Shown here in pieces: positions 1-64,000 of a stretch of DNA of 64,000 nucleotides; the stretch's first letter is position 1; every line of letters begins with the position of its first letter. This DNA is from Haliotis cracherodii (taxonomy: Eukaryota): positions 2,604,001-2,668,000 of the forward strand of contig NW_027266283.1 of assembly GCF_022045235.1 (NCBI RefSeq). The letters run 5' to 3'. A program made the translations under genes and the position numbers. The notes beneath the pieces were generated by a model. It had not been told where the DNA came from and ran no database searches. It worked only from the letters and a program-made list of their open reading frames with translations.

Positions 1-113
1 TGGATTGTCTGGTCCAGACTCGATTATTTCCAGACCGCCGTCATATACCTGGAATATTGTTGAGTGCGGCGTTAAACAACAAACAAATAAGATCCGTCCT
101 TGACAAGCCTTAC

Positions 114-1275
114 CTCTTGTGCCACCAGCTCCAGGTTTGCCATCGACTGAAGCAGACATATTCCCGCTGTGGTTATCACCTGTGGCAATATTACCTATAT
201 TACCTTGGTTTGTGATTTGACGACTTCCTGTAATGTAACATGTACATATTATTACATATTGGGGTTGAATATAAATTACTTTTAATACTTGTTAGTATTT
301 TACAACGAATGCATTGACCAAAGTTTCATTTATAAACACATGCTTGTGGTCTTCCCGAAACCGTTCATTAAGCTTTGTATTTTAGCCGATAATTCTTACT
401 GTTGCTTTTATTTATTATAATTCAATATTCAAAGCATGAATGGGAATACATTTTCAGCAGTCGACTAAATTTTGGGGACGACAGAGTCCTGGGACTTCTC
501 TACAGCCGATTGTGACGAAGCAAATGATTTCAATGTACATTGTGACGACATGATAGCAGCTTGTGTAATAGAGCTAAACCTTTTAAGAGCTTGTATTTAG
601 AGGAATTCACTTTGTGTTGACTTAACACGTAGCAATGCGTGTCGTAAATGCCACTTGAGGATAACGAATACTAAAGTATATGTTGTGAGACATTAAATCG
701 TCTGTTGTGGCACCCATCCCTCATCACAAAGCCATGTTGACGGTCACAAAATTCAGGATGACAATGAAGAAAATATTTTTGTTCGGACTGGTATATCTAG
801 TTAGGCCAATGATTATTATTCGAAAATGGCCATCTTCCGTCATATGCTCATGTGTTTAATGGAAAATAATTGTGAAAACAGGATGCCGAAATGATGGTTG
901 ACGGACAAAAGCTCTCCTTAAACACTATGTTTTGTTCCTCATTTTATCAGTTAATAACGATATACCCATAACAATTAATTCCTAATGAATATATGTCATG
1001 TTTTTTTAATCACATTAAACTGCAATATATATGGTATGAACCGGGGTTGTTGAAAAACATATTCAATGGATATTTCAATGAACACAACATAGTGATAAAA
1101 ATACACAATACACTTAAACCTATTTGATTAATTGTGAATCATTTTTGAGTTGACTACCTTGGTTATGGCTGGTAGTGACGCTATTGCCCATCCCGCCGTG
1201 GACAACACCAGCGACATTGGACTTTTCCACCGTGCCGCCTGCAACTCCCGTGACTTTGATATCATACTTTGACAT
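114..1275 (-). CDS. G1: motif-alpha + motif-beta(B) gene, 3'-partial (SAM exon presumably left of the window)
   Basis: Exons 1275-1158 (MSKYDIKVTGVAGGTVEKSNVAGVVHGGMGNSVTTSHNQ, donor G|gtagtc) and 227-114 (GSRQITNQGNIGNIATGDNHSGNMSASVDGKPGAGGTR, cag|...G|gtaag); both introns phase 1. The paralogous copy G3 continues into a SAM exon. Probable non-coding exon with donor at 1523. Confidence 0.8.
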
Positions 1276-1599
1276 TTTGTATTCTGAATAAGCAAGGATA
1301 AACAGACATGATGAGCAATATGACTTCACAAGTACAGAACAGGCGACAACATTTCAACATGGTTCTATCATGGGTTTTTTTATTGTCGAACTTTATTGCA
1401 CTTTTGACAAACTGGATCAGAAATACACATACTGGGCTACGACCAAGTGTCGTAAAGCCATTGGATTAGTTTAAACTTTAAAAAAACCCACAGATCTGTG
1501 TAAGACAAGAAAGTTAACCTACCTTGCTGCTGAAGGGCTCTTCATGCAATGAGCCTCGCTGTCACCTTCCCGTCATTACATATTAACATATTGACATGG

Positions 1600-1650
1600 A
1601 TCTATATATAACCTCTTTCCTGGAAAATACCTTCCGTAAATGACGCAACG
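1600..1650 (-). promoter_or_regulatory. Candidate core promoter of MSKYD-type genes: TATA + GAS/STAT site + CRE/ATF-like site
   Basis: TATATATA at ~1603-1610, TTCCTGGAA (TTCN3GAA) at 1617-1625 and TGACGCAA at 1641-1648, about 80-125 bp upstream of the conserved donor at 1523. Related arrangements at ~17525-17572, ~24830-24880 and ~27135-27185. Confidence 0.4.
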
Positions 1651-2339
1651 TCATGAGTTGTGTCAATAAAAAACAATTCTAACTTCAAGTCTGATGTCAT
1701 CACTGCCTTACACCATGTCTCAAGTGACAAAAAGCATATGATTATCTAGGCTTATATCAGGCAGAAAAGAGCAAGGGTGTGTGAGCCTTGTGTCAACCAA
1801 CTGATTGATATTGAATTACAAACGTTTAGTATTGACTAGGAACGGACTGTACACCTATTGTGTGAACGCTATCGATGTTGTCGGTTCATCTCATGGGTGC
1901 TCATAACAGAAGCCGTCACATAGCTTGAATATCGCTGAGTGCGGTGTTAAACAACAAACAAACCAAATCCTAACAGAAACTTGAAGGAAACTGATTAATG
2001 CCCTTTTGTTGACGATTTCAATTTAGTGGTGAGCATATTTGAAATCAGCATAACGAGAGATTGATAGTGACACTGATATCTTTCTACAAAATCATTTCAG
2101 TGAAAAGCGATTATAAACCTCCAATCGAACGAGAAGTCTTTTCCCTGTTGAATGTGACTCAATCACGAGTTGTACCTGTTTAGAAATATCCCAACTGTCC
2201 CCTAACAGATTCATGATCCCTAACTGGGTTTTTTAAGTGTATATAATCCGAGACAGATAGAGACACTGAAATCTTTCCACGAAATCTATTTGAAGTCACT
2301 GCTGTGTTTTTGCATTTGTTTTTGATAATAAATTACGAA

Positions 2340-3563
2340 CTACAAATGGAAATTGTTCTGAAATGTGGCTCTATCACAAGTTGTATTTGTTGAGTAACAC
2401 TCCAGGTGAGTAGAAGGGGCGACGACTTGTAATGATGGCCCAACTGAAAAAAGACTTCAAACTGCTGAACTGCTTTGTTACGATGTCACATAGAATGAAC
2501 GTTTTGACATACACTGACTTAGATTCCCAATTGCGTTCGATTGGCTGTCGATATATGGATAGTTATTTGACACTGACATTCTTGGAAGACACTAGACGAA
2601 AAAGTGATTTTAGGAAAGAGGCAGTGATACATATAACAGCCAGGTTATTTTAGAATCGAATTTGTATAACCCTAAGGGTAACATATATTGATGCACGTAT
2701 TTCTCGATTCAGAAATATCGATTTGCACTAATGAAAATCCACACAGAAAAGACATATGTCTTTCATGGTTTTACCTTTTTGACGTGTTACCATTGTTGTG
2801 AATAAAAATATGATGATGTAGATATAGGTTCAGAAATTGTCGTTTTAAGTCGTTGAAATCAGAAATGCTGGTTTGAAAACTTCGACAAAATGTTTTCACC
2901 TGCAGGTTATGAAATAACGCCATGAGACGGTTTAAAACACTATATTTATATGTCCCCTTCACAATGATCTGATTCAGTCTTTCCCGAGAAGAACTTGCAT
3001 TCATCCATTGTAAAACCCTCACTATGACCGTCCAGAGTATAAATAAATCAGTCACATTGTCCCACACTGAGTAGTTGAAGGCTGCTGAATAGTGTAGGTG
3101 TATTGAAAGCTTCTCTAACTGTTGTTGAGTGAAAGGAGATATTATTAAAGTTATTCACAACAAATCTTCAACATTGGACACGAATTGATATGATTCTAGA
3201 TCGACTGCTCGTGGCAGAGATTTCTTATGAATATGGAAAGGGTTTTGTCGCTTTTATTCACTTTGATTAAATCTTATTTAACAAGTAGTATATGAACTTC
3301 GAAAGTAACCAGGAGGTGCATAGAATATGTAAATGTACAATGTCAATGCAAAGGAGAATAACCAGTGTTGAATATCCCCCGAAGCAGATTCCACTTGGCG
3401 TAAGGGCAAAATAGCTGTGACAGTTTTATGAATGGACTGGTGAAAATCAGTGATGACACCAGGTATTCTCAAAAAGGGTAAGTATGTCCAGTTGCATTCA
3501 CACTAGTTGCATCAACAAGCAAGTATTCATTTCCTGACGCCGCACAGCCATGCGACGCCAGCC
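2340..3563 (-). pseudogene. Possible decayed multi-exon gene unrelated to the SAM family, carried inside the duplicated unit
   Basis: Exon-like blocks with AG/GT ends (~3563-3340, ~3118-2775, ~2580-2340). Open frame LEKLSIHLHYSAAFNYSVWDNVTDLF...LFHNLQVKTF. The copy at ~12560-13652 has different disruptions. No family recognised. Confidence 0.3.
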
Positions 3564-3771
3564 TGAAAACAAGCCAGACAATCAAGTGATAGATGAATCA
3601 GAAAACTGATCCGTTAAGAAAATGGAATTACGCCTACTTTGTACCAGTAGAGAGATTCTTTTGCTTATAAGTAAAGGAAAAAGTGTAAAGCGTGTATTCG
3701 TTTTGCAACACACTGTGGAATACAATTTAGACCACATTAACTCGAAATATTGTGACCACGGATGAAGAGTG

Positions 3772-3991
3772 AATGAGTGAGTTGGGTTTAACGCCGCTTT
3801 TAACAGTATTCCAGTTATATCGCGGCGTGTCAGCTTAATGTGGGAGGAAAGCCAGAAGTGATGCATGTCTCAGACGTTTACCACCTCGATGAAACCCACG
3901 AGCACGGGTATGGTGCTGACAAACCTAGAAACATAATCGGGGCGAGCCGGGATTCGAACCCACAATCATAGGTTTCTGGCGTGCCCAAGGG
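3772..3991 (-). mobile_element. tRNA-derived SINE family 2, head deleted
   Basis: Matches the full copy at 13844-14125; B-box GGTTCGAATCC and (CACT)n tail are retained. Confidence 0.8.
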
Positions 3992-4512
3992 ATATCTACA
4001 ATGTAAATATCGCTTGATCTCACCCAAGCGACATCACCTGTGGGAGCCAGTTTTGGATGATACATTGCAATAATAGGCTAGTAATTATTATAACATATCA
4101 CAGTTTTAACATTACTTTTGCACCCCAACATACACAGCACTTACTATTTTCTACAAATAATCGGTCTTCCTTTGGAGTAGTATTTTTTTCCATGAATACG
4201 AATGAGAAGGTGGATGATATGACTGTTGTTTTCTTATTCGTAGAAGGGGGGTGAGATTATTGTTGTTGTTTTCTTATTCTCAGAACTTTCAGGTTCCATA
4301 TAACAACACTGTTGTCAAATTTAATGTTTATTATGTTATAATGGATGATAAAATTATGCAATGCTAAAGCTACGGTTCAAATGATAATGGGAGTGTCTGT
4401 GGATCTAAATACAGTGAGCAGCCATCAGATAATTCATATTGGCATGCATAGCATCGGCACGGCAGTGTATTACACATGATCATTAAATTGTCGATAAGAT
4501 TGTGCGAATATA

Positions 4513-5457
4513 TTATTTTGGAAGAAATTTCTTCAGATTCAGTATTTTCTTCCTTTCAAATGAGTCGTCAATGCCAAAGTCTCCAAGTTCATCCTCGTTG
4601 AGCTGAGACGACAAATCCCCATCAATGCCATGTTTCTTGAATAGTTGAATGTGTTTCTCCAGCTTCTTATTTTGTAGGAGACCAATAATTTCGTCCTCGG
4701 TGATGTCTGAAAGAGCTGTAAATGCAAGCTTTATAGTAAGTATTTTCAATATTAAACGTCACAATTCACATGTTGCGTCGCGTGGAAGCTATCATGTTTG
4801 TTTCAAGGTTACATAGTAAAACAGTATTTCACTTTAGGGTCGGTTAAATTTAATAGTTTATCCGTTATCTATAGACAAATTATGAGAAGTAAACATGATT
4901 CTTTTGTTTAGTTAAAATAAATACGTGTACAGAAGTTCGTTTTGAAAACGTTGGAACCTTTCAGCAAAGTTATGTACATAGCTCATCATATTTCGGCTTC
5001 CTGGTATTGATCCTGGAATGATAGATCAGCCATTTCACATTACAAAGCGGATTAACAGTAGTTTTACCTTTTCCTTTGAAGAATGCAGTGGGTCCTGATC
5101 TTTGCCCTGTGTTTTTTTCTCCTTGATCCACAGTGGCGCGTCGCATGTCCTGCCCACCTACGACGCCGTGGGCATTTTCAATATTATATGTTTGCTGCCT
5201 GTTTTCTGGAATGAAATGTTATGATCAATTTTTGGAGATAGAAAAACATATTTTTTTCTAAATCATCAAATCTAATGATGTTACGTTTAGATTGTTTCAT
5301 TAGATGCATGGCCAAACATATATATATGGGAGGATGTGTTTAAGCGCATTCATAAACTCACCAATAGATTCCATCTGACCTTGATTAATGCCGGCAACCA
5401 CAGAGTTGTCTACGTGAGCATCTCCCGTGACACCCTTCACGTCCATGTTGCTAATAC
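4513..5457 (-). CDS. G2: motif-alpha + motif-beta(A) + SAM(A); first exon not located
   Basis: Exons 5457-5362 (ISNMDVKGVTGDAHVDNSVVAGINQGQMESI), 5205-5068 (ENRQQTYNIENAHGVVGGQDMRRATVDQGEKNTGQRSGPTAFFKGK) and 4715-4513 (ALSDITEDEIIGLLQNKKLEKHIQLFKKHGIDGDLSSQLNEDELGDFGIDDSFERKKILNLKKFLPK*). All GT-AG, phase 1, open. SAM signature F..HGIDG..L..L...EL..FGI...ERKKIL. In-frame ATG at 5446. Confidence 0.8.
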
Positions 5458-6003
5458 CTGATGAATATGTTAAACATTCTCATGAATATATGCACAACTT
5501 AATAAAGGAAAATGTTAATACTGTTGATAATCTGATATAAATATCTCAAACCCCTTTCCATAATCGTACTATATCACTTGACAAAAATCAAATAATTTGA
5601 CATAATTCAACTCGTTCTAATCTCAGATCTCAAAAACTATTTTTAAATTTATTTGAATTTTTCCCCGTTTCAAGACAAGGCAAAAGTTGACCGTATTGAC
5701 ACAGAGTTTGGGCTGATTTCTGCCTATGCCGCTCTTGCGTGTGGCATGATATGATATGTCAATTATTCCAGAAACCTCGATCACACAATAATGTAGATAC
5801 CTTTACGTATATTCTTATGCTATCTGAAGCCTTGATAGTGGGAACACCTAGAGACAATTTAAGTATGGCAGCTGGCTGGGACTTAATAGGTTCATTGTTT
5901 CCTCTTCTTCAATTTGTGCATCCTAACAATGACAACACCATACATTTGAAGGTGCTATACGATGATCCAACACGTCGTATTGCCAGAATATATGACCATT
6001 TAC

Positions 6004-6185
6004 TACAAGCGACTAACGGGATCGGTGGTCAGGCTCGCTGACTTAGTTGATACATGTCACCGTATCCCAATTGCTTACATAAATGGTTATGATGTCAATC
6101 ACTGGATTGTCTGTTACAGACTCGATTATTCACAGACCGCCGTCATAAAGCTGAGTGCGGCGTTAAACAACGAACCAACAACCAA
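6004..6185 (+). mobile_element. SINE family 1 (partial)
   Basis: gcgactaacgggatcggtggtcaggctcgctgac...gctgagtgcggcgttaaacaac, shared with many copies in the window. Confidence 0.75.
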
Positions 6186-7010
6186 TTCCTAATATGACAT
6201 CCACTTCAACTCACATGGTACTTTCAGATATGCTCACCATATTGTTTCTAGACCTATTCTGCGTTGTATATATAAAGAACGCCATATGGCGATTGCTCAA
6301 AGGAATTTTGATCAAGGTTACAACATTCACGGCCTCAGTAAAGCGGAGACATGTGCAGGATATTTTTCAGATGCAACAAATGAGTGTCAAAAATGATGTC
6401 TGATGCAATTATCTATTTTGATTTGAACCACATGTTCCTGTGTTTTTTTCAGGCGAGCAATTGGCTAGCCTTTGCTTTTGCATCAGGAAGACAGGACTCA
6501 CCTGTCTGCAAAAATCTGTAATCATCACTGTTTGTTTTGCTTTTAGTAGAGATATCTTTTAAATGTGGATCGGGTTTTGTTGCTTATATATTTTTTTTAA
6601 TATTGTACATAGTGATGATTATCATTTACCCGCTCGCCAGTATAAGGGAAGATGCCATGTTGATCAACATGAGAAGTCAATGCTCTGTAGAAATAGAAAT
6701 AACCGTGATGGAGAAAATGTTTCAAATCCGAATATCATCGCCTTGTGGAATTGTATGATGAAGTGGGCGGCAGATATAAGTAGCTAAGCTATCTGAAGAA
6801 ATCGACCCCTGAAGATACTTGCTATTGAAAATGGATATCACTTGTATGTACATGGTATGTATTTGCCTAGTAAATGTATATGTAGATTTATGTCACAAAT
6901 ATAAAGGATATACCTCTTCATCTTAACAAGGAATGCTTGTTGCATTGCTTCGAATCAAAATTAATATTAACTATAGTAACGGAGGCATCAGATTTGGGAA
7001 TTTTCGAGTT

Positions 7011-7252
7011 GGTTTGGTTTTGGTTGGTTTGCTGTTAAACGCTGCACTCAGCAATATTCCAGCCATATAACGGCAGTCTGTAAATTATCGAGTCTGGACC
7101 AGACAATCCAGTGATTGACATCATGAGCATTAATCCCCGCATTTTGGATCGATGACATGCATCAACCAAGTCAGCGAGTCTGACCACCGATCCCGTGAGT
7201 CGCCTCTAACGACAAGCATGGGCTGCTGAAAACCTATTCTACCCCGGATCTT
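7011..7252 (-). mobile_element. SINE family 1
   Basis: Reverse complement of the 9680-9940 copy. Confidence 0.8.
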
Positions 7253-8692
7253 CGAGTATTAAGTGCCTCTTATGTGTATAATTGAAATTTCGAAACTTAC
7301 AAAAGTGGAACCTTTTTTGTTACATGAAATAAATATTTTGTACTTTAAAAGTGGCAACTGTTTGGAAACTAAATATGGACTAGATTTGGACATCCTTGTA
7401 CGTTGGAAAATGTGTTCAAGATTTGGATGATCCTTCAAGGATATATACCGAAAAAGTATGTACATCCTGTCGCCCTGTTATCTGTTATCTTCAACAACAA
7501 ATACACATCCGTGTTTCAAAAGGGCTGCAATCAAAATTCATGACATAATCTATATCATTCACTATTGTAATGTACAGCGTGTTAAAATACACTATAGTCG
7601 ATATTGCAGCCATGGCGATACAAAAACAACTTAAAATAGACCATATCTCATGTCCCATGCTTACGAATCGATTGCTGACTACCACTGAGCAGGTGTATCA
7701 ACGTAATCATTATAAATAGACCCATTGTTATTGAACGAACGTTGTTGTTATAAATACATATGTAAAGGACAACACAGAGATTTTAAATAAAAGAAAGTTT
7801 TTTGCAACTTGATTAATATTTAAGTAACCGATATCAAATATAAATATTTAAAAAAAACAATATGTGAAACAACACCCAGTTTTATTGCATTTGTTGTATC
7901 ACCCGCTGAAACGGATGTACGAAGTTGGGGGAAAGATCAATGATGGCATCATAATTTCACGATAACCTCTACATGCATCATGTCAGAAAAACAACCCTCG
8001 GTCATTAACAACTTGTATTTCCGGTGTTTGGATGTAAGATCAAATCAGAAAAAAAAACAGTCAAAGATAACCTAAGCTTAAACTTAAACAATCTGATAAA
8101 TCTGACAACGAATATTACAATAACTCGTGACAGAATTCGTCCAATATCGACCATCACCCATTCAAGTCTGAACCAGACGGTGGCCAACGTGGCAACGATC
8201 TTCAGCAACCCATGCTTGTCGTATCAGTATGCATCATAAATTCGCAAACACGATGGCTAAGAAGTTGTTATACCGAGACCGAGCAATATGTTTCGGACGC
8301 ACCAGGAAGCTTTTCCTGAGGAACTGAAGATAAATGGATCAATTGATACACCTAAATAATCAAAGCAACACAAAAAGTGATCTTGTTTCGATGTCAGCAA
8401 TTAAGAATAGAAACGCAAGTCATTGGTTTTAAGTGATGAAGTTCATATGTGTTTTGATTTCCCGGTGTTGATCATTTGAGTACGTTTTCTATAAATTCTA
8501 AAGTCATTCAAATTGTTGGCATGCGAGGACACGGCCAGTTAGCCCACGAGTTGTAATCTCCCGAGGGCTCATTTGCATTGAAAAACAAACACAACACAGC
8601 AGCAGAAATGCAAGTGTATTATTTAATGTTTGAATAGGACTAAATACAATTTACTAAACGAAATTGGCTTATTTTATATTTCATGAAGACAA

Positions 8693-8928
8693 GTGTTTGC
8701 AAACCTTCCTATTCACTGCGAAGTGTATCCACAGCGAGAAGGCGAACACAGTTATTCATGATAACTTCGAGATTATTTCTTAAGCTGCGTGTATATGTAT
8801 CAGTGTTCCGCACGACAAATGGAAATAAACACTTGCTTCTTTGGTAATGTAAATCCAGTTCACTGAATGAGGTCTTCCTTTAAACGCTTGAGCTTCCTTT
8901 GTTCTATCCTGCTGTTTATCTCAAGATC
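8693..8928 (-). pseudogene. Orphan 3' fragment of a SAM(B) exon plus 3'UTR
   Basis: 8928-8860 reads DLEINSRIEQRKLKRLKEDLIQ*, compared with G3 ELGINSKIEQRKLRRLKEDLIQ*. 8693-8860 duplicates the G3 3'UTR (9020-9180). Confidence 0.75.
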
Positions 8929-9179
8929 GACAAACAAATAAACAAACAAACAAACATATTATATAATATTTGAATAGTACGAAATACCATTTAATAAACC
9001 CTATTGGGTTATATCATGTAGTGTTTGCAAACCTTCCTATTCACTGCGAAGTGTATCCACAGCGAGAGGGCGAACACAGTTATTCATGATAACTTCGAGA
9101 TTATTTCTTAAGCTGCATGTGTATGTATCAGCGTTCCGTGTCACAAATGGAAGTAAACACTTGGCAATGAAAAACCAGT

Positions 9180-10080
9180 TCACTGGATGAGGTCCTCCTT
9201 TAAACGCCGAAGCTTCCTTTGTTCTATCTTGCTGTTAATCCCCAGTTCGTCAAGAAGTTCATCATCTAGGTCCATGAACAATCGCCCGTCAACATTATGT
9301 GTCTCAAAACTCTTAATAGTGTCCTCAGTGCAGTGGCGCTCCCTCAGAAGGTTTATCAGTGTTCCTGGGGTGAGTGCTCTAGGATCTGTTCAAGGTGAAT
9401 CATGTCGATTACAGATATGTCTCTCGATGTCACAAGTATTATCATGAGTACATTATATTCATTAGAAACCATTTACCTAAAGGTTTTAAAACAAACCGTT
9501 TTGACAAACACACCGTTGAATACCCACAATAGTACTCGCATAAGGATATATATCTTATATACCATGGGTTTATAAAAGCAAACGTGTTACAATAGAATTC
9601 GAGAAAAGGTCAACAGTGTAAAATGTCAAAATAATGTATACATGAATTTCGGCTGTAATACAATAGAGATCTGTCCTGTAGACCCGTGAAGGTCCGGGGT
9701 AGAATAGGCCTTCAGCAACCCATGCTTGCCATAAAAGGCGACTATGTTGTCGTTAGAGGCGACTAACGGGATCGGGTAGTCAGGCTCGCTGACTTGGTTG
9801 ATGCATGTCATAGCATCCAAATTTCGTGGATCTATGCTCATGATGTCAATCACTGGATTGTCTGGTCCAGACTCGATTATTTACAGACCGCCGTCATATA
9901 GCTGGAATATTGCTGAGTGCGGCGTTAAACAACAAACAATTAAGATCCGTCCTTGACAAGCCTTACCTCTTGTGTCACCAGCTCCAGGTTGGACACCGAC
10001 TGAAGCAGCCATATTCCCGCTGTGGTTATCACCTGTGGCAATATTACCTATATTACCTTGGTTTGTGATTTGACGACTTC
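9180..10080 (-). pseudogene. G3: motif-beta(B) + SAM(B); first coding exon and promoter deleted
   Basis: Exons 10080-9967 (GSRQITNQGNIGNIATGDNHSGNMAASVGVQPGAGDTR) and 9385-9180 (DPRALTPGTLINLLRERHCTEDTIKSFETHNVDGRLFMDLDDELLDELGINSKIEQRKLRRLKEDLIQ*); the SAM exon is absent from the ORF track. Both are open and phase 1. At ~11030 the sequence jumps from the equivalent of ~1149 to ~2395, removing the MSKYD exon. Confidence 0.75.
9680..9940 (+). mobile_element. SINE family 1 (long copy); the equivalent copy in the first duplicate ends at 1-90
   Basis: gacccgtgaaggtccggggtagaata...gctggaatattgctgagtgcggcgttaaacaacaaac. Confidence 0.85.
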
Positions 10081-11101
10081 CTGAATGTAAAATGTACATA
10101 TTATTACATTTTGGGATTGAATATAAATCACTTATAATACTTGTATGCATTTTACAACGAATGCATTGACCAAAGTTTGATTTATAAACACATGCTTGTG
10201 GTCTTCCCGGAATTGTACATTGAGCTCTGTATTTTTTAGCCGATATTTCTTCTTGTTGCTTTTGTTTATTATAATTTAATGTTCAAAACATGAAAGGGAA
10301 TACGTTTTTAGCAGAAAACACATTAGTGGTCGACTAAGTTTTGTGGGCAACATAGAGCTGGGACTTCTCTACAGCCGATTGTGACGAAGCAAATGCTTTC
10401 AATGAGCGTTGTGACGACATGATGGTAGCTTGTGTAATAGAGCTAAACCATTCAAGGCCTGCTGAATTTTATTTAGAGGTATTCACTTTGTGTTGACTTA
10501 ACACGTAGCAATGCGTGTCGTAAATGCCACTTGAGGATAACGAATACTAAAGTATATGTTGTGAGACATTAAATCGTCTGTTGGGGCACCCGTCCCTCAT
10601 CACAAGGCCATGTTGACGGTCACAAAATTCAGGATGACAATGAAGAAAATATGTTTGTTCGGACTGGTATATCTTGTTAGGCCAATGATTATTATTCGAT
10701 AATGGCCATCTTCCGTCATATGATTATGTGTTTAATGGAAAATAATTGTGAAAACCGGATGCCGAAATGATGGTTGACTGACTATAGCTCTCCTTAAACA
10801 GTATGTTTTGTTCCTCATTAAATCAGTTAAAAACGATATTCCCATTACAATTAATTCCTAAAAAATGAATATATGTCATGTTTTTTAATCACATTAAACT
10901 GCAATATATATGTTACGAACCGGGGTTGTTGAAAAACATATTCAATGGATATTTCAATGAACACAACATTGTGATACAAATACACAATACACTTAAAACT
11001 ATTTTATTAACCGTGAATCTTTTTTGAGGATTCTAACACTCCTGGTGTGTAGAAGGGGCGACGATTAGTAATGATGGCCCAACCGAAAAAAGGACGTCAA
11101 A

Positions 11102-12552
11102 GTCAAAGTCAAAGATATTTATTGCATGTAAGGCCTCCGGCCCATATACAAGAGAGTTACAAACAAGTAGTGTACATATTTGGATATATGCTCATGTTTA
11201 ACAATTTGTTTCTTCTGAGGGAAATTGCATTTTTAACATATATAGCCAGTTTTAATATGACAGCATCATCTTTTGAAGAAAGAAGAGAAATAAAAGCAGG
11301 TACAGGATAATTTGACAGATAACTTTCTGGTATAAACTTTCCTCTTAGGTCACAATAATAAGGACAGACAAAAGTAACATGAATTTCATTTTCTATAGCT
11401 GAATGACATAATGGGCCCAGCCTCTTTGACTTTTCAGTGGACATTTTATTCCTTCATTTATCATGAGATCTAACAATACGAGCCTAAATTGAATAAATGG
11501 ACGTCGAAGGGTTGTTGATGTTAATGTTGAATAAGACTCTTAAACGTTCTGTACAAGTCATACCTTGAACTATTTTCTAGAGTAGAATGCCAATCCTGAT
11601 AAAACATTTATAGATTGTTCACGAAATTGTTTCAAAAAGAGTTTAACATCACCAATTGTTTGGTTTTACCATACAAATCCATAGCCATAAGAAAACAAAA
11701 GGATTTTGATATGTGATGCCCATGTTACTTTGCCCATGTCGTCGAAAAGTACAAGCATATTATAAGCAAGTTTGGGGATTCGGCGTTCATGCATTCCAAA
11801 AATATTAAATGAGTATTTCAAGCATCTAATTTGGGAGTTGATATATATCGGGTCTCTGCCACATTCGCCATAGACCATACAATAGCGTGTTGATAAGAAA
11901 GTTTTACAGTCTAAAAGATGTAGCTTTTCAAGACAATCGTATCGCTGAAATCCCCATACTTCTGATCCATAAAACAGGATTGGTTGAATTTGGGCATCAA
12001 ATAATTTAAAAATGTAAAAGTGTACAATCTCCTACTTTCTGCGAGACAGACATTACTCTTCACTGAGGCCTTCTTTGCACGTGATGTTAAGAGCGAGACA
12101 CTTTTCTTGAAGTTCATTGTATGGGTAAACATTACGCCAAGATATGTATGGTGGCTCAGAAGATTAACACATTTACCATTCAGTGACACCTCACCCCCTC
12201 TTCTGAAAATGACAATGTTTGTTTTATCATGGTTAATTGATAGTTTCCACTCTTTGGAATAAAATTCTAAAATATTAAATTGTTTTTGTAATCCAACAAC
12301 AGAATCTGACAATAAATTTCATCATCGGCAAAAAAGAGGCATCGAAATATCTATAACATTTGGGAACAATTGAAGACCATGTTCACCCTTAGCCATAATT
12401 TCATAATATAATTCACTAATATCAAAATGAGAACAATATCGGGCTCAAGATACAGCCTTGTCGTAAGCCAACAGGACAAAGAAAATCGGTTACATCGGCA
12501 CCACATCGTACACATGATTTGATATTTGAATACATAGCTTTTAATATAGAGT
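11102..12552 (-). mobile_element. 5'-truncated, decayed non-LTR retrotransposon (RT + C-terminal Cys/His motif; clade uncertain, RTE-X/CR1-group-like)
   Basis: RT motifs CPVGLRQGCILSPILFS, LFADD.....DSVVGLQKQ and YLGVMF; C-terminal LCHSAIENEIHVTFVCPYY; 3' AATAAA plus (TTTGAC)n tail. acgtcaaa duplicated at 11094-11101 and 12553-12560; empty site at ~2454-2461. Confidence 0.9.
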
Positions 12553-13843
12553 ACGTCAAACTGCTGAACTGCTTTGTTAAAACGTCACATAGAATGAACG
12601 TTTTGACACACACTAACTTAGATTCCCAATTGCGTTCGATTGGCTGTCGATATTCTGATGGTTATTTGACACTGACATTGTTGAGATAACACAGGACGAA
12701 AGAGTGATTTTAGGTGAGAGCAAGTCATAAATATAATAGCCAGGTTAATTTAGAATCGAATATGTATAACCCGAAGGGTAACATATATTGATACACGTAT
12801 TTCTCGATTGGGAAATAGTGATTTGTACCAATGAAAATCCACACAGAAAAAACATATGTCTTTCATGGTTTTACCTTTTTGGTGTGCATACCATTATGGT
12901 GCACACCAATATGATGATGTAGATATAGGTTCAGAAATTGTCGTTTAAGTTGTTGAAATGGTTTGTAAACTTTGGCAAAATGTTTTCACCTGCAGGTTCT
13001 GATATAACGCTATGAGACGGTTTAAAACACTATATTTATATGTCCCCTTCACAATGATCTGATTCAGTCTTTCCCGAGAAGAACTTGCATTCATCCATTG
13101 TAAAACCCTCACTATGACCGTCCAGAGTATAAATAAATCAGTCACATTGTCCCACACTGAGTAGTTGAAGGCTGTTGAATAGTGTAGGTGTATTGAAAGT
13201 TTCTCTAACTCTTGTTGAGTGAAAGGAGATATTATTAAAGTTATTCACAACAAATCTTCAACATTGGACACGAATTGATATGATTCTAGATCGACTGCTC
13301 GTGGCAGAGATTTCTTATGAATATGGAAAGGGTTTTGTCGCTTTTATTCACTTTGATTAAATCTTATTTAACAAGTAGTATATGAACTTCGAAAGTAACC
13401 AGGAGGTGCATAGAATATGTAAATGTACAATGTCAATGCAAAGGAGATTAACCAGTGTTGAATATCCCCCGAAGCAGATTCCACTTGGCGTAAGGGCAAT
13501 ATAGCTGTGACAGTTTTATGAATGGACTGGTGAAAATCAGTGATGACACCAGGTATTCTCAAATGGGTGTAAGTATGTCCAGATGCATTCACACCAGTTG
13601 CATCAACAAGCAAGTATTCATTACCTGACGCCGCACAGCCATGCGACGGCAGCCTGAAAACAAGCAATCAAGTGATAGATGAATCAGAAAACTGATCCAT
13701 TAAGAAAATGAAATTACGCCTACTTTGTACCCGTCTTTTGCTTATAAGTAAAGGAAAAAGTGTAAAGCATGTATTCGTTTTGCAACACACTGTGGAATAC
13801 AATTTAGACCACATTAACTCGAAATATTGTGACCACGGATGAA

Positions 13844-14125
13844 GAGTGAATGAGTGAGTTGGGTTTAACGCCGCTTTTAACAGTATTCCAGTTATATCAC
13901 GGCGTGACAGCTTAATGTGGGAGGCAAGCCCGAAGTGATGCAGGTCTCAGACGTTTACCACTTCGGTTAAACCCACGAGCACGGGTATGGTGCTGACAAA
14001 CCTAGAAACATAATCGGGGCGAGCCGGGATTCGAACCCACAATCATAGGTTTCTGGCGTGCCCAAGGGACGCAACTCTGCACAGCGAATCGCGGCGCCTT
14101 AGACGACTGGGCCACCCGTGCCCCC
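13844..14125 (-). mobile_element. tRNA-derived SINE family 2, full length
   Basis: A-box-like GGTGGCCCAGTCGTCTAAGG, B-box GGTTCGAATCC, central ...CTCCCACA motif and (CACT)n tail. Confidence 0.85.
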
Positions 14126-15083
14126 TAATTAACAAAGTGCCCCAACCCCCCTACGGATGAAGAACTTCTCCAATATGTAATTTTCACATACAATACAGAC
14201 AACTCAACAAATAGGGAACACGCTTATCAAAATCTTAAGATAAAGAGTGTCTTTTGATATCAAATTTATCAACACAAGTTGATGAAAGTGGAAAACGAGT
14301 GTTGATATATTTTATATCAAAAGATATAAGGGTGAGATTTGATTAATCATCCAACATCATACTTCCAAGTTCTTCAGTTTGTAGACAGTAATAAGCTGTG
14401 TCTTAAGTATACAAAGTACTGCAAACAGCTTTAGTAGAAGAGCCATTAGTGATGTCATTTGATTATGACGTCATGGTAACCAATGACAGCACAATGGTCT
14501 GCAAAGTATTGTGATGCAATTTCATTGCAGCGATATCTACAGTGTAGACATCGCTTGATCTCACCCAAGCAACATCACCTGTGGGAGCAAGTTTTAGCTG
14601 ATAAATTTCAATAATAGGCTAGTAATTATTATAACATATCACAGTTTTAGCATTACTTTTGCACCCGAACATACACAGCACTTACTATTTTCTACAAAAA
14701 CATCGCTCTAAATTTGCAGTAGTATTTATTTCTATCAATACAAATGAGAAGGTGTATAATATATGACTGTTGTTTTATTATTTCTATAAGGTGTGTGTGG
14801 GGGGTGGGGGGGTGTGGGGGTGAGATGATTGTTGTTGTTTTCTTATTCTAAGAACTTTCATGTTCCATAAAACAACACTGTTGTCAAATTCAATGTTTAT
14901 TATGTTGTAATGAATGATAAAATTATGCAATGCTAAAACTACGGTTCAAATGATAATGGGAGTGTCTGTGGATCTAAATACAGTGAGCAGCCATCAGATA
15001 ATTCATATTGGCATGCGGAGCATCGGCACGGCAGTGTATTACACATGATCATTAAATTGTCGATAAGATTGTGCGAATATATA

Positions 15084-17180
15084 TTATTTGGGAAGAAATT
15101 TCTTCAGATTCAGTATTTTCTTCCTTTCAAACGAGTCGTCAATGCCAAAGGCTTTAAGTTCATCCTCGTTGAGCTGAGACAATAAATCACCATCAATGAC
15201 ATGTGTCTGGAATAGTGGAATGTGTTTCTCTAGCTTCTTCTCCTGTAGGAGACCATTAATGTCCTCCTCAGAGATGTCCGAAAGAGCTGGAATGCAAACC
15301 TAGTAGTAAATATATTTCATAATAAAAGCCCAAACCCACACGTTATGTCACGTTGAAGCTCTCTGATGGTTTTCATGTTACACAATGAAACAGTATCTCA
15401 CTGTGGTGCCGTTTAAAAAAATATTGTTTATCAGTTTTCTTATAAACGATTTATGAGAAGCGTGTTTCTTTAAGATCAGTGATTCTGTATTAATAGCATT
15501 CCGTCTCAGGAGCATCTATGAATACATTTTGAAGGATACTGATTTGTAGTGCAGAAGTAAACATGATTCTTCTTATAAGTTAAATAAATACGGGTGCAGA
15601 ATTTCGTTTTTGAAACGTTGGAGCTTTTCCGCAAAGATCATAGCTTATTATATTTCGGCTATCAATGAAGTATTGATCCTGGAATGATAGATCAGCTGTT
15701 CAAAGTTTTATGTAACACAGATGATAAACAGTAATTTACTTTTTCCTTCGAAGTATCCAATGGGTCCTGATCTTTGCCCTGTGATTCCTCCTTGATCCAC
15801 AGATGCGCCTCGCATGTCCTGCCCACCTACGACGCCTTGGGCATTTCCAATGTGGTACGTTTGCTGCCTGTTTTCTGGAATGAAATGTTAATGATGATTA
15901 GATCAATGTGTAGAGATAGGAAACCAATTCAGTTAATTTTTAAATTCGATATCAAATTAGATTATGTTTCTTGATTTTATTTGCTACATGTGATGGATGC
16001 AAGGCCAACCATATTAGCCTCATCATGTGGGAGGATTGGTTCCTGCCAATCGCTATCCTCATTTGGTCTTTATTATTTGTTTTGTCACTGCAACTAACAC
16101 ATTGACCAATTGCTGATTCATAGTTTTAAAGAGACCTCTTATCAATATGGAAAGGGTTTATAAGGGTTTGTATATAACTTATAATTATTCAATATTCAAA
16201 ATATGTTGCAATACCTTTTTAGCCGAAAACACGAGAACAATGGACTAATTAAAATTTAGGGACAACAAAGAGCTAGACTCTGGCTCCCTTCTTTCATCTA
16301 CTGTCACATGATAAGTGCATAGCAATGAGAGCTGCTATGACATAATAATGACGCTTGCTATAGAACCAAATCTTTCAAGGCGTTCTTAATTGTCTTAAAC
16401 CAGAAACCTATGATTGTGGGTTCGAATCCCGGTTCGCCCCGATTATGTTTCTAGGTTTGTCAGCACCATACCCGTGACCGTGGGTTTCACCGAACAAATC
16501 TTTCAAGGCGTTCTTAATTGTCTTAAAAGGTGCTACACACTGTCAGTGCAACTTGAGTATAATGATGTTTTAAAATTATGTTTGAGCACACGCGAATGTC
16601 CAGGGCCATATTTCTTTTAAAGACAACTATAGGTGTTTCATTTATTCAGATCGAAAAGAAGCTCAAGACATAGGACCACTAACATAGTATTTTTCCCAAA
16701 CAAACAAAGTGATCCCGTTTATTTTATGTATTGTAGAAAGGAGATAAGCGTACAATGTTCGTAATGCTGGCAATGTTAGCCATGTTATGCTGTATATCCT
16801 TTTCCAAGTTCAATTTAGCCCTGTTAAAACAGTATTCTTGTCTTCTATTTAAATCCAATCAATAACAAAATATTCTTGCCAAATTATGTATATATGTCTT
16901 TTCTTTTACCACATTAATGTATGACATTTCTTATGAATCTGTGTTTTTTTTAAGTATTTGAATCTTTAAAAGGAACATTTCAAAATATGACATCGAAATG
17001 AACAGCAATGGGATATAACCACAGGACACTTAAGTCTATTTTACAAATCTCTTTCAGTTGACTACCTTGGTTGTGGTTGGTAGTGGAGGTATTACCCATC
17101 CCGCCGTGGACGAAACCAGCCATATTTGACGTTTCTGTCGTGCCTTCACCTCCCTTCATTGTGATATCATACTTTGACAT
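15084..17180 (-). CDS. G4: chimeric gene, MSKYD motif-alpha + motif-beta(A) + SAM(A), 150 aa
   Basis: Exons 17180-17066 (MSKYDITMKGGEGTTETSNMAGFVHGGMGNTSTTNHNQ), 15874-15740 (ENRQQTYHIGNAQGVVGGQDMRGASVDQGGITGQRSGPIGYFEGK) and 15286-15084 (TLSDISEEDINGLLQEKKLEKHIPLFQTHVIDGDLLSQLNEDELKAFGIDDSFERKKILNLKKFLPK*); 453 nt open. Non-coding exon donor at 17450. Confidence 0.78.
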
Positions 17181-18187
17181 TTTGTAATCTGAATAAAAAA
17201 AGATAAACAACTATGATATGCAATATAACTGCCCAAAATTGCAACAGGCTTCTCTCGTGGTTTTTCATCTTCTAACTGTTGTGTCCTTTTGACAAACTGG
17301 ACAACAAACAAACAAATTAGATTACGAACTGTGTCTACATGGTGGCTATATACAAGCGGAAGACATGCTTTTTTCTTATTTATACTCAGCCGTTGGTGGG
17401 TTTAAACTTTAATAACACAGAGCTGTGTATGACAAGGAAGTCAACCTACCTTGAATCTGAAGGGCCCTTCGCGTTATGAGCATCACTATCATTCCCGGTA
17501 TAACATGTTAACATATTGACATGGATCTAGTTATAGCCATATTTCTCGGGAATACGTTCCTTAAATGACGCAAGGTTATGAATAGTATGACAGGAAGACA
17601 ACTCAAGCTTTACGTCTGATGAGGTATTATCACCATATAACACCATGTTTTACGTTACAAATAGGTCATAGATATCTAGGCTGATGTCAGGCAGAAAGAG
17701 CAGGGTTGTGTATCGCTAGTGTCAACTTACGGATTGATATTGAACAGCAAACGTTTCGGTTTTACTATGAATGAACTGTATACCCATTGGACGACCCATA
17801 TTGATGCGGTCTGTTCATCTGATGTGTGCTCATGATGTAATATGCAATTATAAAATTTCAATGCAAAAAAATGCACCCCTGATTATCCACCGAAAAATGT
17901 TTTGCCTAAAGGGCAAAATAGCTGTGAAGCTTATATGAATGGACCATTTAAAATCAGTGATGTGACACCAGGCGTTTGCGAAAAGAGTAAGTATGTCCTG
18001 CCCCACCAGTAGCATTAATTATCATAAAATGCTACATTTTCAGCATGACGTTTTCGCATTCTACAAATTTCATTTTCTACAGATAGTCATTCTTCAGTTG
18101 AAGTAGGGGGGTACGGGGGGCAGTAGTCTAAGGAGTCACGATATGGCTGAAATATTGCCGATGTGACTTTAAATTTCAACTCACTCC

Positions 18188-18429
18188 CTCAGTCGTCTTA
18201 GTCGCCGTTATTCACTGTGCAGAGTTGCGTCCCTTGGGCACGCCAGAAAGCTATGGTTGTGGGTTTGAATCCCCGTTCGCCCCAATTATGTTTCTAGGTT
18301 TGTCAGCACCGTACCCGTGCTCGTGGGTTTCACCGAAGTGGTAAACGTCTGAGACATTAAGCTGACACGCTGTGATATAACTGGAATACTGTTGAAAGCG
18401 GCGTTAAGCCCAACTCACTCACTCACTCA
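18188..18429 (+). mobile_element. SINE family 2 (duplicated at 27799-28040)
   Basis: Same body and (CACT)n tail as 13844-14125. Confidence 0.8.
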
Positions 18430-18727
18430 GTTGAAGTACTAATGAATGAATGCTAATGGGAACGGGGATAGTATGATTGTTGTTTACTTATTCACAGAAC
18501 TTTCATGTTCCATATAACAACACTGTTTTTAGATCTAATATTTATTGTGTAATGATGGATGATAGCATGAGGCAATGCAAAATCTACTCTTCAAATGATA
18601 AACAAAGAGTATGTTGATCCAACTACAGTGAGAAGCCTTTTGATAGTTCATAATGGCATTTATAGCATTGACAAGGATAATCTATTACATATGATCTTTT
18701 AACAGTCGAGATGGTTGAGCGAATATA

Positions 18728-20172
18728 TTATTGAGGAAGATATTTCTTCAGATTCAGTATTTTCTTCCTTTCAAACGAGTCGTCAATCCCAAAGTTTGCT
18801 TTGAGTTCATCCTCGTTGAGCTGAGACAATAAATCCCCATCAATGCCATGTTTCTCGAACAGTGGAATGTGTTTTTCTAGCTTCTTCTCCCGTAAGAGAC
18901 CAACAATGTCCTCCTCAGAGATGTCCGAACGAGCTGGAATGCAAACGGAGTCGTAAATATATTTCATAATAAAAGCCAAAACCCAAAGGTTACGTCACGT
19001 TGAAGCCTTACTGATGGTTTCAATGTCACACAGTGTTATCAGTTATTTTTAAACAATTTATGATAAGCATATTTCCTTAAGATCAGTGATTCTGTATTAA
19101 TACTACTCCGTCTCAGGAGCATCTATGAATACTTTTTGAAGGACACTTATTTGTAGTGTAGAAAAGATTAATTTTCGCTTGTACATAATTTCGTTTTAGA
19201 AACGTTGGAGCCTTTCAGCAAAGATATGTACATAGCTAATCATATTTCGGTTCCCAATGAAGTATTGATCCCGGAATGAAATATCAGCGGTTCAAAGATT
19301 CATATAACACAGCAGATTAACAGAAATGTTATAATTACCTTTGCCTTTGAAGTATCCAATGGGTCCTGATTTTTGCCCTGTGATTCCTCCTTGATCCACA
19401 GATGCGCCTCGCATGTCCTGCCCACCTACGACGCCGTGTGCATTTCCAATATTGTATGTTTGCTGCCTGTTTTCTGGAATGAATTATTACTGATATCGAT
19501 GATGATTTCAATGTGTGGAGATAAAAAACCGATTGAGTCAATTGTCTAATTCAAATGGTATTACGTTTCTTGATTTTATTGATACTTGGATGAAAGACCA
19601 ACCATATTAACATGGTAATGTATAAGGATCTGTTCCAGCGAATCCATAAACTCACCAATAGATCCCATTTGGCCGTTATTAATGCCGTTGACGACAGAAT
19701 TTTCAACCTCAGCATTTCCCTTGGCACCCGTCACCTCCATGCTGCTTACATCTGGTGAATATATGAAATATTACTTATGCATACATGATTAACCTTCTAT
19801 AAGATTATAATAATAGTAATACTTAAAAATGAAAAAAAGTTCTTTTCCATAATCATATCATGAGCTGACACAATCAAATGCTTCGGGGGCGGTCGGGTAG
19901 CCTAGTGGTTAAAGCGTTCGCTCGTCACGCCGAAGACCCAGCTACGAACTGGCTATGTAGGACAGCCAGACTTTAGCATAACAACTTGTCCATATACAGT
20001 GTATGTGTTATTCAATTATTGTTTGTTATTTTAAGCGACTACATCAAACGATAAATAAACAATTCATACCTTTCTGTGGTGGAAGTTTTCCGTTACTGTT
20101 TTGAATCCCAGTAACGCTTGAGTTCTTTATTTTTGCGTTTCCGTCTGCCCCTGTCACGGTAATTGTGGCCAT
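18728..20172 (-). CDS. G5: two motif-alpha exons + motif-beta(A) + SAM(A), complete, 179 aa
   Basis: Exons 20172-20070 (MATITVTGADGNAKIKNSSVTGIQNSNGKLPPQK), 19751-19656 (DVSSMEVTGAKGNAEVENSVVNGINNGQMGSI), 19473-19339 (ENRQQTYNIGNAHGVVGGQDMRGASVDQGGITGQKSGPIGYFKGK) and 18933-18728 (ARSDISEEDIVGLLREKKLEKHIPLFEKHGIDGDLLSQLNEDELKANFGIDDSFERKKILNLKKYLPQ*). 540 nt, canonical phase-1 introns, in-frame TAA two codons before the ATG. Confidence 0.88.
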
Positions 20173-20282
20173 TGTTTAACCTGTAATATAACAGATCCTT
20201 CGGATTATGACCACAGTGGTGTACCATTTACAGACAGTTCTCAAACCTCGTTTATCCCAAAGTCGACTTGTCCTGTAAGAAG

Positions 20283-20540
20283 AGACCCGTGAAGATCCGG
20301 GGTAGAATAGGTCTTCAGCAACCCATGCTTGCCGTAAAAGGCGACTATGCTTGTCGTAGGAGGCGACTAACGGGATCGGGTGGACTCGCTGACTTAGTTG
20401 ATGCATGTCATCGATCCCAATTGTGTGGATCGATGCTCATCCATCACTGGATTGTCTGGTCGAGACTCGATTATTTACAGACCGCCGTCATATAACTGGA
20501 ATATTGCTGAGTGCGGCGTAAAACAACCAGCCAACCAACT
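20283..20540 (+). mobile_element. SINE family 1 (duplicated at 29891-30152)
   Basis: Homologous to 9680-9940. Confidence 0.85.
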
Positions 20541-21479
20541 GTAAGAAGGTGAAACTTCGTGTCCCCACACCAGACCTGATAACAGTGGTGCTTGACATAC
20601 AGGCTACAGATGCCGTGTATCGTAAGGCCCCAGGATTTGTGTCATTGGACGTTTTGAAGTGGTTGTGCTTGGTTGTGTTGAAGTTACATGTTCAATAAAA
20701 GCAGAATGTCCATAAACGACTTTTTAATCCGTAAAATATTTGTTAAATATACCAAACTGCATACTCTGATGACATTACAATTGAACATTAACAATTAGTG
20801 TTTGTGTGATTGGGATAATTCCAACATTTCAACTACATCGGTTATAATATGTTCTTACACTGTACTGAGTTTCAAATCCTTAATAAAAGCCTCCTCATTT
20901 AATTACTTTGAATAATTGCTCATGAAATAAAGTATTACCTTTGTGTGGACGAATATCATGAACGTCTGGTTTCTTTGTAGGTTTAGCGATGTGACAGTTT
21001 TCTATAGTGTTGACTTTATTGATTTCTTATGACATGGACTTATTTTTATTTCCATGACGTGGATCTACTTTTCTCAGGGAACGCCCATGTCATTTCTCGT
21101 AAAATATTTCCAACACCAACTCCAAAATTAGATTTTCCATTTCGGACAGGTTACCACTCGCATTGACTATCAACGCTTTTGAAATTTGATCAGTTGCCAA
21201 CAAATGTACATGCAGAAAAAAATCTGTTGGTGACAGGGATCTAATTTTAGTGTCCTGTGCGAAACGATTTTCAGAATGTAAAAATTGGGTCAAATGTTTG
21301 ACTGGTGAGTGAGTGAGTGAGTGGGTGGGTTGTGTCGGTCGATTGAGAGAGTGAGTGAGTGATGTTACGGTTGCCTGAAGACAATAGTGTCCCGGAAATC
21401 ATGAGAAACGATCCATGCTAACGGTGACCCGCATGCACCAAGCCCCGTCACATCGTCTGACCGGGTTATAATTGCTCTT

Positions 21480-21700
21480 TAGCAAGCCATGCTTGTCTTA
21501 GGGAGCACCTATTCTTGCAAGAAGCGACTAACGGTATCGGGTGGTCATGTTCGCTGACTTGGTTAATGCAGGTTATTGCTCAGATCGATGTTCATGATGT
21601 CAATCAATGGATTGTCTGGTCCACCTGATTATTTGCAGACCGTCGTCATATAGCTGTGATATTTCTGAGTGCGGCATTAAGCAACAAACAAATAAATAAT
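21480..21700 (+). mobile_element. SINE family 1, diverged (duplicated at ~31090-31310; partial copy 23170-23298)
   Basis: gcgactaacggtatcgggtggtca...gagtgcggcattaagcaacaaac. Confidence 0.75.
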
Positions 21701-22085
21701 GGACAAACCCTTCACATTAACACACTTGAAATAAAATAAAGCCTTAAGCGCGGACCTACCTGGAGGCCTGTTGTAACAACAAAAAACAAACAAACACAGA
21801 GCCGGATCAATCTATCCCAAATTAAATCCGCAATCATGCTTGAAAACACAACAGTGATGCATACATTGAAGTAAATAGATATTATTTATTTAAAATATGA
21901 GTCGATGAAAATCAGGTAACGAATATGTACTTTGATTAAAACAATTAATCGTTTGATGTCATGAATGACAGTTGATAACACTGAAGCCACAAAGATTGTC
22001 ATCGTTCATGGTCCATGTCATGTCGTGAGATGGTGAAGGATGAAGCATAGTGGACCCGAATGATAGGCGAACATCAATGGGGCAG

Positions 22086-23423
22086 TCAACTAGATTTCTT
22101 GGAACGATTTTCGAGAATTGTGTTTATCTTCATTTTATCTAGGGGTGACGTGACACCGAGCGCTTCCAAAACGCCCTCTTCTAAAAGTTTCACAAAGTAT
22201 TTGCCGTCAATGCCATTTTCCTCAAATGTTTTTCTCGTGGGTCCAGGAAAACGCTCTCTGGTCATCAGATCCTGAACATCTTCAACCGTCTTCAGCTCCA
22301 AGGCTGGACCTGGAACCGTGGTAAACAGTACATGTTACCATATGATTCGACATGTGTGTTAAATCATATATACGTTAAACAACATCCTGGTTTAGAGATA
22401 TACCCCTTATGCCGGATAACAATACATATATGTACATGAACTAACCGACAAAAGACAAGTGAAAACCATCGATGGTGGTTAAAACATGAAAAACTACTCA
22501 TATTCAAGAGATATGAGATTGGTTCCATGCACAAACGAACATACTTGTATATCGTGAAGAGCCGGGGTAGAATAGCTCTTCGGCAACCCATGCTTGCAGC
22601 GACTATGCTTGTCGTAAAAGGCGACTAACGGGATCGGGTGGTCAGGCTCGCTCAGGGAACGCCCATGTCATTTCTCGGAAAATATTTCCAACAACAACTC
22701 CAAAATTAGATTTTGGACAGGCTACCACTCGCATTGACTGTCAACACTTTTGAAATTTGATCAGTAGCCAACAAATGTACATGCAGAATTTTTGTTGTTG
22801 GTGACAATGATCTAATTTAAGTGCGAAACGATTTTCAGAATGTAAAAATTGGGTCAAGTGTTAGATAACAAAGCCAGGTGACGTTTTTTTTCAAATCAAA
22901 AGGTCTAATGATGATGCACGTGGTACGTCACTCACGTACACATATTCAGTCATAGTTTCACGTTTGACATGTCCTTGCATGTGTTTGTGACGGGAAGGCT
23001 CATCTTTTTGCGATCACCTAAAATTCATTCGGGGACATGACTGGTGAGTGAGTGAGTGAGTGGCTGGGTTGTGTGGGTGGATTGAGTGAGTGAGTGAGTC
23101 ATGTTACGGTTGCCTGCAGACAATACTGTCCCAGAAATCATCGTCACATCGCCTCACCGGGATACAATTGCTCTTCAGCAACCCATGTTTGCCTTTGGGA
23201 GCAACTACTCTTGGAAGAAGTGACTAACGGGGTCGGGTGGTCAGGCTTGCCCAATTGCGTGGATCTATGAACATGATATCGATCACTGGATTGTTTGGAC
23301 AAGCCTTACCTCTTGTGCCACCAGCTTCAGGTTGGACACCGCATGAAGCAACCATGTTCCCGCTGTGGTTATCACCTGTGGCAATATTACCTATATTACC
23401 TTGGTTTGTAATTTGTCGATTTC
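22086..23423 (-). pseudogene. G6: patchwork of motif-beta(B) exon + SAM(D) exon, own first coding exon lost (may be used by G7)
   Basis: Exons 23423-23310 (GNRQITNQGNIGNIATGDNHSGNMVASCGVQPEAGGTR) and 22309-22086 (GPALELKTVEDVQDLMTRERFPGPTRKTFEENGIDGKYFVKLLEEGVLEALGVTSPLDKMKINTILENRSKKSS*), both intact. Only the donor remnant of the MSKYD exon survives at ~24296-24300. Confidence 0.65.
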
Positions 23424-24300
23424 CTGGAATGTAAAATGTACATACTATTACATATTGGGATTGAATATAAATTACTGTCAATACTTGTAAGTATTTTACA
23501 ACGAATGAGCTCTGTAGTTCTTAGCAGATATTTCTTCTTGTTGCTTTTGTTTATTATAATTTTATATTCAATGCATGAAAGGGAATACATTTTCGGCAGA
23601 AAACACATTAGAAGTCGACTAAGTTTTGGGGAAAACAGAGAGCTGGGACTTCTCTACAGCGGATTGCGACGAAGCAAATGTTTTCAATGTGCATTGTGAC
23701 TACATTTCTGTGGCTTGTGCAATAGAGCTTAACCTTTCAAGGCCTGCTAAATTGTATTTAGACGTACTCACTTTGCGTTAACAAGTAGCAATGCGTGTCG
23801 TAAATGCGACTTCAGGATAACAAATACTAAAGTACATGTTGTGAGACATTAAATCGTCTGTTCTTGTACTCCAACTCTCATCACAAGGCCATGTTGACGG
23901 TCACAAAAGTATAGGATGAAAATGAAGAAAATATTTTTGTACATACTGGTATACATCTAGTTAGGACAATGATTATTATTCGATAATGACCATCTTCCGT
24001 CATATGATTATGTGTTTAATGGAAAATAATTGTGAATACCGGGTGCCAAAATTATGGTTGAAGGACTATTATGTTTTGTTCCTCGTTAAATCAGTTAATA
24101 ATTATATACCAATAACGATTTATTCATAAATAATGAATAAATATCATGGGTTTTTTTCTTCACATTAAAGTGTAATATATAGTCGGTGTTATTGAAAACA
24201 GTATTTAATGGACATTTCAATTAACACAACATTGTAATAAAAATGCAGAATACACTAAACCTATTTTATTAGTCGTGAATATTTTTTACGTTGACTACCT

Positions 24301-24678
24301 ACGAAACTTTGCATGTCTATCAGACTCATGCTGAACTGGTGCCTTTTGATATTTAGCACTTTGAGTATTTTATTGTTTATGTTTCCATGACAACAGGTTG
24401 GACTTAGGTTCTATTATAGGGTGGGTTCACTTATGGAGTATAACAAATAAACTGTTAAATATTTCCTTGCCAAACATTGCATGTCTATATATAAAGCACA
24501 TACTGAACTGGTGCCATTTGATATTAAGGAGTTTTAGAAATGTATATTTTAGAATTTCCTTTACAGCTATTTTGACATGGGCTTAGAGAAATGTTGGGTC
24601 ATTTACCTGGTTTGGGACCATAACGTGTTAAAATAGGCGGGGGATATAGATGACTTCGTCGACTATACGCTTGTTTCT
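24301..24678. mobile_element. Inserted repeat (possibly a non-autonomous Helitron/Helentron-type element) replacing the MSKYD exon
   Basis: Absent from G1 at the same position; has an internal imperfect tandem repeat (gcatgtctat...ctgaactggtgcc.tttgatatt) and a ggcggggga...cttgtt end. Confidence 0.45.
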
Positions 24679-25352
24679 TATAATATCAAAGCCGTTGGAT
24701 TAGTTTTAAACTTAAAAAACACAGATCTGTGTATGACAAGAACGTTAACCTACCTTGCTTCTGAAGGGCTCTTCATGCAATGAGCCTCGCTATCACCTAC
24801 CCGGTATTACATATTAACATATTGACATGGATCTATTTATAACAACTTTCCTGGAGAATTCCTTCCGTAAATGACCAACGAGATGAAACGCAACGCAAAT
24901 GAGATGATTGTTGTTGTTTTCTTCTTCTCAGATAAAAGCCCAAACCCACACGTTATGTCAAGTTGAAGCTCTCTGATGGTTTTCATGTTACACAATGAAA
25001 CAGTATGTCACTGTGGCGCTGGTTAAAAAATATTGTTTATCAGTTTTCTTATAAACGATTTAGGAGAAGCGTGTTTCTTTAAGATCTGTGTTTCTGTATT
25101 AATAGCATTCCGTCTCAGGAGCATCTATGAATACATTTTGAAGGATACGTATTTATATTGCAGAAGTAAAGATTCATTTTCATATTCATAGTTAAAATAA
25201 ATACGGGTGCAGAATTTCGTTTTGGAAAGGTTTGAGCTTTTCCGCAAAGATCATAGCTTATCATATTTCGGCTATCAATGAAGTATTGATCCCAGAATGA
25301 TAGATCAGCTGTTCAAAGTTTCATGTAACACAGATGATTAACAGTAATTTAC

Positions 25353-26792
25353 CTTTTCCTTCGAAGTATGCAATGGGTCCTGATCTTGGCCCTGTGATTC
25401 CTCCTTGATTCACAGATGCGCCCCGCATGTCCTGCCCACCTACGACGCCTTGGGCATTTTCAATATTGTATGTTTGCTGCCTGTTTTCTGGAATAAAATG
25501 TTAATGATGATTAGATCAATTTGTGGAGATAGGAAACCAATTCAGTTAATTGTTAAATTCGATATCAAATTAGATTATGTTTCTTGATTTTATTTGCTAC
25601 ATGTGATGGATGCAAGGCCAACCATATTAGCCTCGTCATGTGGGAGGATGGGTTCCAGCGAATCGCTATCCTCATTTAATCTTTATTATTTGTTTGGTCA
25701 CTGCAACTAACACATTGACCAATTGCTGATTCATAGTTTTAAAGAGACCTCTTATCAATATGGAAAGGGTTTATAAGGGTTTGTATATAATTTATAATTA
25801 TTCAATATTCAGAATATGTTGCAATACCTTTTTAGCCGAAAACACGAGAACAATGGACTAATTAAGATTTAGGGACAACAAAGAGCTAGACTCTGGCTCC
25901 CTTCTTTCAACTACTGTCACGTAATAAGTGCAAAGCAATGAGAGCTGCTATGACATAATAATGACGCTTGCTATAGAACCAAATCTTTCAAGGCGTTCTT
26001 AATTGTCTTAAACCAGAAACCTATGATTTGTGGGTTCGAATCCCGGTTCGCCCGGATTATGTTTCTAGGTTTGTCAGCACCATACCCGTGACCGTGGGTT
26101 TCACCGAACAAATCTTTCAAGGCGTTCTTAATTGTCTTAAAAGGTGCTACACACTGTCAGTGCAACTTGAGTATAATGATGTTTTAAAATTATGTTTGAG
26201 CACACGCAAATGTCCAGGGCCATATTTCTTTTAAAGACAACTATGGGTGTTTCATTTATTCAGATCGAAAAGAAGCTCAAGACATAGGACCCCTAACATA
26301 GTATTTTCCCAAACAAACAAAGTGATCCCGTTTATTTTATGTATTGTAGAAAGGAGATAAGCGTACAGTGTTCGTAATGCTGGCAATGTTACCCATGTTA
26401 TGCTGTATATCCTTTTCCAAGTTCAATTTAGCCCTGTTAAAACAGTATTCTTGTCTTCTATTTAAATCCAATAAATAACGAAATATTCTTGCCGAATTAT
26501 GTATATACGTCTTTTCTTTTACCACATTAATGTATGACATTTCTTATGAATCTGTGTTTTTTTAATTATTTGAATCTTTAAAAGGAACATTTCAAAATAT
26601 GACATCGAAATGAACAGCAATGGGATATAACCACAGGACACTTAAGTCTATTTTACAAATCTCTTTCAGTTGACTACCTTGGTTGTGGTTGGTAGTGGAG
26701 GTATTACCCATCCCGCCGTGGACGATACCAGCCATATTAGACGTTTCTGTTGTGCCTTCACCTCCCTTCATTGTGATATCATACTTTGACAT
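25353..26792 (-). CDS. G7: copy of G4 whose SAM(A) exon is deleted
   Basis: Exons 26792-26678 (MSKYDITMKGGEGTTETSNMAGIVHGGMGNTSTTNHNQ) and 25487-25353 (ENRQQTYNIENAQGVVGGQDMRGASVNQGGITGPRSGPIAYFEGK), intact. At ~24931 the intron is fused directly to 3'-flank sequence (equivalent of ~14850 joined to ~15322). Confidence 0.65.
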
Positions 26793-28338
26793 TTTGTAAT
26801 CTGAATAAAAAAAGATAAACAACTATGATATGCAATATAACTGCCCAAAATTGCAACAGGTTTCTCTCGTGGTTTTTCATCTTCTAACTGTTGTGTCCTT
26901 TTGACAAACTGGACAACAAACAAACAAATTAGATTACGAACTGTGTCTACATGGTGGCTATATACAAGCGGAAGACATGCTTTTTCTTATTTATTCTCAT
27001 CCGTTGGTGGGTTTAATCTTTAATAACACAGAGCTGTGTATGACAAGGAAGTCAACCTACCTTGAAACTGAAGGGCCCTTCGCGTTATGAGCCTCGCTAT
27101 CATTCCCAGTATAACATGTTAACATACTGACATGGATATATTTATAGCCATATTTCTCGGGAATACGTTCCTTAAATGACACAAGGTTATGAATAGCATG
27201 ACAGGAAGACAACTCAAGCTTTCCGTCTGATGAGGTATTATCACCATATAACACCATGTTTTACGTTACAAATAGGTCATAGATATCTAGGCTGATGTCA
27301 GGCAGAAAGAGCAGGGTTGTGTATCGCTAGTGTCAACTTACGGATTTATATTGAATAGCAAACGTTTCGGTTTTACTATGAATGAACTGTATACCCATTG
27401 GACGACCCATATTGATGCGGTCTGTTCATCTGATGTGTGCTCATGATGTAATATGCAATTATAAAATTTCAATGCAAAAAAATGCACCCCTGATTATCCA
27501 CCGAAAAAGATTTTGCCTAAAGGGCAAAATAGCTGTGAAGCTTATATGAATGGACCATTTAAAATCAGTGATGTGACACCAGGCGTTTGCGAAAAGTGTA
27601 AGTATGTCCTGCCCCACCAGTAGCATTCATTATTATAAAATGCTTCATTTTCAGCATGACGTTTTCGCATTCTACAAATTTCATTTTCTACAGATAGTCA
27701 TTCTTCAGTTGAAGTAGGGGGGTACAGGGGGCAGTAGTCTAAGGAGTCATGATATGGCTGAAATATTGCCGATGTGACTTTAAATTTCAACTCACTCCCT
27801 CAGTCGTCTTAGTCGCCGTTATTCACTGTGCAGAGTTGCGTCCCTTGGGCACGCCAGAAAGCTATGGTTGTGGGTTTGAATCCCCGTTCGCCCCAATTAT
27901 GTTTCTAGGTTTGTCAGCACCGTACCCGTGCTCGTGGGTTTCACCGAAGTGGTAAACGTCTGAGACATTAAGCTGACACGCTGTGATATAACTGGAATAC
28001 TGTTGAAAGCGGCGTTAAGCCCAACTCACTCACTCACTCAGTTGAAGTACTAATGAATGAATGCTAATGGGAACGGGGATAGTATGATTGTTGTTTACTT
28101 ATTCACAGAACTTTCATGTTCCATATAACAACACTGTTTTTAGATCTAATATTTATTGTGTAATGATGGATGATAGCATGAGGCAATGCAAAATCTACTC
28201 TTCAAATGATAAACAAAGAGTATGTTGATCCAACTACAGTGAGAAGCCTTTTGATAGTTCATAATGACATTGATAGCATTGACAAGGATAATCTATTACA
28301 TATGATCTTTTAACAGTCGAGATGGTTGAGCGAATATA

Positions 28339-29780
28339 TTATTGAGGAAGATATTTCTTCAGATTCAGTATTTTCTTCCTTTCAAACGAGTCGTCAATCC
28401 CAAAGTTTGCTTTGAGTTCATCCTCGTTGAGCTGAGACAATAAATCCCCATCAATGCCATGTTTCTCGAACAGTGGAATGTGTTTTTCTAGCTTCTTCTC
28501 CCGTAAGAGACCAACAATGTCCTCCTCAGAGATGTCCGAACGAGCTGGAATGCAAACGGAGTCGTAAATATATTTCATAATAAAAGCCAAAACCCAAAGG
28601 TTACGTCACGTTGAAGCCTTACTGATGGTTTCAATGTTACACAGTGTTATCAGTTATTTTTAAACAATTTATGATAAGCATATTTCCTTAAGATCAGTGA
28701 TTCTGTATTAATACTACTCCGTCTCAGGAGCATCTATGAATACTTTTTGAAGGACACTTATTTGTAGTGTAGAAAAGATTAATTTTCGCTTGTACATAAT
28801 TTCGTTTTAGAAACGTTGGAGCCTTTCAGCAAAGATATGTACATAGCTAATCATATTTCGGTTCCCAATGAAGTATTGATCCCGGAATGAAATATCAGCG
28901 GTTCAAAGATTCATATAACACAGCAGATTAACAGAAATGTTATAATTACCTTTGCCTTTGAAGTATCCAATGGGTCCTGATTTTTGCCCTGTGATTCCTC
29001 CTTGATCCACAGATGCGCCTCGCATGTCCTGCCCACCTACGACGCCTTGTGCATTTCCAATATTGTATGTGTGCTGCCTGTTTTCTGGAATGAATTATTA
29101 CTGATATCGATGATGATTTCAATGTGTGGAGATAAAAAACCGATTGAGTCAATTGTCTAATTCAAATGGTATTACGTTTCTTGATTTTATTGATACTTGG
29201 ATGAAAGACCAACCATATTAACATGGTAATGTATAAGGATCTGTTCCAGCGAATCCATAAACTCACCAATAGATCCCATTTGGCCGTTATTAATGCCGTT
29301 GACGACAGAATTTTCAACCTCAGCATTACCCTTGGCACCCGTCACCTCCATGCTGCTTACATCTGGTGAATATATGAAATATTACTTATGCATACATGAT
29401 TAACCTTCTATAAGATTATAATAATAGTAATACTTAAAAATGAAAAAAAGTCCTTTTCCATAATCATATCATGAGCTGACACAATCAAATGCTTCGGGGG
29501 CGGTCGGGTAGCCTAGTGGTTAAAGCGTTCGCTCGTCACGCCGAAGACCCAGCTACGAACTGGCTATGTAGGAGAGCCAGACTTTAGCATAACAACTTGT
29601 CCATATACAGTGTATGTGTTATTCAATTGTTTGTTATTTTAAGCGACTACATCAAACGATAAATAAACAATTCATACCTTTCTGTGGTGGCAGTTTTCCG
29701 TTACTGTTTTGAATCCCAGTAACGCTTGAGTTCTTTATTTTTGCGTTTCCGTCTGCCCCTGTCACGGTAATTGTGGCCAT
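28339..29780 (-). CDS. G8: near-identical copy of G5, 179 aa
   Basis: Exons 29780-29678, 29362-29267, 29084-28950 and 28544-28339. Two synonymous changes in the alpha exons, Q>H and H>Q in the beta exon, SAM protein identical. Confidence 0.88.
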
Positions 29781-31706
29781 TGTTTAACCTGTAATATAAC
29801 AGATCCTTCAGATTATGACCACAGTGGTGTACCATTTACAGACAGTTCTCAAACTTCGTTTATCCCAAAGTCGACTTGTCCTGTAAGAAGAGACCCGTGA
29901 AGATCCGGGGTACAATAGGTCTTCAGCAACCCATGCTTGCCGTAAAAGGCGACTATGCTTGTCGTAGGAGGCGACTAACGGGATCGGGTGGACTCGCTGA
30001 CTTAGTTGATGCATGTCATCGATCCCAATTGTGTGGATCGATGCTCATGATACCCATCACTGGATTGTCTGGTCGAGACTCGATTATTTACAGACCGCCG
30101 TCATATAACTGGAATATTGCTGAGTGCGGCGTAAAACAACCAGCCAACCAACTGTAAGAAGGTGAAACTTCGTGTCCCCACACCAGACCTGATAACAGTG
30201 GTGCTTGACATACAGGCTACAGATGCCGTGTATCGTAAGGCCCCAGGATTTGTGTCATTGGACGTTTTGAAGTGGTTGTGCTTGGTTGTGTTGAAGTTAC
30301 ATGTTCAATAAAAGCAGAATGTCCATAAACGACTTTTTAATCCGTAAAATATTTGTTAAATATACCAAACTGCATACTCTGATGACATTACAATTGAACA
30401 TTAACAATTAGTGTTTTTGTGATTTGGATAATTCCAACATTTCAACTACATCGGTTATAATATGTTCTTACACTGTACTGAGTTTCAAATCCTTAATAAA
30501 AGCCTCCTCATTTAATTACTTTGAATAATTGCTCATGAAATAAAGTATTACCTTTGTGTGGACGAATATCATGAACGTCTGGTTTCTTTGTAGGTTTAGC
30601 GATGTGACAGTTTTCTATAGTGTTGACTTTATTGATTTCTTATGACATGGACTTATTTTTATTTCCATGACGTGGATCTACTTTTCTCAGGGAACGCCCA
30701 TGTCATTTCTCGTAAAATATTTCCAACACCAACTCCAAAATTAGATTTTCCATTTCGGACAGGTTACCACTCGCATTGACTATCAACGCTTTTGAAATTT
30801 GATCAGTTGCCAACAAATGTACATGCAGAAAAAAATCTGTTGGTGACAAGGATCTAATTTTAGTGTCCTGTGCGAAACGATTTTCAGAATGTAAAAATTG
30901 GGTCAAGTGTTTGACTGGTGAGTGAGTGAGTGGGTGGGTTGTGTCGGTCGATTGAGAGAGTGAGTGAGTGATGTTACGGTTGCCTGAAGACAATAGTGTC
31001 CCGGAAATCATGACAAACGACCCATGCTAACGGTGACCCGCATGCACCAAGCCCCGTCACATCGTCTGACCGGGTTATAATTGCTCTTTAGCAAGCCATG
31101 CTTGTCTTAGGGAGCACCTATTCTTGCAAGAAGCGACTAACGGGATCGGGTTGTCATGTTCGCTGACTTGGTTGATGCAGGTCATTGCTCAGATCGATGT
31201 TCATGATGTCAATCAATGGATTGTCTGGTCCACCTGATTATTTGCAGACCGTCGTCATATAGCTGTGATATTTCTGAGTGCGGCATTAAGCAACAAACAA
31301 ATAAATAATGGGCAAACCCTTCACAGTAACACACTTGAAATAAAATAAAGCCTTAAGCGCGGACCTACCTGGAGGCCTGTTGTAACAACAAACAAACAAA
31401 CAAACAAACAAACACAGAGCCGGATCAATCTATCCCAAATTAATTCCGCAATCACGCTTGAAAACACAACAGTGATGCATACATTGAAGTAAATAGATAA
31501 TATTTATTTGATAAAATATGAGTCGATGAAAATCAGGTAACGAATATGTACTTTGATTAAAACAATTAATCGTTTGATGTCATGAATGACAGTTGATAAC
31601 ACTAAAGCGGCAACAATTGTCATCGTCCATGGTCCATGTCATGTCGTGAGATGGTCAAGGATGAAGCATAGTGGACCCGAATGATAGGCGAACATCAATG
31701 GGGCAG

Positions 31707-33908
31707 TCAACTAGATTTCTTGGAACGATTTTCGAGAATTGTTTTTATCTTCATTTTAGCAAGGGGTGACGTGACACCGAGCTCTTCCAAAACGCCCTCT
31801 TCTAAAAGTTTCACAAAGTATTTGCCGTCAATGCCATTTTCCTCAAATGTTTTTCTCGTGGGTCCAGGAAAACGCTCTCTGGTCATCAGATCCTGAACAT
31901 CTTCAACCGTCATCAGCTCCAAGGCTGGACCTGGAACCGTGGTAAACTGTACATATTACCATATGATTCGGCATGTGTGTTAAATCATATATACGTTAAA
32001 CAACATTCTGGTTTAGAGATATACCCCTTCATATATGGGTGGACACAATTTTATGGATAACAGTTTCTTTGATACTGTAAAAAGCGACGTTTCGGTTCAG
32101 ATCATTATACCGTTGACAAGCAAGACTGAATACGGGACATGTACAGAATATATATAGTAGGTGTACTGTGTACTATATATACTACTATATATATGTACCA
32201 TGTCCCCCATTCAGTCTTGCTTTACAACGGTATAAGGATCTATACTGAAACGTCGCTTTTTACAGTATTGAAGTTGTTATCTATAACATTGTGTCTACCT
32301 CATCATCCGTCAACTTCTAAGTAATGCCTATCAAACAATTAATACATATATGTACATAAACACACCGACAAAAGACACGTGAAAACCATAGATGTTGGTT
32401 AATACATGAAGAACTACTCATATTCAAGAGATATGAGATTGGTTCCGTGCACAAACCAACAAACTGGTATACTCAGTCTGTATAAACCTACTCTCATGAA
32501 CGTCACATGTGACGCCATAGATCCGTGACTCGAGCTGCACTTTTTGTCTCGTGCAGGATTAGCGTGTTAAGTTTGGAAATCATGTGCACCATATTGTGAT
32601 GAGAATAAAGACACGGTGGTAACTTGTTTGATAGGCATTACAACGGTGGTAACATTTGACAGGTTGTTACTTTTGTCATTAAACGGTACACATTGGAAAC
32701 ATCTCTTCTCAAGGTACATACTTCTCTATATCTTTCTTGGTTCGCGTTTCTTTTGACGGTGAGTATATATGCAATGTCTGTCTATATATGCAATGGTGGC
32801 CCAGTCGTATAAGGCGCCGCGATTCGCTGTGCAGAGTTGCGTCCCTTGAGCACGCCAGAAAGCTATGATTGTGGTTCGAATCCCGGTTCATCCCGATTAT
32901 TTTTCTAGCTTTGTCAGCACCATACCCGTGCTCATGGGTTTCATCGAAGTGGTTAACGTCATATACCTGCATTCCTTCGAGCTTTCCTCCAACATAAAGC
33001 TGACACGCCGTGATATAACTGGAATACTGTTCAAAGCGGCGTTAAACTTTGTAGAACGGACGCCTGAATTCTAAAGGTGGGCCGTGTATGGTATTAAATT
33101 AATATGCGTCAACATTTGACTTGTTTGAAGTAGTATTCTGTTAAACTCAAAAGGATTATGTTGTGGATCGTGTAGATGTCTCCCCATTCATACACGACAG
33201 TTAAATTCTATAAAACGTTATAAATGGCGAGTAATAAATAAAATACTAAACTTGCTCCCGTTTAATACCAATTTTATGAAACTCGCTTCCGCTCTTCAAA
33301 TACAAGAACTATTCACTCGTTTCATAAAACTGGTATTACACGGGAGCTCGTTTAGTATTCTATATGTTCTCTAAACCTAGATAAATATGTGAGCCCTACT
33401 TTGAGATGTAGTTTGTGACGCTGGTTGTTGTGATGGGCTGCTGCTGCTGCTGCCAATGTTGACCTTGTCTCCTGTGACCTCGTTGACGGTCGTCACTCCA
33501 GTGCTGCCGCTCACGTTGTTGTGGTATGTCTTTTCCACTGAACAAATTTACACACATTTACACATATTGCAAGTACTCCCCCCAAGCAACAGTGTAACAT
33601 TAGCCTATACTGAAATCAATTCAATCGTTCAAATAATGTTTCTTTCCATATTTACTCAGATGAGTGCGGCATATACATTGTTTCCATTGGTGACCTAGCC
33701 TCTGTATTGTTCTATATCATATTTAATACGAAAGTGTCAATCTTTAACAAAAAATGCATTTACGAAAATAGTTACCTTTGTGTTGCGGCCCGTGATAGAT
33801 GTTGCCCATCCCCCCTTCAACCACCGCAGCCACATTGCTGTGAGTAGCCTGCCCTCCAGACATCCCCGTTAATTTTATAGATCCCGGTAGTCTCTCCATC
33901 TTCTTCAT
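31707..33908 (-). CDS. G9: motif-alpha + motif-beta(D) + SAM(D), complete, 164 aa
   Basis: Exons 33908-33776 (MKKMERLPGSIKLTGMSGGQATHSNVAAVVEGGMGNIYHGPQHK), 33537-33400 (VEKTYHNNVSGSTGVTTVNEVTGDKVNIGSSSSSPSQQPASQTTSQ) and 31930-31707 (SPALELMTVEDVQDLMTRERFPGPTRKTFEENGIDGKYFVKLLEEGVLEELGVTSPLAKMKIKTILENRSKKSS*). 495 nt, phase-1 GT-AG introns. Confidence 0.85.
32030..32340. mobile_element. Foldback insertion with Penelope-like terminal-repeat arms
   Basis: Inverted arms ~32040-32140 and ~32199-32296 containing cttg(a)caacggtataa...gaaacgtcg; absent from the paralogous intron at ~22408. Confidence 0.6.
32794..33047 (+). mobile_element. SINE family 2
   Basis: tggtggcccagtcgtataaggcgccgc...aaagcggcgttaaac. 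Confidence 0.85.
33243..33360. repeat. Hairpin/MITE-like inverted repeat
   Basis: atactaaacttgctcccgtttaataccaattttatgaaac ... gtttcataaaactggtattacacgggagctcgtttagtat. Confidence 0.7.
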
Positions 33909-36385
33909 CCAGCTGAAGTAGAGTAAAACAATAAAACTTTCTACTGCTACAAGACAAATAGAAGTAAGCGCCACAGCCTACATTCACTGCGTTACCCAGA
34001 AAACAGATATTACCTGACAATCTAGCCTAGTGCGATAATAGATCACTTGTACACCTACACTCATTTATTTAACAACAATGGACATAGTGAAACGACAGCT
34101 CAGTTACTAATAATACATTGGAAAAACCCAGTGTCGTCATTCCTGGGGATTCGAATTCAATTCCACCTAAAGCTATTATCACTGGAAATAAACGCTAAAG
34201 CGTTCACATTTAAATATCCAGTCATCAGATTTGGTTTCTACAATGAACGTTTACTTTAGGATACCCGTACATCCATTATGAGCTAGACAGTCAGTGAAAC
34301 GGGTCAATACAGGCGTACGTTGACCTGAATGCGTGTTGTTGGTCGTTACACACGCAAGGCGGGGGCACGGGGATGATCCAGACGCCTTCACTGGAACGGA
34401 TGACCTCAAATAAGTGCAGTCGCGTATTGCATTGTAGTGTTGAGCTCGCCACAACCTTGCGTTTTGTCCGTCAACCAACGCAAGTGTACAGTCTTAACGA
34501 TGTCCGACTATACATGAACTCACACACATGCATGGCCCATGTCTTATACATTGTTTTTAAGTATTGGCATTAACACGTTAGATATCGTCCAGTTACAACA
34601 GCTTGTGCAGCATATGGGCCGTCTTCTGTACAACATGTCACACAGAGGCAATATAATATTACGTTGTGTGTATACTGACCTCAGGAAACCGCGCCAAGGG
34701 CTGACTTATGTACATATCCGCGGTCCGCGGTGATATTATTCCCTTCTGCAGTGGGATAAGATGCTAGTAGGTCAAGGCTGTATGGTACGCATGACGGAGT
34801 GCAGTGTAAACACCAAAGGCAATAGGACCTACGTTAGTCTAAGTCTCCTGTTTAGCATAGCGTTAATTTATATAAAACTAAATTGTATTTAACTTCTTTT
34901 CGTCTGCGGATTTGGGCTCGAAATGTGTGTCTCTGCATACCTCTAAACCAATAGACTGACAGTAATATATAATGGCAGCTTGCCAAGTTCATTTTACTAC
35001 CGTCTTCGCAATGCCTGTGGTTTTGACTCAGAGGTCCGTCCATGGTACGAGCCAGAATATGTAGAGGGCGTCATTGAAAATGATAAATGCAAAATCCTTT
35101 GCAATAGACCCGTATAATTCTCAGATGTATTCGGGCCAACAAACCTGGTCTTGTCCTTTTTGATAAATCCAATGAAATTATTTATATTATTGAATTTTCT
35201 TTCCTTTTTGACACAAATGTGATTGACAAGATTCAGGAAAAAAACACGGCATTTATGCAGACACCGCGTTCGAAATGTGACGCTTGCATTCCTAGTACCA
35301 AGTTGTCCGACTCCCCATTGTTCTCGGTGCCTTAGGTTTGGTACCTCCCAATCTTTTGACTGGCATTGGGAGAGTACCCGGGTTTGCTACCAGGAATACA
35401 GCCCTTCTGACAATCTGGGTAATGCAGAAGGCTGCAGTGTTGGGTAGTCTTCACATTCTCCGAAATGTTCAGTGTGGGTTTGACTAGACAGAGCTTCCCG
35501 GGAGAAGTCCCATTCGCTGTCTGGGCTGCGTGTGGAGGGGGAAGGGCCCTGAGCTGATGATGAGCCTAACCAGTCTGACTTTGCCAGGATTACCCAAATC
35601 CTCTATGTTGCACTTTTTATTTTACTCTGTACATAATAATAATTTATTACGTTTTCAGAATTTGACATATATCACAGATCATGACAATATAATATTTAGA
35701 CAAAAGAGCCGCGTGACAAGTGTACATTAAGCATTTAATGTACGTACATTATCACGAACTATGATGGATATTTTAATTAAATAGATACATAAAGTTCACA
35801 AAACAGATGATAAGATATAAAGATAGGGACACTGAAATAAAATAGAGTTATTTTAAAAAGTATGAGACAGCAAATGTTTTTAAAAACCACCCGGCATAAA
35901 CCTGTTTTTAATAACTTAAAATTATGTAAAGTGAGATACTAGTTGCAACATTACATTTAAGAGTGAATTTTTAACTAACAGATATTGAGTAATTATAAGA
36001 AACATTGGCATCATAAATATAAACCTGTACATAATGTCTGGAGGTGTGTGTAAAAGATATGTAAGAGCTCTTCTAGTTTTCACAACGTCAGTTTGATAGC
36101 GGCGGCGCGAAGGGGAACGTTTGTATTCAAGATGTACGAAATTAGCTGAGTCAGTGATAACTTGGCTGCTTTGTTTACGACTAGCCACCCGTATAAAGAT
36201 GAAAGACATTTTACTTGCAGTGTTTACTATCTTGTGAAATTTTGATTTGTGTTGAACTGAAAGAGACTCATACTAACAATGGGAAGAAAATATCAGAACA
36301 CTTTGGACGAATGTAATGTAAAAGAGTACAATCAGAGCTTGATTCACACCAAGGACTGTTTAGGCTAACCACTGGGCCACACATA

Positions 36386-36729
36386 CCGTATACGACGTAA
36401 TAAGCGCCCAGCGCGCTCTCAAAATTAGAAATAAGGGGTTCTTATTAGAATATTATTTTGGTGGAAAAAAGAGCGTTGAAAGATAAATTTCGTGGTTTAT
36501 GCTGACACACTGAAATGTTTATATGCGACAGATACATTTTTCCAGAATTTAATTGCCCATAATTAAGAATGCATATAACACACGACTTCGTATTTAACGC
36601 GAATAAAAACGTCTTGTGTACATTGATCAATAGGAAGGAGTGCTAATTGGGATTGTTCACTAGCCAATTTATTAGCAAATATCGCCGTGGGCGCTTATTA
36701 GAGCGGGGCGCTTATTACGTCAAATATGG
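36386..36729. mobile_element. MITE (Tc1/mariner-pogo type) with TA target duplication
   Basis: TA-CCGTATACGACGTAATAAGCGCCC ... GGGCGCTTATTACGTCAAATATGG-TA terminal inverted repeats. Confidence 0.75.
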
Positions 36730-36810
36730 TATATATACCGCCTGGCATGTGTTAACGTTGATAGATATTTCTTTTTGACGCTACCGTTAACATCTCTACT
36801 TTCATGTAAG

Positions 36811-37024
36811 GTGAGGTGAAATGGGTTTTAACGTCGCGTCCAAGATTATTACACTTATATAGCGACGTGCATGTACACCAGCGATATGGGTGTTAGGACC
36901 TCGTACCATCGACATCAGTCGGCATCAGTCCGGACGAGTACAAGCAGCCACACACGCACGTACATGCACGTCGCTGTAATTGCAATGTTCTTAGACGCGA
37001 CGTTAAACCCCATTTCTACCCCAC
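36811..37024. repeat. Inverted pair of SINE family 4 3' ends
   Basis: 36811-36876 is the reverse complement of ~36960-37024; both match the tail of the element at 52495-52810. Confidence 0.7.
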
Positions 37025-37295
37025 ATCACTATATAACACAGGCTGTCATGGCAGTAGCACCATAGACAACCAGAGCGCGTGCCATTATATAAGCGCCGCA
37101 TAAAATTGTTACCACGTACAATCAACAATACAGGTACATTGCAAAGTGAGTAATCAGTTGCTCAACAATCAATTATAAAAATTGATTTTCGTTTTGAAGT
37201 GAGGGAAATGTGCGCGGTGGGAGAGGTGAAGTGGGGTTTGATGACGCTTTCAAGATGATCAAACCTCTGTAGCATGTGTGTGGTTTTTTTGTGCT

Positions 37296-37297
37296 CG

Positions 37298-37333
<36 letters not shown>

Positions 37334-37600
37334 AGTGTGGCTGCTTGTACAAGTCCGGACAAATGTTGGTTGTATGGTGCTCACCCGAGGCCATCTCATA
37401 CCGCAAATTAACATGGATGCCCCACTGAAACACAGCATACAGACTCCGTGCCGACCAAGCCTTGCACCCCCTTAATACCGAGCGTCAGGCAGGGTAACAA
37501 GTGCCATCTCTTAACATCGTTTGGTACGACGCGGCTGGAGATCGAACCCCGACGTTCTGCTCTCCTGGCAGACGCCGTACCCACTTGACCACGGAGGTCT
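37296..37600 (-). mobile_element. tRNA-derived SINE family 4 with (GCGT)n tract
   Basis: Minus-strand head gacctccgtggtcaagtgg...ggggttcgatctcc; body shared with 52495-52810. Confidence 0.75.
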
Positions 37601-37931
37601 CTATTTCACTAGATCAGGAGGCGGTCGAAGGTAATATTATGATAAGATGACGCCAACTCGCTGTACAGTTTCATGAATAATGTACCCGAGGGTGTCTACA
37701 GTTTAGTGTAAGAAACCGGACATATTCTGCTAGCGTGAGTATTTGAAATCTGAAATGAGAGATATGGGTCGCTTTTCCGTCATATTGGGGCTCCCGGGCA
37801 AATAGGTCCACGCACTCAAACACACTCACTGCTCATGTGAACAGGTTGATGTTTTGTTACATAAGCCATCACCAAGGACGTCCATAGTTTTATCAAATAT
37901 AACCCAAAATCAATACATAATTTCATATCTC

Positions 37932-38788
37932 AGAGTGAGTGAGTCGCAGTCATCAATNNNNNNNNNNNNNNNNNNNNNNNNNNNNNNNNNNNNNNNNNNN
38001 NNNNNNNNNNNNNNNNNNNNNNNNNNNNNNNNNNNNNNNNNNNNNNNNNNNNNNNNNNNNNNNNNNNNNNNNNNNNNNNNNNNNNNNNNNNNNNNNNNNA
38101 GTGGGTGACNNNNNNNNNNNNNNNNNNNNNNNNNNNNNNNNNNNNNNNNNNNNNNNNNNNNNNNNNNNNNNNNNNNNNNNNNNNNNNNNNNNNNNNNNNN
38201 NNNNNNNNNNNNNNNNNNNNNNNNNNNNNNNNNNNNNNNNNNNNNNGACTGAGTGAGTGAGTGACTGGGTTGAGTCGCAGTCATCAATATTCATATTCAG
38301 TGAGTGACTGAGTGAGTGAGTGAGTGAGTGGGTTGAGTGAGTGAGTGAGTGGGTTGAGTGAGTGAGTGACTNNNNNNNNNNNNNNNNNNNNNNNNNNNNN
38401 NNNNNNNNNNNNNNNNNNNNNNNNNNNNNNNNNNNNNNNNNNNNNNNNNNNNNNNNNNNNNNNNNNNNNNNNNNNNNNNNNNNNNNNNNNNNNNNNNNNN
38501 NNNNNNNNNNNNNNNNNNNNNNNNNNNNNNNNNNNNNNNNNNNNNNNNNNNNNNNNNNNNNNNNNNNNAGTGAGTGACTGGGTTGAGTCGCAGTCATCAA
38601 TATTCATATTCAGCGAGTGACTGAGTGAGTGAGTGAGTGAGTGGGTTGAGTGAGTGAGTGAGTGGGTTGAGTGAGTGAGTGGGTTGAGTGAGTGAGTGAG
38701 TGAGTTGAGTCGCAGTTATCAGTATTCATATTCAGTGAGTGAGTGAGTGGGTTGAGTGAGTGAGTGAGTAAGTGAGTCAGTGAGTGAT
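37932..38788. repeat. (GAGT)n-based compound mini/microsatellite with N runs
   Basis: Recurring gagtcgcagtcatcaatattcatattcagtgagtga units; N runs at 37958-38099, 38110-38246 and 38372-38568. Confidence 0.9.
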
Positions 38789-39134
38789 ACGCCGGTTTTA
38801 GCTTCATTTATATTCACGTTATATCACGGCGGCAACGCACTGGTATCAGTATCAAGCTTCGAACACTTGACTATAACACTATCCGTGAGGAAAACGAAAA
38901 TGTATACATTGTGTTAAGTATGGCAGCCGTTAGTTGTTTGTACGTTAACATAGTATTAAACAATCAACATATCAGTAACACACGTTATCACACAAGTCCA
39001 CATCACACAAGGTCTTTCTGTCATTTACTCATTATCTTGTAAAAGAACTTTAAAGTAAACTTTGATTCTAAGAACAGTCCACCCTTACATAATGTTTAAC
39101 CATGACAGTAAGAAAACCCGGTGCGGTTATATAT

Positions 39135-39337
39135 GTCCTTATTTAGGAGATGATTGATTAACATCTAAAACTTCCTTCTTTCTATCTAAAGCGGAATTTT
39201 CTGTTCATCATGAGAATCGTCATCACATTCTTGGAATAAACGCCCGTCCCATCGACGTTCATGAACACGTGACCAGATCCATCTGTGCAATGGTGTTTTG
39301 TCAACTTCTCAACCATCCGGTGTCAAAACTCCAAGAT
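39135..39337 (-). pseudogene. G10: old decayed SAM(B)-like exon
   Basis: With frameshifts it reads DLGVLTPD/VEKLTKHHCTD.../DGRLFQECDDDSHDEQKIPL*IERRKF*ML, colinear with G3 DPRALTPG...RERHCTE...DGRLFMDLDDELLDELGINSKIEQRKL. A SINE sits next to the acceptor position. Confidence 0.7.
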
Positions 39338-39347
39338 CCCTTATAGA

Positions 39348-39605
39348 TGAGTGAGTTGGGTTTATCGCCGCTTTTGACAGAATAGCAGTTATATCACGGC
39401 GTGTCAGCTTAATGTGGGAGGAAAGCCCGAAGTGATGCAGGTCTCAGACGTTTACCACTTCTGTGAAACCCACGAGCATTGGTATGGTGCTAAAAACCTA
39501 GAAACATAGGATTCGAACCCACAGTCATAGGTTTCTGACGTGCCCAAAGGGACGCAACTATGCACAGCAAATTGCGGCGCTTTAGACGACTGGGCCACCC
39601 GTGCC
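39348..39605 (-). mobile_element. SINE family 2
   Basis: Homologous to 13844-14125. Confidence 0.85.
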
Positions 39606-40895
39606 ACCGTCTTACAGATGAAAAAGGACTTTTTGCTCACAATTGGGTTGATTATTCTTTTTAGTCACAGGGACATGTCAAATATAAGCAAGCACATTGT
39701 CAAATATAACATCGAATGGCACCAACACTCCTGATACACGACATCAAACAGATCCTACGACACAAACAGTGTAAAATACCACATGGTTAAAAAATAATAA
39801 TCGTTCATAATGGCCGTTTTTTTGTTCTTTTAGAAAGAACATACTGTAGGATTACTGAATTGCTGTTTATATTTGGGGCGCTGCAGTCACTTGTTCACGG
39901 TGACCTCAACATTTCTGATACTATCTAATTCCAGTTTCAAGGAGAAAAACATACTATTAATGAAAAGTGCTAACATAAGAAAGGAAACGGTTAGTACAAA
40001 GTAATGTACATCGGTACATGAGGACAGAAGACAGAAGGATACAGAGATTAATCAATCCTTAATGAGTTAAATTCACTTAGGATATAAACAGGATATAAAT
40101 TTGCTTGGGCTGTTAAAGTTTTCAACGGCCGCTAAATTCATGGAGACAGACGGCGTTAGCTAATTGTTTCAAATAGGAAAATAGCGTACACGTACCGTAA
40201 GTCTGGCGTCGTTCGTGTCCCTGCCAACAGTTGGATGTGACCCGTGCACACAACTCCGTCGTATGATCCGGATATTCACGGAAATGACGGACGATAGCGG
40301 ATACATATACTGTAGGATCACTGCACTGCTGTTTATATTTGGGGCGCTGCAGTCACCTGTTCGCGGTGACCTCAACATTTCTGATGCTATTTAATTCCAG
40401 TTTCAAGAAGAAAAACATAATTAATGAATAGCGGATGCCAAGCTTAGTGTACCAATATTAACATAACGTTTCTCCTTTCATACATAAACAATAAAGGATA
40501 GTATTTGTAATTTTGTTTATTTGGTATGTGTACTGTGTCCTAAAATATTCGCGATGACGTGTTAGTCATTTCAACGGAATAAGGAAGGACATGTAACTCA
40601 AGGAGTTCACAGAACGCGCCCTGGTTTGCTTTGTTTAACAAATAGATAGAGGATATTTTGTGATGGTTATGTTACATACGCTAGCTTTCTCGAGATCATT
40701 GAGTGCCGTTGTGGAACGATACGAATTCAAGGAAATTAACGAGAATGACAACCAATTCGATTAGTCGCCTGTTATTACAAGCAGAGGTTTCTCTTACGAC
40801 AAGCATAGGTTTCTCTTACGACAAGCATAGGTTTCTCTTACGACAAGCATAGGTTTCTGGGGATCTGTTTGAACCCGGAATCCCCACGGATTCTA

Positions 40896-42487
40896 CTGGG
40901 CTATCATGTTCTACAGGACTACTGTGCACTACAGGACTATCATGCACTACGGGGCCTACCATGCACTACGGGGACTACGATATGCTACAGGACGACCATG
41001 TTCTTTCTACTCGACTAGCTACTGTGCACTATTATGCTATTATAATTATTATGCTATTATGCAATACATGACTATCCTGTTCTACTGGACTATCATGCAC
41101 TACGGGGACTACCATTATCTGTAGGAATACCATGTTCTACTGGACTACCATGCTCTACTGGACTACCATGCACTATAGGACCATCATGCACTAAGGAGAC
41201 TACTATGCACTACTGGACTACCATGCTCTACACTTTAGGACCATCATGCACTACGGAGACTACTATGCTCTACCGGACTACCATGCTCTACTGGACTACC
41301 ATCAACTATAGGACCATCATGCACTACGGAGACTACTATGCACTACTGGACTACCATGTTCTACTGGACTACCATGCACTTTAAGACCATCATGCACTAC
41401 AAGGACTACCATGCTCTACATGACTATCATGTACTACACGTACAGGACTACCATGCACTACAGGACTACCATGCTTTACTGGACTACCATGTAGTACAGG
41501 GACAACCATGCACTACAGGGACTATCATGCACTACAGGGACTATCATGCACTACAGGGACAACCATGCACTACAGGGACTATCATGCACTACTGGACTAT
41601 CATGCACTACTGGACTATCATGCACTACTGGACTACCATGCACTACAGGGACTATCATGCACTACTGGACTACCATGCACTACAGGGACTATCATGCACT
41701 ACAGGGACTATCATGCACTACAGGGACTATCATGCACTACAGGGACTATCATGCACTACAGGGACTACCATGCACTACTGGACTACCATGTAGTACAGGG
41801 ACAACCATGCACTACAGGGACTATCATGCACTACAGGGACTATCATGCACTACAGGGACTATCATGCACTACAGGGACTATCATGCACTACAGGGACTAC
41901 CATGCACTACTGGACTACCATGCACTACTGGACTACCATGTAGTACAGGGACAACCATGCACTACAGGGACTATCATGCACTACAGGGACTACCATGCAC
42001 TACTGGACTACCATGCACTACTGGACTACCATGTAGTACAGGGACAACCATGCACTACAGGGACTATCATGCACTACAGGGACTATCATGCACTACAGGG
42101 ACTACCATGCACTACTGGACTACCATGCTTTACTGGACTACCATGTAGTACAGGGACAACCATGCACTACAGGGACTATCATGCACTACAGGGACTATCA
42201 TGCACTACTGGACTATCATGCACTACTGGACTATCATGCACTACTGGACTATCATGCACTACTGGACTACCATGCACTACTGGACTATCATGCACTACTG
42301 GACTATCATGCACTACTGGACTACCATGCACTATAGGACTATCATGCACTTTTGGATTATCATGCACTTTAGGACTATCAAGCACTTTAGGACTATCAAG
42401 CACTTTAGGACTATCATGCACTTTAGGACCAGCATGCACTACGGGGACTACCATGCACTACAGCACTACCGTGCTCTACAGAACTAC
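40896..42487. repeat. 19/20-bp minisatellite (ggactaYcatgcactact / gggactaYcatgcactaca), ~1.6 kb
   Basis: Direct tandem repeats, homogeneous in the centre and degenerate at the edges. Confidence 0.95.
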
Positions 42488-43502
42488 CGGCGTTAAACAC
42501 CAAACAAATCAACAAAATTAAGTGCAAGTCCTTCACATCCCGTCATTATACGTACCGTACATTAGACAAACACGCAGTTCATGTCAACACGTTCTACATA
42601 TTTTCAGCAGGTTCAGTACACTGAATATGCTTGCAATCCGTTTCAGAGTTTACAGAATATTAATAGCGTTAGTGTTTCCTGTAACGCTGGCATAACAGGA
42701 CATGCACTGGATGTCCATCTTGCGTCGGTATTCGTCATTTCTGACTGCAACAAAGTAGGTCACGGAGTCCTCATTGAGTTAGTAACGAGGAAATCAGCAC
42801 TGGCAAGTGTAGGGCGGGTCTTATTGTCAGGAAAATGAAGGACACCCCGAGTATCTTGATGATATCCTATGTCCTGGAAGGAAGACGATCGCACTCCTTT
42901 TCTAGGGTTGACAAGCACTCATCAGACAAATTACGCTGAATTAATCATAATATACCGACAGAAGCAATCGTGTTATGACCGAACAATAATTCCAGTAATA
43001 TGGCTCAAGTGTCAAGAGATTTCTTGAGAAAAGGTGTTTGTATTTGTTTAAAGACGATTGTCTCAATAACGGTTCATCTGTGGTTAATAGTTATAGTTAT
43101 AATAGTTTATTGAATAAAACATAAATTGAAAATCAACTATTCTATACTTGGATGATTATAAATAGAGAATTTACCAGTATAAGTATATTTTTTCCAATGA
43201 ATTTATGGAAGTATCCTTAGATAAAAATAAATGTATCTTGAATCAAATTGAGTCGATAAAAAAAAGGGCTTTACAATTTCATAAAACAACATAATTATTT
43301 AAAGTAATCACATGACTTCGGCGGCCCGATGTTCTACACACGTGTAGCTTTAATACAAATCATTTGTTTTCGAGAACTCATCTGTGTGCATATGATAAAG
43401 AGAAATACACTCCTTCAGATCAAAGATCAACCTGTTGACTCCTTTTAGTCTACAGTTGTCTTAGCCTTATCTTTATTTCAAACTTACTTGCTCAGAAATT
43501 GA

Positions 43503-43777
43503 CTGAGTGAGTTGTGTTTAACGCCGCTTTTAACAGTATTCCAGTTATAACGCGGCGTGTCAGCTTAATGTGGGAGGAAAGCCCGAAGTGATGCAGGTCT
43601 CAGACGTTTACCACTACGGTGAAACCACGAGCACGGGTATGTAGCTGACAAACCTAGAAACATAATCGGGGCGAACCGGGATTCGAACCCACAATCATAG
43701 GTTTCTGGCGTGCCCAAGGGACGCAACTCTGCACAGCGAATCGCGGCGCCTTAGACGACTGGGCCACCCGTGCCCCC
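43503..43777 (-). mobile_element. SINE family 2, full length
   Basis: Homologous to 13844-14125. Confidence 0.85.
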
Positions 43778-43927
43778 GCTGAGAAAGATTGATACGACTT
43801 CTTAACATCGTTGATGATACTCGTCACAATAATAATATTAATGCAATACTCTCCACTGACATTTCCATTTAAACCAAGTTCATATTCATTTTGAATTATA
43901 GACACCCAATACCTCTCCAATACCTCT

Positions 43928-44490
43928 CTCGCCTCTTTGGTCTAGTGGATAGAGCGCCTGTGCTCTGCCATTAAAAGGTTAATGGATGATAGTTGTTGTT
44001 ACACTGCCTGGTGCTCGGCATTAAGAGGCTAAAACAAGGACTGGTCGGCTCGGAGTCAGAATATTGTGTCTGAGTAGCGTTAGCATGTCAAACTGGGACA
44101 TGGTATATCAGTGCTCAAGGATTATATAACCAACATTAGTCTGGAAAGTTAAAGCAACAAACTGGAATTTCTGCTTGTCTGATGCTCGGCATCAAGGGGC
44201 TAAAACAAGGACTGGTCGGCTCGGATTCAGAATATTGTGTCTGAGTAGCGTTAGCATATTAAACTGGGACATGGTAAATCAGTGCTCAAGGATTATATAG
44301 CCAACATTAGTCTGGAAAGTTAAAGCAACAAACTGGAATTTCTGCTTGTCTGATGCTCGGCATTAAGGGGCTAAAACAAGGACTGGTCGGGTCGGAGTCA
44401 GAATACTCTGTCTGAGTAGCGTGTGAATGCTAAACTAGGGCATGGTATATCAGTGCTCAAGCATTATATAACCGGCATAAGTCTGGAATA
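43928..44490 (+). repeat. SINE family 4 whose body is amplified as a ~3x ~170-bp tandem
   Basis: tRNA-like head at ~43928; tgctcggcattaaggggctaaaacaaggactggtcgg repeated at ~44012, ~44183 and ~44354. Confidence 0.75.
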
Positions 44491-44499
44491 GTATACGTA

Positions 44500-44910
44500 A
44501 AGCACAATATTGGAATCTCTGCTGTCGGAGAGGATGTTGTATTACACCTTTACCGCAAATGCGTAACTGAAAGCAGTGGTTATTTGTACTGAGCATCTGT
44601 TGGAACGCGGTGTGCCTTGGGCCAGTACCATGGGTTTGGTAGCGATACCACAGTCTAGCGATAGTACTCCTGGACACGTTGAATACTCTAGCTTCAGTAG
44701 AATTCGATTGTACTTCGTCCAAGAGTCCGGCGATGTTGTTTGCTGTTAAACTTATGCTGACAGACAGTGACTTGGTAACAGAGAACCCCAACGCTTCGTG
44801 CAGAATATCCAAATGAAACATGGGCTATAGTCGTTGCTGCGATTAATGATTTCACAAATATCATTATTAATCTGCTCACAAGTGATTATATCCGTGTCTA
44901 TTATAGTGTA
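44500..44910 (-). mobile_element. Tc1/mariner transposase relic (N-terminal HTH)
   Basis: IAGLLDEVQSNSTEARVFNVSRSTIARLWYRYQTHGT matches the paired-like HTH pattern of Tc1 transposases; degenerate, no DDE region seen. Confidence 0.65.
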
Positions 44911-45724
44911 TATCAGTATCAAATATGTGTTTCTGTTTCATAGCGGTATATGAATTTGTGATACGACCTGGTAGAACATTCGATAGGGCAGCTAGAGTTA
45001 ACTCCCCTTTATCACCTAGCCAATTCGATTATGCCAAATTATCTTTGGAATTTAACTCAACGACAATCCATAACCTAAGGCATTCTGAAAACCTAGGTCT
45101 TCCCTCTATAGACATATAACTATATCATTCCCGCCTATGCCTTTCTGGGGTTTTTTAAGATTTTAAATGCATAATCTAGTTTTCATATTATTCGTCTGGT
45201 AAAGGTTCACCATATCAGTGTCTAAACACGATTGAGGCCACGACGAGACAACGTTATCTCGTGAGATTTTACCGTAACAGTCATGCGTAATATACGCACA
45301 GTGACTCGTGAGGTACTCTTGCAAACAAAACACTTCTAATATTTATGCAGATATTAACAATTGCTGCAAGCTTCCACTCCAAGGGAGGCAACCGTGTCAT
45401 GCACGTTTTCAAAAGGATAGCTTTTTGACGTTTGTATGAACATGTGGAGGTCAAAACGAATGCGCTGCTATCGGTGTGTTTCGTTTAAGAGGTCAGAGAT
45501 GCAGGCGTACAATAGTTTAGAATTATCATATTGCAGGCATGGACTTTTGTGTGTTCACACAATAACTTTGAGTTTGCATGTGTCTAACAAGTATATACTC
45601 CTACATATGAGATTTCTAACGCAGGCCTCATAATCATAATGTTTTCACCCATTTCTGGTGTCCCCCGCCGTGATATTACTGGAATATTGCGACAAGCGGC
45701 GTAAAACTAAATTCACTCACTCAC

Positions 45725-46410
45725 CTAACGAAACAGTGTGAAACCCATGGCACAGACACAGTGCTTGCATTACATCCTTACGAAAAGGGGGTGGTGGGGT
45801 AGCCTAGTAGTAAAAGCGTTCGCTCGTCACGCCGAAAACCCGGGTTCGATTCCCGACATGGGTACAATGTGTGAAGCCCATTTCTGGTATCCCCCGCCGT
45901 GATATTGCTGGAATATTGCTAAAAGCGGCGTAAAACCATACTCACTTACACACCTAACGAAATTGTGTGAAACCCCAGGCATATACAGTGTTTGCTTTAC
46001 ATCTTAACGAAATAGGGGTTTTGGGGTAGCCTAGTGATTAAAGCGTTCGATTGTCTCGCGTTCACTCACTCACCTATCGAAATAGTGTGAAACCCACGGC
46101 AAAGATGCAATGTTTGCTTTACATGATAATAACGAAATAGTGTGAAACCCACGGCATAGATACAGTGTTTGCTTTACATGATAATAACGAAATAGTGTGA
46201 AATCCACGGCATAGATACAGTCTTTGCTTTACATGATAATAACGAAATAGTGTTAAACCCACGGCACAGATACAGTGTTTGCTCTACATGATAATAACGA
46301 AACAGTGTGAAACCCACGGCATAGATACATTGTTTGCTTTACATGATAATAACGAAATAGTGTGAAACACACGGCATAGATACAGTGTTTCCTTTACATT
46401 CCAACGAAAT
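45725..46410. repeat. ~55-bp tandem repeat interleaved with SINE family 3
   Basis: Unit aacgaaatagtgtgaaacccacggcatagatacagtgtttgctttacatgataat, six consecutive copies at ~46077-46410 plus two more between SINE copies. Confidence 0.9.
45787..45950 (+). mobile_element. Short tRNA-derived SINE family 3 (fragments also at 19885, 29496, 45649, 46015, 56546, 60345)
   Basis: ggggtagcctagtagtaaaagcgttcgctcgtcacgccgaaaacccgggttcgattcc head (A/B boxes) and gatattgctggaatattgctaaaagcggcgtaaaac tail. Confidence 0.85.
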
Positions 46411-48009
46411 GGCTTCTGTCTTCCTTCTGTCACTGTGTGCGGTTATTTCAAGTGTGTCCCAGGATCTCCGAATAATGGGGATCAGGTGGTCACAATGTCA
46501 CCTGGATCATTAAGTGTGAAATAATGTGTCATCTACTGTGGTGGTCATTCATCCAACCTCTGGTTTGCCTTGTCCAGACACGATCACTTACAGGCCCACG
46601 TGATGTAGATGGAATATTGCTGACATAGGTGTAAAACAACATTATTTCACTTTAAGAAAACAATCTTCACCAAAGAGACAAAGAGAGTAGCAGATATAAA
46701 CTGTAAAGCGTAAAGACAGGTAACAACTTTGCGTTATGTGATTATACTACATTATTCTTTACAAATAGGAATGCTATATCAGATATGAACTTTGTCGATC
46801 CATTTACAATACATATGCTATATCACATAAATATCTGCCGATCCGTTTACATTAGGTATGCTATATCACATATATGTAATACATATACTATGCTATATCA
46901 GATATTAACTTTGTCGGTACANNNNNNNNNNNNNNNNNNNNNNNNNNNNNNNNNNNNNNNNNNNNNNNNNNNNNNNNNNNNNNNNNNNNNNNNNNNNNNN
47001 NNNNNNNNNNNNNNNNNNNNNNNNNNNNNNNNNNNNNNNNNNNNNNNNNNNNNNNNNNNNNNNNNNNNNNNNNNTGCAACTCTACTTGAGCTCGGCAATG
47101 TTCATCATGAAGAGTGGCAACCATTCAGACACATATAGTCTGGAAGGTAATTTAAGGTACCGACGTTTATTACAATATCTGAAAAACTTTTGGACCTACT
47201 CCAGTCAAAGTTGGTATGAGATTATTAAACAGTCATACATAACTGGATATTACATTTAAAGACAATCGGTTTATGAATAGAAAATATGTCTATTTAGCTA
47301 TCACTATATTTCATCAACAACCAGACCTGTTCGTCACGGGTGAAACTAGCATTCATTCTAACAGCCATCTGCATAATCCGTCCCCTGCGTCACAGGGCCA
47401 CATGACACAGTTGAACCATTCAACTCAACTCGAAAGGTTGCACGGGAATCTCGCACTCACGAATACGGTGTTAGCATTAGATTTCATGTTGTCTCAGCTC
47501 AAGCATCTTTCCGCTGATACGTAAGGTTTCGCGCGTTGTTTGTTTTAAATTAAAGCGAGAAACCCGTTTCCATAATCAGAAAAAATCTCTGCTAAAAGTA
47601 GAGTCCACATTTTGCTTCCACATACAGGAAACTACGATTATAACGAACTAAACTGGACCACTAAGTTTAGTTTGGGATACCAGTAGTTCGTTCTAAGCAT
47701 ATATACAGCCCCTACACAAATAAACAGGCCACAAAAACAGTTCGTTTCTAACGTGTTCGTTATTAACGCAATTTACTGTATATCATAAATATCTGTTATG
47801 AATACCTGTCAATTAGTGGTGATATCAAGCGTTGCCCTACTTGTGGCAACTGCAACAAACACATGCAAAGGCAAGTCGTGTGTTTACCTGATAAAAGGAA
47901 CAAATGATACAAGCCAAAAAATGTAATTGTATCAGACATCACTTTGTCACTTTTGCCGAAAATTTGTAAAAGTCCCATAGATGTCCACCATATAACGTTT
48001 GAAAGTTTA

Positions 48010-48212
48010 ATTTTGTTTGTTGTTTAACACCGCACTCAGCAATATTCAAGCTATGTGACGGTGGTGAGTAAATAATCGAGTCTGGACCAGACAATCCAGT
48101 GATTAATATCATGAGCATCGATCCATCGATCGCAATTGGGATCGATGACATGCATCAACCAAGTCAGCGAGCCGGACCACCCGATCCCGCTAGTCGCCTC
48201 TTACAACAAGCA
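48010..48212 (-). mobile_element. SINE family 1
   Basis: Reverse complement of the family 1 body and tail. Confidence 0.8.
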
Positions 48213-50416
48213 CGGGGAATGCTTTTCTGATCCCTTAAATACTGAAACCCTGATTAAGCAGATTTTGAGCAAGAGTCGTGTGACACTTTCTGGAAGAGTA
48301 AGCTCATTTTTTCCTCAAAAGTTTTGAAATGTGGACACCAAAGGCTGGAAGCGCTGGAATGCTGCTCGACATGATGGAATCTTTCTTGCCATTCAGCCTT
48401 GTGGATATGTATTGTCATACTGCATTGTTCTATAAATGAATCAGATGAGGCGATTCACTGGTATCTTTTATGTCTAGCTGAGGTGGGTAATTCATATACC
48501 TTCGAAATACCTATGCTCAGTTACACTTCTTTCGATGGTTTTGATTTTGCTAATCAGAGCAAAAATTCTGAGTCGCGTGCATAAAGAAACAGATCAGCCA
48601 GTTGGGGAGCACAATCGGTGCCCATGGAGATTTTACTAAAGCCTTAAATGCCTCGGACGTCATTTTTAAATTAAGCAAAGATGCTGTCGTAAACCTTGAT
48701 TAAAGTGGAGCTCAACGTAACTAAGAAACATGTCCATTGCATCTTCATTAGGCCACAATACATTCAGCACTACGTTATTTCTTCTGAGAACTATTTATAA
48801 CAACGCCCCAATGTGGAGGAGTATGTATTATATACATGTAGCTAGTTTAGCAGACCTCAAATCAGATTTACCATTGGCTAAAGGTAATATGTACGTGAGG
48901 TATTCTGATTTTACTCAACACCCTCATTAAACCTTTTAGAATGAAAGCATGAAGAAATATGTTGTTTCTATGTTGAGAACTTTTGCCATCATAGGGAGAA
49001 AGGGCCTATGTAATGATTTACTTGCTTGATTAGTTGCTGCAAATATGGCTGAGGACCGTGTTAACGTGGCTTGTGTCGATCATACAACCGCATTGTATCC
49101 TTGCAGTGCTACGATAGAATGGTGTCGACAAACCATAAATTGTCACCAGGGTGAATCAGGGATTCGAACCCACGATCACATCCTGAGACGGCTAATGCAT
49201 CAGCCGATTGCGGTGCCACAAACAAATATTCCTAATTGTCCTTGTTACGGTGACAACATAACACAATATTGTTCATTTAATTTTTTTATTAAAAATATTT
49301 TCCAATAAGTATGGACAAAGACAATGAATACACATATTTACACAGCCGTGTTTTCTTAAACGTTGCTCTCAATCAGGTTTGTAATAACAGGGTGAGTATA
49401 CAATCATCACGTTGAGATGGAGGCATTGTACAGAAAATATACATCTTAGGGGGTAAGGCCGCTTTTAGCAGTATATAAATCCATCTAAACACCATGAAGG
49501 ACGTCATGAATGTGGGAATCGAACCGTGGTCTTAGGCTTGGTTGGTTGGTTTGTTGTTAACATGTGTGAATTGTTATAATATATGAAATACAATCATCAC
49601 TATAATCAATATTAGTATCACTTGTTTTGGTATTTACACTGACAGCGGTAGAATATGACCCGAACCTGTAAAAGACCGCTTGCCTACAATGTTGCCTTAG
49701 GCTGGATATCCCAGTGTGTACCGATACTATGGAGAACCCCTGGGCTTGTTAGGAAGGTTGTCAAATGAATACATCCAGAGCAGCATGGCTCAACCACATC
49801 TGTATATATCCATTCTCCTGAACTGTAAAGACCACCAACATCGCGAAACCCAACGTTGACCCACAGCAACAAAAAACTGAGCTTTGAAATTCAAAACAAT
49901 TAGTGAAATTCAAATATTAACGTTTGCTTTCATTCTTAAATATGCTTATTTAGAATGTCACTTGGCTGAACATATCCAGGGTAGCATGGCTCAACTACGC
50001 CTGTATATAGCCACCCTCGTGACAAAGACCGAAAGAAAATGTCATATAAACATGTTTCAGAATCCAATGATTATTTTCCTAGCAGTTATGATGTGGTAAT
50101 GGCGTTATGTAATACTGTCCATCCTAATACCACCCAACATAAGATTTGAATTGACGAAAGAGAAGGCCCACTACCTGGTTGTAGAATAAATTCAGTTACC
50201 AAGGATGGGTGTCAGTGATATTATACCACAGTTATACAACAGCACTGACAATGATACTACTGATAGATGTGCTGTGTTCACCGTCCCAACCCAACACAGG
50301 TGTGATGCAACCTGGTCCTTAGTCCACCCCAGTCTTTGAGAATGTATACAATGCAATATGTACAACATTCTGACTTGGTGCAGTCAACATAGAGGCCCAA
50401 CTCTAGTAATTAAGAT

Positions 50417-50635
50417 TTTTGTTTGATGTTTAACGCCGGACTCAGCAATATTCCAGCTATATGACGACGGTCTGTCAATAATCGAGTCTGGACCAGACAA
50501 TCCACTGATTGACATAATGAGCAACCAAGTCAGCGAGCGTGACCACCCGTTACTCGCCTCTTATGACAAGCATAGCCGCCTTATAAGGCAAGCATGGGTT
50601 GCTGAAGACCTATTTTACTCCGTATCTTCACGGGT
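50417..50635 (-). mobile_element. SINE family 1
   Basis: Reverse complement of family 1 with an internal deletion. Confidence 0.8.
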
Positions 50636-51099
50636 TAGTCCTTGAGAGTAAGGAGAGGGACCAAGACTAGTCCACTCCAGTCCTTGAGTTCCGATACATC
50701 GCGGAGTAAGAAGTCCATTACGACAAGTCCAATCTGGTCGTTGAGGGTTCGTATACATATACGGAGATAGGAAGCTTGACCTTGAGACTTGGAGGAAAAG
50801 CCTGTTGGACAAAGTTTGCTTGATATTAATTCAGAGGATGGCTGTTGGAACTTACTTGTATACAGTCACGTTACTGTTATATACATGGGGACATTTTGCA
50901 CATTATTTGAGCAAGACAGTATAAAGGTAAAGAATAATTTGCGTGTTATACTATCCTGCTATGCCTATATACGTTTTTGACAACTGTTGTCTCAAGTTAT
51001 TATAGTGATGTTCTTTTCCCATTTTCAACAGATTCTTGTATATCCTATAGATGTTTGTATCGATTCATTGTTTGCATAACTCAGTATTCAGATACTCAC

Positions 51100-54000
51100 A
51101 ATTGTCCATAAGCATTTGTGTAGTTGACAGGAGAGTCAGGTGTGGGAGTCACGAGTAGGTTACAGCTGCGGTAATGGGACCTGTTCACATACAAATTCTG
51201 ATTAGATGTTGAGTCATGTGGAATGGAAGGGAATGGAATAGAAACTACAGGTAAGATGTCTTTTTTCTTCGAATAGCCTACAGAGATACAATTAAGATGC
51301 AATGAAGAACGAAGCGTGATTTATTTCACAATAAATCATTGTTCTATCATGACGTCATTTCTGGAGATTCGAACATGACCTCGCAACATGACGTCGTAAA
51401 TTGGACGTCGTTATTGTTTACAGGGGAGTATCCAGTTAGTTGTTTCCAATAAGCTGGGCAAAGTCGATAAGCGCGATGGCCGAAGAATCGCATCCAAAGT
51501 TGGCGAGATATGACAATCGACACTGTGAGAAAAGGTTAATATAATCGAGAATTGTGAGAATATCAACAAACAAAAAAATGAACCCCCTTTTCATAAATAA
51601 ACTTGTTCAACATGGCTGAGGTCGGATTGTATTCAGGGAGTCATTATTCAAATACGGGTAAATATTTGTAAAGCTTGTACATCGTATTAACGTCTTTCAA
51701 AAGGCTGTTCATAATGTTGATATCTCATATAAGAAAATAAAGTATATAATTTGAAACTCACCTTACGAATTTGTTGTGTTGAAAATACATCCATCTTAAT
51801 GGACTTGGAATCTGTGTAGATATCACGTGGTATCTGATGCAATCAAATGGCAGTGGCATCGGTCTGTGGTAATGCGACCTGTACATGAAGACGTTGTGAT
51901 GAGATATAATTTCATATACACCAGGAACATTCATTTAGAATAGTGTAGACCAGAGGAATATTCTGAAAAGAAAATACAGATGGCATGCCCTGTATCTACG
52001 AATAAATTTAAGATATAATTAGGTTACATGCCTTTCAAACATCAAATAAAGTATATAGTTTGAAACTCACCCTGTGAAGTCGTTGTGCTGAAGATGCATC
52101 CATCTTTGTGGTTGACTTGAGATCACGTGGTATGTGGTGTGATCTGGGGCGATGGCATCAGGCGAGGACCGTCCTCCAGTTCAGACATACAGTGTATCCA
52201 GCAGCAGGTCCACTGGGGTAGTATTGCTCATATAGCACATCATGACGTCATTCACAGACGGGCAAACGACGCTGCCCCTCATAATGCCAATAGCATCGAA
52301 CATGGTTAGGAATGTACTTCGTCTTTAATTTCAAGTGTCAAGAATACTATTTGAAATAAATTGATTCCATAGCCAAGGGTAAATAATACTATACAAGAAA
52401 TACTCGTGTGATAAGAGCTACTCATTTTAAAGTATGTACAACATTTCTGCTTTATAATCCTTCGAAAACGTCACTGTCTAAAGACGCTAACTAGGTGAGG
52501 TGAGGTGAAAAGGGGTTTAACCTCACGTCCAAGATTATTGCACTTATATAGCGACGTGCATGCACGTGTATGTGTGTGTGTCTGCTTGTACTAGTCTGGA
52601 CTAATGCCGATTTTTAGTGCTAGCACACAGATACCATGCCGCAGTTTAACATGAATACCCCACTCAGGCACAGTATACTGACTCCGAACCGACCAGTCCT
52701 TGTTTTAGCCCCTTAATGCCGAGCGCCAGACAGCGTAACAACAAGTACCATCTTTTAACGTCTTTTTGCTCTCCGGTCGGACGCTCTACCATTAGACCAC
52801 GGAGGCGGTCTAGACCTAACTAAATACCACTACCCGAGAAGATGCTTGTGAATACAACCGAGTCACCGTTCAACTAGAAGGTGTTGGCGGGTGTTTCAGG
52901 TAGGAGAACGAGCCATGAAACATAAAACACCCCTCAACACCTTGAAGCCGCCGAGTCATCAGGAAGTACACATGACCATCCAGGTGTTGTAAGTGGACGA
53001 TCGTCCAGAAAATCATGACTGTATGTAACGCTTATAGGCGATGTATCTGGTCAGTGAGCAATAGTGGCATACGAACTAAGCACTATGTGCGTTGCCCCAG
53101 TGGGCAGTAGTGACATAAGACGAGCACGAGTACAATAGCTGCTATTAACAGTAAACTATCGATTCCAGGGTATTGCTGTGTAGGTAGAACGTTTACGTTG
53201 TACACTGAGGCACCAACATGTTGAGGTGAAACTGAATTAAACACGAAGATATGTACATACGGCCAAAATACGGTGCTGAGATACCTTCGTGTTCTGGTAC
53301 ATTATAGGAAGCAATGTCCACTTGGTTCAAACATTCCAACAGAAAAATAACCTCTGTAGGCTGCCCTTAGTCGGAACATGGGTATAGAAATGAAGTATAA
53401 TTCCTGCACATGAAGCGATGTAATTGGCAGGGGTTAGGGAATATAACATTGACTGTACCAAACCTGAAGAAGAAAGAGTATTTTGTTGAACAGAATATTT
53501 CAGTGGCTTTTTGAAACGTAGATAATTCCATTTGAGTTGCAAAATAGTTTCGATAATGGACGAACAGATACTATCGACACTTGTTCAACAAAGATATACA
53601 TGTACATACAAAATAACGTCATTTATATCTACTTACCGTATGTAGCGGAGAAACGCCTAGTTGACGTGGTTGCTCAGGCTGGTTGGCTGGCAACAGGGTA
53701 GGGCGACTCTAGTTGGCTGACAACAGAGTAGGGCGACTCAGGCTGGCTGGCTGGCAACAGTAGGGTAACTGAGGCCCATAGCAACAGAGTAGTGCGACTG
53801 AGGCTGTCTAGGGTAACAGTAGGGAAACCGAGGCTGGTTAGGTGGCTGGTAGCAGAGTAGGGCTAATGAGCTAATGAGGATATCTGGCAACAGAGTAGAA
53901 CGAACGACTGAGGATGTCTGGCAACAGAAGGGCGACTGAGGATTATTCTTAAGCTGAACAGGACTGGGGATGACTGTCAACTGTCTAACGCCTGTCTGAT

Positions 54001-56978
54001 GAAATCATCTTGATACTTTGGGACGACACCTGGAGTGAACAGAAAAGTGTTTCGTTAACATTCATAAAATAACAGCTGTTACAGTTATTTATGAATACTA
54101 ATTTTAGAAAAAATAGCATCTGTCTAGTTAATACTCCGACAATTCTGTGTGAAACGACTGCAGATTAACACGTGTCCTGCTAACAAGCTATTCCTGCTAA
54201 CAAGCTATTCAAAGCATTCAATTGTTAGAATAAACACACATGCATTGTGTACAATTTCATATGCTTTAACCCGCGCTCAAAGCCCGATGTATTGGGAGTG
54301 CCTTTCCTTCCCCGAGAATCCCCTGGGGTAATATATAATTGGTTGACATTTAGGGCAAACTGAACCCGGAACAATGTAACTTATATGTATTAAGTATATT
54401 CCAGCAGTATGTTGGGTGGGGGAGTTGGTGATGTGATGCGAGAACTGACTCAAAGATGACATATACACATGACGGTCCACTTACTCTCAACTCCTCCCAG
54501 CGTCATCTGGAGAACTGCAGCTGGTTTTGGCACTCGGCCCCTCTACAATGAAAGAAAACACAATGCATAGACCCTCTTCTCCTGTCCAAGACACAATCTA
54601 CAGAGGACACAAAGCTATAGTGATGTTCTCCCTGAAGTGAGTGCTGGACTGTTGTAATGTGTCTCAGTTAAAGGCAACTTAATTACATCTTCAGGTCAAC
54701 TATGTTACTTGTGGCTTACAACATTAGCAACGACCCACAATAAATGGGTACTGGGTTTCAATCAAATTCGGTTTATTATTTGTTTCGAAAAAAGATAGAC
54801 TATATGAAACTCACGGAAGTTCTTTTGTGCTTCGTCCAGAAGACGTAGCAACTCCTCGTATGACTGTTTGTTGCCCTCGTTGCTGTTGGCGCTGTTGGCG
54901 CTGTTGTCGCTGTTGTCGTTGCCTTTTCCGCCTGACATGGCGTTGGTTTCTCCATTCTGTTCTTTGCCTGGCCTCGTCAGGCGTATGGTTCTGAGTGAGA
55001 AAAGTCAATGAAAATATAAATGAACAACATTTCATGACTGCGTATAATTATATGTTGTATTAATAGCTGTTCATGACATAAGATTACTTAATAGTTGTGA
55101 TAAGGGATAGTGTGTGGCAAGTTATGCAATAAAAAAACTATTTTCAGTTTCATGTGAAACCTGTCAGATCCGTTTTCCCCTTAAATATTTATAAGAAGTT
55201 ATCTTGACCTTTAAATTATTATATTGTATTCAACTTTCTCTAGCAATTACATTTTTTTTTATCTATTTTAAAATGTAAATGTAACTTTCTTATTTTACTT
55301 ATTCTTATTACATTATTATATATATTCAAATATATAAATGTTCTTGTGTGAGTGGGTGAATGTTGTTTAACGCCGCAGACAGCAATATTCCAGCTCTATC
55401 CCGACTGCCTGTCATCCGGACCAGTGACAAACGAGCAACCAGCATGAGGTAGCAGATTACTCACAAGGGGAACTATTTTAGAAAAAGTATTATGATATGT
55501 CAAGAAGCCTTAAAACATTGACTTGAGCTAAAAGTAAACAATTCAGGTTTATGGCGAAATTTATTTCAACATGAGTAAATCTTTAATGACTGTCAGTAAT
55601 GTTAAGTAGTTGAATAGCATACTTACTGATGGCACCGTCTGGGTCGCCAATGTAACCGTGGTTCATGCTGTTGCCGATGTTGATGCAGGTGCGGTTGTGG
55701 ATGCGGATGGCGATGCCGAGGCGGATAACGATGCCATCGTCGATGTCATCAGCGGCAACCTTAACAAAGGGAATGCGTGTTATATTGCGTTATATATGTA
55801 TGCATAAGGGATCCGATTGACGGCAATCACAGCTGTTATAAACCCATGGGACATGTTTTATTGTCATGGAGATTGATCTTTACCATATTATAAAACAGCA
55901 TATCCCGCTTCCCACACACGTCCATACCTATGGCTCAAGAAGACAAAACAACGCCTAGGTAGTAATGTTAAACCTATTCATTGTGGTTGACTTACATTTC
56001 CTTTCAGACGCCGGTTTTCTTCTTTTAGTTCCCTGATATCCTTTTGTAATTTCCGGTTTTCCTCTCGGAGTTCCGCAATTCCGTGGATTCAGAAACCTGT
56101 CAAACATAAACAAATGTCAAATATTGCCAAAACAATGAACTTACACATACTGCTGGGGAAAGGAAAGTAGACAACCATGCGTGATGGTGGCTAACAATGA
56201 AACAATCAAGGGATGGTTTATTCCATGGTGATGTTTTTGATATAGCCGTCATAGTTGTCTTCATGACCAGAACTGTAGAAAACCCCGTGCTATGACAATA
56301 CATCAAACTTTCATTTCACTTTCAACGCGACGTTTTGGTGTATATTTTGGTCCATTTTACAAGCAAGTTAAACAATAACTGGATAGGACATGGTCATGTA
56401 TATATTGCTACAAAAACAAAGAGTTAAACCAAATCAATATATAGGATAACACATGGTGACCGCAACAAAATATTGCCCAGTAGCCCTGATGTCATACACC
56501 ATACCATTGATGGTACAAGATAACTGAATCACAGACTTTGGAACGCTGGGGTAGCGTAAAGAGTAAAGTGTTCGCCTGACACGCAAAACGACTTAGGTTA
56601 GATCCTTCCCCGCCGTGATATTGCTGGAATCCGCTCACTCAGAAACGTAACAAAAATAAATAGATTCAGACATGAACGATAGAATTAATGACAGTAAGCG
56701 AGACGTTGGTTGAAGAGGATGAACTCTATGAAGTTAATGTGTTTACTTACATCCACTGGAGTCGCCCCGATGCCGTGCGCCAGCTGCCTGCCTACTCTCG
56801 GATGGTGTGACGAATGGTATGGTGTATGACATCAGGGCTACTGGTCACCATTGGGATGGCAAAAAGCGCTGACGACGATGATGATGTTACCCTGGAGGAT
56901 GCCGGAGTAGTGTCCTGTTGGACCTGAGGAGTTGCTTGTTGGAGTGGCCTGTCGAGACGGAGGCGCCTGGGCTGAAGG
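51100..56978 (-). pseudogene. Decayed multi-exon gene or spliced lncRNA (coiled-coil + low-complexity protein relic)
   Basis: GC-richer blocks bounded by strong splice sites: 56978-56751, 56096-55996 (IAELREENRKLQKDIRELKEENRRLKGN), 55759-55627, 54990-54815, 54542-54485, 54029-53637 (degenerate PQSPYSVA-like repeats), ~52322-52071, 51962-51762 and 51244-51100. No continuous ORF can be assembled. Confidence 0.55.
52495..52810 (-). mobile_element. SINE family 4, near full length (partial copy 60141-60308)
   Basis: Head gaccgcctccgtggtctaatggtagagcg; tail ...gttaaacccc.tttcacctcacc. Confidence 0.8.
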
Positions 56979-57914
56979 CTGTACAAAAGTCCGCAGAACG
57001 TTCAACAAGATGGAAAGCGAGTAAATGTAGCGAAGAGAATGATGCGATGAACGACAACCGTGATGCATCCTAGGAAGTATCCGTGTTATACACTGGCCCA
57101 TTTACACCAATTAAGCCAACAAGCCCGTGTCCGCGGCCTTATGGGTATTCTGTATCAATCAACTGAGAGAGAATATATGGGCTATCCTTTTGTCAAATCG
57201 CAACCCTTAAAACAATGGAATCTGTAGATGGACATGTCGAGCACGGACTTCTCGTGAAACACACCATGCTCTTGATATGGAACACATCGGGACACATTTC
57301 TTTACACTGGAAACCAAATTCAACCCCAGCACATAACTATATTTTCCTCAATGTGTGTATATCTTCTCATTTTCTCTAAACATTCATTGTCAACAGGGTG
57401 ATTCTGCATGATTAACAAAAGCCATGTTGGTCTTAAATTTTACGTCTCACTGTTGGTGTGCAATGACGTACATTATGGTACATTATTCAATGTTGACAGC
57501 TTAACTACAAAGTCAGTTAAATCTGACTTGGTGTTGATGGAACATTTGTTTTAGCATTTAATTTACAGACAAAACCAAAATGACGAAAAATGTCAGACAC
57601 AAGCAGGGTCCGATCCTGTGCAGAAGGTTCAGAAGCCTCACGAATATGTTCTACTGCAACGGTGACATGGACAAAACTTTGATAAGAAGAAAAATATTGT
57701 ATTTATATACGAGTGATTTGGTAGCTTTTTGTTAAAAAATACGTATAGAACTAAAAGTACTTTTGTTCTTGACCAGGGCTATGTTTGTTCATAAATGGCC
57801 GTCAACATAGACATTAGGTGTATTATGTTCGATAATGTGTTCGATTTTGTCTTATATGAATTGTCTCAAGACCCAAGAACTTGCATTCAACAACGCGAGT
57901 CGACAAAGACAACT

Positions 57915-60068
57915 ACATGTTACATGTAGCTCTGATGGTATACACCCTACCAAGACTTGCATACAACAACATGTAGCACTGATGGTATACATCCTACCTA
58001 GACTTCTATGCAACAGCATGTAGCACTGATGGTATACACCCTACATAGACTTGTATACAACAACATGTAGCTCTGATGGTATACATCCTACCTAGACTTC
58101 TATGCAACAGCATGTAGCACTGATGGTATACACCCTACATAGACTTGTATACAACAACATGTAGCTCTGATGGTATACACCCTACCTAGACTTGTATACA
58201 ACAACATGTAGGTATGATGTTGTACACCCAACCTAGACTTCTATGCAACAACATGTAGCTCTGATGGCATACACCCTACCTAGACTTGCATACAACAACA
58301 TGTAGCTCTGATGGTATAAACCCTACCTACACTTGTATACAACAACATGTAGCCCTGATATACACCCTGCATAGACTTGTATACAACAACATGTAGCACT
58401 GATGGCAAACGCCCTGCATCAACTTGTATGCAACAACATGTAGCACTGATGGTACACACCCTACCTAGACTTGTATACAACAACATGTAGCTATGATGGT
58501 ATACACCCTACCAAGACTTGCATACAACAACATGTAGCACTGATGGTATACATCCTACCTAGACTTCTATGCAACAGCATGTAGCACTGATGGTATACAC
58601 CCTACATAGACTTGTATACAACAACATGTAGCTCTGATGGTATACACCCTACCTAGACTTGTATACAACAACATGTAGGTATGATGTTGTACACCCTACC
58701 TATACCTATATACAACAACATGTAGCTCTGATGGTATACACCCTCCAAGACTTGAATAGAACAACATGTAGCACTGATGGTATACACCCTACCTAGACTT
58801 GTATCCAACAACATGTAGCACTGATGGCATACATCCTACCTAGACTTATATACAACATCATGTAGCACTGATGGTATACATCCTACCTAGACTTGTATAC
58901 AACAACATGTAGCACTGATGGCATACATCCTACCTAGACTTATATACAACATCATGTAGCACTGATGGTATACATCCTACTTAGACGTGTATACAACAAC
59001 ATGTAGCACTGATGGTATACGCCCTACTTAGACTTGTATACAACAACATGTAGCACTGATTGTTTACACCCTCCAAGACTTGCATACAACAACATATAGC
59101 TCTGATGGTATACACCCTACCTAGACTTTTATACAACAGCATGTAGCTATGATGGTATACACCCTACATAGACTTGTATACAACAGCATGTAGCTATGAT
59201 GGTATACACCCTACCGAGACTTGTATAGAACAACATGTAGCTATGATGGTGTAAACCCAACCGAGACTTGTATACAACAACATGTAGCACTGATGGTATA
59301 CACCCTACATAGACTTGTATACAACATGTAGCACTGATGGTATACACCCTAAATAGTTTTGTATGCAACAACATGTAGCACTGATTGTTTACACACTCCA
59401 AGACTTACATACAACAACATGTAGCTCTGATGGTATACACCCTACATTGACTTGTATTCAACATCATGTAGCCCTGATGGTATACACCCCATCTAGACTT
59501 TTATACAACAACATGTAGCACTGATGGTATACATCCTACCTAGACTTCTATGCAACAGCATGTAGCACTGATGGTATACGCCCTACATAGACTTGTATAC
59601 AACGACATGTAGCTCTGATGGTATACACCCTACCTAGTACTTGTATACAACAACATGTAGCACTGATGGCATACACCCTACCTAGACTTGTATACAACAA
59701 CACTAAGCACTGGTGGTATACACCCTACATAGACTTGTATACAACTAACATCTAGCACTGATGGTATACACCCTGCCTAGACTTGTATACAACGACATGT
59801 AGAACTGATGGTATGCACCCAGCCTAGACCTATATACCACAACATGTAGCACTGATGGTATACACCCTACCTAGACCTATATACAACCACATGTAGCTCT
59901 GATGGTATACACCCTACCAAGACTTGCATACAACAACATGTAGCACTGATGGTATACACCCTACCTAGACTTGTATCCAACAACATGTAGCACTGATTGT
60001 GTACACCCAGCCTAGACGTATATACAACAACATGTAGCACTGATGGTGTACACCCAACCGAGACTTGA
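57915..60068. repeat. 47-bp minisatellite, ~2.15 kb (~45 copies)
   Basis: Unit caacaacatgtagcactgatggtatacaccctacctagacttgtata. Confidence 0.95.
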
Positions 60069-61451
60069 ATAAAAACGTTTGCCACTTATCAACCCTTCAA
60101 ATTATATATTAGGTATAAAGAACGGAAAACGTTCCTTTAAGTTAGGTGCCTGGGGGTTAACGTCGCGTTCAAGATCATCGCACTGATATAGCGACGTGCA
60201 TGTACGTATGTGTGTTTGTGTGGCTGCTTGTACTAGTCCGGACTGATGCAGATTTATAGTGCTAGCTCACTGAGATACCCTGCCGCAGTTGAACATGAGT
60301 ACCCCACCAGGATCAAACCTGTAGTGCAAGGAAGTGAATTATAGGTTCATTCCCGACATGGGTACAATGTGTGAAGCCCATGTCTGGTGTCCCCCACCGT
60401 GATATTGCTGGAATATTGCTAAAAGCGGCGTAAANNNNNNNNNNNNNNNNNNNNNNNNNNNNNNNNNNNNNNNNNNNNNNNNNNNNNNNNNNNNNNNNNN
60501 NNNNNNNNNNNNNNNNNNNNNNNNNNNNNNNNNNNNNNNNNNNNNNNNNNNNNNNNNNNNNNNNNNNNNNNNNNNNNNNTACAACACCTTGTGTTTAACA
60601 TAACACATCCATGCTTACACTCCTCCGTCCCCTTTCTGCACGTCTCTGCACAAAACACTGAAACAAACAATTCAGCACCATCGCCATATTGATGTGAATG
60701 ATTTCATAATCTAATATGTGGATTGTATGTTTTATGATATGCCTTTACATGTGTTCGTGACGGGTGCCACCGGTAGGTTGGGGGTGGGGGCTGTATGTGA
60801 TGGTTGGCAGGGTAGCCTCACCCTTTCGCGAACACATGGTATCATCACTATTTGATAGTAAGTCATAAACAAAACCTTTCTAACATAGTCGGAATCGAAC
60901 AGTGGAGATTCCTTAATATGATTGTTTGTCGCTTTTGTATACAAAATTGCAATCTTGTCAGTCTATGTAGGATAACAAATGTTTACGGCCTATTATTTAG
61001 CTGAATCTAATGTGGAAAATATAGCTAATTCTTTTTAGATCTAAATTTATGTTTTCCCCAAACATGTCCGACACATACATGTCATGGGATTCGCATGTGT
61101 TCACAAAAATATTCTGTCCCCAACAAAAATTGTGATTCATGAAACATCTCTTTACTCAATAACTAGTATTTTATTTGCATACATAAAAGCGACGATTTTA
61201 TTAATTGCTCTTGCAAACACTCGAGGATACGGATGATGGTCATGAAAAATAAAGTCGAAAGAAGAAAGGGAGAAGAGTAGAGACGTACGTACATCATTTC
61301 TGAATATTAATAATCGATATAATAAGTAAATAACTTTTGATCAGACCAACTTATGTGTTATCATATATGCATATTCACTGACGTACAAACACTTTCACCT
61401 TTTGATACTAAAAAAACAAAACAATATGTGTTATTGTCGAGATTTCAATTA

Positions 61452-62294
61452 GGAGATAAACATACTGTGTTTTCAATGTAGAGCTAGGTTACCTCTAGAT
61501 TTAACCCCGCTAAATTGAATTTGGAACCGAACGCGCAGCGTGAGGTTTCAAATGTTAAATTTAGCGCGGTTAAATCTACAGGTAACCTAGCTCTACATTG
61601 AAAACACAGTATGTTTATCTCCATTCTACCATGACTAAATAAAACACGAACTATTTGGTGTTAGCAAATATTCTGAGTGAAGCAGCATGGGTTGAGTTCA
61701 GTGTTTTGAGTTGGTTATCGATCTGAATTACGCTATCACCGAACAAAATATGGTGATGTATATACTCAAGCAGTTTGTTTACACCGAAATACTTCACTCG
61801 AACATATGACAGGCATTGAAAGCATATATAACCACAGCAACTTGGTAAGCTAACATGAGGTGGGCATCCCTAAAGAAAACAAAGCAAGCTTTGCAAGGCT
61901 TTCGCTCCACATCGCGCGTCACTATTATGACGTCATATCGCTCATTGTGACGCAAAAGATATGACATCACAGTCGTATATAGAAAAGCGCCAAAATTCCA
62001 AGCTCTCTGTTGTCTCCAAAATGTAAATACATTCCCTTTGTTGATTTCTGTCGTGTTTTCTGGACGAAATGTATTGCCACACATCCTTTCAATATTGTAG
62101 TAACCGCATCTGTGCATTTTGTAACCTGTAATTTTAGATATAATTATTTAAATATGCCTACCGACAATGACTGAAAATAGTACTAGGTGATGCGGCCGTC
62201 ACACCAGCTGTTTCAATCAGAGGGGGTTTATTGTGATTTAATAGCCTCTGATTGACCAATCAGAATCGAGTAAATTCCAAATTCATGGTAGAAT
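61452..62294. mobile_element. Non-autonomous DNA element with long terminal hairpin (Crypton/MITE-like)
   Basis: Near-perfect ~78-bp arms at 61452-61622, followed by attctaccatga (61623) ... tcatggtagaat (62294) inverted ends. Confidence 0.6.
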
Positions 62295-63074
62295 TTTCCT
62301 TTAACCAGTCATTCCAAGCACCCATTGTGCACACATGTTTGTATGTTATATAATACACCGTCATACCTGATTGTTGTGACACACATATTTACTCTTTTGT
62401 CCATCCCATATTCAAATGTCTTAACTGTTGAATTCTTGTCAAAAGGCGGTATTATCATTAACATGTAACATTCCAACAGATTAACATGTTAACAGATTAA
62501 CCTTTAGTGATCATGTATTATTGTTTTACTTCGTCCTGAAAAGTAAAGAATGGTGCAAAAAAATTAAAAATATAATAATAATAATAATTTCTAAACCATA
62601 GAATTCGTGTGAAAACGCGGTATACATGATGTGGATCTAATGGATCATGTTCTTTATTACTGATTCCAAACTTCTATTCCGTTAATAAACACAACACAAC
62701 TCCCTAACTTGTATTCGTTTTCGTGTCCCCAGAAACACAGTCACGAAACACACACGTGCTCAAAACTTTCTTTTCACAAAGCAGAAAGGCAGATTGTGTG
62801 TTTCCGCGAACATCCGGTATATATCATGACTATTTAATAGTGATTCATAAACACATGCTTATGATATAGTTGGATTCTTACATAAGACTCTTCTTATATA
62901 TAGATTTTGTTATGACTATGGTGTTTGTCTCTTTGAATTATGTGTGTTTTATCTAAACAGGTACATGTATCTGTTACATCATCAGTTACCATTGTGTGTT
63001 GTTTATGTTAATCTTCAAGTATAACTAATCGCACCTATGTTATCATGCCCAGTCGAGTTGTTTAACACTAGCTT

Positions 63075-63645
63075 GGTTTGTTTGTTTATTGTTTGTCGCC
63101 GCACTCACTATATGACGGCGGTCTGTAAATAATAATATCTGTTGATACACACGACTACTAGGTCAGTAGTCAGTAGTTAGGACGGGTGGCCCAGTCGTAT
63201 AAGGCGCCGCGATTCGCTGTGCAGAGTTGCGTCCCTTGAGCACGCCAGAAACCTATGATTGTGGGTTCGAATCCCGGTTCGCCCGGATTATGTTTCTTGG
63301 TTTGTCAGCACCATACCCGTGCTCGTGGGTTTCACCGAAGTGGTAAACGTCTGAGACCTGCATCACTTCGGGCTTTCCTCCCACATTAAGTTGACACGCC
63401 GTGATATAACTGGAAAACTGTTAAAAGCGGCGTTAAACCAAACTCAATCACTCACTCACTGTAAATAATAGAGTCTGGACCAGTTAATCCAGGGTTTGCC
63501 ATCATGCATATGAGCATCGATCCACACAATTGGGATACGATTACATGCTACACTCAAGTCAGCGAGTCTGACCACCCGATCCCGTTAGTCGCCGCTTACC
63601 AGAAGCCTAGTCTATCTTTATGACAGACATGGGTTGCTGAAGACA
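63075..63645 (-). mobile_element. SINE family 1 interrupted by a plus-strand family 2 SINE (63181-63458); another family 1 piece at 63803-63910
   Basis: Duplication ctgtaaataata at 63123-63134 and 63459-63470 flanks the nested insertion. Confidence 0.85.
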
Positions 63646-64000
63646 GCTTGACGTGTCATCGTACGATACCGATACCCAATCATCAGTGGTTGCCGTCATC
63701 TAGAAGCTTTGTAGGCCAGGTCTGTGCTTAGGATATATTGTTCTAAACCATTGTATATGTAAACTGTTACTGCAACAGCGAAGGATAGCAACAGAGATAA
63801 GTAGCGAGCCTGACCACCCGATCCCGTTAGTCGCCTTTGCGAAAAGGATAGTCGCCTTTCACGGCAAGCATGGGTTGCTGGAGACGTATTCTACCCCGGA
63901 TCTTCACGGGTACAGATGCTTGATAAAATCATCTGTACCAAAACGTTGCAGAGAAAGAATACAGAAGTTGAAATACAAAGGTCACCTCGTTCTTCCTTGA

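Follow-up and report, generated by a model that had tools for sequence, protein, structure and literature searches.

A tandem cluster of abalone genes coupling Gly/Asn-rich repeat modules to a SAM domain: a lineage-specific family with a hypothetical amyloid-signalling function

This work describes small, multi-exon genes arranged as a tandem cluster on the minus strand of a 64,000-nucleotide stretch of the Haliotis cracherodii genome (C20:2,604,001-2,668,000; hereafter, the window). The cluster is a real, novel, and lineage-specific gene family that was previously undescribed, while an amyloid-signalling function for its Gly/Asn-repeat and SAM proteins is a hypothesis that is only partly supported. 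The features are listed below, with positions counted within the window unless stated otherwise.

114-1275, minus strand: G1 (P0019, 145 aa); alpha exon 1 1275-1158, beta2 exon 2 227-114
L016 9340-9609 (C20:2603340-2603609), 400-660 bp left of the window: SAM-C exon of G1
4513-5446, minus strand: G2 (P0016, 141 aa); alpha2'-type exon 5446-5362, beta1 5205-5068, SAM-A 4715-4513
9189-10078, minus strand: G3 remnant; beta2 about 10078-9974, SAM-C-type exon about 9386-9189
15084-17180, minus strand: G4 (P0002 / XP_071111898.1); alpha 17180-17066, beta1 15874-15740, SAM-A 15286-15084
18728-20172, minus strand: G5; alpha1' 20172-20070, alpha2' 19751-19656, beta1 19473-19339, SAM-A 18933-18728
22086-26792, minus strand: G6/G7 region, a putative exon grouping; alpha 26792-26678, beta1 about 25487-25353, beta2 about 23442-23344, SAM-B 22301-22086
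28339-29780, minus strand: G8 (P0014, 179 aa); alpha1' 29780-29678, alpha2' 29362-29267, beta1 29084-28950, SAM-A 28544-28339
31707-33908, minus strand: G9 (164 aa); alpha 33908-33776, beta3 33537-33400, SAM-B 31930-31707
About 15.5-22.3 kb and 25.2-31.9 kb (span 15500-31950): 9.6-kb direct repeat, 93-100% identity
0.6-4 kb and 10.4-14 kb: joined by a second repeat
1204-1260; 17112-17165 (near-copy 26724-26777); ORF 33744-33974; minus strand: alpha peptide sites
19681-19740/29292-29351; 20104-20163/29712-29771; open frame 5303-5479; minus strand: further alpha peptide sites
15286-15084; 28544-28339; 9386-9189; minus strand: SAM exons additional to those matched by Pfam at 4513-4749, 18728-18979, and 22086-22301

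For G1 (P0019), G2 (P0016), G4 (P0002), and G5/G8 (P0014), the RefSeq proteins are identical to the models spliced by hand, which supports the plan of one or two alpha modules, a beta module, and a SAM domain proposed in an earlier, sequence-only reading of this DNA. Each of these RefSeq models is named "uncharacterized protein." G1 and G2 had been taken as partial; G1 is complete only once the SAM exon beyond the window edge is counted (the donor GT of its alpha exon was read by eye), and G2 corresponds to the 141-residue P0016. The 9.6-kb direct repeat is the origin of the G4/G7 and G5/G8 pairs, and G5 is a copy of G8 from which it differs at two residues, both in beta1. Because this repeat duplicates G5/G8 and part of G4/G7, there are fewer independent genes than the number of exons would imply. 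The SAM-A exon expected in the G6/G7 region is absent, and a search for an alpha exon in the G3 remnant found none; retroelement ORFs lie directly upstream of this remnant (11157-12613). A second, divergent cluster of the family is located on contig C15.

The family genes are transcribed and spliced. In RNA-like contigs from H. cracherodii and two relatives, two introns of G8 (28544|28950 and 29084|29267, both CT..AC, i.e., GT..AG on the minus strand) and two of G9 (33537|33776 and 31928-31936|33398-33400) are skipped, with the spliced G9 form occurring in the contigs of three species. One joint between exons 1 and 2 of G8 is non-canonical in the contigs (29351|29674) and probably derives from a paralogue. 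In G8, all three introns are GT-AG and phase 1. Since every coding intron checked in the family is in phase 1, the modules are symmetric cassette exons, and every combination of them is in frame. Each protein comprises one to three alpha modules (about 30 aa), one to four beta modules (about 36-45 aa; subtypes beta1, beta2, and beta3), and a single C-terminal SAM exon (subtypes A, B, and C). The number of modules ranges from 2 to 6 across paralogues, orthologues, and isoforms (e.g., three alpha, beta1, and beta2 in P0017; as many as four beta2 repeats in P0003/10/11/12; six modules in P0020), for a total length of 141-301 aa. No stretch of 19 residues exceeds a Kyte-Doolittle value of 0.9; the proteins therefore have neither a transmembrane segment nor the hydrophobic core of a signal peptide, in agreement with the sequence-only reading.

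Both Pfam and the predicted five-helix fold identify a true SAM domain at the C-terminus. The SAM-A exons score 31-41 bits against SAM_1 (PF00536) and SAM_2 (PF07647), above the gathering cut-offs of 20.5-23. The SAM-B exon at 22086-22301 reaches 22.1 bits on SAM_2, and that at 31707-31922 gives 20.4 and 19.4 bits, slightly below both cut-offs. For SAM-C, precomputed Pfam gives no match; structural alignment with VIA-align places its fold next to the CNK2/HYP SAM domain (Z 12.2, rmsd 1.7 Å, 74 residues) and SARM1 (Z 10.6). AlphaFold2 (AF2) models the C-terminal domain with a pLDDT of 77-92, and the closest solved sequences to SAM-A are SARM1 SAM1 (E 1.5e-5), TIR-1, and ANKS6.

All six of the alpha peptides quoted in the sequence-only reading were found on the minus strand. 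A local alpha HMM run over the window retrieves them at E values of 1e-9 to 1e-21, with all other matches no better than E 0.7. Homology between alpha and beta was not detectable with hhalign (probability 9.7%). A Pfam scan of the alpha and beta exons at E<=10 matched no family, including RHIM, HET-s, and curlin, and a PDB sequence search at the same threshold gave no match, including the 2RNM/2KJ3 chains; no sequence likeness of the modules to any amyloid or beta-helix family was found, which accords with the earlier statement that no described family was known to have this architecture. Over 1061 N-terminal residues, the composition is 18.6% G, 10.1% N, 8.8% T, 8.5% S, 8.3% V, 0.7% L, and 1.7% P. 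The same bias has been reported for beta-helices and for amyloid signalling motifs, the latter being defined by a length of about 25 aa, enrichment in Q/N/G/V/I, depletion of P/L, beta-propensity, and terminal position (bioRxiv 10.1101/2020.01.06.895854). The abalone modules resemble such motifs in composition and in terminal position, the alpha motif beginning at residues 2-6, i.e., at the extreme N-terminus. When alpha1' and alpha2' are aligned, all three doubly charged positions are opposite in sign in both H. cracherodii (D/K, K/E, K/E) and H. rufescens (E/K, D/K, K/E), a small count from two species that are not independent.

In the AF2 model of P0003, the four beta2 repeats adopt a regular pattern of four strands per 36 residues at a pLDDT of 56-70 (a mean of 59.8 was attained by only one of the five models). 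The best non-SAM structural neighbours of this model are FapC and the CsgA fibril, a weak resemblance (Foldseek probability 0.25; VIA Z 7.4 at an rmsd of 8.7 Å, a value that the tool rates as common). AF2 models alpha1' and alpha2' only as hairpins of low confidence. Based on their composition, the complementary charges of the pseudo-repeats, SAM-level conservation, and AF2/ESM models of low to moderate confidence, the N-terminal modules are weakly predicted to be beta-arch- or beta-solenoid-like; to this extent the beta-arch modules first proposed are retained. Counting against them are the weak fold matches, the lack of sequence likeness to amyloid or beta-helix families, the undetectable homology between alpha and beta, and the low AF2 confidence over the N-terminus of P0017 and the alpha module of P0003.

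The best explanation, which we put forward tentatively, is that solenoid-rung modules and a SAM domain together make enzyme-less, doubly self-associating scaffolds. Each G/N/V/T-rich module would contribute a single rung to a short, HET-s/curli-like beta-solenoid, and successive, non-identical rungs would stack intramolecularly, helped by residues of opposite charge at matching positions. With its ends uncapped, the solenoid could then stack onto other molecules and other paralogues, the SAM domain would provide a second surface for self-association or docking, and the resulting scaffolds, which carry no enzyme, may nucleate or extend higher-order assemblies. If the modules do form such repeats, a small animal protein would combine two assembly principles, a beta-solenoid and the SAM domain (a classic polymerisation domain), in one adaptor, and would provide a natural case of rung-by-rung modular evolution by symmetric exons. 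At least a dozen abalone genes now labelled "uncharacterized" would thereby acquire a working hypothesis, in a genus that matters for both conservation and aquaculture. A role in defence or stress signalling would be compatible with the fast turnover of the genes and their confinement to one lineage, neither of which demonstrates it. We consider quite unlikely a further reading in which these proteins form a cytosolic, combinatorial functional-amyloid system of abalones. Here, phase-1 cassettes would serve as rungs, 2-6 per array, mixed as genes and exons duplicate and as transcripts undergo alternative or read-through splicing, and the SAM domain would link the cross-beta polymer with assemblies based on SAM, possibly of the SARM type; if true, this would be the first signalling scaffold with a HET-s/curli-like beta-solenoid in any animal.

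A somewhat unlikely alternative is that the N-terminus is a disordered, prion-like, low-complexity tail that drives reversible condensates together with the SAM domain, or acts as a spacer, and contains no ordered cross-beta structure. Residues 1-179 of P0017 in their entirety have an AF2 pLDDT of <50, and the P0003 alpha module likewise falls below this value; for P0014, the ESM Atlas model reaches a pLDDT of 0.57; and the modules combine a G/N/S/Q-rich composition with the lack of Pfam or PDB matches. Against disorder, however, the modules retain position-specific motifs, beyond mere composition, over paralogues and three species, and interspecies identity in beta1 (80-89%) equals that of the folded SAM domain (72-92%). 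In addition, beta-branched residues alternate with polar ones, and the P0003 repeats are modelled as regular rungs.

The modules could instead form a small, soluble, monomeric beta-helix with a ligand- or partner-binding surface, leaving oligomerisation to the SAM domain alone. The P0014 ESM model lies closest to the soluble heads of beta-helical adhesins (TM 0.60-0.65), an ice-binding protein and the SufB/D beta-helices appear in the Foldseek list for P0003, and rung number is commonly variable in such folds. We regard this as improbable, as capping elements are absent from the N-terminal modules, where the alpha motif begins 2-5 residues after the initiator Met, and a monomer of only two or three rungs would probably be unstable.

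Searching the alpha profile against 1.84 billion representatives retrieved 8 proteins, every named one from Haliotis, and word-based searches returned Haliotis only; the label "invertebrate" given to the family at first is therefore too broad. The family is Haliotis-restricted, tandemly duplicated, and cytosolic. Its distribution within the genome bears on the proposal that an upstream receptor (NLR/STAND, TIR, or PGRP-like) templates the modules as amyloid signalling motifs, and that the proteins work in innate immunity or cell death as adaptors, amplifiers, or decoys. This would suit the motif at the extreme N-terminus, the pseudo-repeats and compositional bias as described for HRAM/BASS motifs, the rapid tandem turnover of the family, and a SAM domain closest to SARM1/TIR-1, and invertebrates are known to have RHIM-like motifs (PMC4262963). 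Nevertheless, six-frame searches of the 1.18-Gb genome with the alpha profile and the beta1, beta2, beta3, and alpha'' exons matched no NLR, TIR, or death-fold exon; these searches ran exon by exon and were limited in sensitivity, because the divergent alpha'' of the C15 genes escaped the alpha profile. The motifs adjoin only family SAM exons or sit as orphan fragments among transposons. Likewise, no NLR, TIR, or death-fold was seen among the ORFs inspected by eye in the flanks (~20 kb to the left and 30 kb to the right of the cluster). Considering also that the core G-phi-Q-phi-G or I/V-Q-I/V-G is missing and that the RHIM and HET-s Pfam models give no match, receptor templating appears very unlikely. 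That these are young, lineage-specific genes of little or no selected function, with repeats that are an expanding coding minisatellite carried by the SAM exon, is also very unlikely: although the family is confined to one genus, includes several remnants and broken copies, and has a dN/dS of about 0.4 among recent copies (based on very few changes), the same module types are shared by H. cracherodii, H. rufescens, and H. asinina, the RNA-like contigs of three species show conserved splicing with unbroken reading frames, duplicate alpha exons differ mainly synonymously, and two separate clusters have been maintained.

Known metazoan signalling amyloids are of the RHIM type, the Orb2/CPEB type, and a few others; pseudo-repeat motifs that form beta-solenoids, as in HET-s, BASS, and curli, have been described from fungi and bacteria. 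Like the fungal NLR-associated HET-s/HRAM prion-forming domain (PF11558), the abalone proteins attach short, terminal, G/N/V-rich modules to a globular domain; their two or three pseudo-repeats differ from one another, carry charges of opposite sign at matching positions, and are predicted to form beta-solenoid rungs. However, the abalone modules are 30-45 rather than 21 aa long, SAM takes the place of HeLo as partner, the motif was found on no NLR, and this is a single-genus animal family; membership is not supported, with no Pfam or PDB match at E<=10. With the broader class of NLR-associated motifs (HRAM, sigma, PP, and BASS), the abalone modules share composition and terminal position, and the exon-wise search of the abalone's own genome, of limited sensitivity, found no sharing of the motif between a receptor and an effector, which in that class are usually encoded by neighbouring genes. 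With curli CsgA and Pseudomonas FapC, the nearest non-SAM structures of the beta2-array model, the family shares tandem, imperfect, G/N/Q/S-rich repeats, but the structural match is weak and the abalone proteins are fused to SAM; they are not curli subunits, having no Pfam match (Curlin_rpt, PF07012) and no hydrophobic N-terminus (no Sec signal peptide). RHIM/cRHIM (RIPK1/3, ZBP1, and TRIF; Drosophila PGRP-LC/LE and Imd) is likewise a short, metazoan, cytosolic motif of proposed cross-beta structure that may occur in tandem, but the abalone motif is without the core tetrad I/V-Q-I/V-G and has other domain partners. No RHIM match (PF12721) was found at E<=10, the closest strings by eye being GIQNS in alpha1' and AQGVV in beta1.

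As in SAM polymers and adaptors (the SARM1/TIR-1 SAM1-2 ring, ANKS3/ANKS6, Polyhomeotic, and tankyrase), the SAM domain is genuine, here at the C-terminus, whereas TIR, ARM, and ankyrin parts are lacking. Members of the family in H. asinina carry the automatic RefSeq names "PPE62-like" and ANKS6. Neither identity holds, as Pfam gives only SAM_1/SAM_2 or nothing, with no PPE N-terminal domain (by precomputation and scans) or ankyrin repeats. Short Asn/Gly-rich repeats are common to the abalone proteins and mycobacterial PPE-MPTR proteins, and the name "PPE62-like" most likely reflects composition only.

The window carries a tandem cluster of minus-strand genes and gene remnants (G1 to G9) in which Gly/Asn-rich N-terminal modules, alpha and beta, are joined to a C-terminal SAM exon. 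The DNA is eukaryotic, with a GC content of about 0.38; the black abalone, H. cracherodii, belongs to the Vetigastropoda. All six alpha peptides quoted in the sequence-only reading are present on the minus strand where that reading had placed them. A local HMM made from these peptides retrieved nine alpha copies (E 1e-9 to 1e-21), and nothing in the rest of the window scored better than E 0.7. The Pfam models SAM_1/SAM_2 match ORFs at 4513-4749, 18728-18979, and 22086-22301, while the ORF at 31707-31922 lies slightly below the gathering cut-offs of both. A tblastn search using proteins of the family brought in further exons: SAM at 15286-15084 and 9386-9189, and beta at 15874-15740 and about 25487-25353.

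Gene models of the cluster (window coordinates), read off by eye and verified by script
29780-29678, 29362-29267, 29084-28950, 28544-28339, minus strand: exons of G8
20172-20070, 19751-19656, 19473-19339, 18933-18728, minus strand: exons of G5
33908-33776, 33537-33400, 31930-31707, minus strand: exons of G9
17180-17066, 15874-15740, 15286-15084, minus strand: exons of G4
5446-5362, 5205-5068, 4715-4513, minus strand: exons of G2
1275-1158, 227-114, minus strand: exons of G1, with its SAM exon 400-660 bp left of the window

Splicing was examined for G8 and G9 using contigs of RNA-like sequencing runs from H. cracherodii (X15, X16) and two relatives (X17, X18). These contigs lack the G8 introns 28544|28950 and 29084|29267 (CT..AC, i.e., minus-strand GT..AG) and connect the three exons of G9 (33989-33776, 33537-33398/33400, and 31928/31936-31522). 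All coding introns checked are GT-AG and in phase 1. The contigs also contain a non-canonical joint, 29351|29674, accompanied by paralogue-type variants; we take it to come from another gene copy. RefSeq proteins reproduce the hand-spliced G8/G5 (P0014, 179 aa), G4 (P0002, 167 aa), G2 (P0016, 141 aa), and G1 (P0019, 145 aa), all under the name "uncharacterized protein."

The alpha module comprises ~30-44 aa, starts 2-6 residues past the initiator Met, and follows the pattern x-I-x-V-T-G-x-x-G-x-x-V-x-N-S-x-V-x-G-[IV]-x-x-G-x-M-G-N. Beta1 and beta2 are mutually alignable ([SN]-R-Q-x-T-x-N-x-G-N-[IA]-x-x-[IV]-x-[TG]-G-[DQ]-[ND] ... A-S-V), and G9 contains a third type, beta3. Homology between alpha and beta was not detectable by hhalign (probability 9.7%) and is therefore not claimed. 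The SAM exon occurs in three subtypes (SAM-A, SAM-B, and SAM-C). Since the modules are all symmetric phase-1 exons, they can be combined freely. In H. rufescens, P0017 combines three alpha modules with beta1 and beta2; H. asinina P0003, P0010, P0011, and P0012 (236-280 aa), four isoforms differing in their number of identical beta2 exons, contain as many as four identical beta2 repeats. A further H. asinina protein, P0020 (301 aa), has six modules whose order is that of two adjacent genes in the genome, one G9-like and one G8-like. P0020 and the isoforms suggest that module diversity can arise through read-through or cassette-exon splicing, unless they are gene-model artefacts. The RefSeq labels "PPE62-like" and "ANKS6-like" carried by H. 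asinina members most probably stem from nothing more than composition or the presence of a SAM domain.

The family is narrowly distributed. An exhaustive search of 1.84 billion representative proteins with the alpha profile gave only eight matches; those with a named source are from H. cracherodii, H. rufescens, and H. asinina, and the remainder are 39-109-aa fragments on tiny contigs (P0004, P0006, and P0008 are short alpha-bearing fragments). Word-based searches with full-length members or the beta2 array returned Haliotis only. Literature searches on the gene identifiers, the abalone "PPE62-like" label, and SAM domains in Haliotis gave nothing relevant, and we found no published description of an alpha/beta-SAM family. 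Within the 1.18-Gb genome, alpha, beta1, beta2, beta3, and the SAM subtypes all fall at 2.596-2.638 Mb of the 5,819,777-bp contig containing the window (C20). A second, divergent family cluster lies on contig C15 at 12.03-12.28 Mb (12,031,000-12,284,200; extracted loci L019 4241-5199 and L020 4521-5340). Its minus-strand genes read alpha''-beta2''-SAM-C'', with a first exon beginning MAQQGTHN[IT]GMSGG..., and the alpha profile failed to detect their alpha''. Contig C14 holds an isolated gene fragment (15,943,700-15,944,720; L023 3768-4720) with a beta3-like exon (…THNNVMDSTNVNLTNDVTGQNVIIGSTGAG…) and a SAM-C-like exon spread over two frames. A few orphan family exons are located amid transposons; the orphan alpha sites on contig C10 and at 10.9 Mb of C15 lie among transposon ORFs and have no neighbouring domain exon.

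At the C-terminal end, the proteins genuinely belong to the SAM superfamily. Among solved sequences, SAM-A comes closest to SARM1 SAM1 (E 1.5e-5), Caenorhabditis elegans TIR-1, and ANKS6, which gives a lead to a partner without being evidence for one. SAM-B matched no PDB sequence and SAM-C is unrecognised by Pfam; in AF2 models SAM-C adopts a SAM fold (Z 12.2, rmsd 1.7 Å to the CNK2/HYP SAM). Outside the family, the nearest SAM in the genome forms the C-terminal end of a 217-aa open exon on the plus strand of contig C1 (23,338,243-23,338,893; L021 4244-4894), sharing 44% identity with SAM-A across 48 aa. Upstream, this exon encodes acidic, tyrosine-rich motifs (YDYIEP and IYTPIDEDEVY), and it may be part of an adaptor gene akin to the one from which the SAM exon came.

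For the N-terminal modules, we tentatively favour an enzyme-less scaffold. Each module would be one rung of a beta-solenoid that is short and uncapped. Stacking of rungs would take place inside a molecule as well as from one molecule to the next, and a second surface for assembly or docking would come from the SAM domain, giving a self-associating protein. Such a family would work most like HET-s/HRAM, the BASS pseudo-repeat motifs, and curli/Fap repeats, yet by profile matching and motif sharing it falls outside all of these and outside RHIM. In Pfam, neither RHIM, HET-s_218-289, Curlin_rpt, nor any other family matched the alpha/beta exons at E<=10; the alpha and beta profiles likewise matched no PDB chain sequence at E<=10. 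The N-terminal regions (1,061 residues) contain 18.6% G, 10.1% N, 8.8% T, 8.5% S, and 8.3% V, with 0.7% L and 1.7% P. Compositional bias of this kind has been described in amyloid signalling motifs and beta-helices by Dyrka and colleagues (bioRxiv 10.1101/2020.01.06.895854). In the two-alpha proteins, wherever both repeats carry a charge at an aligned position, the two signs are opposite; the count is small. The alpha1'/alpha2' pairs are D/K, K/E, and K/E in H. cracherodii and E/K, D/K, and K/E in H. rufescens. In HET-s, opposite charges at equivalent repeat positions form inter-rung salt bridges. In the AF2 model of P0003, the best of five models only, the four beta2 repeats form a regular four-strand unit per 36 residues at pLDDT 56-70. 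The best non-SAM Foldseek matches of this model are FapC (E 3e-3, probability 0.25) and then the CsgA fibril (E 0.12), the latter aligning over residues 26-179 with a middling Z of 7.4 and rmsd of 8.7 Å (VIA-align). Beta-helical adhesin heads are the nearest structures to the ESM Atlas model of P0014 (pLDDT 0.57; TM 0.60-0.65), and an ESM Atlas feature search gave no usable match. Taken together, composition, conservation, charge, and models favour a fold of the beta-solenoid class, at low to moderate confidence. A four-copy complex prediction for P0014 1-110 returned no answer (score 0.06) and is not used as evidence for or against.

The main rival, which we hold to be possible and rather doubtful, is a disordered prion-like tail driving SAM-nucleated condensates. 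In the AF2 model of P0017, residues 1-179 stay under pLDDT 50, and each alpha module contains hairpins. Identity between species is 80-89% for beta1, 72-92% for SAM, and 60-87% for alpha; the modules are thus constrained about as much as the folded SAM, which speaks against a simple linker. A monomeric beta-helix binding domain is unlikely. The full proposal of the sequence-only reading, an amyloid signalling system in immunity, now appears improbable: its defining feature, a motif that the family has in common with a receptor or effector, was not seen in an exon-wise genome search, which misses divergent motifs and placed no alpha or beta exon next to an NLR, TIR, death-fold, or kinase exon. 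Equally improbable are young genes largely without function; some C15 copies are broken by stops or frameshifts, and dN/dS between the copies of a 9.6-kb repeat in the window rests on too few changes to inform. No 19-residue window in family proteins exceeds 0.9 on the Kyte-Doolittle scale, so the proteins are expected to be soluble and without a classical secretion signal. A secreted or shell-matrix protein was rejected, as a signal peptide is absent and the SAM domain is cytosolic.

Two large direct repeats generate gene copies, through either true tandem duplication or an assembly/haplotype artefact. The 9.6-kb repeat (15500-22300 versus 25200-31950, 93-100% identical) accounts for the near-identity of G5/G8 and of parts of G4/G7; the second, of about 10 kb (600-4000 versus 10400-14000), is 96-97% identical. 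Between G5 and G8, positions 22086-26792 hold one alpha, beta1, beta2, and SAM-B exon each and lack the SAM-A and G9-type alpha/beta3 exons that duplication predicts; as all four are phase-1 cassettes, a predicted fusion transcript would keep frame. At 11157-12613 (minus strand), retroelement-type ORFs, reverse-transcriptase-like by eye, occupy the site expected for the alpha exon of the G3 remnant. The window also holds five N runs (masked or gaps), including 37958-38568, 46922-47074, and 60435-60579. Interspersed repeats at 29497-29550, 29892-30140, 32795-33047, and 31155-31350 show huge depth in all four RNA-like runs. One ends in a tRNA-like tail (loose-end consensus GGGTTCGATTCCCGACATGGGTAC), hence its probable identity as a tRNA-derived SINE of a family common to several Haliotis species. 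The cluster flanks, with ORFs judged by eye, contain satellites, transposon ORFs, and one unrelated gene. On both sides are long, coding-looking minisatellites with several open frames (window 41046-42520; L013 5340-8700), with units HYRDYHALQGLSCTTG... and SDTLHTDALP....

What the first reader, a model, noticed from the sequence alone, without database searches (positions are those of the whole stretch)
114..33908. All coding introns are phase 1 and the motif and SAM cassettes are combinatorially shuffled
Every internal exon is symmetric 1-1 (96, 114, 135 or 138 nt) and carries one motif. Observed combinations: MSKYD-alpha+betaB (G1), betaB+SAM-B (G3), MSKYD-alpha+betaA+SAM-A (G4), alpha+alpha+betaA+SAM-A (G5/G8), alpha+betaD+SAM-D (G9) and betaB next to SAM-D (G6). 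Any intronic recombination therefore yields an in-frame protein. Inference: the locus is a mix-and-match generator of adaptor specificities.
Basis: partly seen in the sequence, partly recalled or inferred. Interest (0 to 1): 0.78.

Follow-up and report, generated by a model that had tools for sequence, protein, structure and literature searches.

The report
Abalone SAM gene cluster with swappable exons
A 42-kb tandem cluster of small, abalone-only genes joins short glycine/asparagine-rich motif exons to a SAM domain exon, and because every coding intron sits in the same phase, duplications and deletions have reshuffled these exons in frame, which is a clean but conventional case of exon shuffling and not a dedicated generator.

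Summary
The window is Haliotis cracherodii, contig C20. The structural observation holds. I defined 25 minus-strand coding exons. All 18 donors are GT and all leave one base (phase 1). All 19 acceptors are AG. All 12 internal exons are 96, 114, 135 or 138 nt. Public RefSeq models match G1, G2, G4, G8 and a flanking G0 exon for exon.

Three of the six listed combinations are not distinct architectures:
- G1 is cut by the window edge; it is MSKYD-betaB-SAM-B.
- G3 is the same type, with its 5' end replaced by a LINE fragment.
- G6 lacks a start exon.

Beta type and SAM type stay paired in 8 of 9 units. Real module exchange exists:
- One 5' module serves both A and B classes.
- A 7.1-kb duplication ends in an intron.
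- G2/G4/G5 identities are mosaic.
- SAM-A sequences group by species lineage, not by architecture (AU p = 3e-5).
- Other Haliotis species have different combinations.

Best reading: a birth-and-death tandem family reshuffled by unequal recombination, gene conversion and transposon damage. A programmed generator is not shown. Function is unknown: a SAM domain plus N-terminal modules predicted to be disordered. The alpha motif also occurs in other abalone genes. Earlier notes of this scan cover this same stretch.

The parts
33776..33899 (-). G9 start exon (alpha9 motif), ATG at 33899, phase-1 GT donor
   Evidence: The alpha9-to-betaD junction is also present in the H. rubra and H. asinina models P0002 and P0060.
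33400..33537 (-). G9 betaD exon, 138 nt, phase 1-1
   Evidence: It is the only strong copy in the genome.
31707..31930 (-). G9 SAM-D terminal exon
   Evidence: SAM_1 19.7 bits, below the cut-off. There are two copies in the genome.
29678..29780 (-). G8 start exon (alpha1)
   Evidence: P0055
29267..29362 (-). G8 alpha2 exon, 96 nt
28950..29084 (-). G8 betaA exon, 135 nt
28339..28544 (-). G8 SAM-A terminal exon
26678..26792 (-). G7 MSKYD start exon (coding part). An RNA-like contig places the exon start at 26802.
25353..25487 (-). G7 betaA exon, 135 nt. G7 has no SAM exon after it.
   Evidence: The betaA translation is identical to that of H. rufescens P0048.
24887..24932 (-). Deletion junction. 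Homology to G4 stops 35 bp before where the SAM-A acceptor would be, and it resumes with sequence that lies about 230 bp past the SAM-A stop in G2 and G4.
24688..24886 (-). G6 upstream region with a putative non-coding first exon. It is 89% identical to window 1454-1656 upstream of G1.
   Evidence: The donor at 24753/24752 was read by eye.
24300..24687 (-). High-copy repeat lying where the MSKYD exon of G6 should be. Homology to the G1 intron starts exactly at the donor position, 24300.
   Evidence: Contig depth here is hundreds to thousands of times that of neighbouring bins in run X22 (table 2).
23310..23423 (-). G6 betaB exon, 114 nt
22086..22309 (-). G6 SAM-D terminal exon (95% amino-acid identity to the G9 copy)
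20070..20172 (-). G5 start exon (alpha1)
19656..19751 (-). G5 alpha2 exon, 96 nt
19339..19473 (-). G5 betaA exon, 135 nt
18728..18933 (-). G5 SAM-A terminal exon
17066..17180 (-). G4 MSKYD start exon
   Evidence: P0001
16062..16137 (-). Possible decayed relic of an alpha2 exon in G4 intron 1. Against the G5 exon it is 35 of 76 aligned bases identical, with 20 gap columns.
   Evidence: inconclusive
15740..15874 (-). G4 betaA exon, 135 nt
15084..15286 (-). G4 SAM-A terminal exon
11040..12540 (.). Dispersed repeat (a LINE-like, 5'-truncated element) that replaces the first exon and upstream region of G3
   Evidence: 609 first-look candidates, 40 scored, copies at 74-91% identity, most sharing one end; a weak RVT_1 match, E = 0.016, below the cut-off.
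9967..10080 (-). G3 betaB exon, 114 nt
9180..9385 (-). G3 SAM-B terminal exon
5362..5457 (-). G2 alpha2 exon, 96 nt, with the start codon inside it
   Evidence: P0057
5068..5205 (-). G2 betaA exon, 138 nt
4513..4715 (-). G2 SAM-A terminal exon
1158..1275 (-). G1 MSKYD start exon
   Evidence: P0059
114..227 (-). G1 betaB exon, 114 nt. The SAM-B exon of G1 lies outside the window at G000:C20:2603343-2603540.
15322..22408 (.). Copy 1 of the recent segmental duplication (G4 5' part, G5, SAM-D of G6)
   Evidence: 97.6% over 7109 bp; identity is graded from 91.5% to 100%; a further 131 bp at 90.8% beyond a 300-bp insertion.
24932..32029 (.). Copy 2 of the recent segmental duplication (G7, G8, SAM-D of G9)

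Best explanation
This is a Haliotis-restricted tandem cluster of ten units, G0-G9, spanning about 42 kb on H. cracherodii contig C20. Nine of the units lie in the window. The genes encode small proteins of 141-179 aa. Each has one to three N-terminal Gly/Ser/Asn/Val-rich motif cassettes, one per exon, followed by a C-terminal SAM domain on the last exon.

The units fall into three classes in which the beta cassette and the SAM subtype travel together: A is betaA+SAM-A, B is betaB+SAM-B and D is betaD+SAM-D. The 5' alpha module varies more freely.

All coding introns are phase 1, so any rearrangement with breakpoints in introns stays in frame. The cluster has evolved by unequal recombination and segmental duplication between paralogues, by gene conversion, and by exon loss linked to transposons or deletions. 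These events produced both new in-frame arrangements and damaged copies.

Shown here: the exon structure, the classes, the duplications, the mosaic identities, and the incongruence between SAM-A history and architecture.

Inferred: the recombination mechanisms. I also infer that the proteins are SAM-oligomerising scaffolds that display short, disordered interaction motifs.
For: Exon structure and phases. Exact RefSeq matches for G0, G1, G2, G4 and G8.

RNA-like contigs end at exon edges. There is a MSKYD-to-betaA joint. Loose ends run from betaA into the start of SAM-A and from betaB into the start of SAM-B.

The family is confined to Haliotis and to this locus. Of 47 hits to the SAM-A exon among 1.84 billion representatives, only 2 reach E below 1e-20, and both are Haliotis. 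In the genome, the SAM-A, SAM-B and SAM-D exons match only at C20:2596344-2635928, apart from one weak 44% SAM hit on C1.

Class pairing holds in 8 of 9 units.

Evidence of exchange:
- The G1 and G4 5' modules align at 69.6% over 815 bp, while their downstream exons belong to different classes.
- G4-to-G5 homology runs to within 12 bp of the alpha2 exon and then stops.
- G2-G4 identity is 96.4% in the 3'UTR, 89.2% in the SAM-A exon and 78.1% in the intron. For G4-G5 the same segments give 77.0%, 92.1% and 85.5%.
- The 7.1-kb duplication ends in the intron before SAM-D and in the last intron of G4/G7.
- The AU test rejects a clade of MSKYD-architecture genes on the SAM-A tree, p = 2.9e-5.
- Other species have other combinations: P0002, P0058 and P0060.

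The N-terminal modules are modelled as disordered, pLDDT about 30, while the SAM domain scores 86-91.
Against: Several 'combinations' are truncated or damaged copies (G3, G6, G7), and none of these matched a RefSeq model that I saw.

The models from other species are computational predictions. The long ones, P0058 and P0060, could be read-through mergers of neighbouring genes.

The runs laid are of unrecorded kind and from coded organisms. They differ from the window by about 3-10%, so they show splicing of the family but not of particular H. cracherodii copies.

The test for an a1a2-architecture clade was not rejected (p = 0.078).

The junctions of the duplication were not verified by reads.
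Confidence: 0.72

Rival explanations
1. Plain tandem duplication and decay. The classes never exchanged cassettes, and the apparent combinations are only truncated pseudogenes plus annotation mergers.
For: G3 lost its 5' end to a dispersed repeat. G6 lacks a start exon and G7 lacks a SAM exon. Beta and SAM types stay paired in 8 of 9 units. P0058 and P0060 might be read-through gene models.
Against: Intact, RefSeq-modelled genes of both classes carry the MSKYD 5' module: P0059 is class B and P0001 is class A. Identity among G2, G4 and G5 is mosaic. The AU test gives p = 2.9e-5. H. rubra P0002 joins alpha9-betaD to a SAM-A exon.
Confidence: 0.13
2. The locus is a regulated combinatorial system. 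Read-through transcription and alternative splicing across same-strand units, or cassette skipping, produce many motif/SAM combinations from one array.
For: All cassettes are 1-1 symmetric, so skipping or splicing across units stays in frame. H. rubra P0002 is named 'isoform X2' and lacks four cassettes that are present in the H. asinina model P0060. G7 and G6 abut within about 15 bp, and they could be read as MSKYD-betaA-betaB-SAM-D.
Against: Among the 15 joints listed (51 more were not shown) there is no joint from betaA to betaB or from betaB to SAM-D. The loose ends show the ordinary betaA-to-SAM-A and betaB-to-SAM-B splices. Each intact unit has its own start exon and its own terminal exon. 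No RefSeq model for a G7+G6 fusion appeared in a search that could have found one.
Confidence: 0.1
3. The recent 9.6-kb repeat, and with it the G6/G7 chimeric junctions, is a haplotype duplication or some other assembly artefact.
For: The central 3 kb of the two copies is 99-100% identical. I could not show any contig that spans the boundaries.
Against: There is no N run in 1-34000. A unique 2.5-kb spacer, 22409-24931, separates the copies. Identity falls to 91.5-94% at one end, which is not what two alleles would give. G5 and G8 differ in their betaA exons.
Confidence: 0.05

Closest known systems
Classical exon shuffling of 1-1 symmetric modules. The link between symmetric exons and intrinsically disordered regions is from Schad et al. 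2013, PMC3632108 (abstract read). The attribution of the 1-1 rule to Patthy is recalled, not looked up.
   Same: Every cassette is a 1-1 exon. The cassettes encode regions that are modelled as disordered. Tandem exon duplication occurs (alpha1/alpha2, and three alphas in P0058). Modules appear in different gene contexts.
   Different: Here the exchange is among paralogues of one young, genus-restricted tandem cluster. The cassettes are 31-45-residue Gly/Asn-rich motifs, not folded extracellular domains.
Oligomerising SAM domains of SARM1 / TIR-1 and ANKS6
   Same: These are the best solved-structure matches of the SAM-A region: SARM1 at E = 1.1e-4, ANKS6 at 1.4e-3 and TIR-1 at 5.3e-3. RefSeq names two members 'ankyrin repeat and SAM domain-containing protein 6-like'.
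   Different: There is no TIR, ARM or ankyrin part. The proteins are 141-179 aa with a single SAM domain. The similarity is weak, and oligomerisation is untested.
Amyloid signalling motifs (RHIM, cRHIM, fungal HET-s and PP motifs). Passages of the review PMC13506858 were read.
   Same: These are also short Gly/Asn/Val-rich motifs that sit at protein termini, are disordered in the monomer and are shared between otherwise unrelated proteins. The alpha motif is found in the SAM cluster, in the P0049-P0053 family and in first exons on contig C10.
   Different: No Pfam family, RHIM included, matched any motif exon at E up to 10. I did not see an I/V-Q-I/V-G core by eye. AlphaFold2 gave no beta structure. 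No fibril or partner data exist.
Variable-exon gene clusters (clustered protocadherins, UGT1A). These are named from recall.
   Same: A same-strand tandem array whose exons are all frame-compatible.
   Different: Those clusters share one set of constant exons. Here each intact unit has its own terminal SAM exon and its own start exon, and no splicing across units was seen.

Membership tests
SAM domain (Pfam SAM_1 PF00536 / SAM_2 PF07647) | Profile match above the curated gathering score | tested here: met
   SAM-A scores 31.6-45.5 bits on its better model in each of the three copies scanned, and SAM-B scores 30.5 bits on SAM_2; all are above the cut-offs of 23 and 20.5. The SAM-D exons score 18.5-20.3 bits, just below the cut-offs, so SAM-D on its own is inconclusive.
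Exon shuffling | Cassette exons symmetric in phase | tested here: met
   12 of 12 internal exons are 1-1, and 18 of 18 donors are phase 1.
Exon shuffling | The same module joined to different partners, with breakpoints in introns | tested here: met
   the MSKYD 5' module of G1 (class B) and G4 (class A) align at 69.6% over 815 bp, ending about 14 bp into the intron; a duplication boundary lies in the intron before SAM-D; other species have other combinations.
Exon shuffling | Different histories for different modules | tested here: met
   the AU test rejects the MSKYD-architecture clade on the SAM-A tree (p = 2.9e-5), while the a1a2 clade is not rejected (p = 0.078); identity among G2, G4 and G5 is mosaic. 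Gene conversion of the SAM exon would give the same signal as cassette exchange.
RHIM / amyloid signalling motif | Match to the RHIM profile or its I/V-Q-I/V-G core | tested here: not met
   0 families for 6 of 6 motif exons at E up to 10. I saw no such core by eye in the alignment.
Beta-solenoid repeat protein | Confident stacked beta-rung model | tested here: inconclusive
   AlphaFold2 gives pLDDT 29-39 for the N-terminal modules, with almost no strands; the ESM Atlas's own low-confidence model (pLDDT 0.57) resembles beta-helix adhesin heads at TM 0.49-0.64 scaled to the query.
Variable-exon cluster with shared constant exons | Splicing of alternative upstream exons to one common downstream exon set | tested here: inconclusive
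   none of the 15 listed joints crosses units, and 51 further joints were not shown. The data are contigs only, of unrecorded kind and from coded organisms.

The most novel reading that the evidence does not exclude
The ~25-residue alpha motif (roughly V-T-G-V-x-G-G-x-V-x-x-S-N-V-A-G-V-V-x-G-G-M-G-N) is a portable assembly motif specific to abalones. It would link SAM-oligomerising proteins of this cluster to other alpha-bearing proteins: the coiled-coil family P0049-P0053, which carries two tandem copies, and the genes on contig C10 that carry it in a phase-1 first exon. It would work by templated beta-structure or motif-motif binding. That would make this an undescribed mollusc signalling or scaffolding network, analogous to RHIM or HET-s systems. 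In-frame cassette exchange and read-through splicing in the cluster would diversify its connectivity.
Probability: 0.12. Interest if true: 0.75.

Novelty: new member of a known kind. Interest (0 to 1): 0.42.

Why it matters
The locus is a compact and unusually legible natural example of how uniform intron phase lets a young tandem gene family rearrange its coding cassettes. One 42-kb stretch shows intron-breakpoint duplication, gene conversion, transposon-caused exon loss and a possible gene fusion, and four Haliotis species are available for comparison.

The proteins are uncharacterised and confined to the genus. If the shared alpha motif proves to be an interaction or assembly element, the cluster would be an entry point to a mollusc-specific adaptor network. 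As it stands, the mechanism is conventional.

Tried and rejected
- **Pfam on the six motif exons:** no family at E up to 10, so there is no support for RHIM or any known repeat.
- **Alpha versus beta cassettes:** an alpha-motif HMM built from 20 instances recognised alpha1 (E = 6.4e-5). It scored the betaA, betaB and betaD exons no better than 50 shuffles of each. I therefore dropped the idea that beta cassettes are diverged alpha cassettes.
- **AlphaFold2:** two jobs, P0055 with 8 aligned rows and P0060 with 12 rows, left the N-terminal modules unstructured. The alignments are shallow, so this does not exclude folding on assembly.
- **ESM Atlas:** beta-helix look-alikes turned up only for a low-confidence model. 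Nothing was found for the 317-aa open frame next to the C10 alpha exon.
- **Pfam on neighbouring frames:** nothing usable on frames beside the other alpha-motif loci or on the P0049-family frames.
- **Alpha2 relic in G4:** 46% identity with 20 gap columns. This is too weak to claim.
- **Tree topology within the window:** it cannot show incongruence, because there are only three A-class lineages. I used segment identities and cross-species protein modules instead. Those trees rest on 44-66 columns, and most of their branches are weak.
- **Read laying:** it gave no evidence for or against the G7+G6 fusion or the duplication boundaries.
- **Literature:** three searches found no paper on this family. 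The abalone 'SAMD9' hit in PMC5405107 (passages read) is unrelated. Supplementary files were not consulted.
- **Spliced models:** I built and searched no joined model of my own. Exons were searched one at a time. The full-length proteins I used are public models returned by the tools.

Full report
**Where and what.**
The window is G000:C20:2604001-2668000 of a 1.18-Gb genome. A RefSeq protein of Haliotis cracherodii (black abalone) that equals one of the window's genes sits on a contig of the same length, 5,819,777 bases. The genome is therefore black abalone. All genes of the finding lie on the minus strand. There is no N run inside 1-34000. The N runs further right were left alone.

**Check of the observation.**
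- I located the exons by translated self-search, and a script then tabulated 25 coding exons.
- 18 of 18 donors are GT, 19 of 19 acceptors are AG, and every donor leaves exactly one base.
- The 12 internal exons are 96 nt (3), 114 nt (3), 135 nt (4) or 138 nt (2).
- The 16 complete introns measure 156-1469 nt.
- The terminal exons are SAM domains by Pfam. SAM-A and SAM-B score above the curated cut-offs. SAM-D scores just below them.
- The models are not only mine. Public RefSeq proteins returned by the searches contain the exon translations exactly:
  - G8 = P0055 (4 of 4 exons)
  - G4 = P0001 (3 of 3)
  - G2 = P0057 (3 of 3, with the start codon inside the alpha exon)
  - G1 = P0059
  - a further unit G0 just left of the window = P0061
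- Contigs of public runs laid on 21901-27000 add RNA-type support:
  - In run X8, contigs cover only exons and stop at the predicted edges.
  - One X1 contig skips the 1190-nt G7 intron.
  - Loose ends continue from betaA into the start of a SAM-A exon and from betaB into the start of a SAM-B exon.
- The kind of these runs is not on record and their organisms are coded. The contigs differ from the window by several per cent, so they speak for the family and not for particular copies.

**Corrections to the listed combinations.**
- G1 is not 'alpha+betaB'. Its SAM-B exon lies 460-660 bp beyond the window edge.
- G3 is a 91.7% copy of G1 from the SAM-B exon up to the first intron. Homology stops at the position of the MSKYD donor.
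- The next 1.5 kb of G3 is a dispersed repeat. The first look found 609 candidates and 40 were scored, at 74-91% identity, most sharing one end as 5'-truncated LINEs do. One frame gives a weak reverse-transcriptase match.
- G6 keeps an upstream region that is 89% identical to that of G1. A high-copy repeat lies where its MSKYD exon should be.
- G7 has lost its SAM-A exon by a clean deletion, and it abuts the G6 upstream region within about 15 bp.
- With G0 included, the beta type and the SAM type agree in 8 of 9 units that have both: A-A four times, B-B three times and D-D once. The one exception is G6.

**Evidence that cassettes have nevertheless been exchanged.**
1. The 5' module, meaning the upstream region plus the MSKYD exon, is shared by class B (G1) and class A (G4/G7) at 69.6% over 815 bp. 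The other class A genes carry alpha2, or alpha1 plus alpha2, instead. G4 stays homologous to G5 through the intron up to 12 bp from the alpha2 exon, where only a doubtful relic remains.
2. Identities are mosaic:

   | Pair | 3'UTR | SAM-A exon | intron |
   |---|---|---|---|
   | G2-G4 | 96.4% | 89.2% | 78.1% |
   | G4-G5 | 77.0% | 92.1% | 85.5% |

   A boundary of an older duplication or conversion tract therefore lies at the SAM-A exon. That older duplication is visible as 1-1149 = 9854-11028 at 90.7% and 2454-3992 = 12553-14069 at 93.5%.
3. A recent 7.1-kb duplication, 15322-22408 = 24932-32029 at 97.6%, ends in the last intron of G4/G7 and in the intron before SAM-D. This is what places a SAM-D copy behind the betaB exon of G6. 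Its identity is graded from 91.5% to 100%, which suggests later gene conversion.
4. On a tree of nine SAM-A peptides, sequences group by species lineage. H. asinina and H. rubra separate from H. cracherodii and H. rufescens with 99/99 support. The AU test rejects a clade of the three MSKYD-architecture genes (p = 2.9e-5). The clade of alpha1-alpha2 genes is not rejected (p = 0.078). Either cassette exchange or gene conversion of the SAM exon would give this result.
5. Other species carry other arrangements in their RefSeq models:
   - alpha9-betaD-SAM-A in H. rubra
   - alpha1-alpha2-alpha2-betaA-betaB-SAM-B in H. rufescens
   - a seven-cassette model in H. asinina

   These are computed models and may include read-through mergers.

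**What the proteins are.**
- The SAM-A exon finds only two close representatives among 1.84 billion proteins, and both are Haliotis. The remaining 45 hits are generic SAM proteins.
- In the genome the three SAM subtypes occur only in this locus, and betaA occurs only here.
- The closest solved structures are the SAM domains of SARM1, ANKS6 and TIR-1, at weak E-values.
- The N-terminal cassettes are rich in Gly 17%, Ser 11%, Val 10% and Asn 10%. They match no Pfam family, and AlphaFold2 models them as disordered. The ESM Atlas's own low-confidence model resembles beta-helix adhesin heads, so the fold is undecided.
- The alpha motif is conserved beyond this cluster:
  - It occurs twice in tandem in a second Haliotis-only family with a coiled-coil tail (P0049-P0053).
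  - It occurs in start exons on contig C10 and in an internal exon on C15. I read their donors as phase 1 by eye in the sequence printed.
- My working mechanism is therefore an inference. I propose SAM-mediated oligomers that display short, disordered, possibly self-associating motifs. No function has been tested.

**Comparison with what is known.**
Symmetric 1-1 exons as the currency of exon shuffling, and their link with disordered regions and internal tandem duplication, are established (PMC3632108, abstract read). This locus is a new, genus-restricted example. I do not see a new mechanism. Three full-text searches found no paper on the family. Earlier notes of this scan on the same stretch propose an amyloid-signalling reading and a G7+G6 fusion. 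I treated them as leads. The deletions behind the fusion idea are real, no fusion transcript was seen, and the amyloid reading failed the one profile test I could run.

**Verdict.**
The inference is half right.
- In-frame cassette exchange has happened repeatedly in evolution. The locus behaves as a birth-and-death tandem family with mostly fixed beta/SAM pairs and several damaged copies, and not as a demonstrated mix-and-match generator.
- I built and searched no joined spliced model. Exons were searched singly.

Noticed in passing
L008 (G000:C26:411000-418000), L009 (C6:3641500-3648500), L010 (C26:1192500-1199500): A second Haliotis-only protein family (P0049-P0053, 292-503 aa) carries two tandem alpha motifs. 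The motifs are followed by a conserved block and a Glu/Gln/Arg-rich coiled-coil tail. RefSeq names its members 'caldesmon-like', 'trichohyalin-like' or 'uncharacterized'. It has no Pfam match.
   Followed up: partly
L011 (G000:C10:17398000-17405000), L012 and L013 (C10:17648500-17655500 and 17671500-17678500), L014 (C15:10907500-10914500): Alpha-motif exons occur outside the cluster. Three are start exons and one is an internal exon, and I read their donors as phase 1 by eye. L012 and L013 are near-identical copies on opposite strands about 23 kb apart. The downstream open frames have no Pfam or Atlas match.
   Followed up: partly
window 1-96, 3767-3992, 9690-9940, 13844-14125, 18190-18429, 26013-26108, 32795-33047 and others: A very abundant SINE-like repeat. 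A search with the first 1500 bases gave 3268 first-look candidates genome-wide, and the scored copies of bases 1-90 are 95-98% identical. Copies sit in several introns of the cluster. One is shared at the same place behind the betaB exon in G1, G3 and G6.
   Followed up: partly
window 32034-32330: A roughly 300-bp insertion with inverted ends (MITE-like, judged by eye) lies in the G9 intron before SAM-D. It is absent from the G6 copy.
   Followed up: no
window 8617-8933 versus 8957-9253: A partial direct duplicate (82%) of the 3' part of the G3 SAM-B exon and its flank lies just downstream of the gene.
   Followed up: no
window 41054-42488, 44008-44488, 46078-46399, 57922-60071: Four minisatellite arrays: periods 18/93, 171, 55 and 47 nt. 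The last has 45.9 copies and a strong GC skew.
   Followed up: no
G000:C20:1748239-1748331: A lone betaB-like open frame (61% identity over 31 residues) lies about 850 kb from the cluster on the same contig.
   Followed up: no
window exon acceptors: The last 8 intron bases before the betaA exons, the betaB exon of G6 and three of the four SAM-A exons read alike (CATTCCAG). This hints that these cassettes and their intron ends share an origin.
   Followed up: no

Follow-up and report, generated by a model that had tools for sequence, protein, structure and literature searches.

The DNA analyzed here, referred to as the window, is a stretch of 64,000 nucleotides from the genome of the abalone Haliotis cracherodii. 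It includes part of an array of about 10 related genes, which extends from 7.7 kb to the left of the window to position 33,900 and has no further members within 80 kb on the left and 60 kb on the right. The array genes combine short module exons rich in glycine and asparagine, designated alpha, alpha', beta, gamma and delta, with an exon that encodes a SAM domain (Table 1). All of the modules occupy exons of symmetric phase 1, which have been shuffled into many arrangements. Part of the end of the SAM exon of G3 is present a second time at 8863-8931, within a local duplication (8617-8933 / 8957-9253), and a candidate module at 12744-12616 was dropped because it lacks splice context.

Table 1. 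Genes, exons and repeats of the array, in window coordinates.
Feature	Position	Strand	Description
G1	115..1283	-	alpha' exon 1283-1159, gamma exon 227-115; SAM exon just left of the window
G2	4513..5457	-	single alpha exon of the G5 subtype 5457-5362, beta 5205-5068, SAM; matches P0008
G3	9180..10080	-	gamma exon 10080-9968, SAM exon 9385-9180
G4	15087..17188	-	alpha' exon 17188-17067, beta exon 15874-15740, SAM exon; matches P0006
G5	20172-18728	-	coding segments 20172-20070, 19751-19656, 19473-19339, 18933-18728; alpha repeat 1 20163-20098, alpha repeat 2 19740-19675
G5 first coding exon	20070..20180	-	ATG 20172, alpha repeat 1, most of the Pro-containing linker, phase-1 donor
Interspersed-repeat fragment	19886..19939		intron between the two alpha exons of G5; from contig depth and loose ends
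G5 alpha repeat 2 exon	19656..19751	-	symmetric phase 1-1
G5 module beta exon	19339..19473	-	weakly RHIM-like; symmetric phase 1-1
G5 last exon	18728..18933	-	SAM domain and stop; Pfam SAM_1 E 8.8e-11
G6/G7	22089..26800	-	alpha' 26800-26679, beta 25487-25353, gamma 23423-23311, SAM exon 22303-22089; exons from sequence only
G8	28339..29788	-	exons 29788-29678, 29362-29267, 29084-28950, 28544-28339; = P0005
G9	31710..33905	-	alpha' exon 33905-33776, delta exon 33537-33400, SAM exon 31924-31710
Recent tandem duplication	15322-22408 and 24932-32029		97.6% identical, period 9.6 kb

G5 is a spliced gene of four exons whose product has the order alpha, linker, alpha, beta, SAM. All three introns are of the GT-AG type and in phase 1, including the 318-nt intron that parts the two alpha exons; the repeat fragment in that intron belongs to a very abundant interspersed element that appears to have a tRNA-like SINE head. 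Splicing was assessed in contigs from four public runs of three studies, which are presumed to be RNA and are not labelled as such. The junctions 19656->19473 and 19339->18933 are each joined in all four runs, and 20070->19751 is joined in two of the four (one study), with a variant of this first junction in three. The spliced model is identical, letter for letter, to the annotated H. cracherodii protein P0162 (XP_071111895.1), and a SAM exon of the window likewise has 100% identity with an H. cracherodii protein. The SAM domain of G5 gives a Pfam SAM match above the cut-off and has a five-helix fold. The first coding exon also carries a phase-1 acceptor, and its ATG is directly preceded by an in-frame stop (20180-20173); in P0011 of H. 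asinina the reading frame is open at the corresponding place and continues through it from upstream modules.

An earlier examination of the sequence (the original prediction) held that G5 contains two repeats that align without gaps and are separated by a Pro-containing linker, and both parts of this claim are borne out. The two strings lie where they had been placed, and their local alignment score of 70 is reached by none of 10,000 shuffles (best shuffle 48); the gap-free alignment has identical residues at 13 of 22 positions and identical bases at 39 of 66 (59% at the DNA level). The linker, of 13 residues, is real, because the spliced model equals P0162. The 22-residue repeats start at residues 4 and 39, which gives a period of 35 with a loop of 13 residues, and since each copy occupies one exon, the repeat is an old exon duplication.

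The wider claim that the motif is doubled in G5 and G8 and single in G1, G4 and G9 stands with two amendments. G8 does carry two copies, but the 7.1 kb in which it lies duplicate the G5 region with 97.6% identity, and its product departs from that of G5 at 2 of 179 residues, neither of which falls in a repeat, so that G8 is not an independent second case. The single copies of G1, G4 and G9 are present and related to the G5 motif, but they belong to the diverged subtype alpha', and G2 adds a fourth single copy, of the G5 subtype. Profile comparison shows homology between alpha and alpha' (HHalign probability 88.5, E 2.7e-6, matched by none of 40 column shuffles). No such similarity was detected among alpha, beta, gamma and delta, whose mutual profile scores are reached by 11 to 33 of 40 shuffles, and the notion that all four modules form one repeat family was rejected on this ground. 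The window genes are all proteins with motifs and a SAM domain, and across the family the number of alpha copies runs from 1 to 3: among relatives in other abalones, P0012 has three alphas, P0011 has six modules, and P0019 and P0165 have three or four gammas.

The repeats of G5 were also said to carry opposite charges at equivalent positions, K-I-K facing E-V-E. This is correct, and a third opposite pair, D/K at repeat position 7, had been overlooked. Loss of the complementarity in homologues would have counted against a stacked arrangement, and it is retained: G5 (P0162) and G8 (P0005) have three opposite pairs and no like pairs, at positions 7, 11 and 13, as does the H. rufescens orthologue P0163 at the same positions, the H. 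rufescens paralogue P0007 at positions 2, 7 and 11, and the H. asinina protein P0011 at positions 9, 11 and 13. The balance of three to none is thus found in all four two-repeat proteins (P0005/P0162, P0163, P0007 and P0011, from three abalone species), while the positions of the pairs shift, and the same behaviour is reported for HET-s-related motifs of fungi in PMC4518210. The charge statistics are modest, with permutation P values of 0.008, 0.02 and 0.17 in three two-repeat proteins that are related to one another. In the three-copy protein P0012 the counts of opposite and like pairs are mixed (2/0, 1/1 and 2/2), and the single copy of G2 has four charged positions, at which like charges would face each other in a homo-stack. 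An alpha' pair that was doubled independently, on contigs C26 and C6, again has three opposite pairs and no like pair (P 0.07 for the C26 pair). These copies stand 53-55 residues apart in large exons with acidic repeats (C26:414,000 and 1,196,000; C6:3,645,000), for which no Pfam domain was found.

In the 10 G5-subtype repeats compared, no charge occurs at positions 1, 3, 5, 6, 10, 12, 14, 15, 17, 19 and 20, and G5, A10, N14, S15, G19 and I20 are invariant; the hydrophobic positions (1, 3, 6, 10, 12, 17 and 20) are arranged around the glycines at 5 and 19. This charge-free alternation with an invariant asparagine fits a putative beta-arch that has an inward apolar face and an Asn ladder, by the established beta-arcade rules given in PMC4262963.

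Outside the array, the motif occurs on a caspase. A search of the 1.18-Gb genome with the G4 motif returned, as its best match beyond the array, the first exon of a caspase gene on contig C14 (G000:C14:15,934,664-15,927,848, L072; E 0.044), and the N-terminus of this caspase consists of two alpha' motifs, of which one is acidic and the other basic overall. Exon 1 scores 77 against the G4 motif and exon 2 scores 61 against the G1 motif, each reached by none of 10,000 shuffles. The enzyme itself is identified by Pfam Peptidase_C14 (E 8.8e-24), and its catalytic pentapeptide is QSCRG. Both motif exons and the catalytic exon are joined in a single contig in two of the four runs (two studies; runs presumed to be RNA), with two small exons in between that hold the remaining N-terminal part of the large subunit, and this contig has no room for a CARD or DED exon. 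The two caspase repeats differ in length by two residues and are weakly alike (144 of 10,000 shuffles). In a survey of bivalve caspases the prodomains are given as CARD, DED, DD, DSRM or none, and the word amyloid is absent from the accessible text (PMC7836458).

The G5 repeats compared directly with the caspase motifs give scores that are not significant (402 to 1008 of 10,000 shuffles). The G5 subtype has five matches in the genome, all of them inside the window, and the genome search yielded neither a copy outside the window nor a partner other than SAM. The link of G5 to sensor and caspase therefore runs through alpha': it is alpha' that was found on an effector enzyme, and not the subtype of G5 itself.

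The G1 motif, searched against the genome, has 14 matches, among them a 72-nt exon of phase 1-1 at C15:10,910,785 that represents the second half of alpha' (E 0.21 genome-wide). This half-exon reaches 30 bits against a profile for which SAM proteins alone were used, and short exons ahead of it end like the first half of alpha'. On the same strand, 17 kb downstream, lies an exon of 2095 codons that encodes nSTAND3 (E 1.9e-19) together with some 40 ankyrin repeats, and in this region (C15:10.91-10.93 Mb) the phases are compatible, the half-exon having a phase-1 donor and the STAND exon a phase-1 acceptor. Seven paralogues, from the eight closest of the 40 STAND matches listed, were scanned with the same kind of profile, built from SAM proteins only, and in six of the seven an alpha' half-exon (13-25 bits) lies on the same strand at a distance of 2.8-21 kb upstream, while none of the 10,538 frames of a reversed-sequence control gave a match of 10 bits. 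The six are not six independent observations, because the STAND paralogues share ancestry. Judged by exon position and phase, the nSTAND3-ankyrin proteins probably carry a single copy of alpha' at the N-terminus. Their cluster lies at C15:10.53-11.24 Mb, with further members at C30:0.05-0.14 and 1.76 Mb, in single exons of 1100-2400 codons. Four caspases that are 63-64% identical to the C14 caspase interleave with the STAND genes on C15; in the two that were checked the alpha exon is degenerate, and the intact caspase is that on C14.

Other motif sites suggest further partners. At C14:15,917,845-15,916,965 (L073), a gene that is single-copy in the genome search, an internal alpha' exon (score 59, none of 10,000 shuffles) precedes two C-terminal hydrophobic helices, so placed that it may be joined to a two-helix membrane-protein part. 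Beyond this gene, at C14 15.905-15.899 Mb, a TNF-receptor-like gene was read by eye. At C20:1.748-1.751 Mb a gamma exon stands in compatible phase ahead of an IcsB_M/LRAT-like hydrolase exon, to which it is plausibly joined; the surrounding region (C20:1.72-1.79 Mb; L053-L057, L064 and L066) holds a tandem family of IcsB_M/LRAT-like predicted cysteine hydrolases. The alpha' matches on C10 (17.40, 17.65 and 17.68 Mb), C26 and C6 have no identifiable partner domain, and that on C67 has ankyrin-like pieces only.

The original prediction, which is supported in part, took its analogy from the fungal HET-S/NWD2 system, in which an effector with two motifs is paired with a receptor that has one. Inside the window this contrast does not separate effector from receptor, because all of the genes are motif and SAM proteins with freely shuffled modules. 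Outside the window the layout of one and two copies does appear, with the double motif on the caspase and the single motif upstream of the NLR-like genes, and this resembles the arrangement described for NWD2/HET-S, where one copy is on an N-terminal position of a STAND protein with C-terminal repeats and two are on a death-type effector (PMC4344463, PMC4518210, PMC7889193). The repeats of G5 share with the HET-s-related motifs (HRAM) of PMC4518210 a pair of units of about 21-22 residues, a loop of 13 residues within the described range of 6-18, and complementary outward charges, these being mixed in the three-repeat P0012.

Membership in the HET-s family itself is ruled out, since consensus, sequence match and domain context all fail. 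Alpha does not follow the HRAM consensus as published (hydrophobic at 5, 8, 10, 16 and 18; G19), its hydrophobic and glycine register being different, and it stands N-terminal to SAM or caspase, whereas HRAM is described as C-terminal to a HeLo or HeLo-like domain. Pfam searches with 12 queries to E 10, under filters that drop most matches above E 0.1, returned no RHIM or HET-s match, an alpha profile run against the PDB at E 10 returned no amyloid chain, and PDB sequence searches with the alpha and the beta, gamma and delta profiles gave chance-level matches only. The abalone genes also depart from the NWD2/HET-S systems in that the NTPase is nSTAND3 with ankyrins, in that sensor and intact caspase lie on different contigs, and in that the motif and SAM array has no counterpart in the available descriptions of the fungal systems.

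The RHIM and cRHIM motifs (RIPK1, RIPK3, ZBP1 and TRIF; in Drosophila PGRP-LC, Imd and Pirk) are likewise short, G/N-rich and homotypic (PMC4262963, PMC13506858), and in these accounts they occur in 1-3 copies where death-fold domains usually stand and include small motif-bearing regulators such as Pirk. Alpha is nevertheless not a RHIM: it lacks the core tetrad (IQIG/VQVG type), and 26 of 40 shuffles reach its score against abalone RHIMs. Pfam RHIM matches eight places in this genome, none of them in the window, and five canonical matches at or over the Pfam cut-off are at C16:3.88, 3.93 and 6.21 Mb, C14:4.41 Mb and C56:12.7 Mb. Module beta, which has no Q in the tetrad and no Pfam RHIM match, is weakly RHIM-like, to judge from its alignment with six abalone RHIM-profile matches (HHalign probability 22, E 0.001, 18 columns, none of 40 shuffles).

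In systems of bacterial amyloid signalling sequences (BASS) with CHAT proteases, as is proposed for the abalone, an amyloid motif links an NLR to a protease of the caspase superfamily (PMC7889193); this likeness is one of description, and the abalone case differs in that the organism is an animal, the protease a true caspase, and the motif spread over exons. Among polymerising SAM domains (SARM1, Scm and Shank), the best structural matches of the G5 SAM domain are to the SARM1 SAM (Foldseek E 1e-4), but these are weak generic matches (25-28% identity), and G5 has neither an ARM nor a TIR domain.

Because alpha and alpha' follow the layout of NWD2/HET-S (PMC4344463) and BASS (PMC7889193), as described there, without the usual death-fold domains, they are read here as amyloid-type, and we consider it fairly probable that they form a family of signalling motifs in which each copy would provide one rung of a stacked beta-solenoid. 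An unlikely alternative is that the motifs are non-amyloid interaction peptides, which bind a folded partner or form a finite beta-zipper and so recruit their carriers to one platform, with doubling serving to raise avidity only. The presence of the motif on sensor-like, caspase and SAM proteins would suit any recruitment motif, and free variation in copy number and predicted disorder or low model confidence would also be expected of such a peptide; what this account leaves unexplained is why opposite charges should stand at matching positions in four G5-type proteins and in one independent doubling, and why alternate positions should be strictly charge-free around an invariant N and G.

Structure prediction bears on a second alternative, in which the modules form an ordinary beta-helix domain, within one chain or a small closed oligomer and without prion-like propagation, the series alpha-alpha-beta making three rungs. 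The ESM Atlas model of P0005(1-112), although of low confidence (mean pLDDT 0.57), resembles beta-helical proteins with TM 0.49-0.64, all rows of that comparison lying below the bar set for naming a match. AlphaFold2, supplied with alignments of 8 and 10 sequences, models the SAM domain confidently and stays below pLDDT 50 throughout the motif region, which comprises residues 1-102 in P0005 and 1-179 in P0012; its best model of P0012, also of low confidence there, has two strands per repeat (3-10/14-20, 38-45/49-55 and 70-74/81-87). Foldseek applied to the first AlphaFold2 model matched the SAM domain alone, and an ESM Atlas feature search with the N-terminal region gave no usable match. A closed beta-helix agrees with these two models, both of low confidence, and explains intra-chain charge pairing equally well, but many members, including the NLR-like genes, have one alpha, and one rung does not make a stable solenoid; in addition, alpha, beta, gamma and delta have no detectable mutual similarity. 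We rate it as less likely again than the recruitment peptide.

The least credible alternative makes the doubling selectively neutral, a side effect of exon duplication in a fast-recombining tandem array, and the motif a G/N-rich spacer with a chance charge pattern that one ancestor passed on. It draws on the symmetric phase 1 exons, their many combinations and the modest permutation P values, but it fails to account for repeats that have diverged to 59% at the DNA level with the core kept free of gaps, for charge pairs that change position while the 3/0 balance stays, and for the recurrence of the family on several contigs, where it stands N-terminally in unrelated proteins of immune type.

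Under the preferred solenoid reading, a signalling route can be proposed. It would start from the motif family that SAM proteins and the spliced caspase have in common, an observed feature, and from the single copy that exon position and phase place at the N-terminus of the NLR-like STAND-ankyrin proteins. By analogy with NWD2/HET-S, oligomerisation of the sensor, driven by a ligand, would cluster these motifs and nucleate a stack, and the stack could then recruit the double-motif caspase, which would be activated by proximity. The weakest step concerns G5 and G8, which have no enzyme domain and might join or tune such stacks: repeat 1 lying over repeat 2 would pair the opposite charges, the SAM domain would add self-association, and the adjacent beta module may couple the stack to RHIM-type assemblies. 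The chances that G5 acts as an adaptor or amplifier are about even, and those that it acts as a decoy or inhibitor are distinctly smaller but appreciable; if the G5 subtype does not cross-seed with alpha', it would belong to a parallel line with other partners. At its widest, and with the case for and against evenly balanced, the scheme describes a fungal-style amyloid network of abalones built on motifs other than RHIM. In such a network nSTAND3-ankyrin sensors would template a beta-solenoid onto the double-motif caspase, the exon-shuffled motif and SAM array, G5 included, would serve as a combinatorial switchboard, by which signals passing between the alpha, RHIM-like beta and gamma classes are converted or blocked, and the two-helix membrane protein and the LRAT-like hydrolase would be further outputs.

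Whether RHIM is the sole signalling amyloid of animals was asked in a 2021 review (PMC7889193), and the alpha family allows a direct and inexpensive test of whether animals have a second such class, since it offers short peptides together with a candidate sensor and a candidate effector from one genome. If the reading is true, the amyloid relay from NLR to effector would be extended to an animal, a caspase would be activated via an amyloid prodomain in place of CARD or DED, and an immune gene array that evolves fast and lacks annotation, in farmed and endangered abalones, would gain a function.

A literature search found no description of the alpha family, and supplementary motif lists (e.g. 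those of PMC4262963 and PMC12261475) might include one. Searches for relatives outside Haliotis, which have little power for motifs this short, found none: five proteins among 18 candidates carried the motif, none of them from outside the genus, and among the best 150 of 226 profile matches five cover both the motif region and SAM, these being from Haliotis where named. The named carriers of the motif family are thus all Haliotis. Within this genome, a second motif and SAM array at C15:12.03-12.28 Mb has several broken frames and two caspase-like exons among its genes, and a delta and SAM gene with a frameshift lies at C14:15.944 Mb. The window itself also holds two long minisatellite arrays, at 40893-42488 and 57914-60074 (the latter has a unit of some 47 bases), which are unrelated to the motif.
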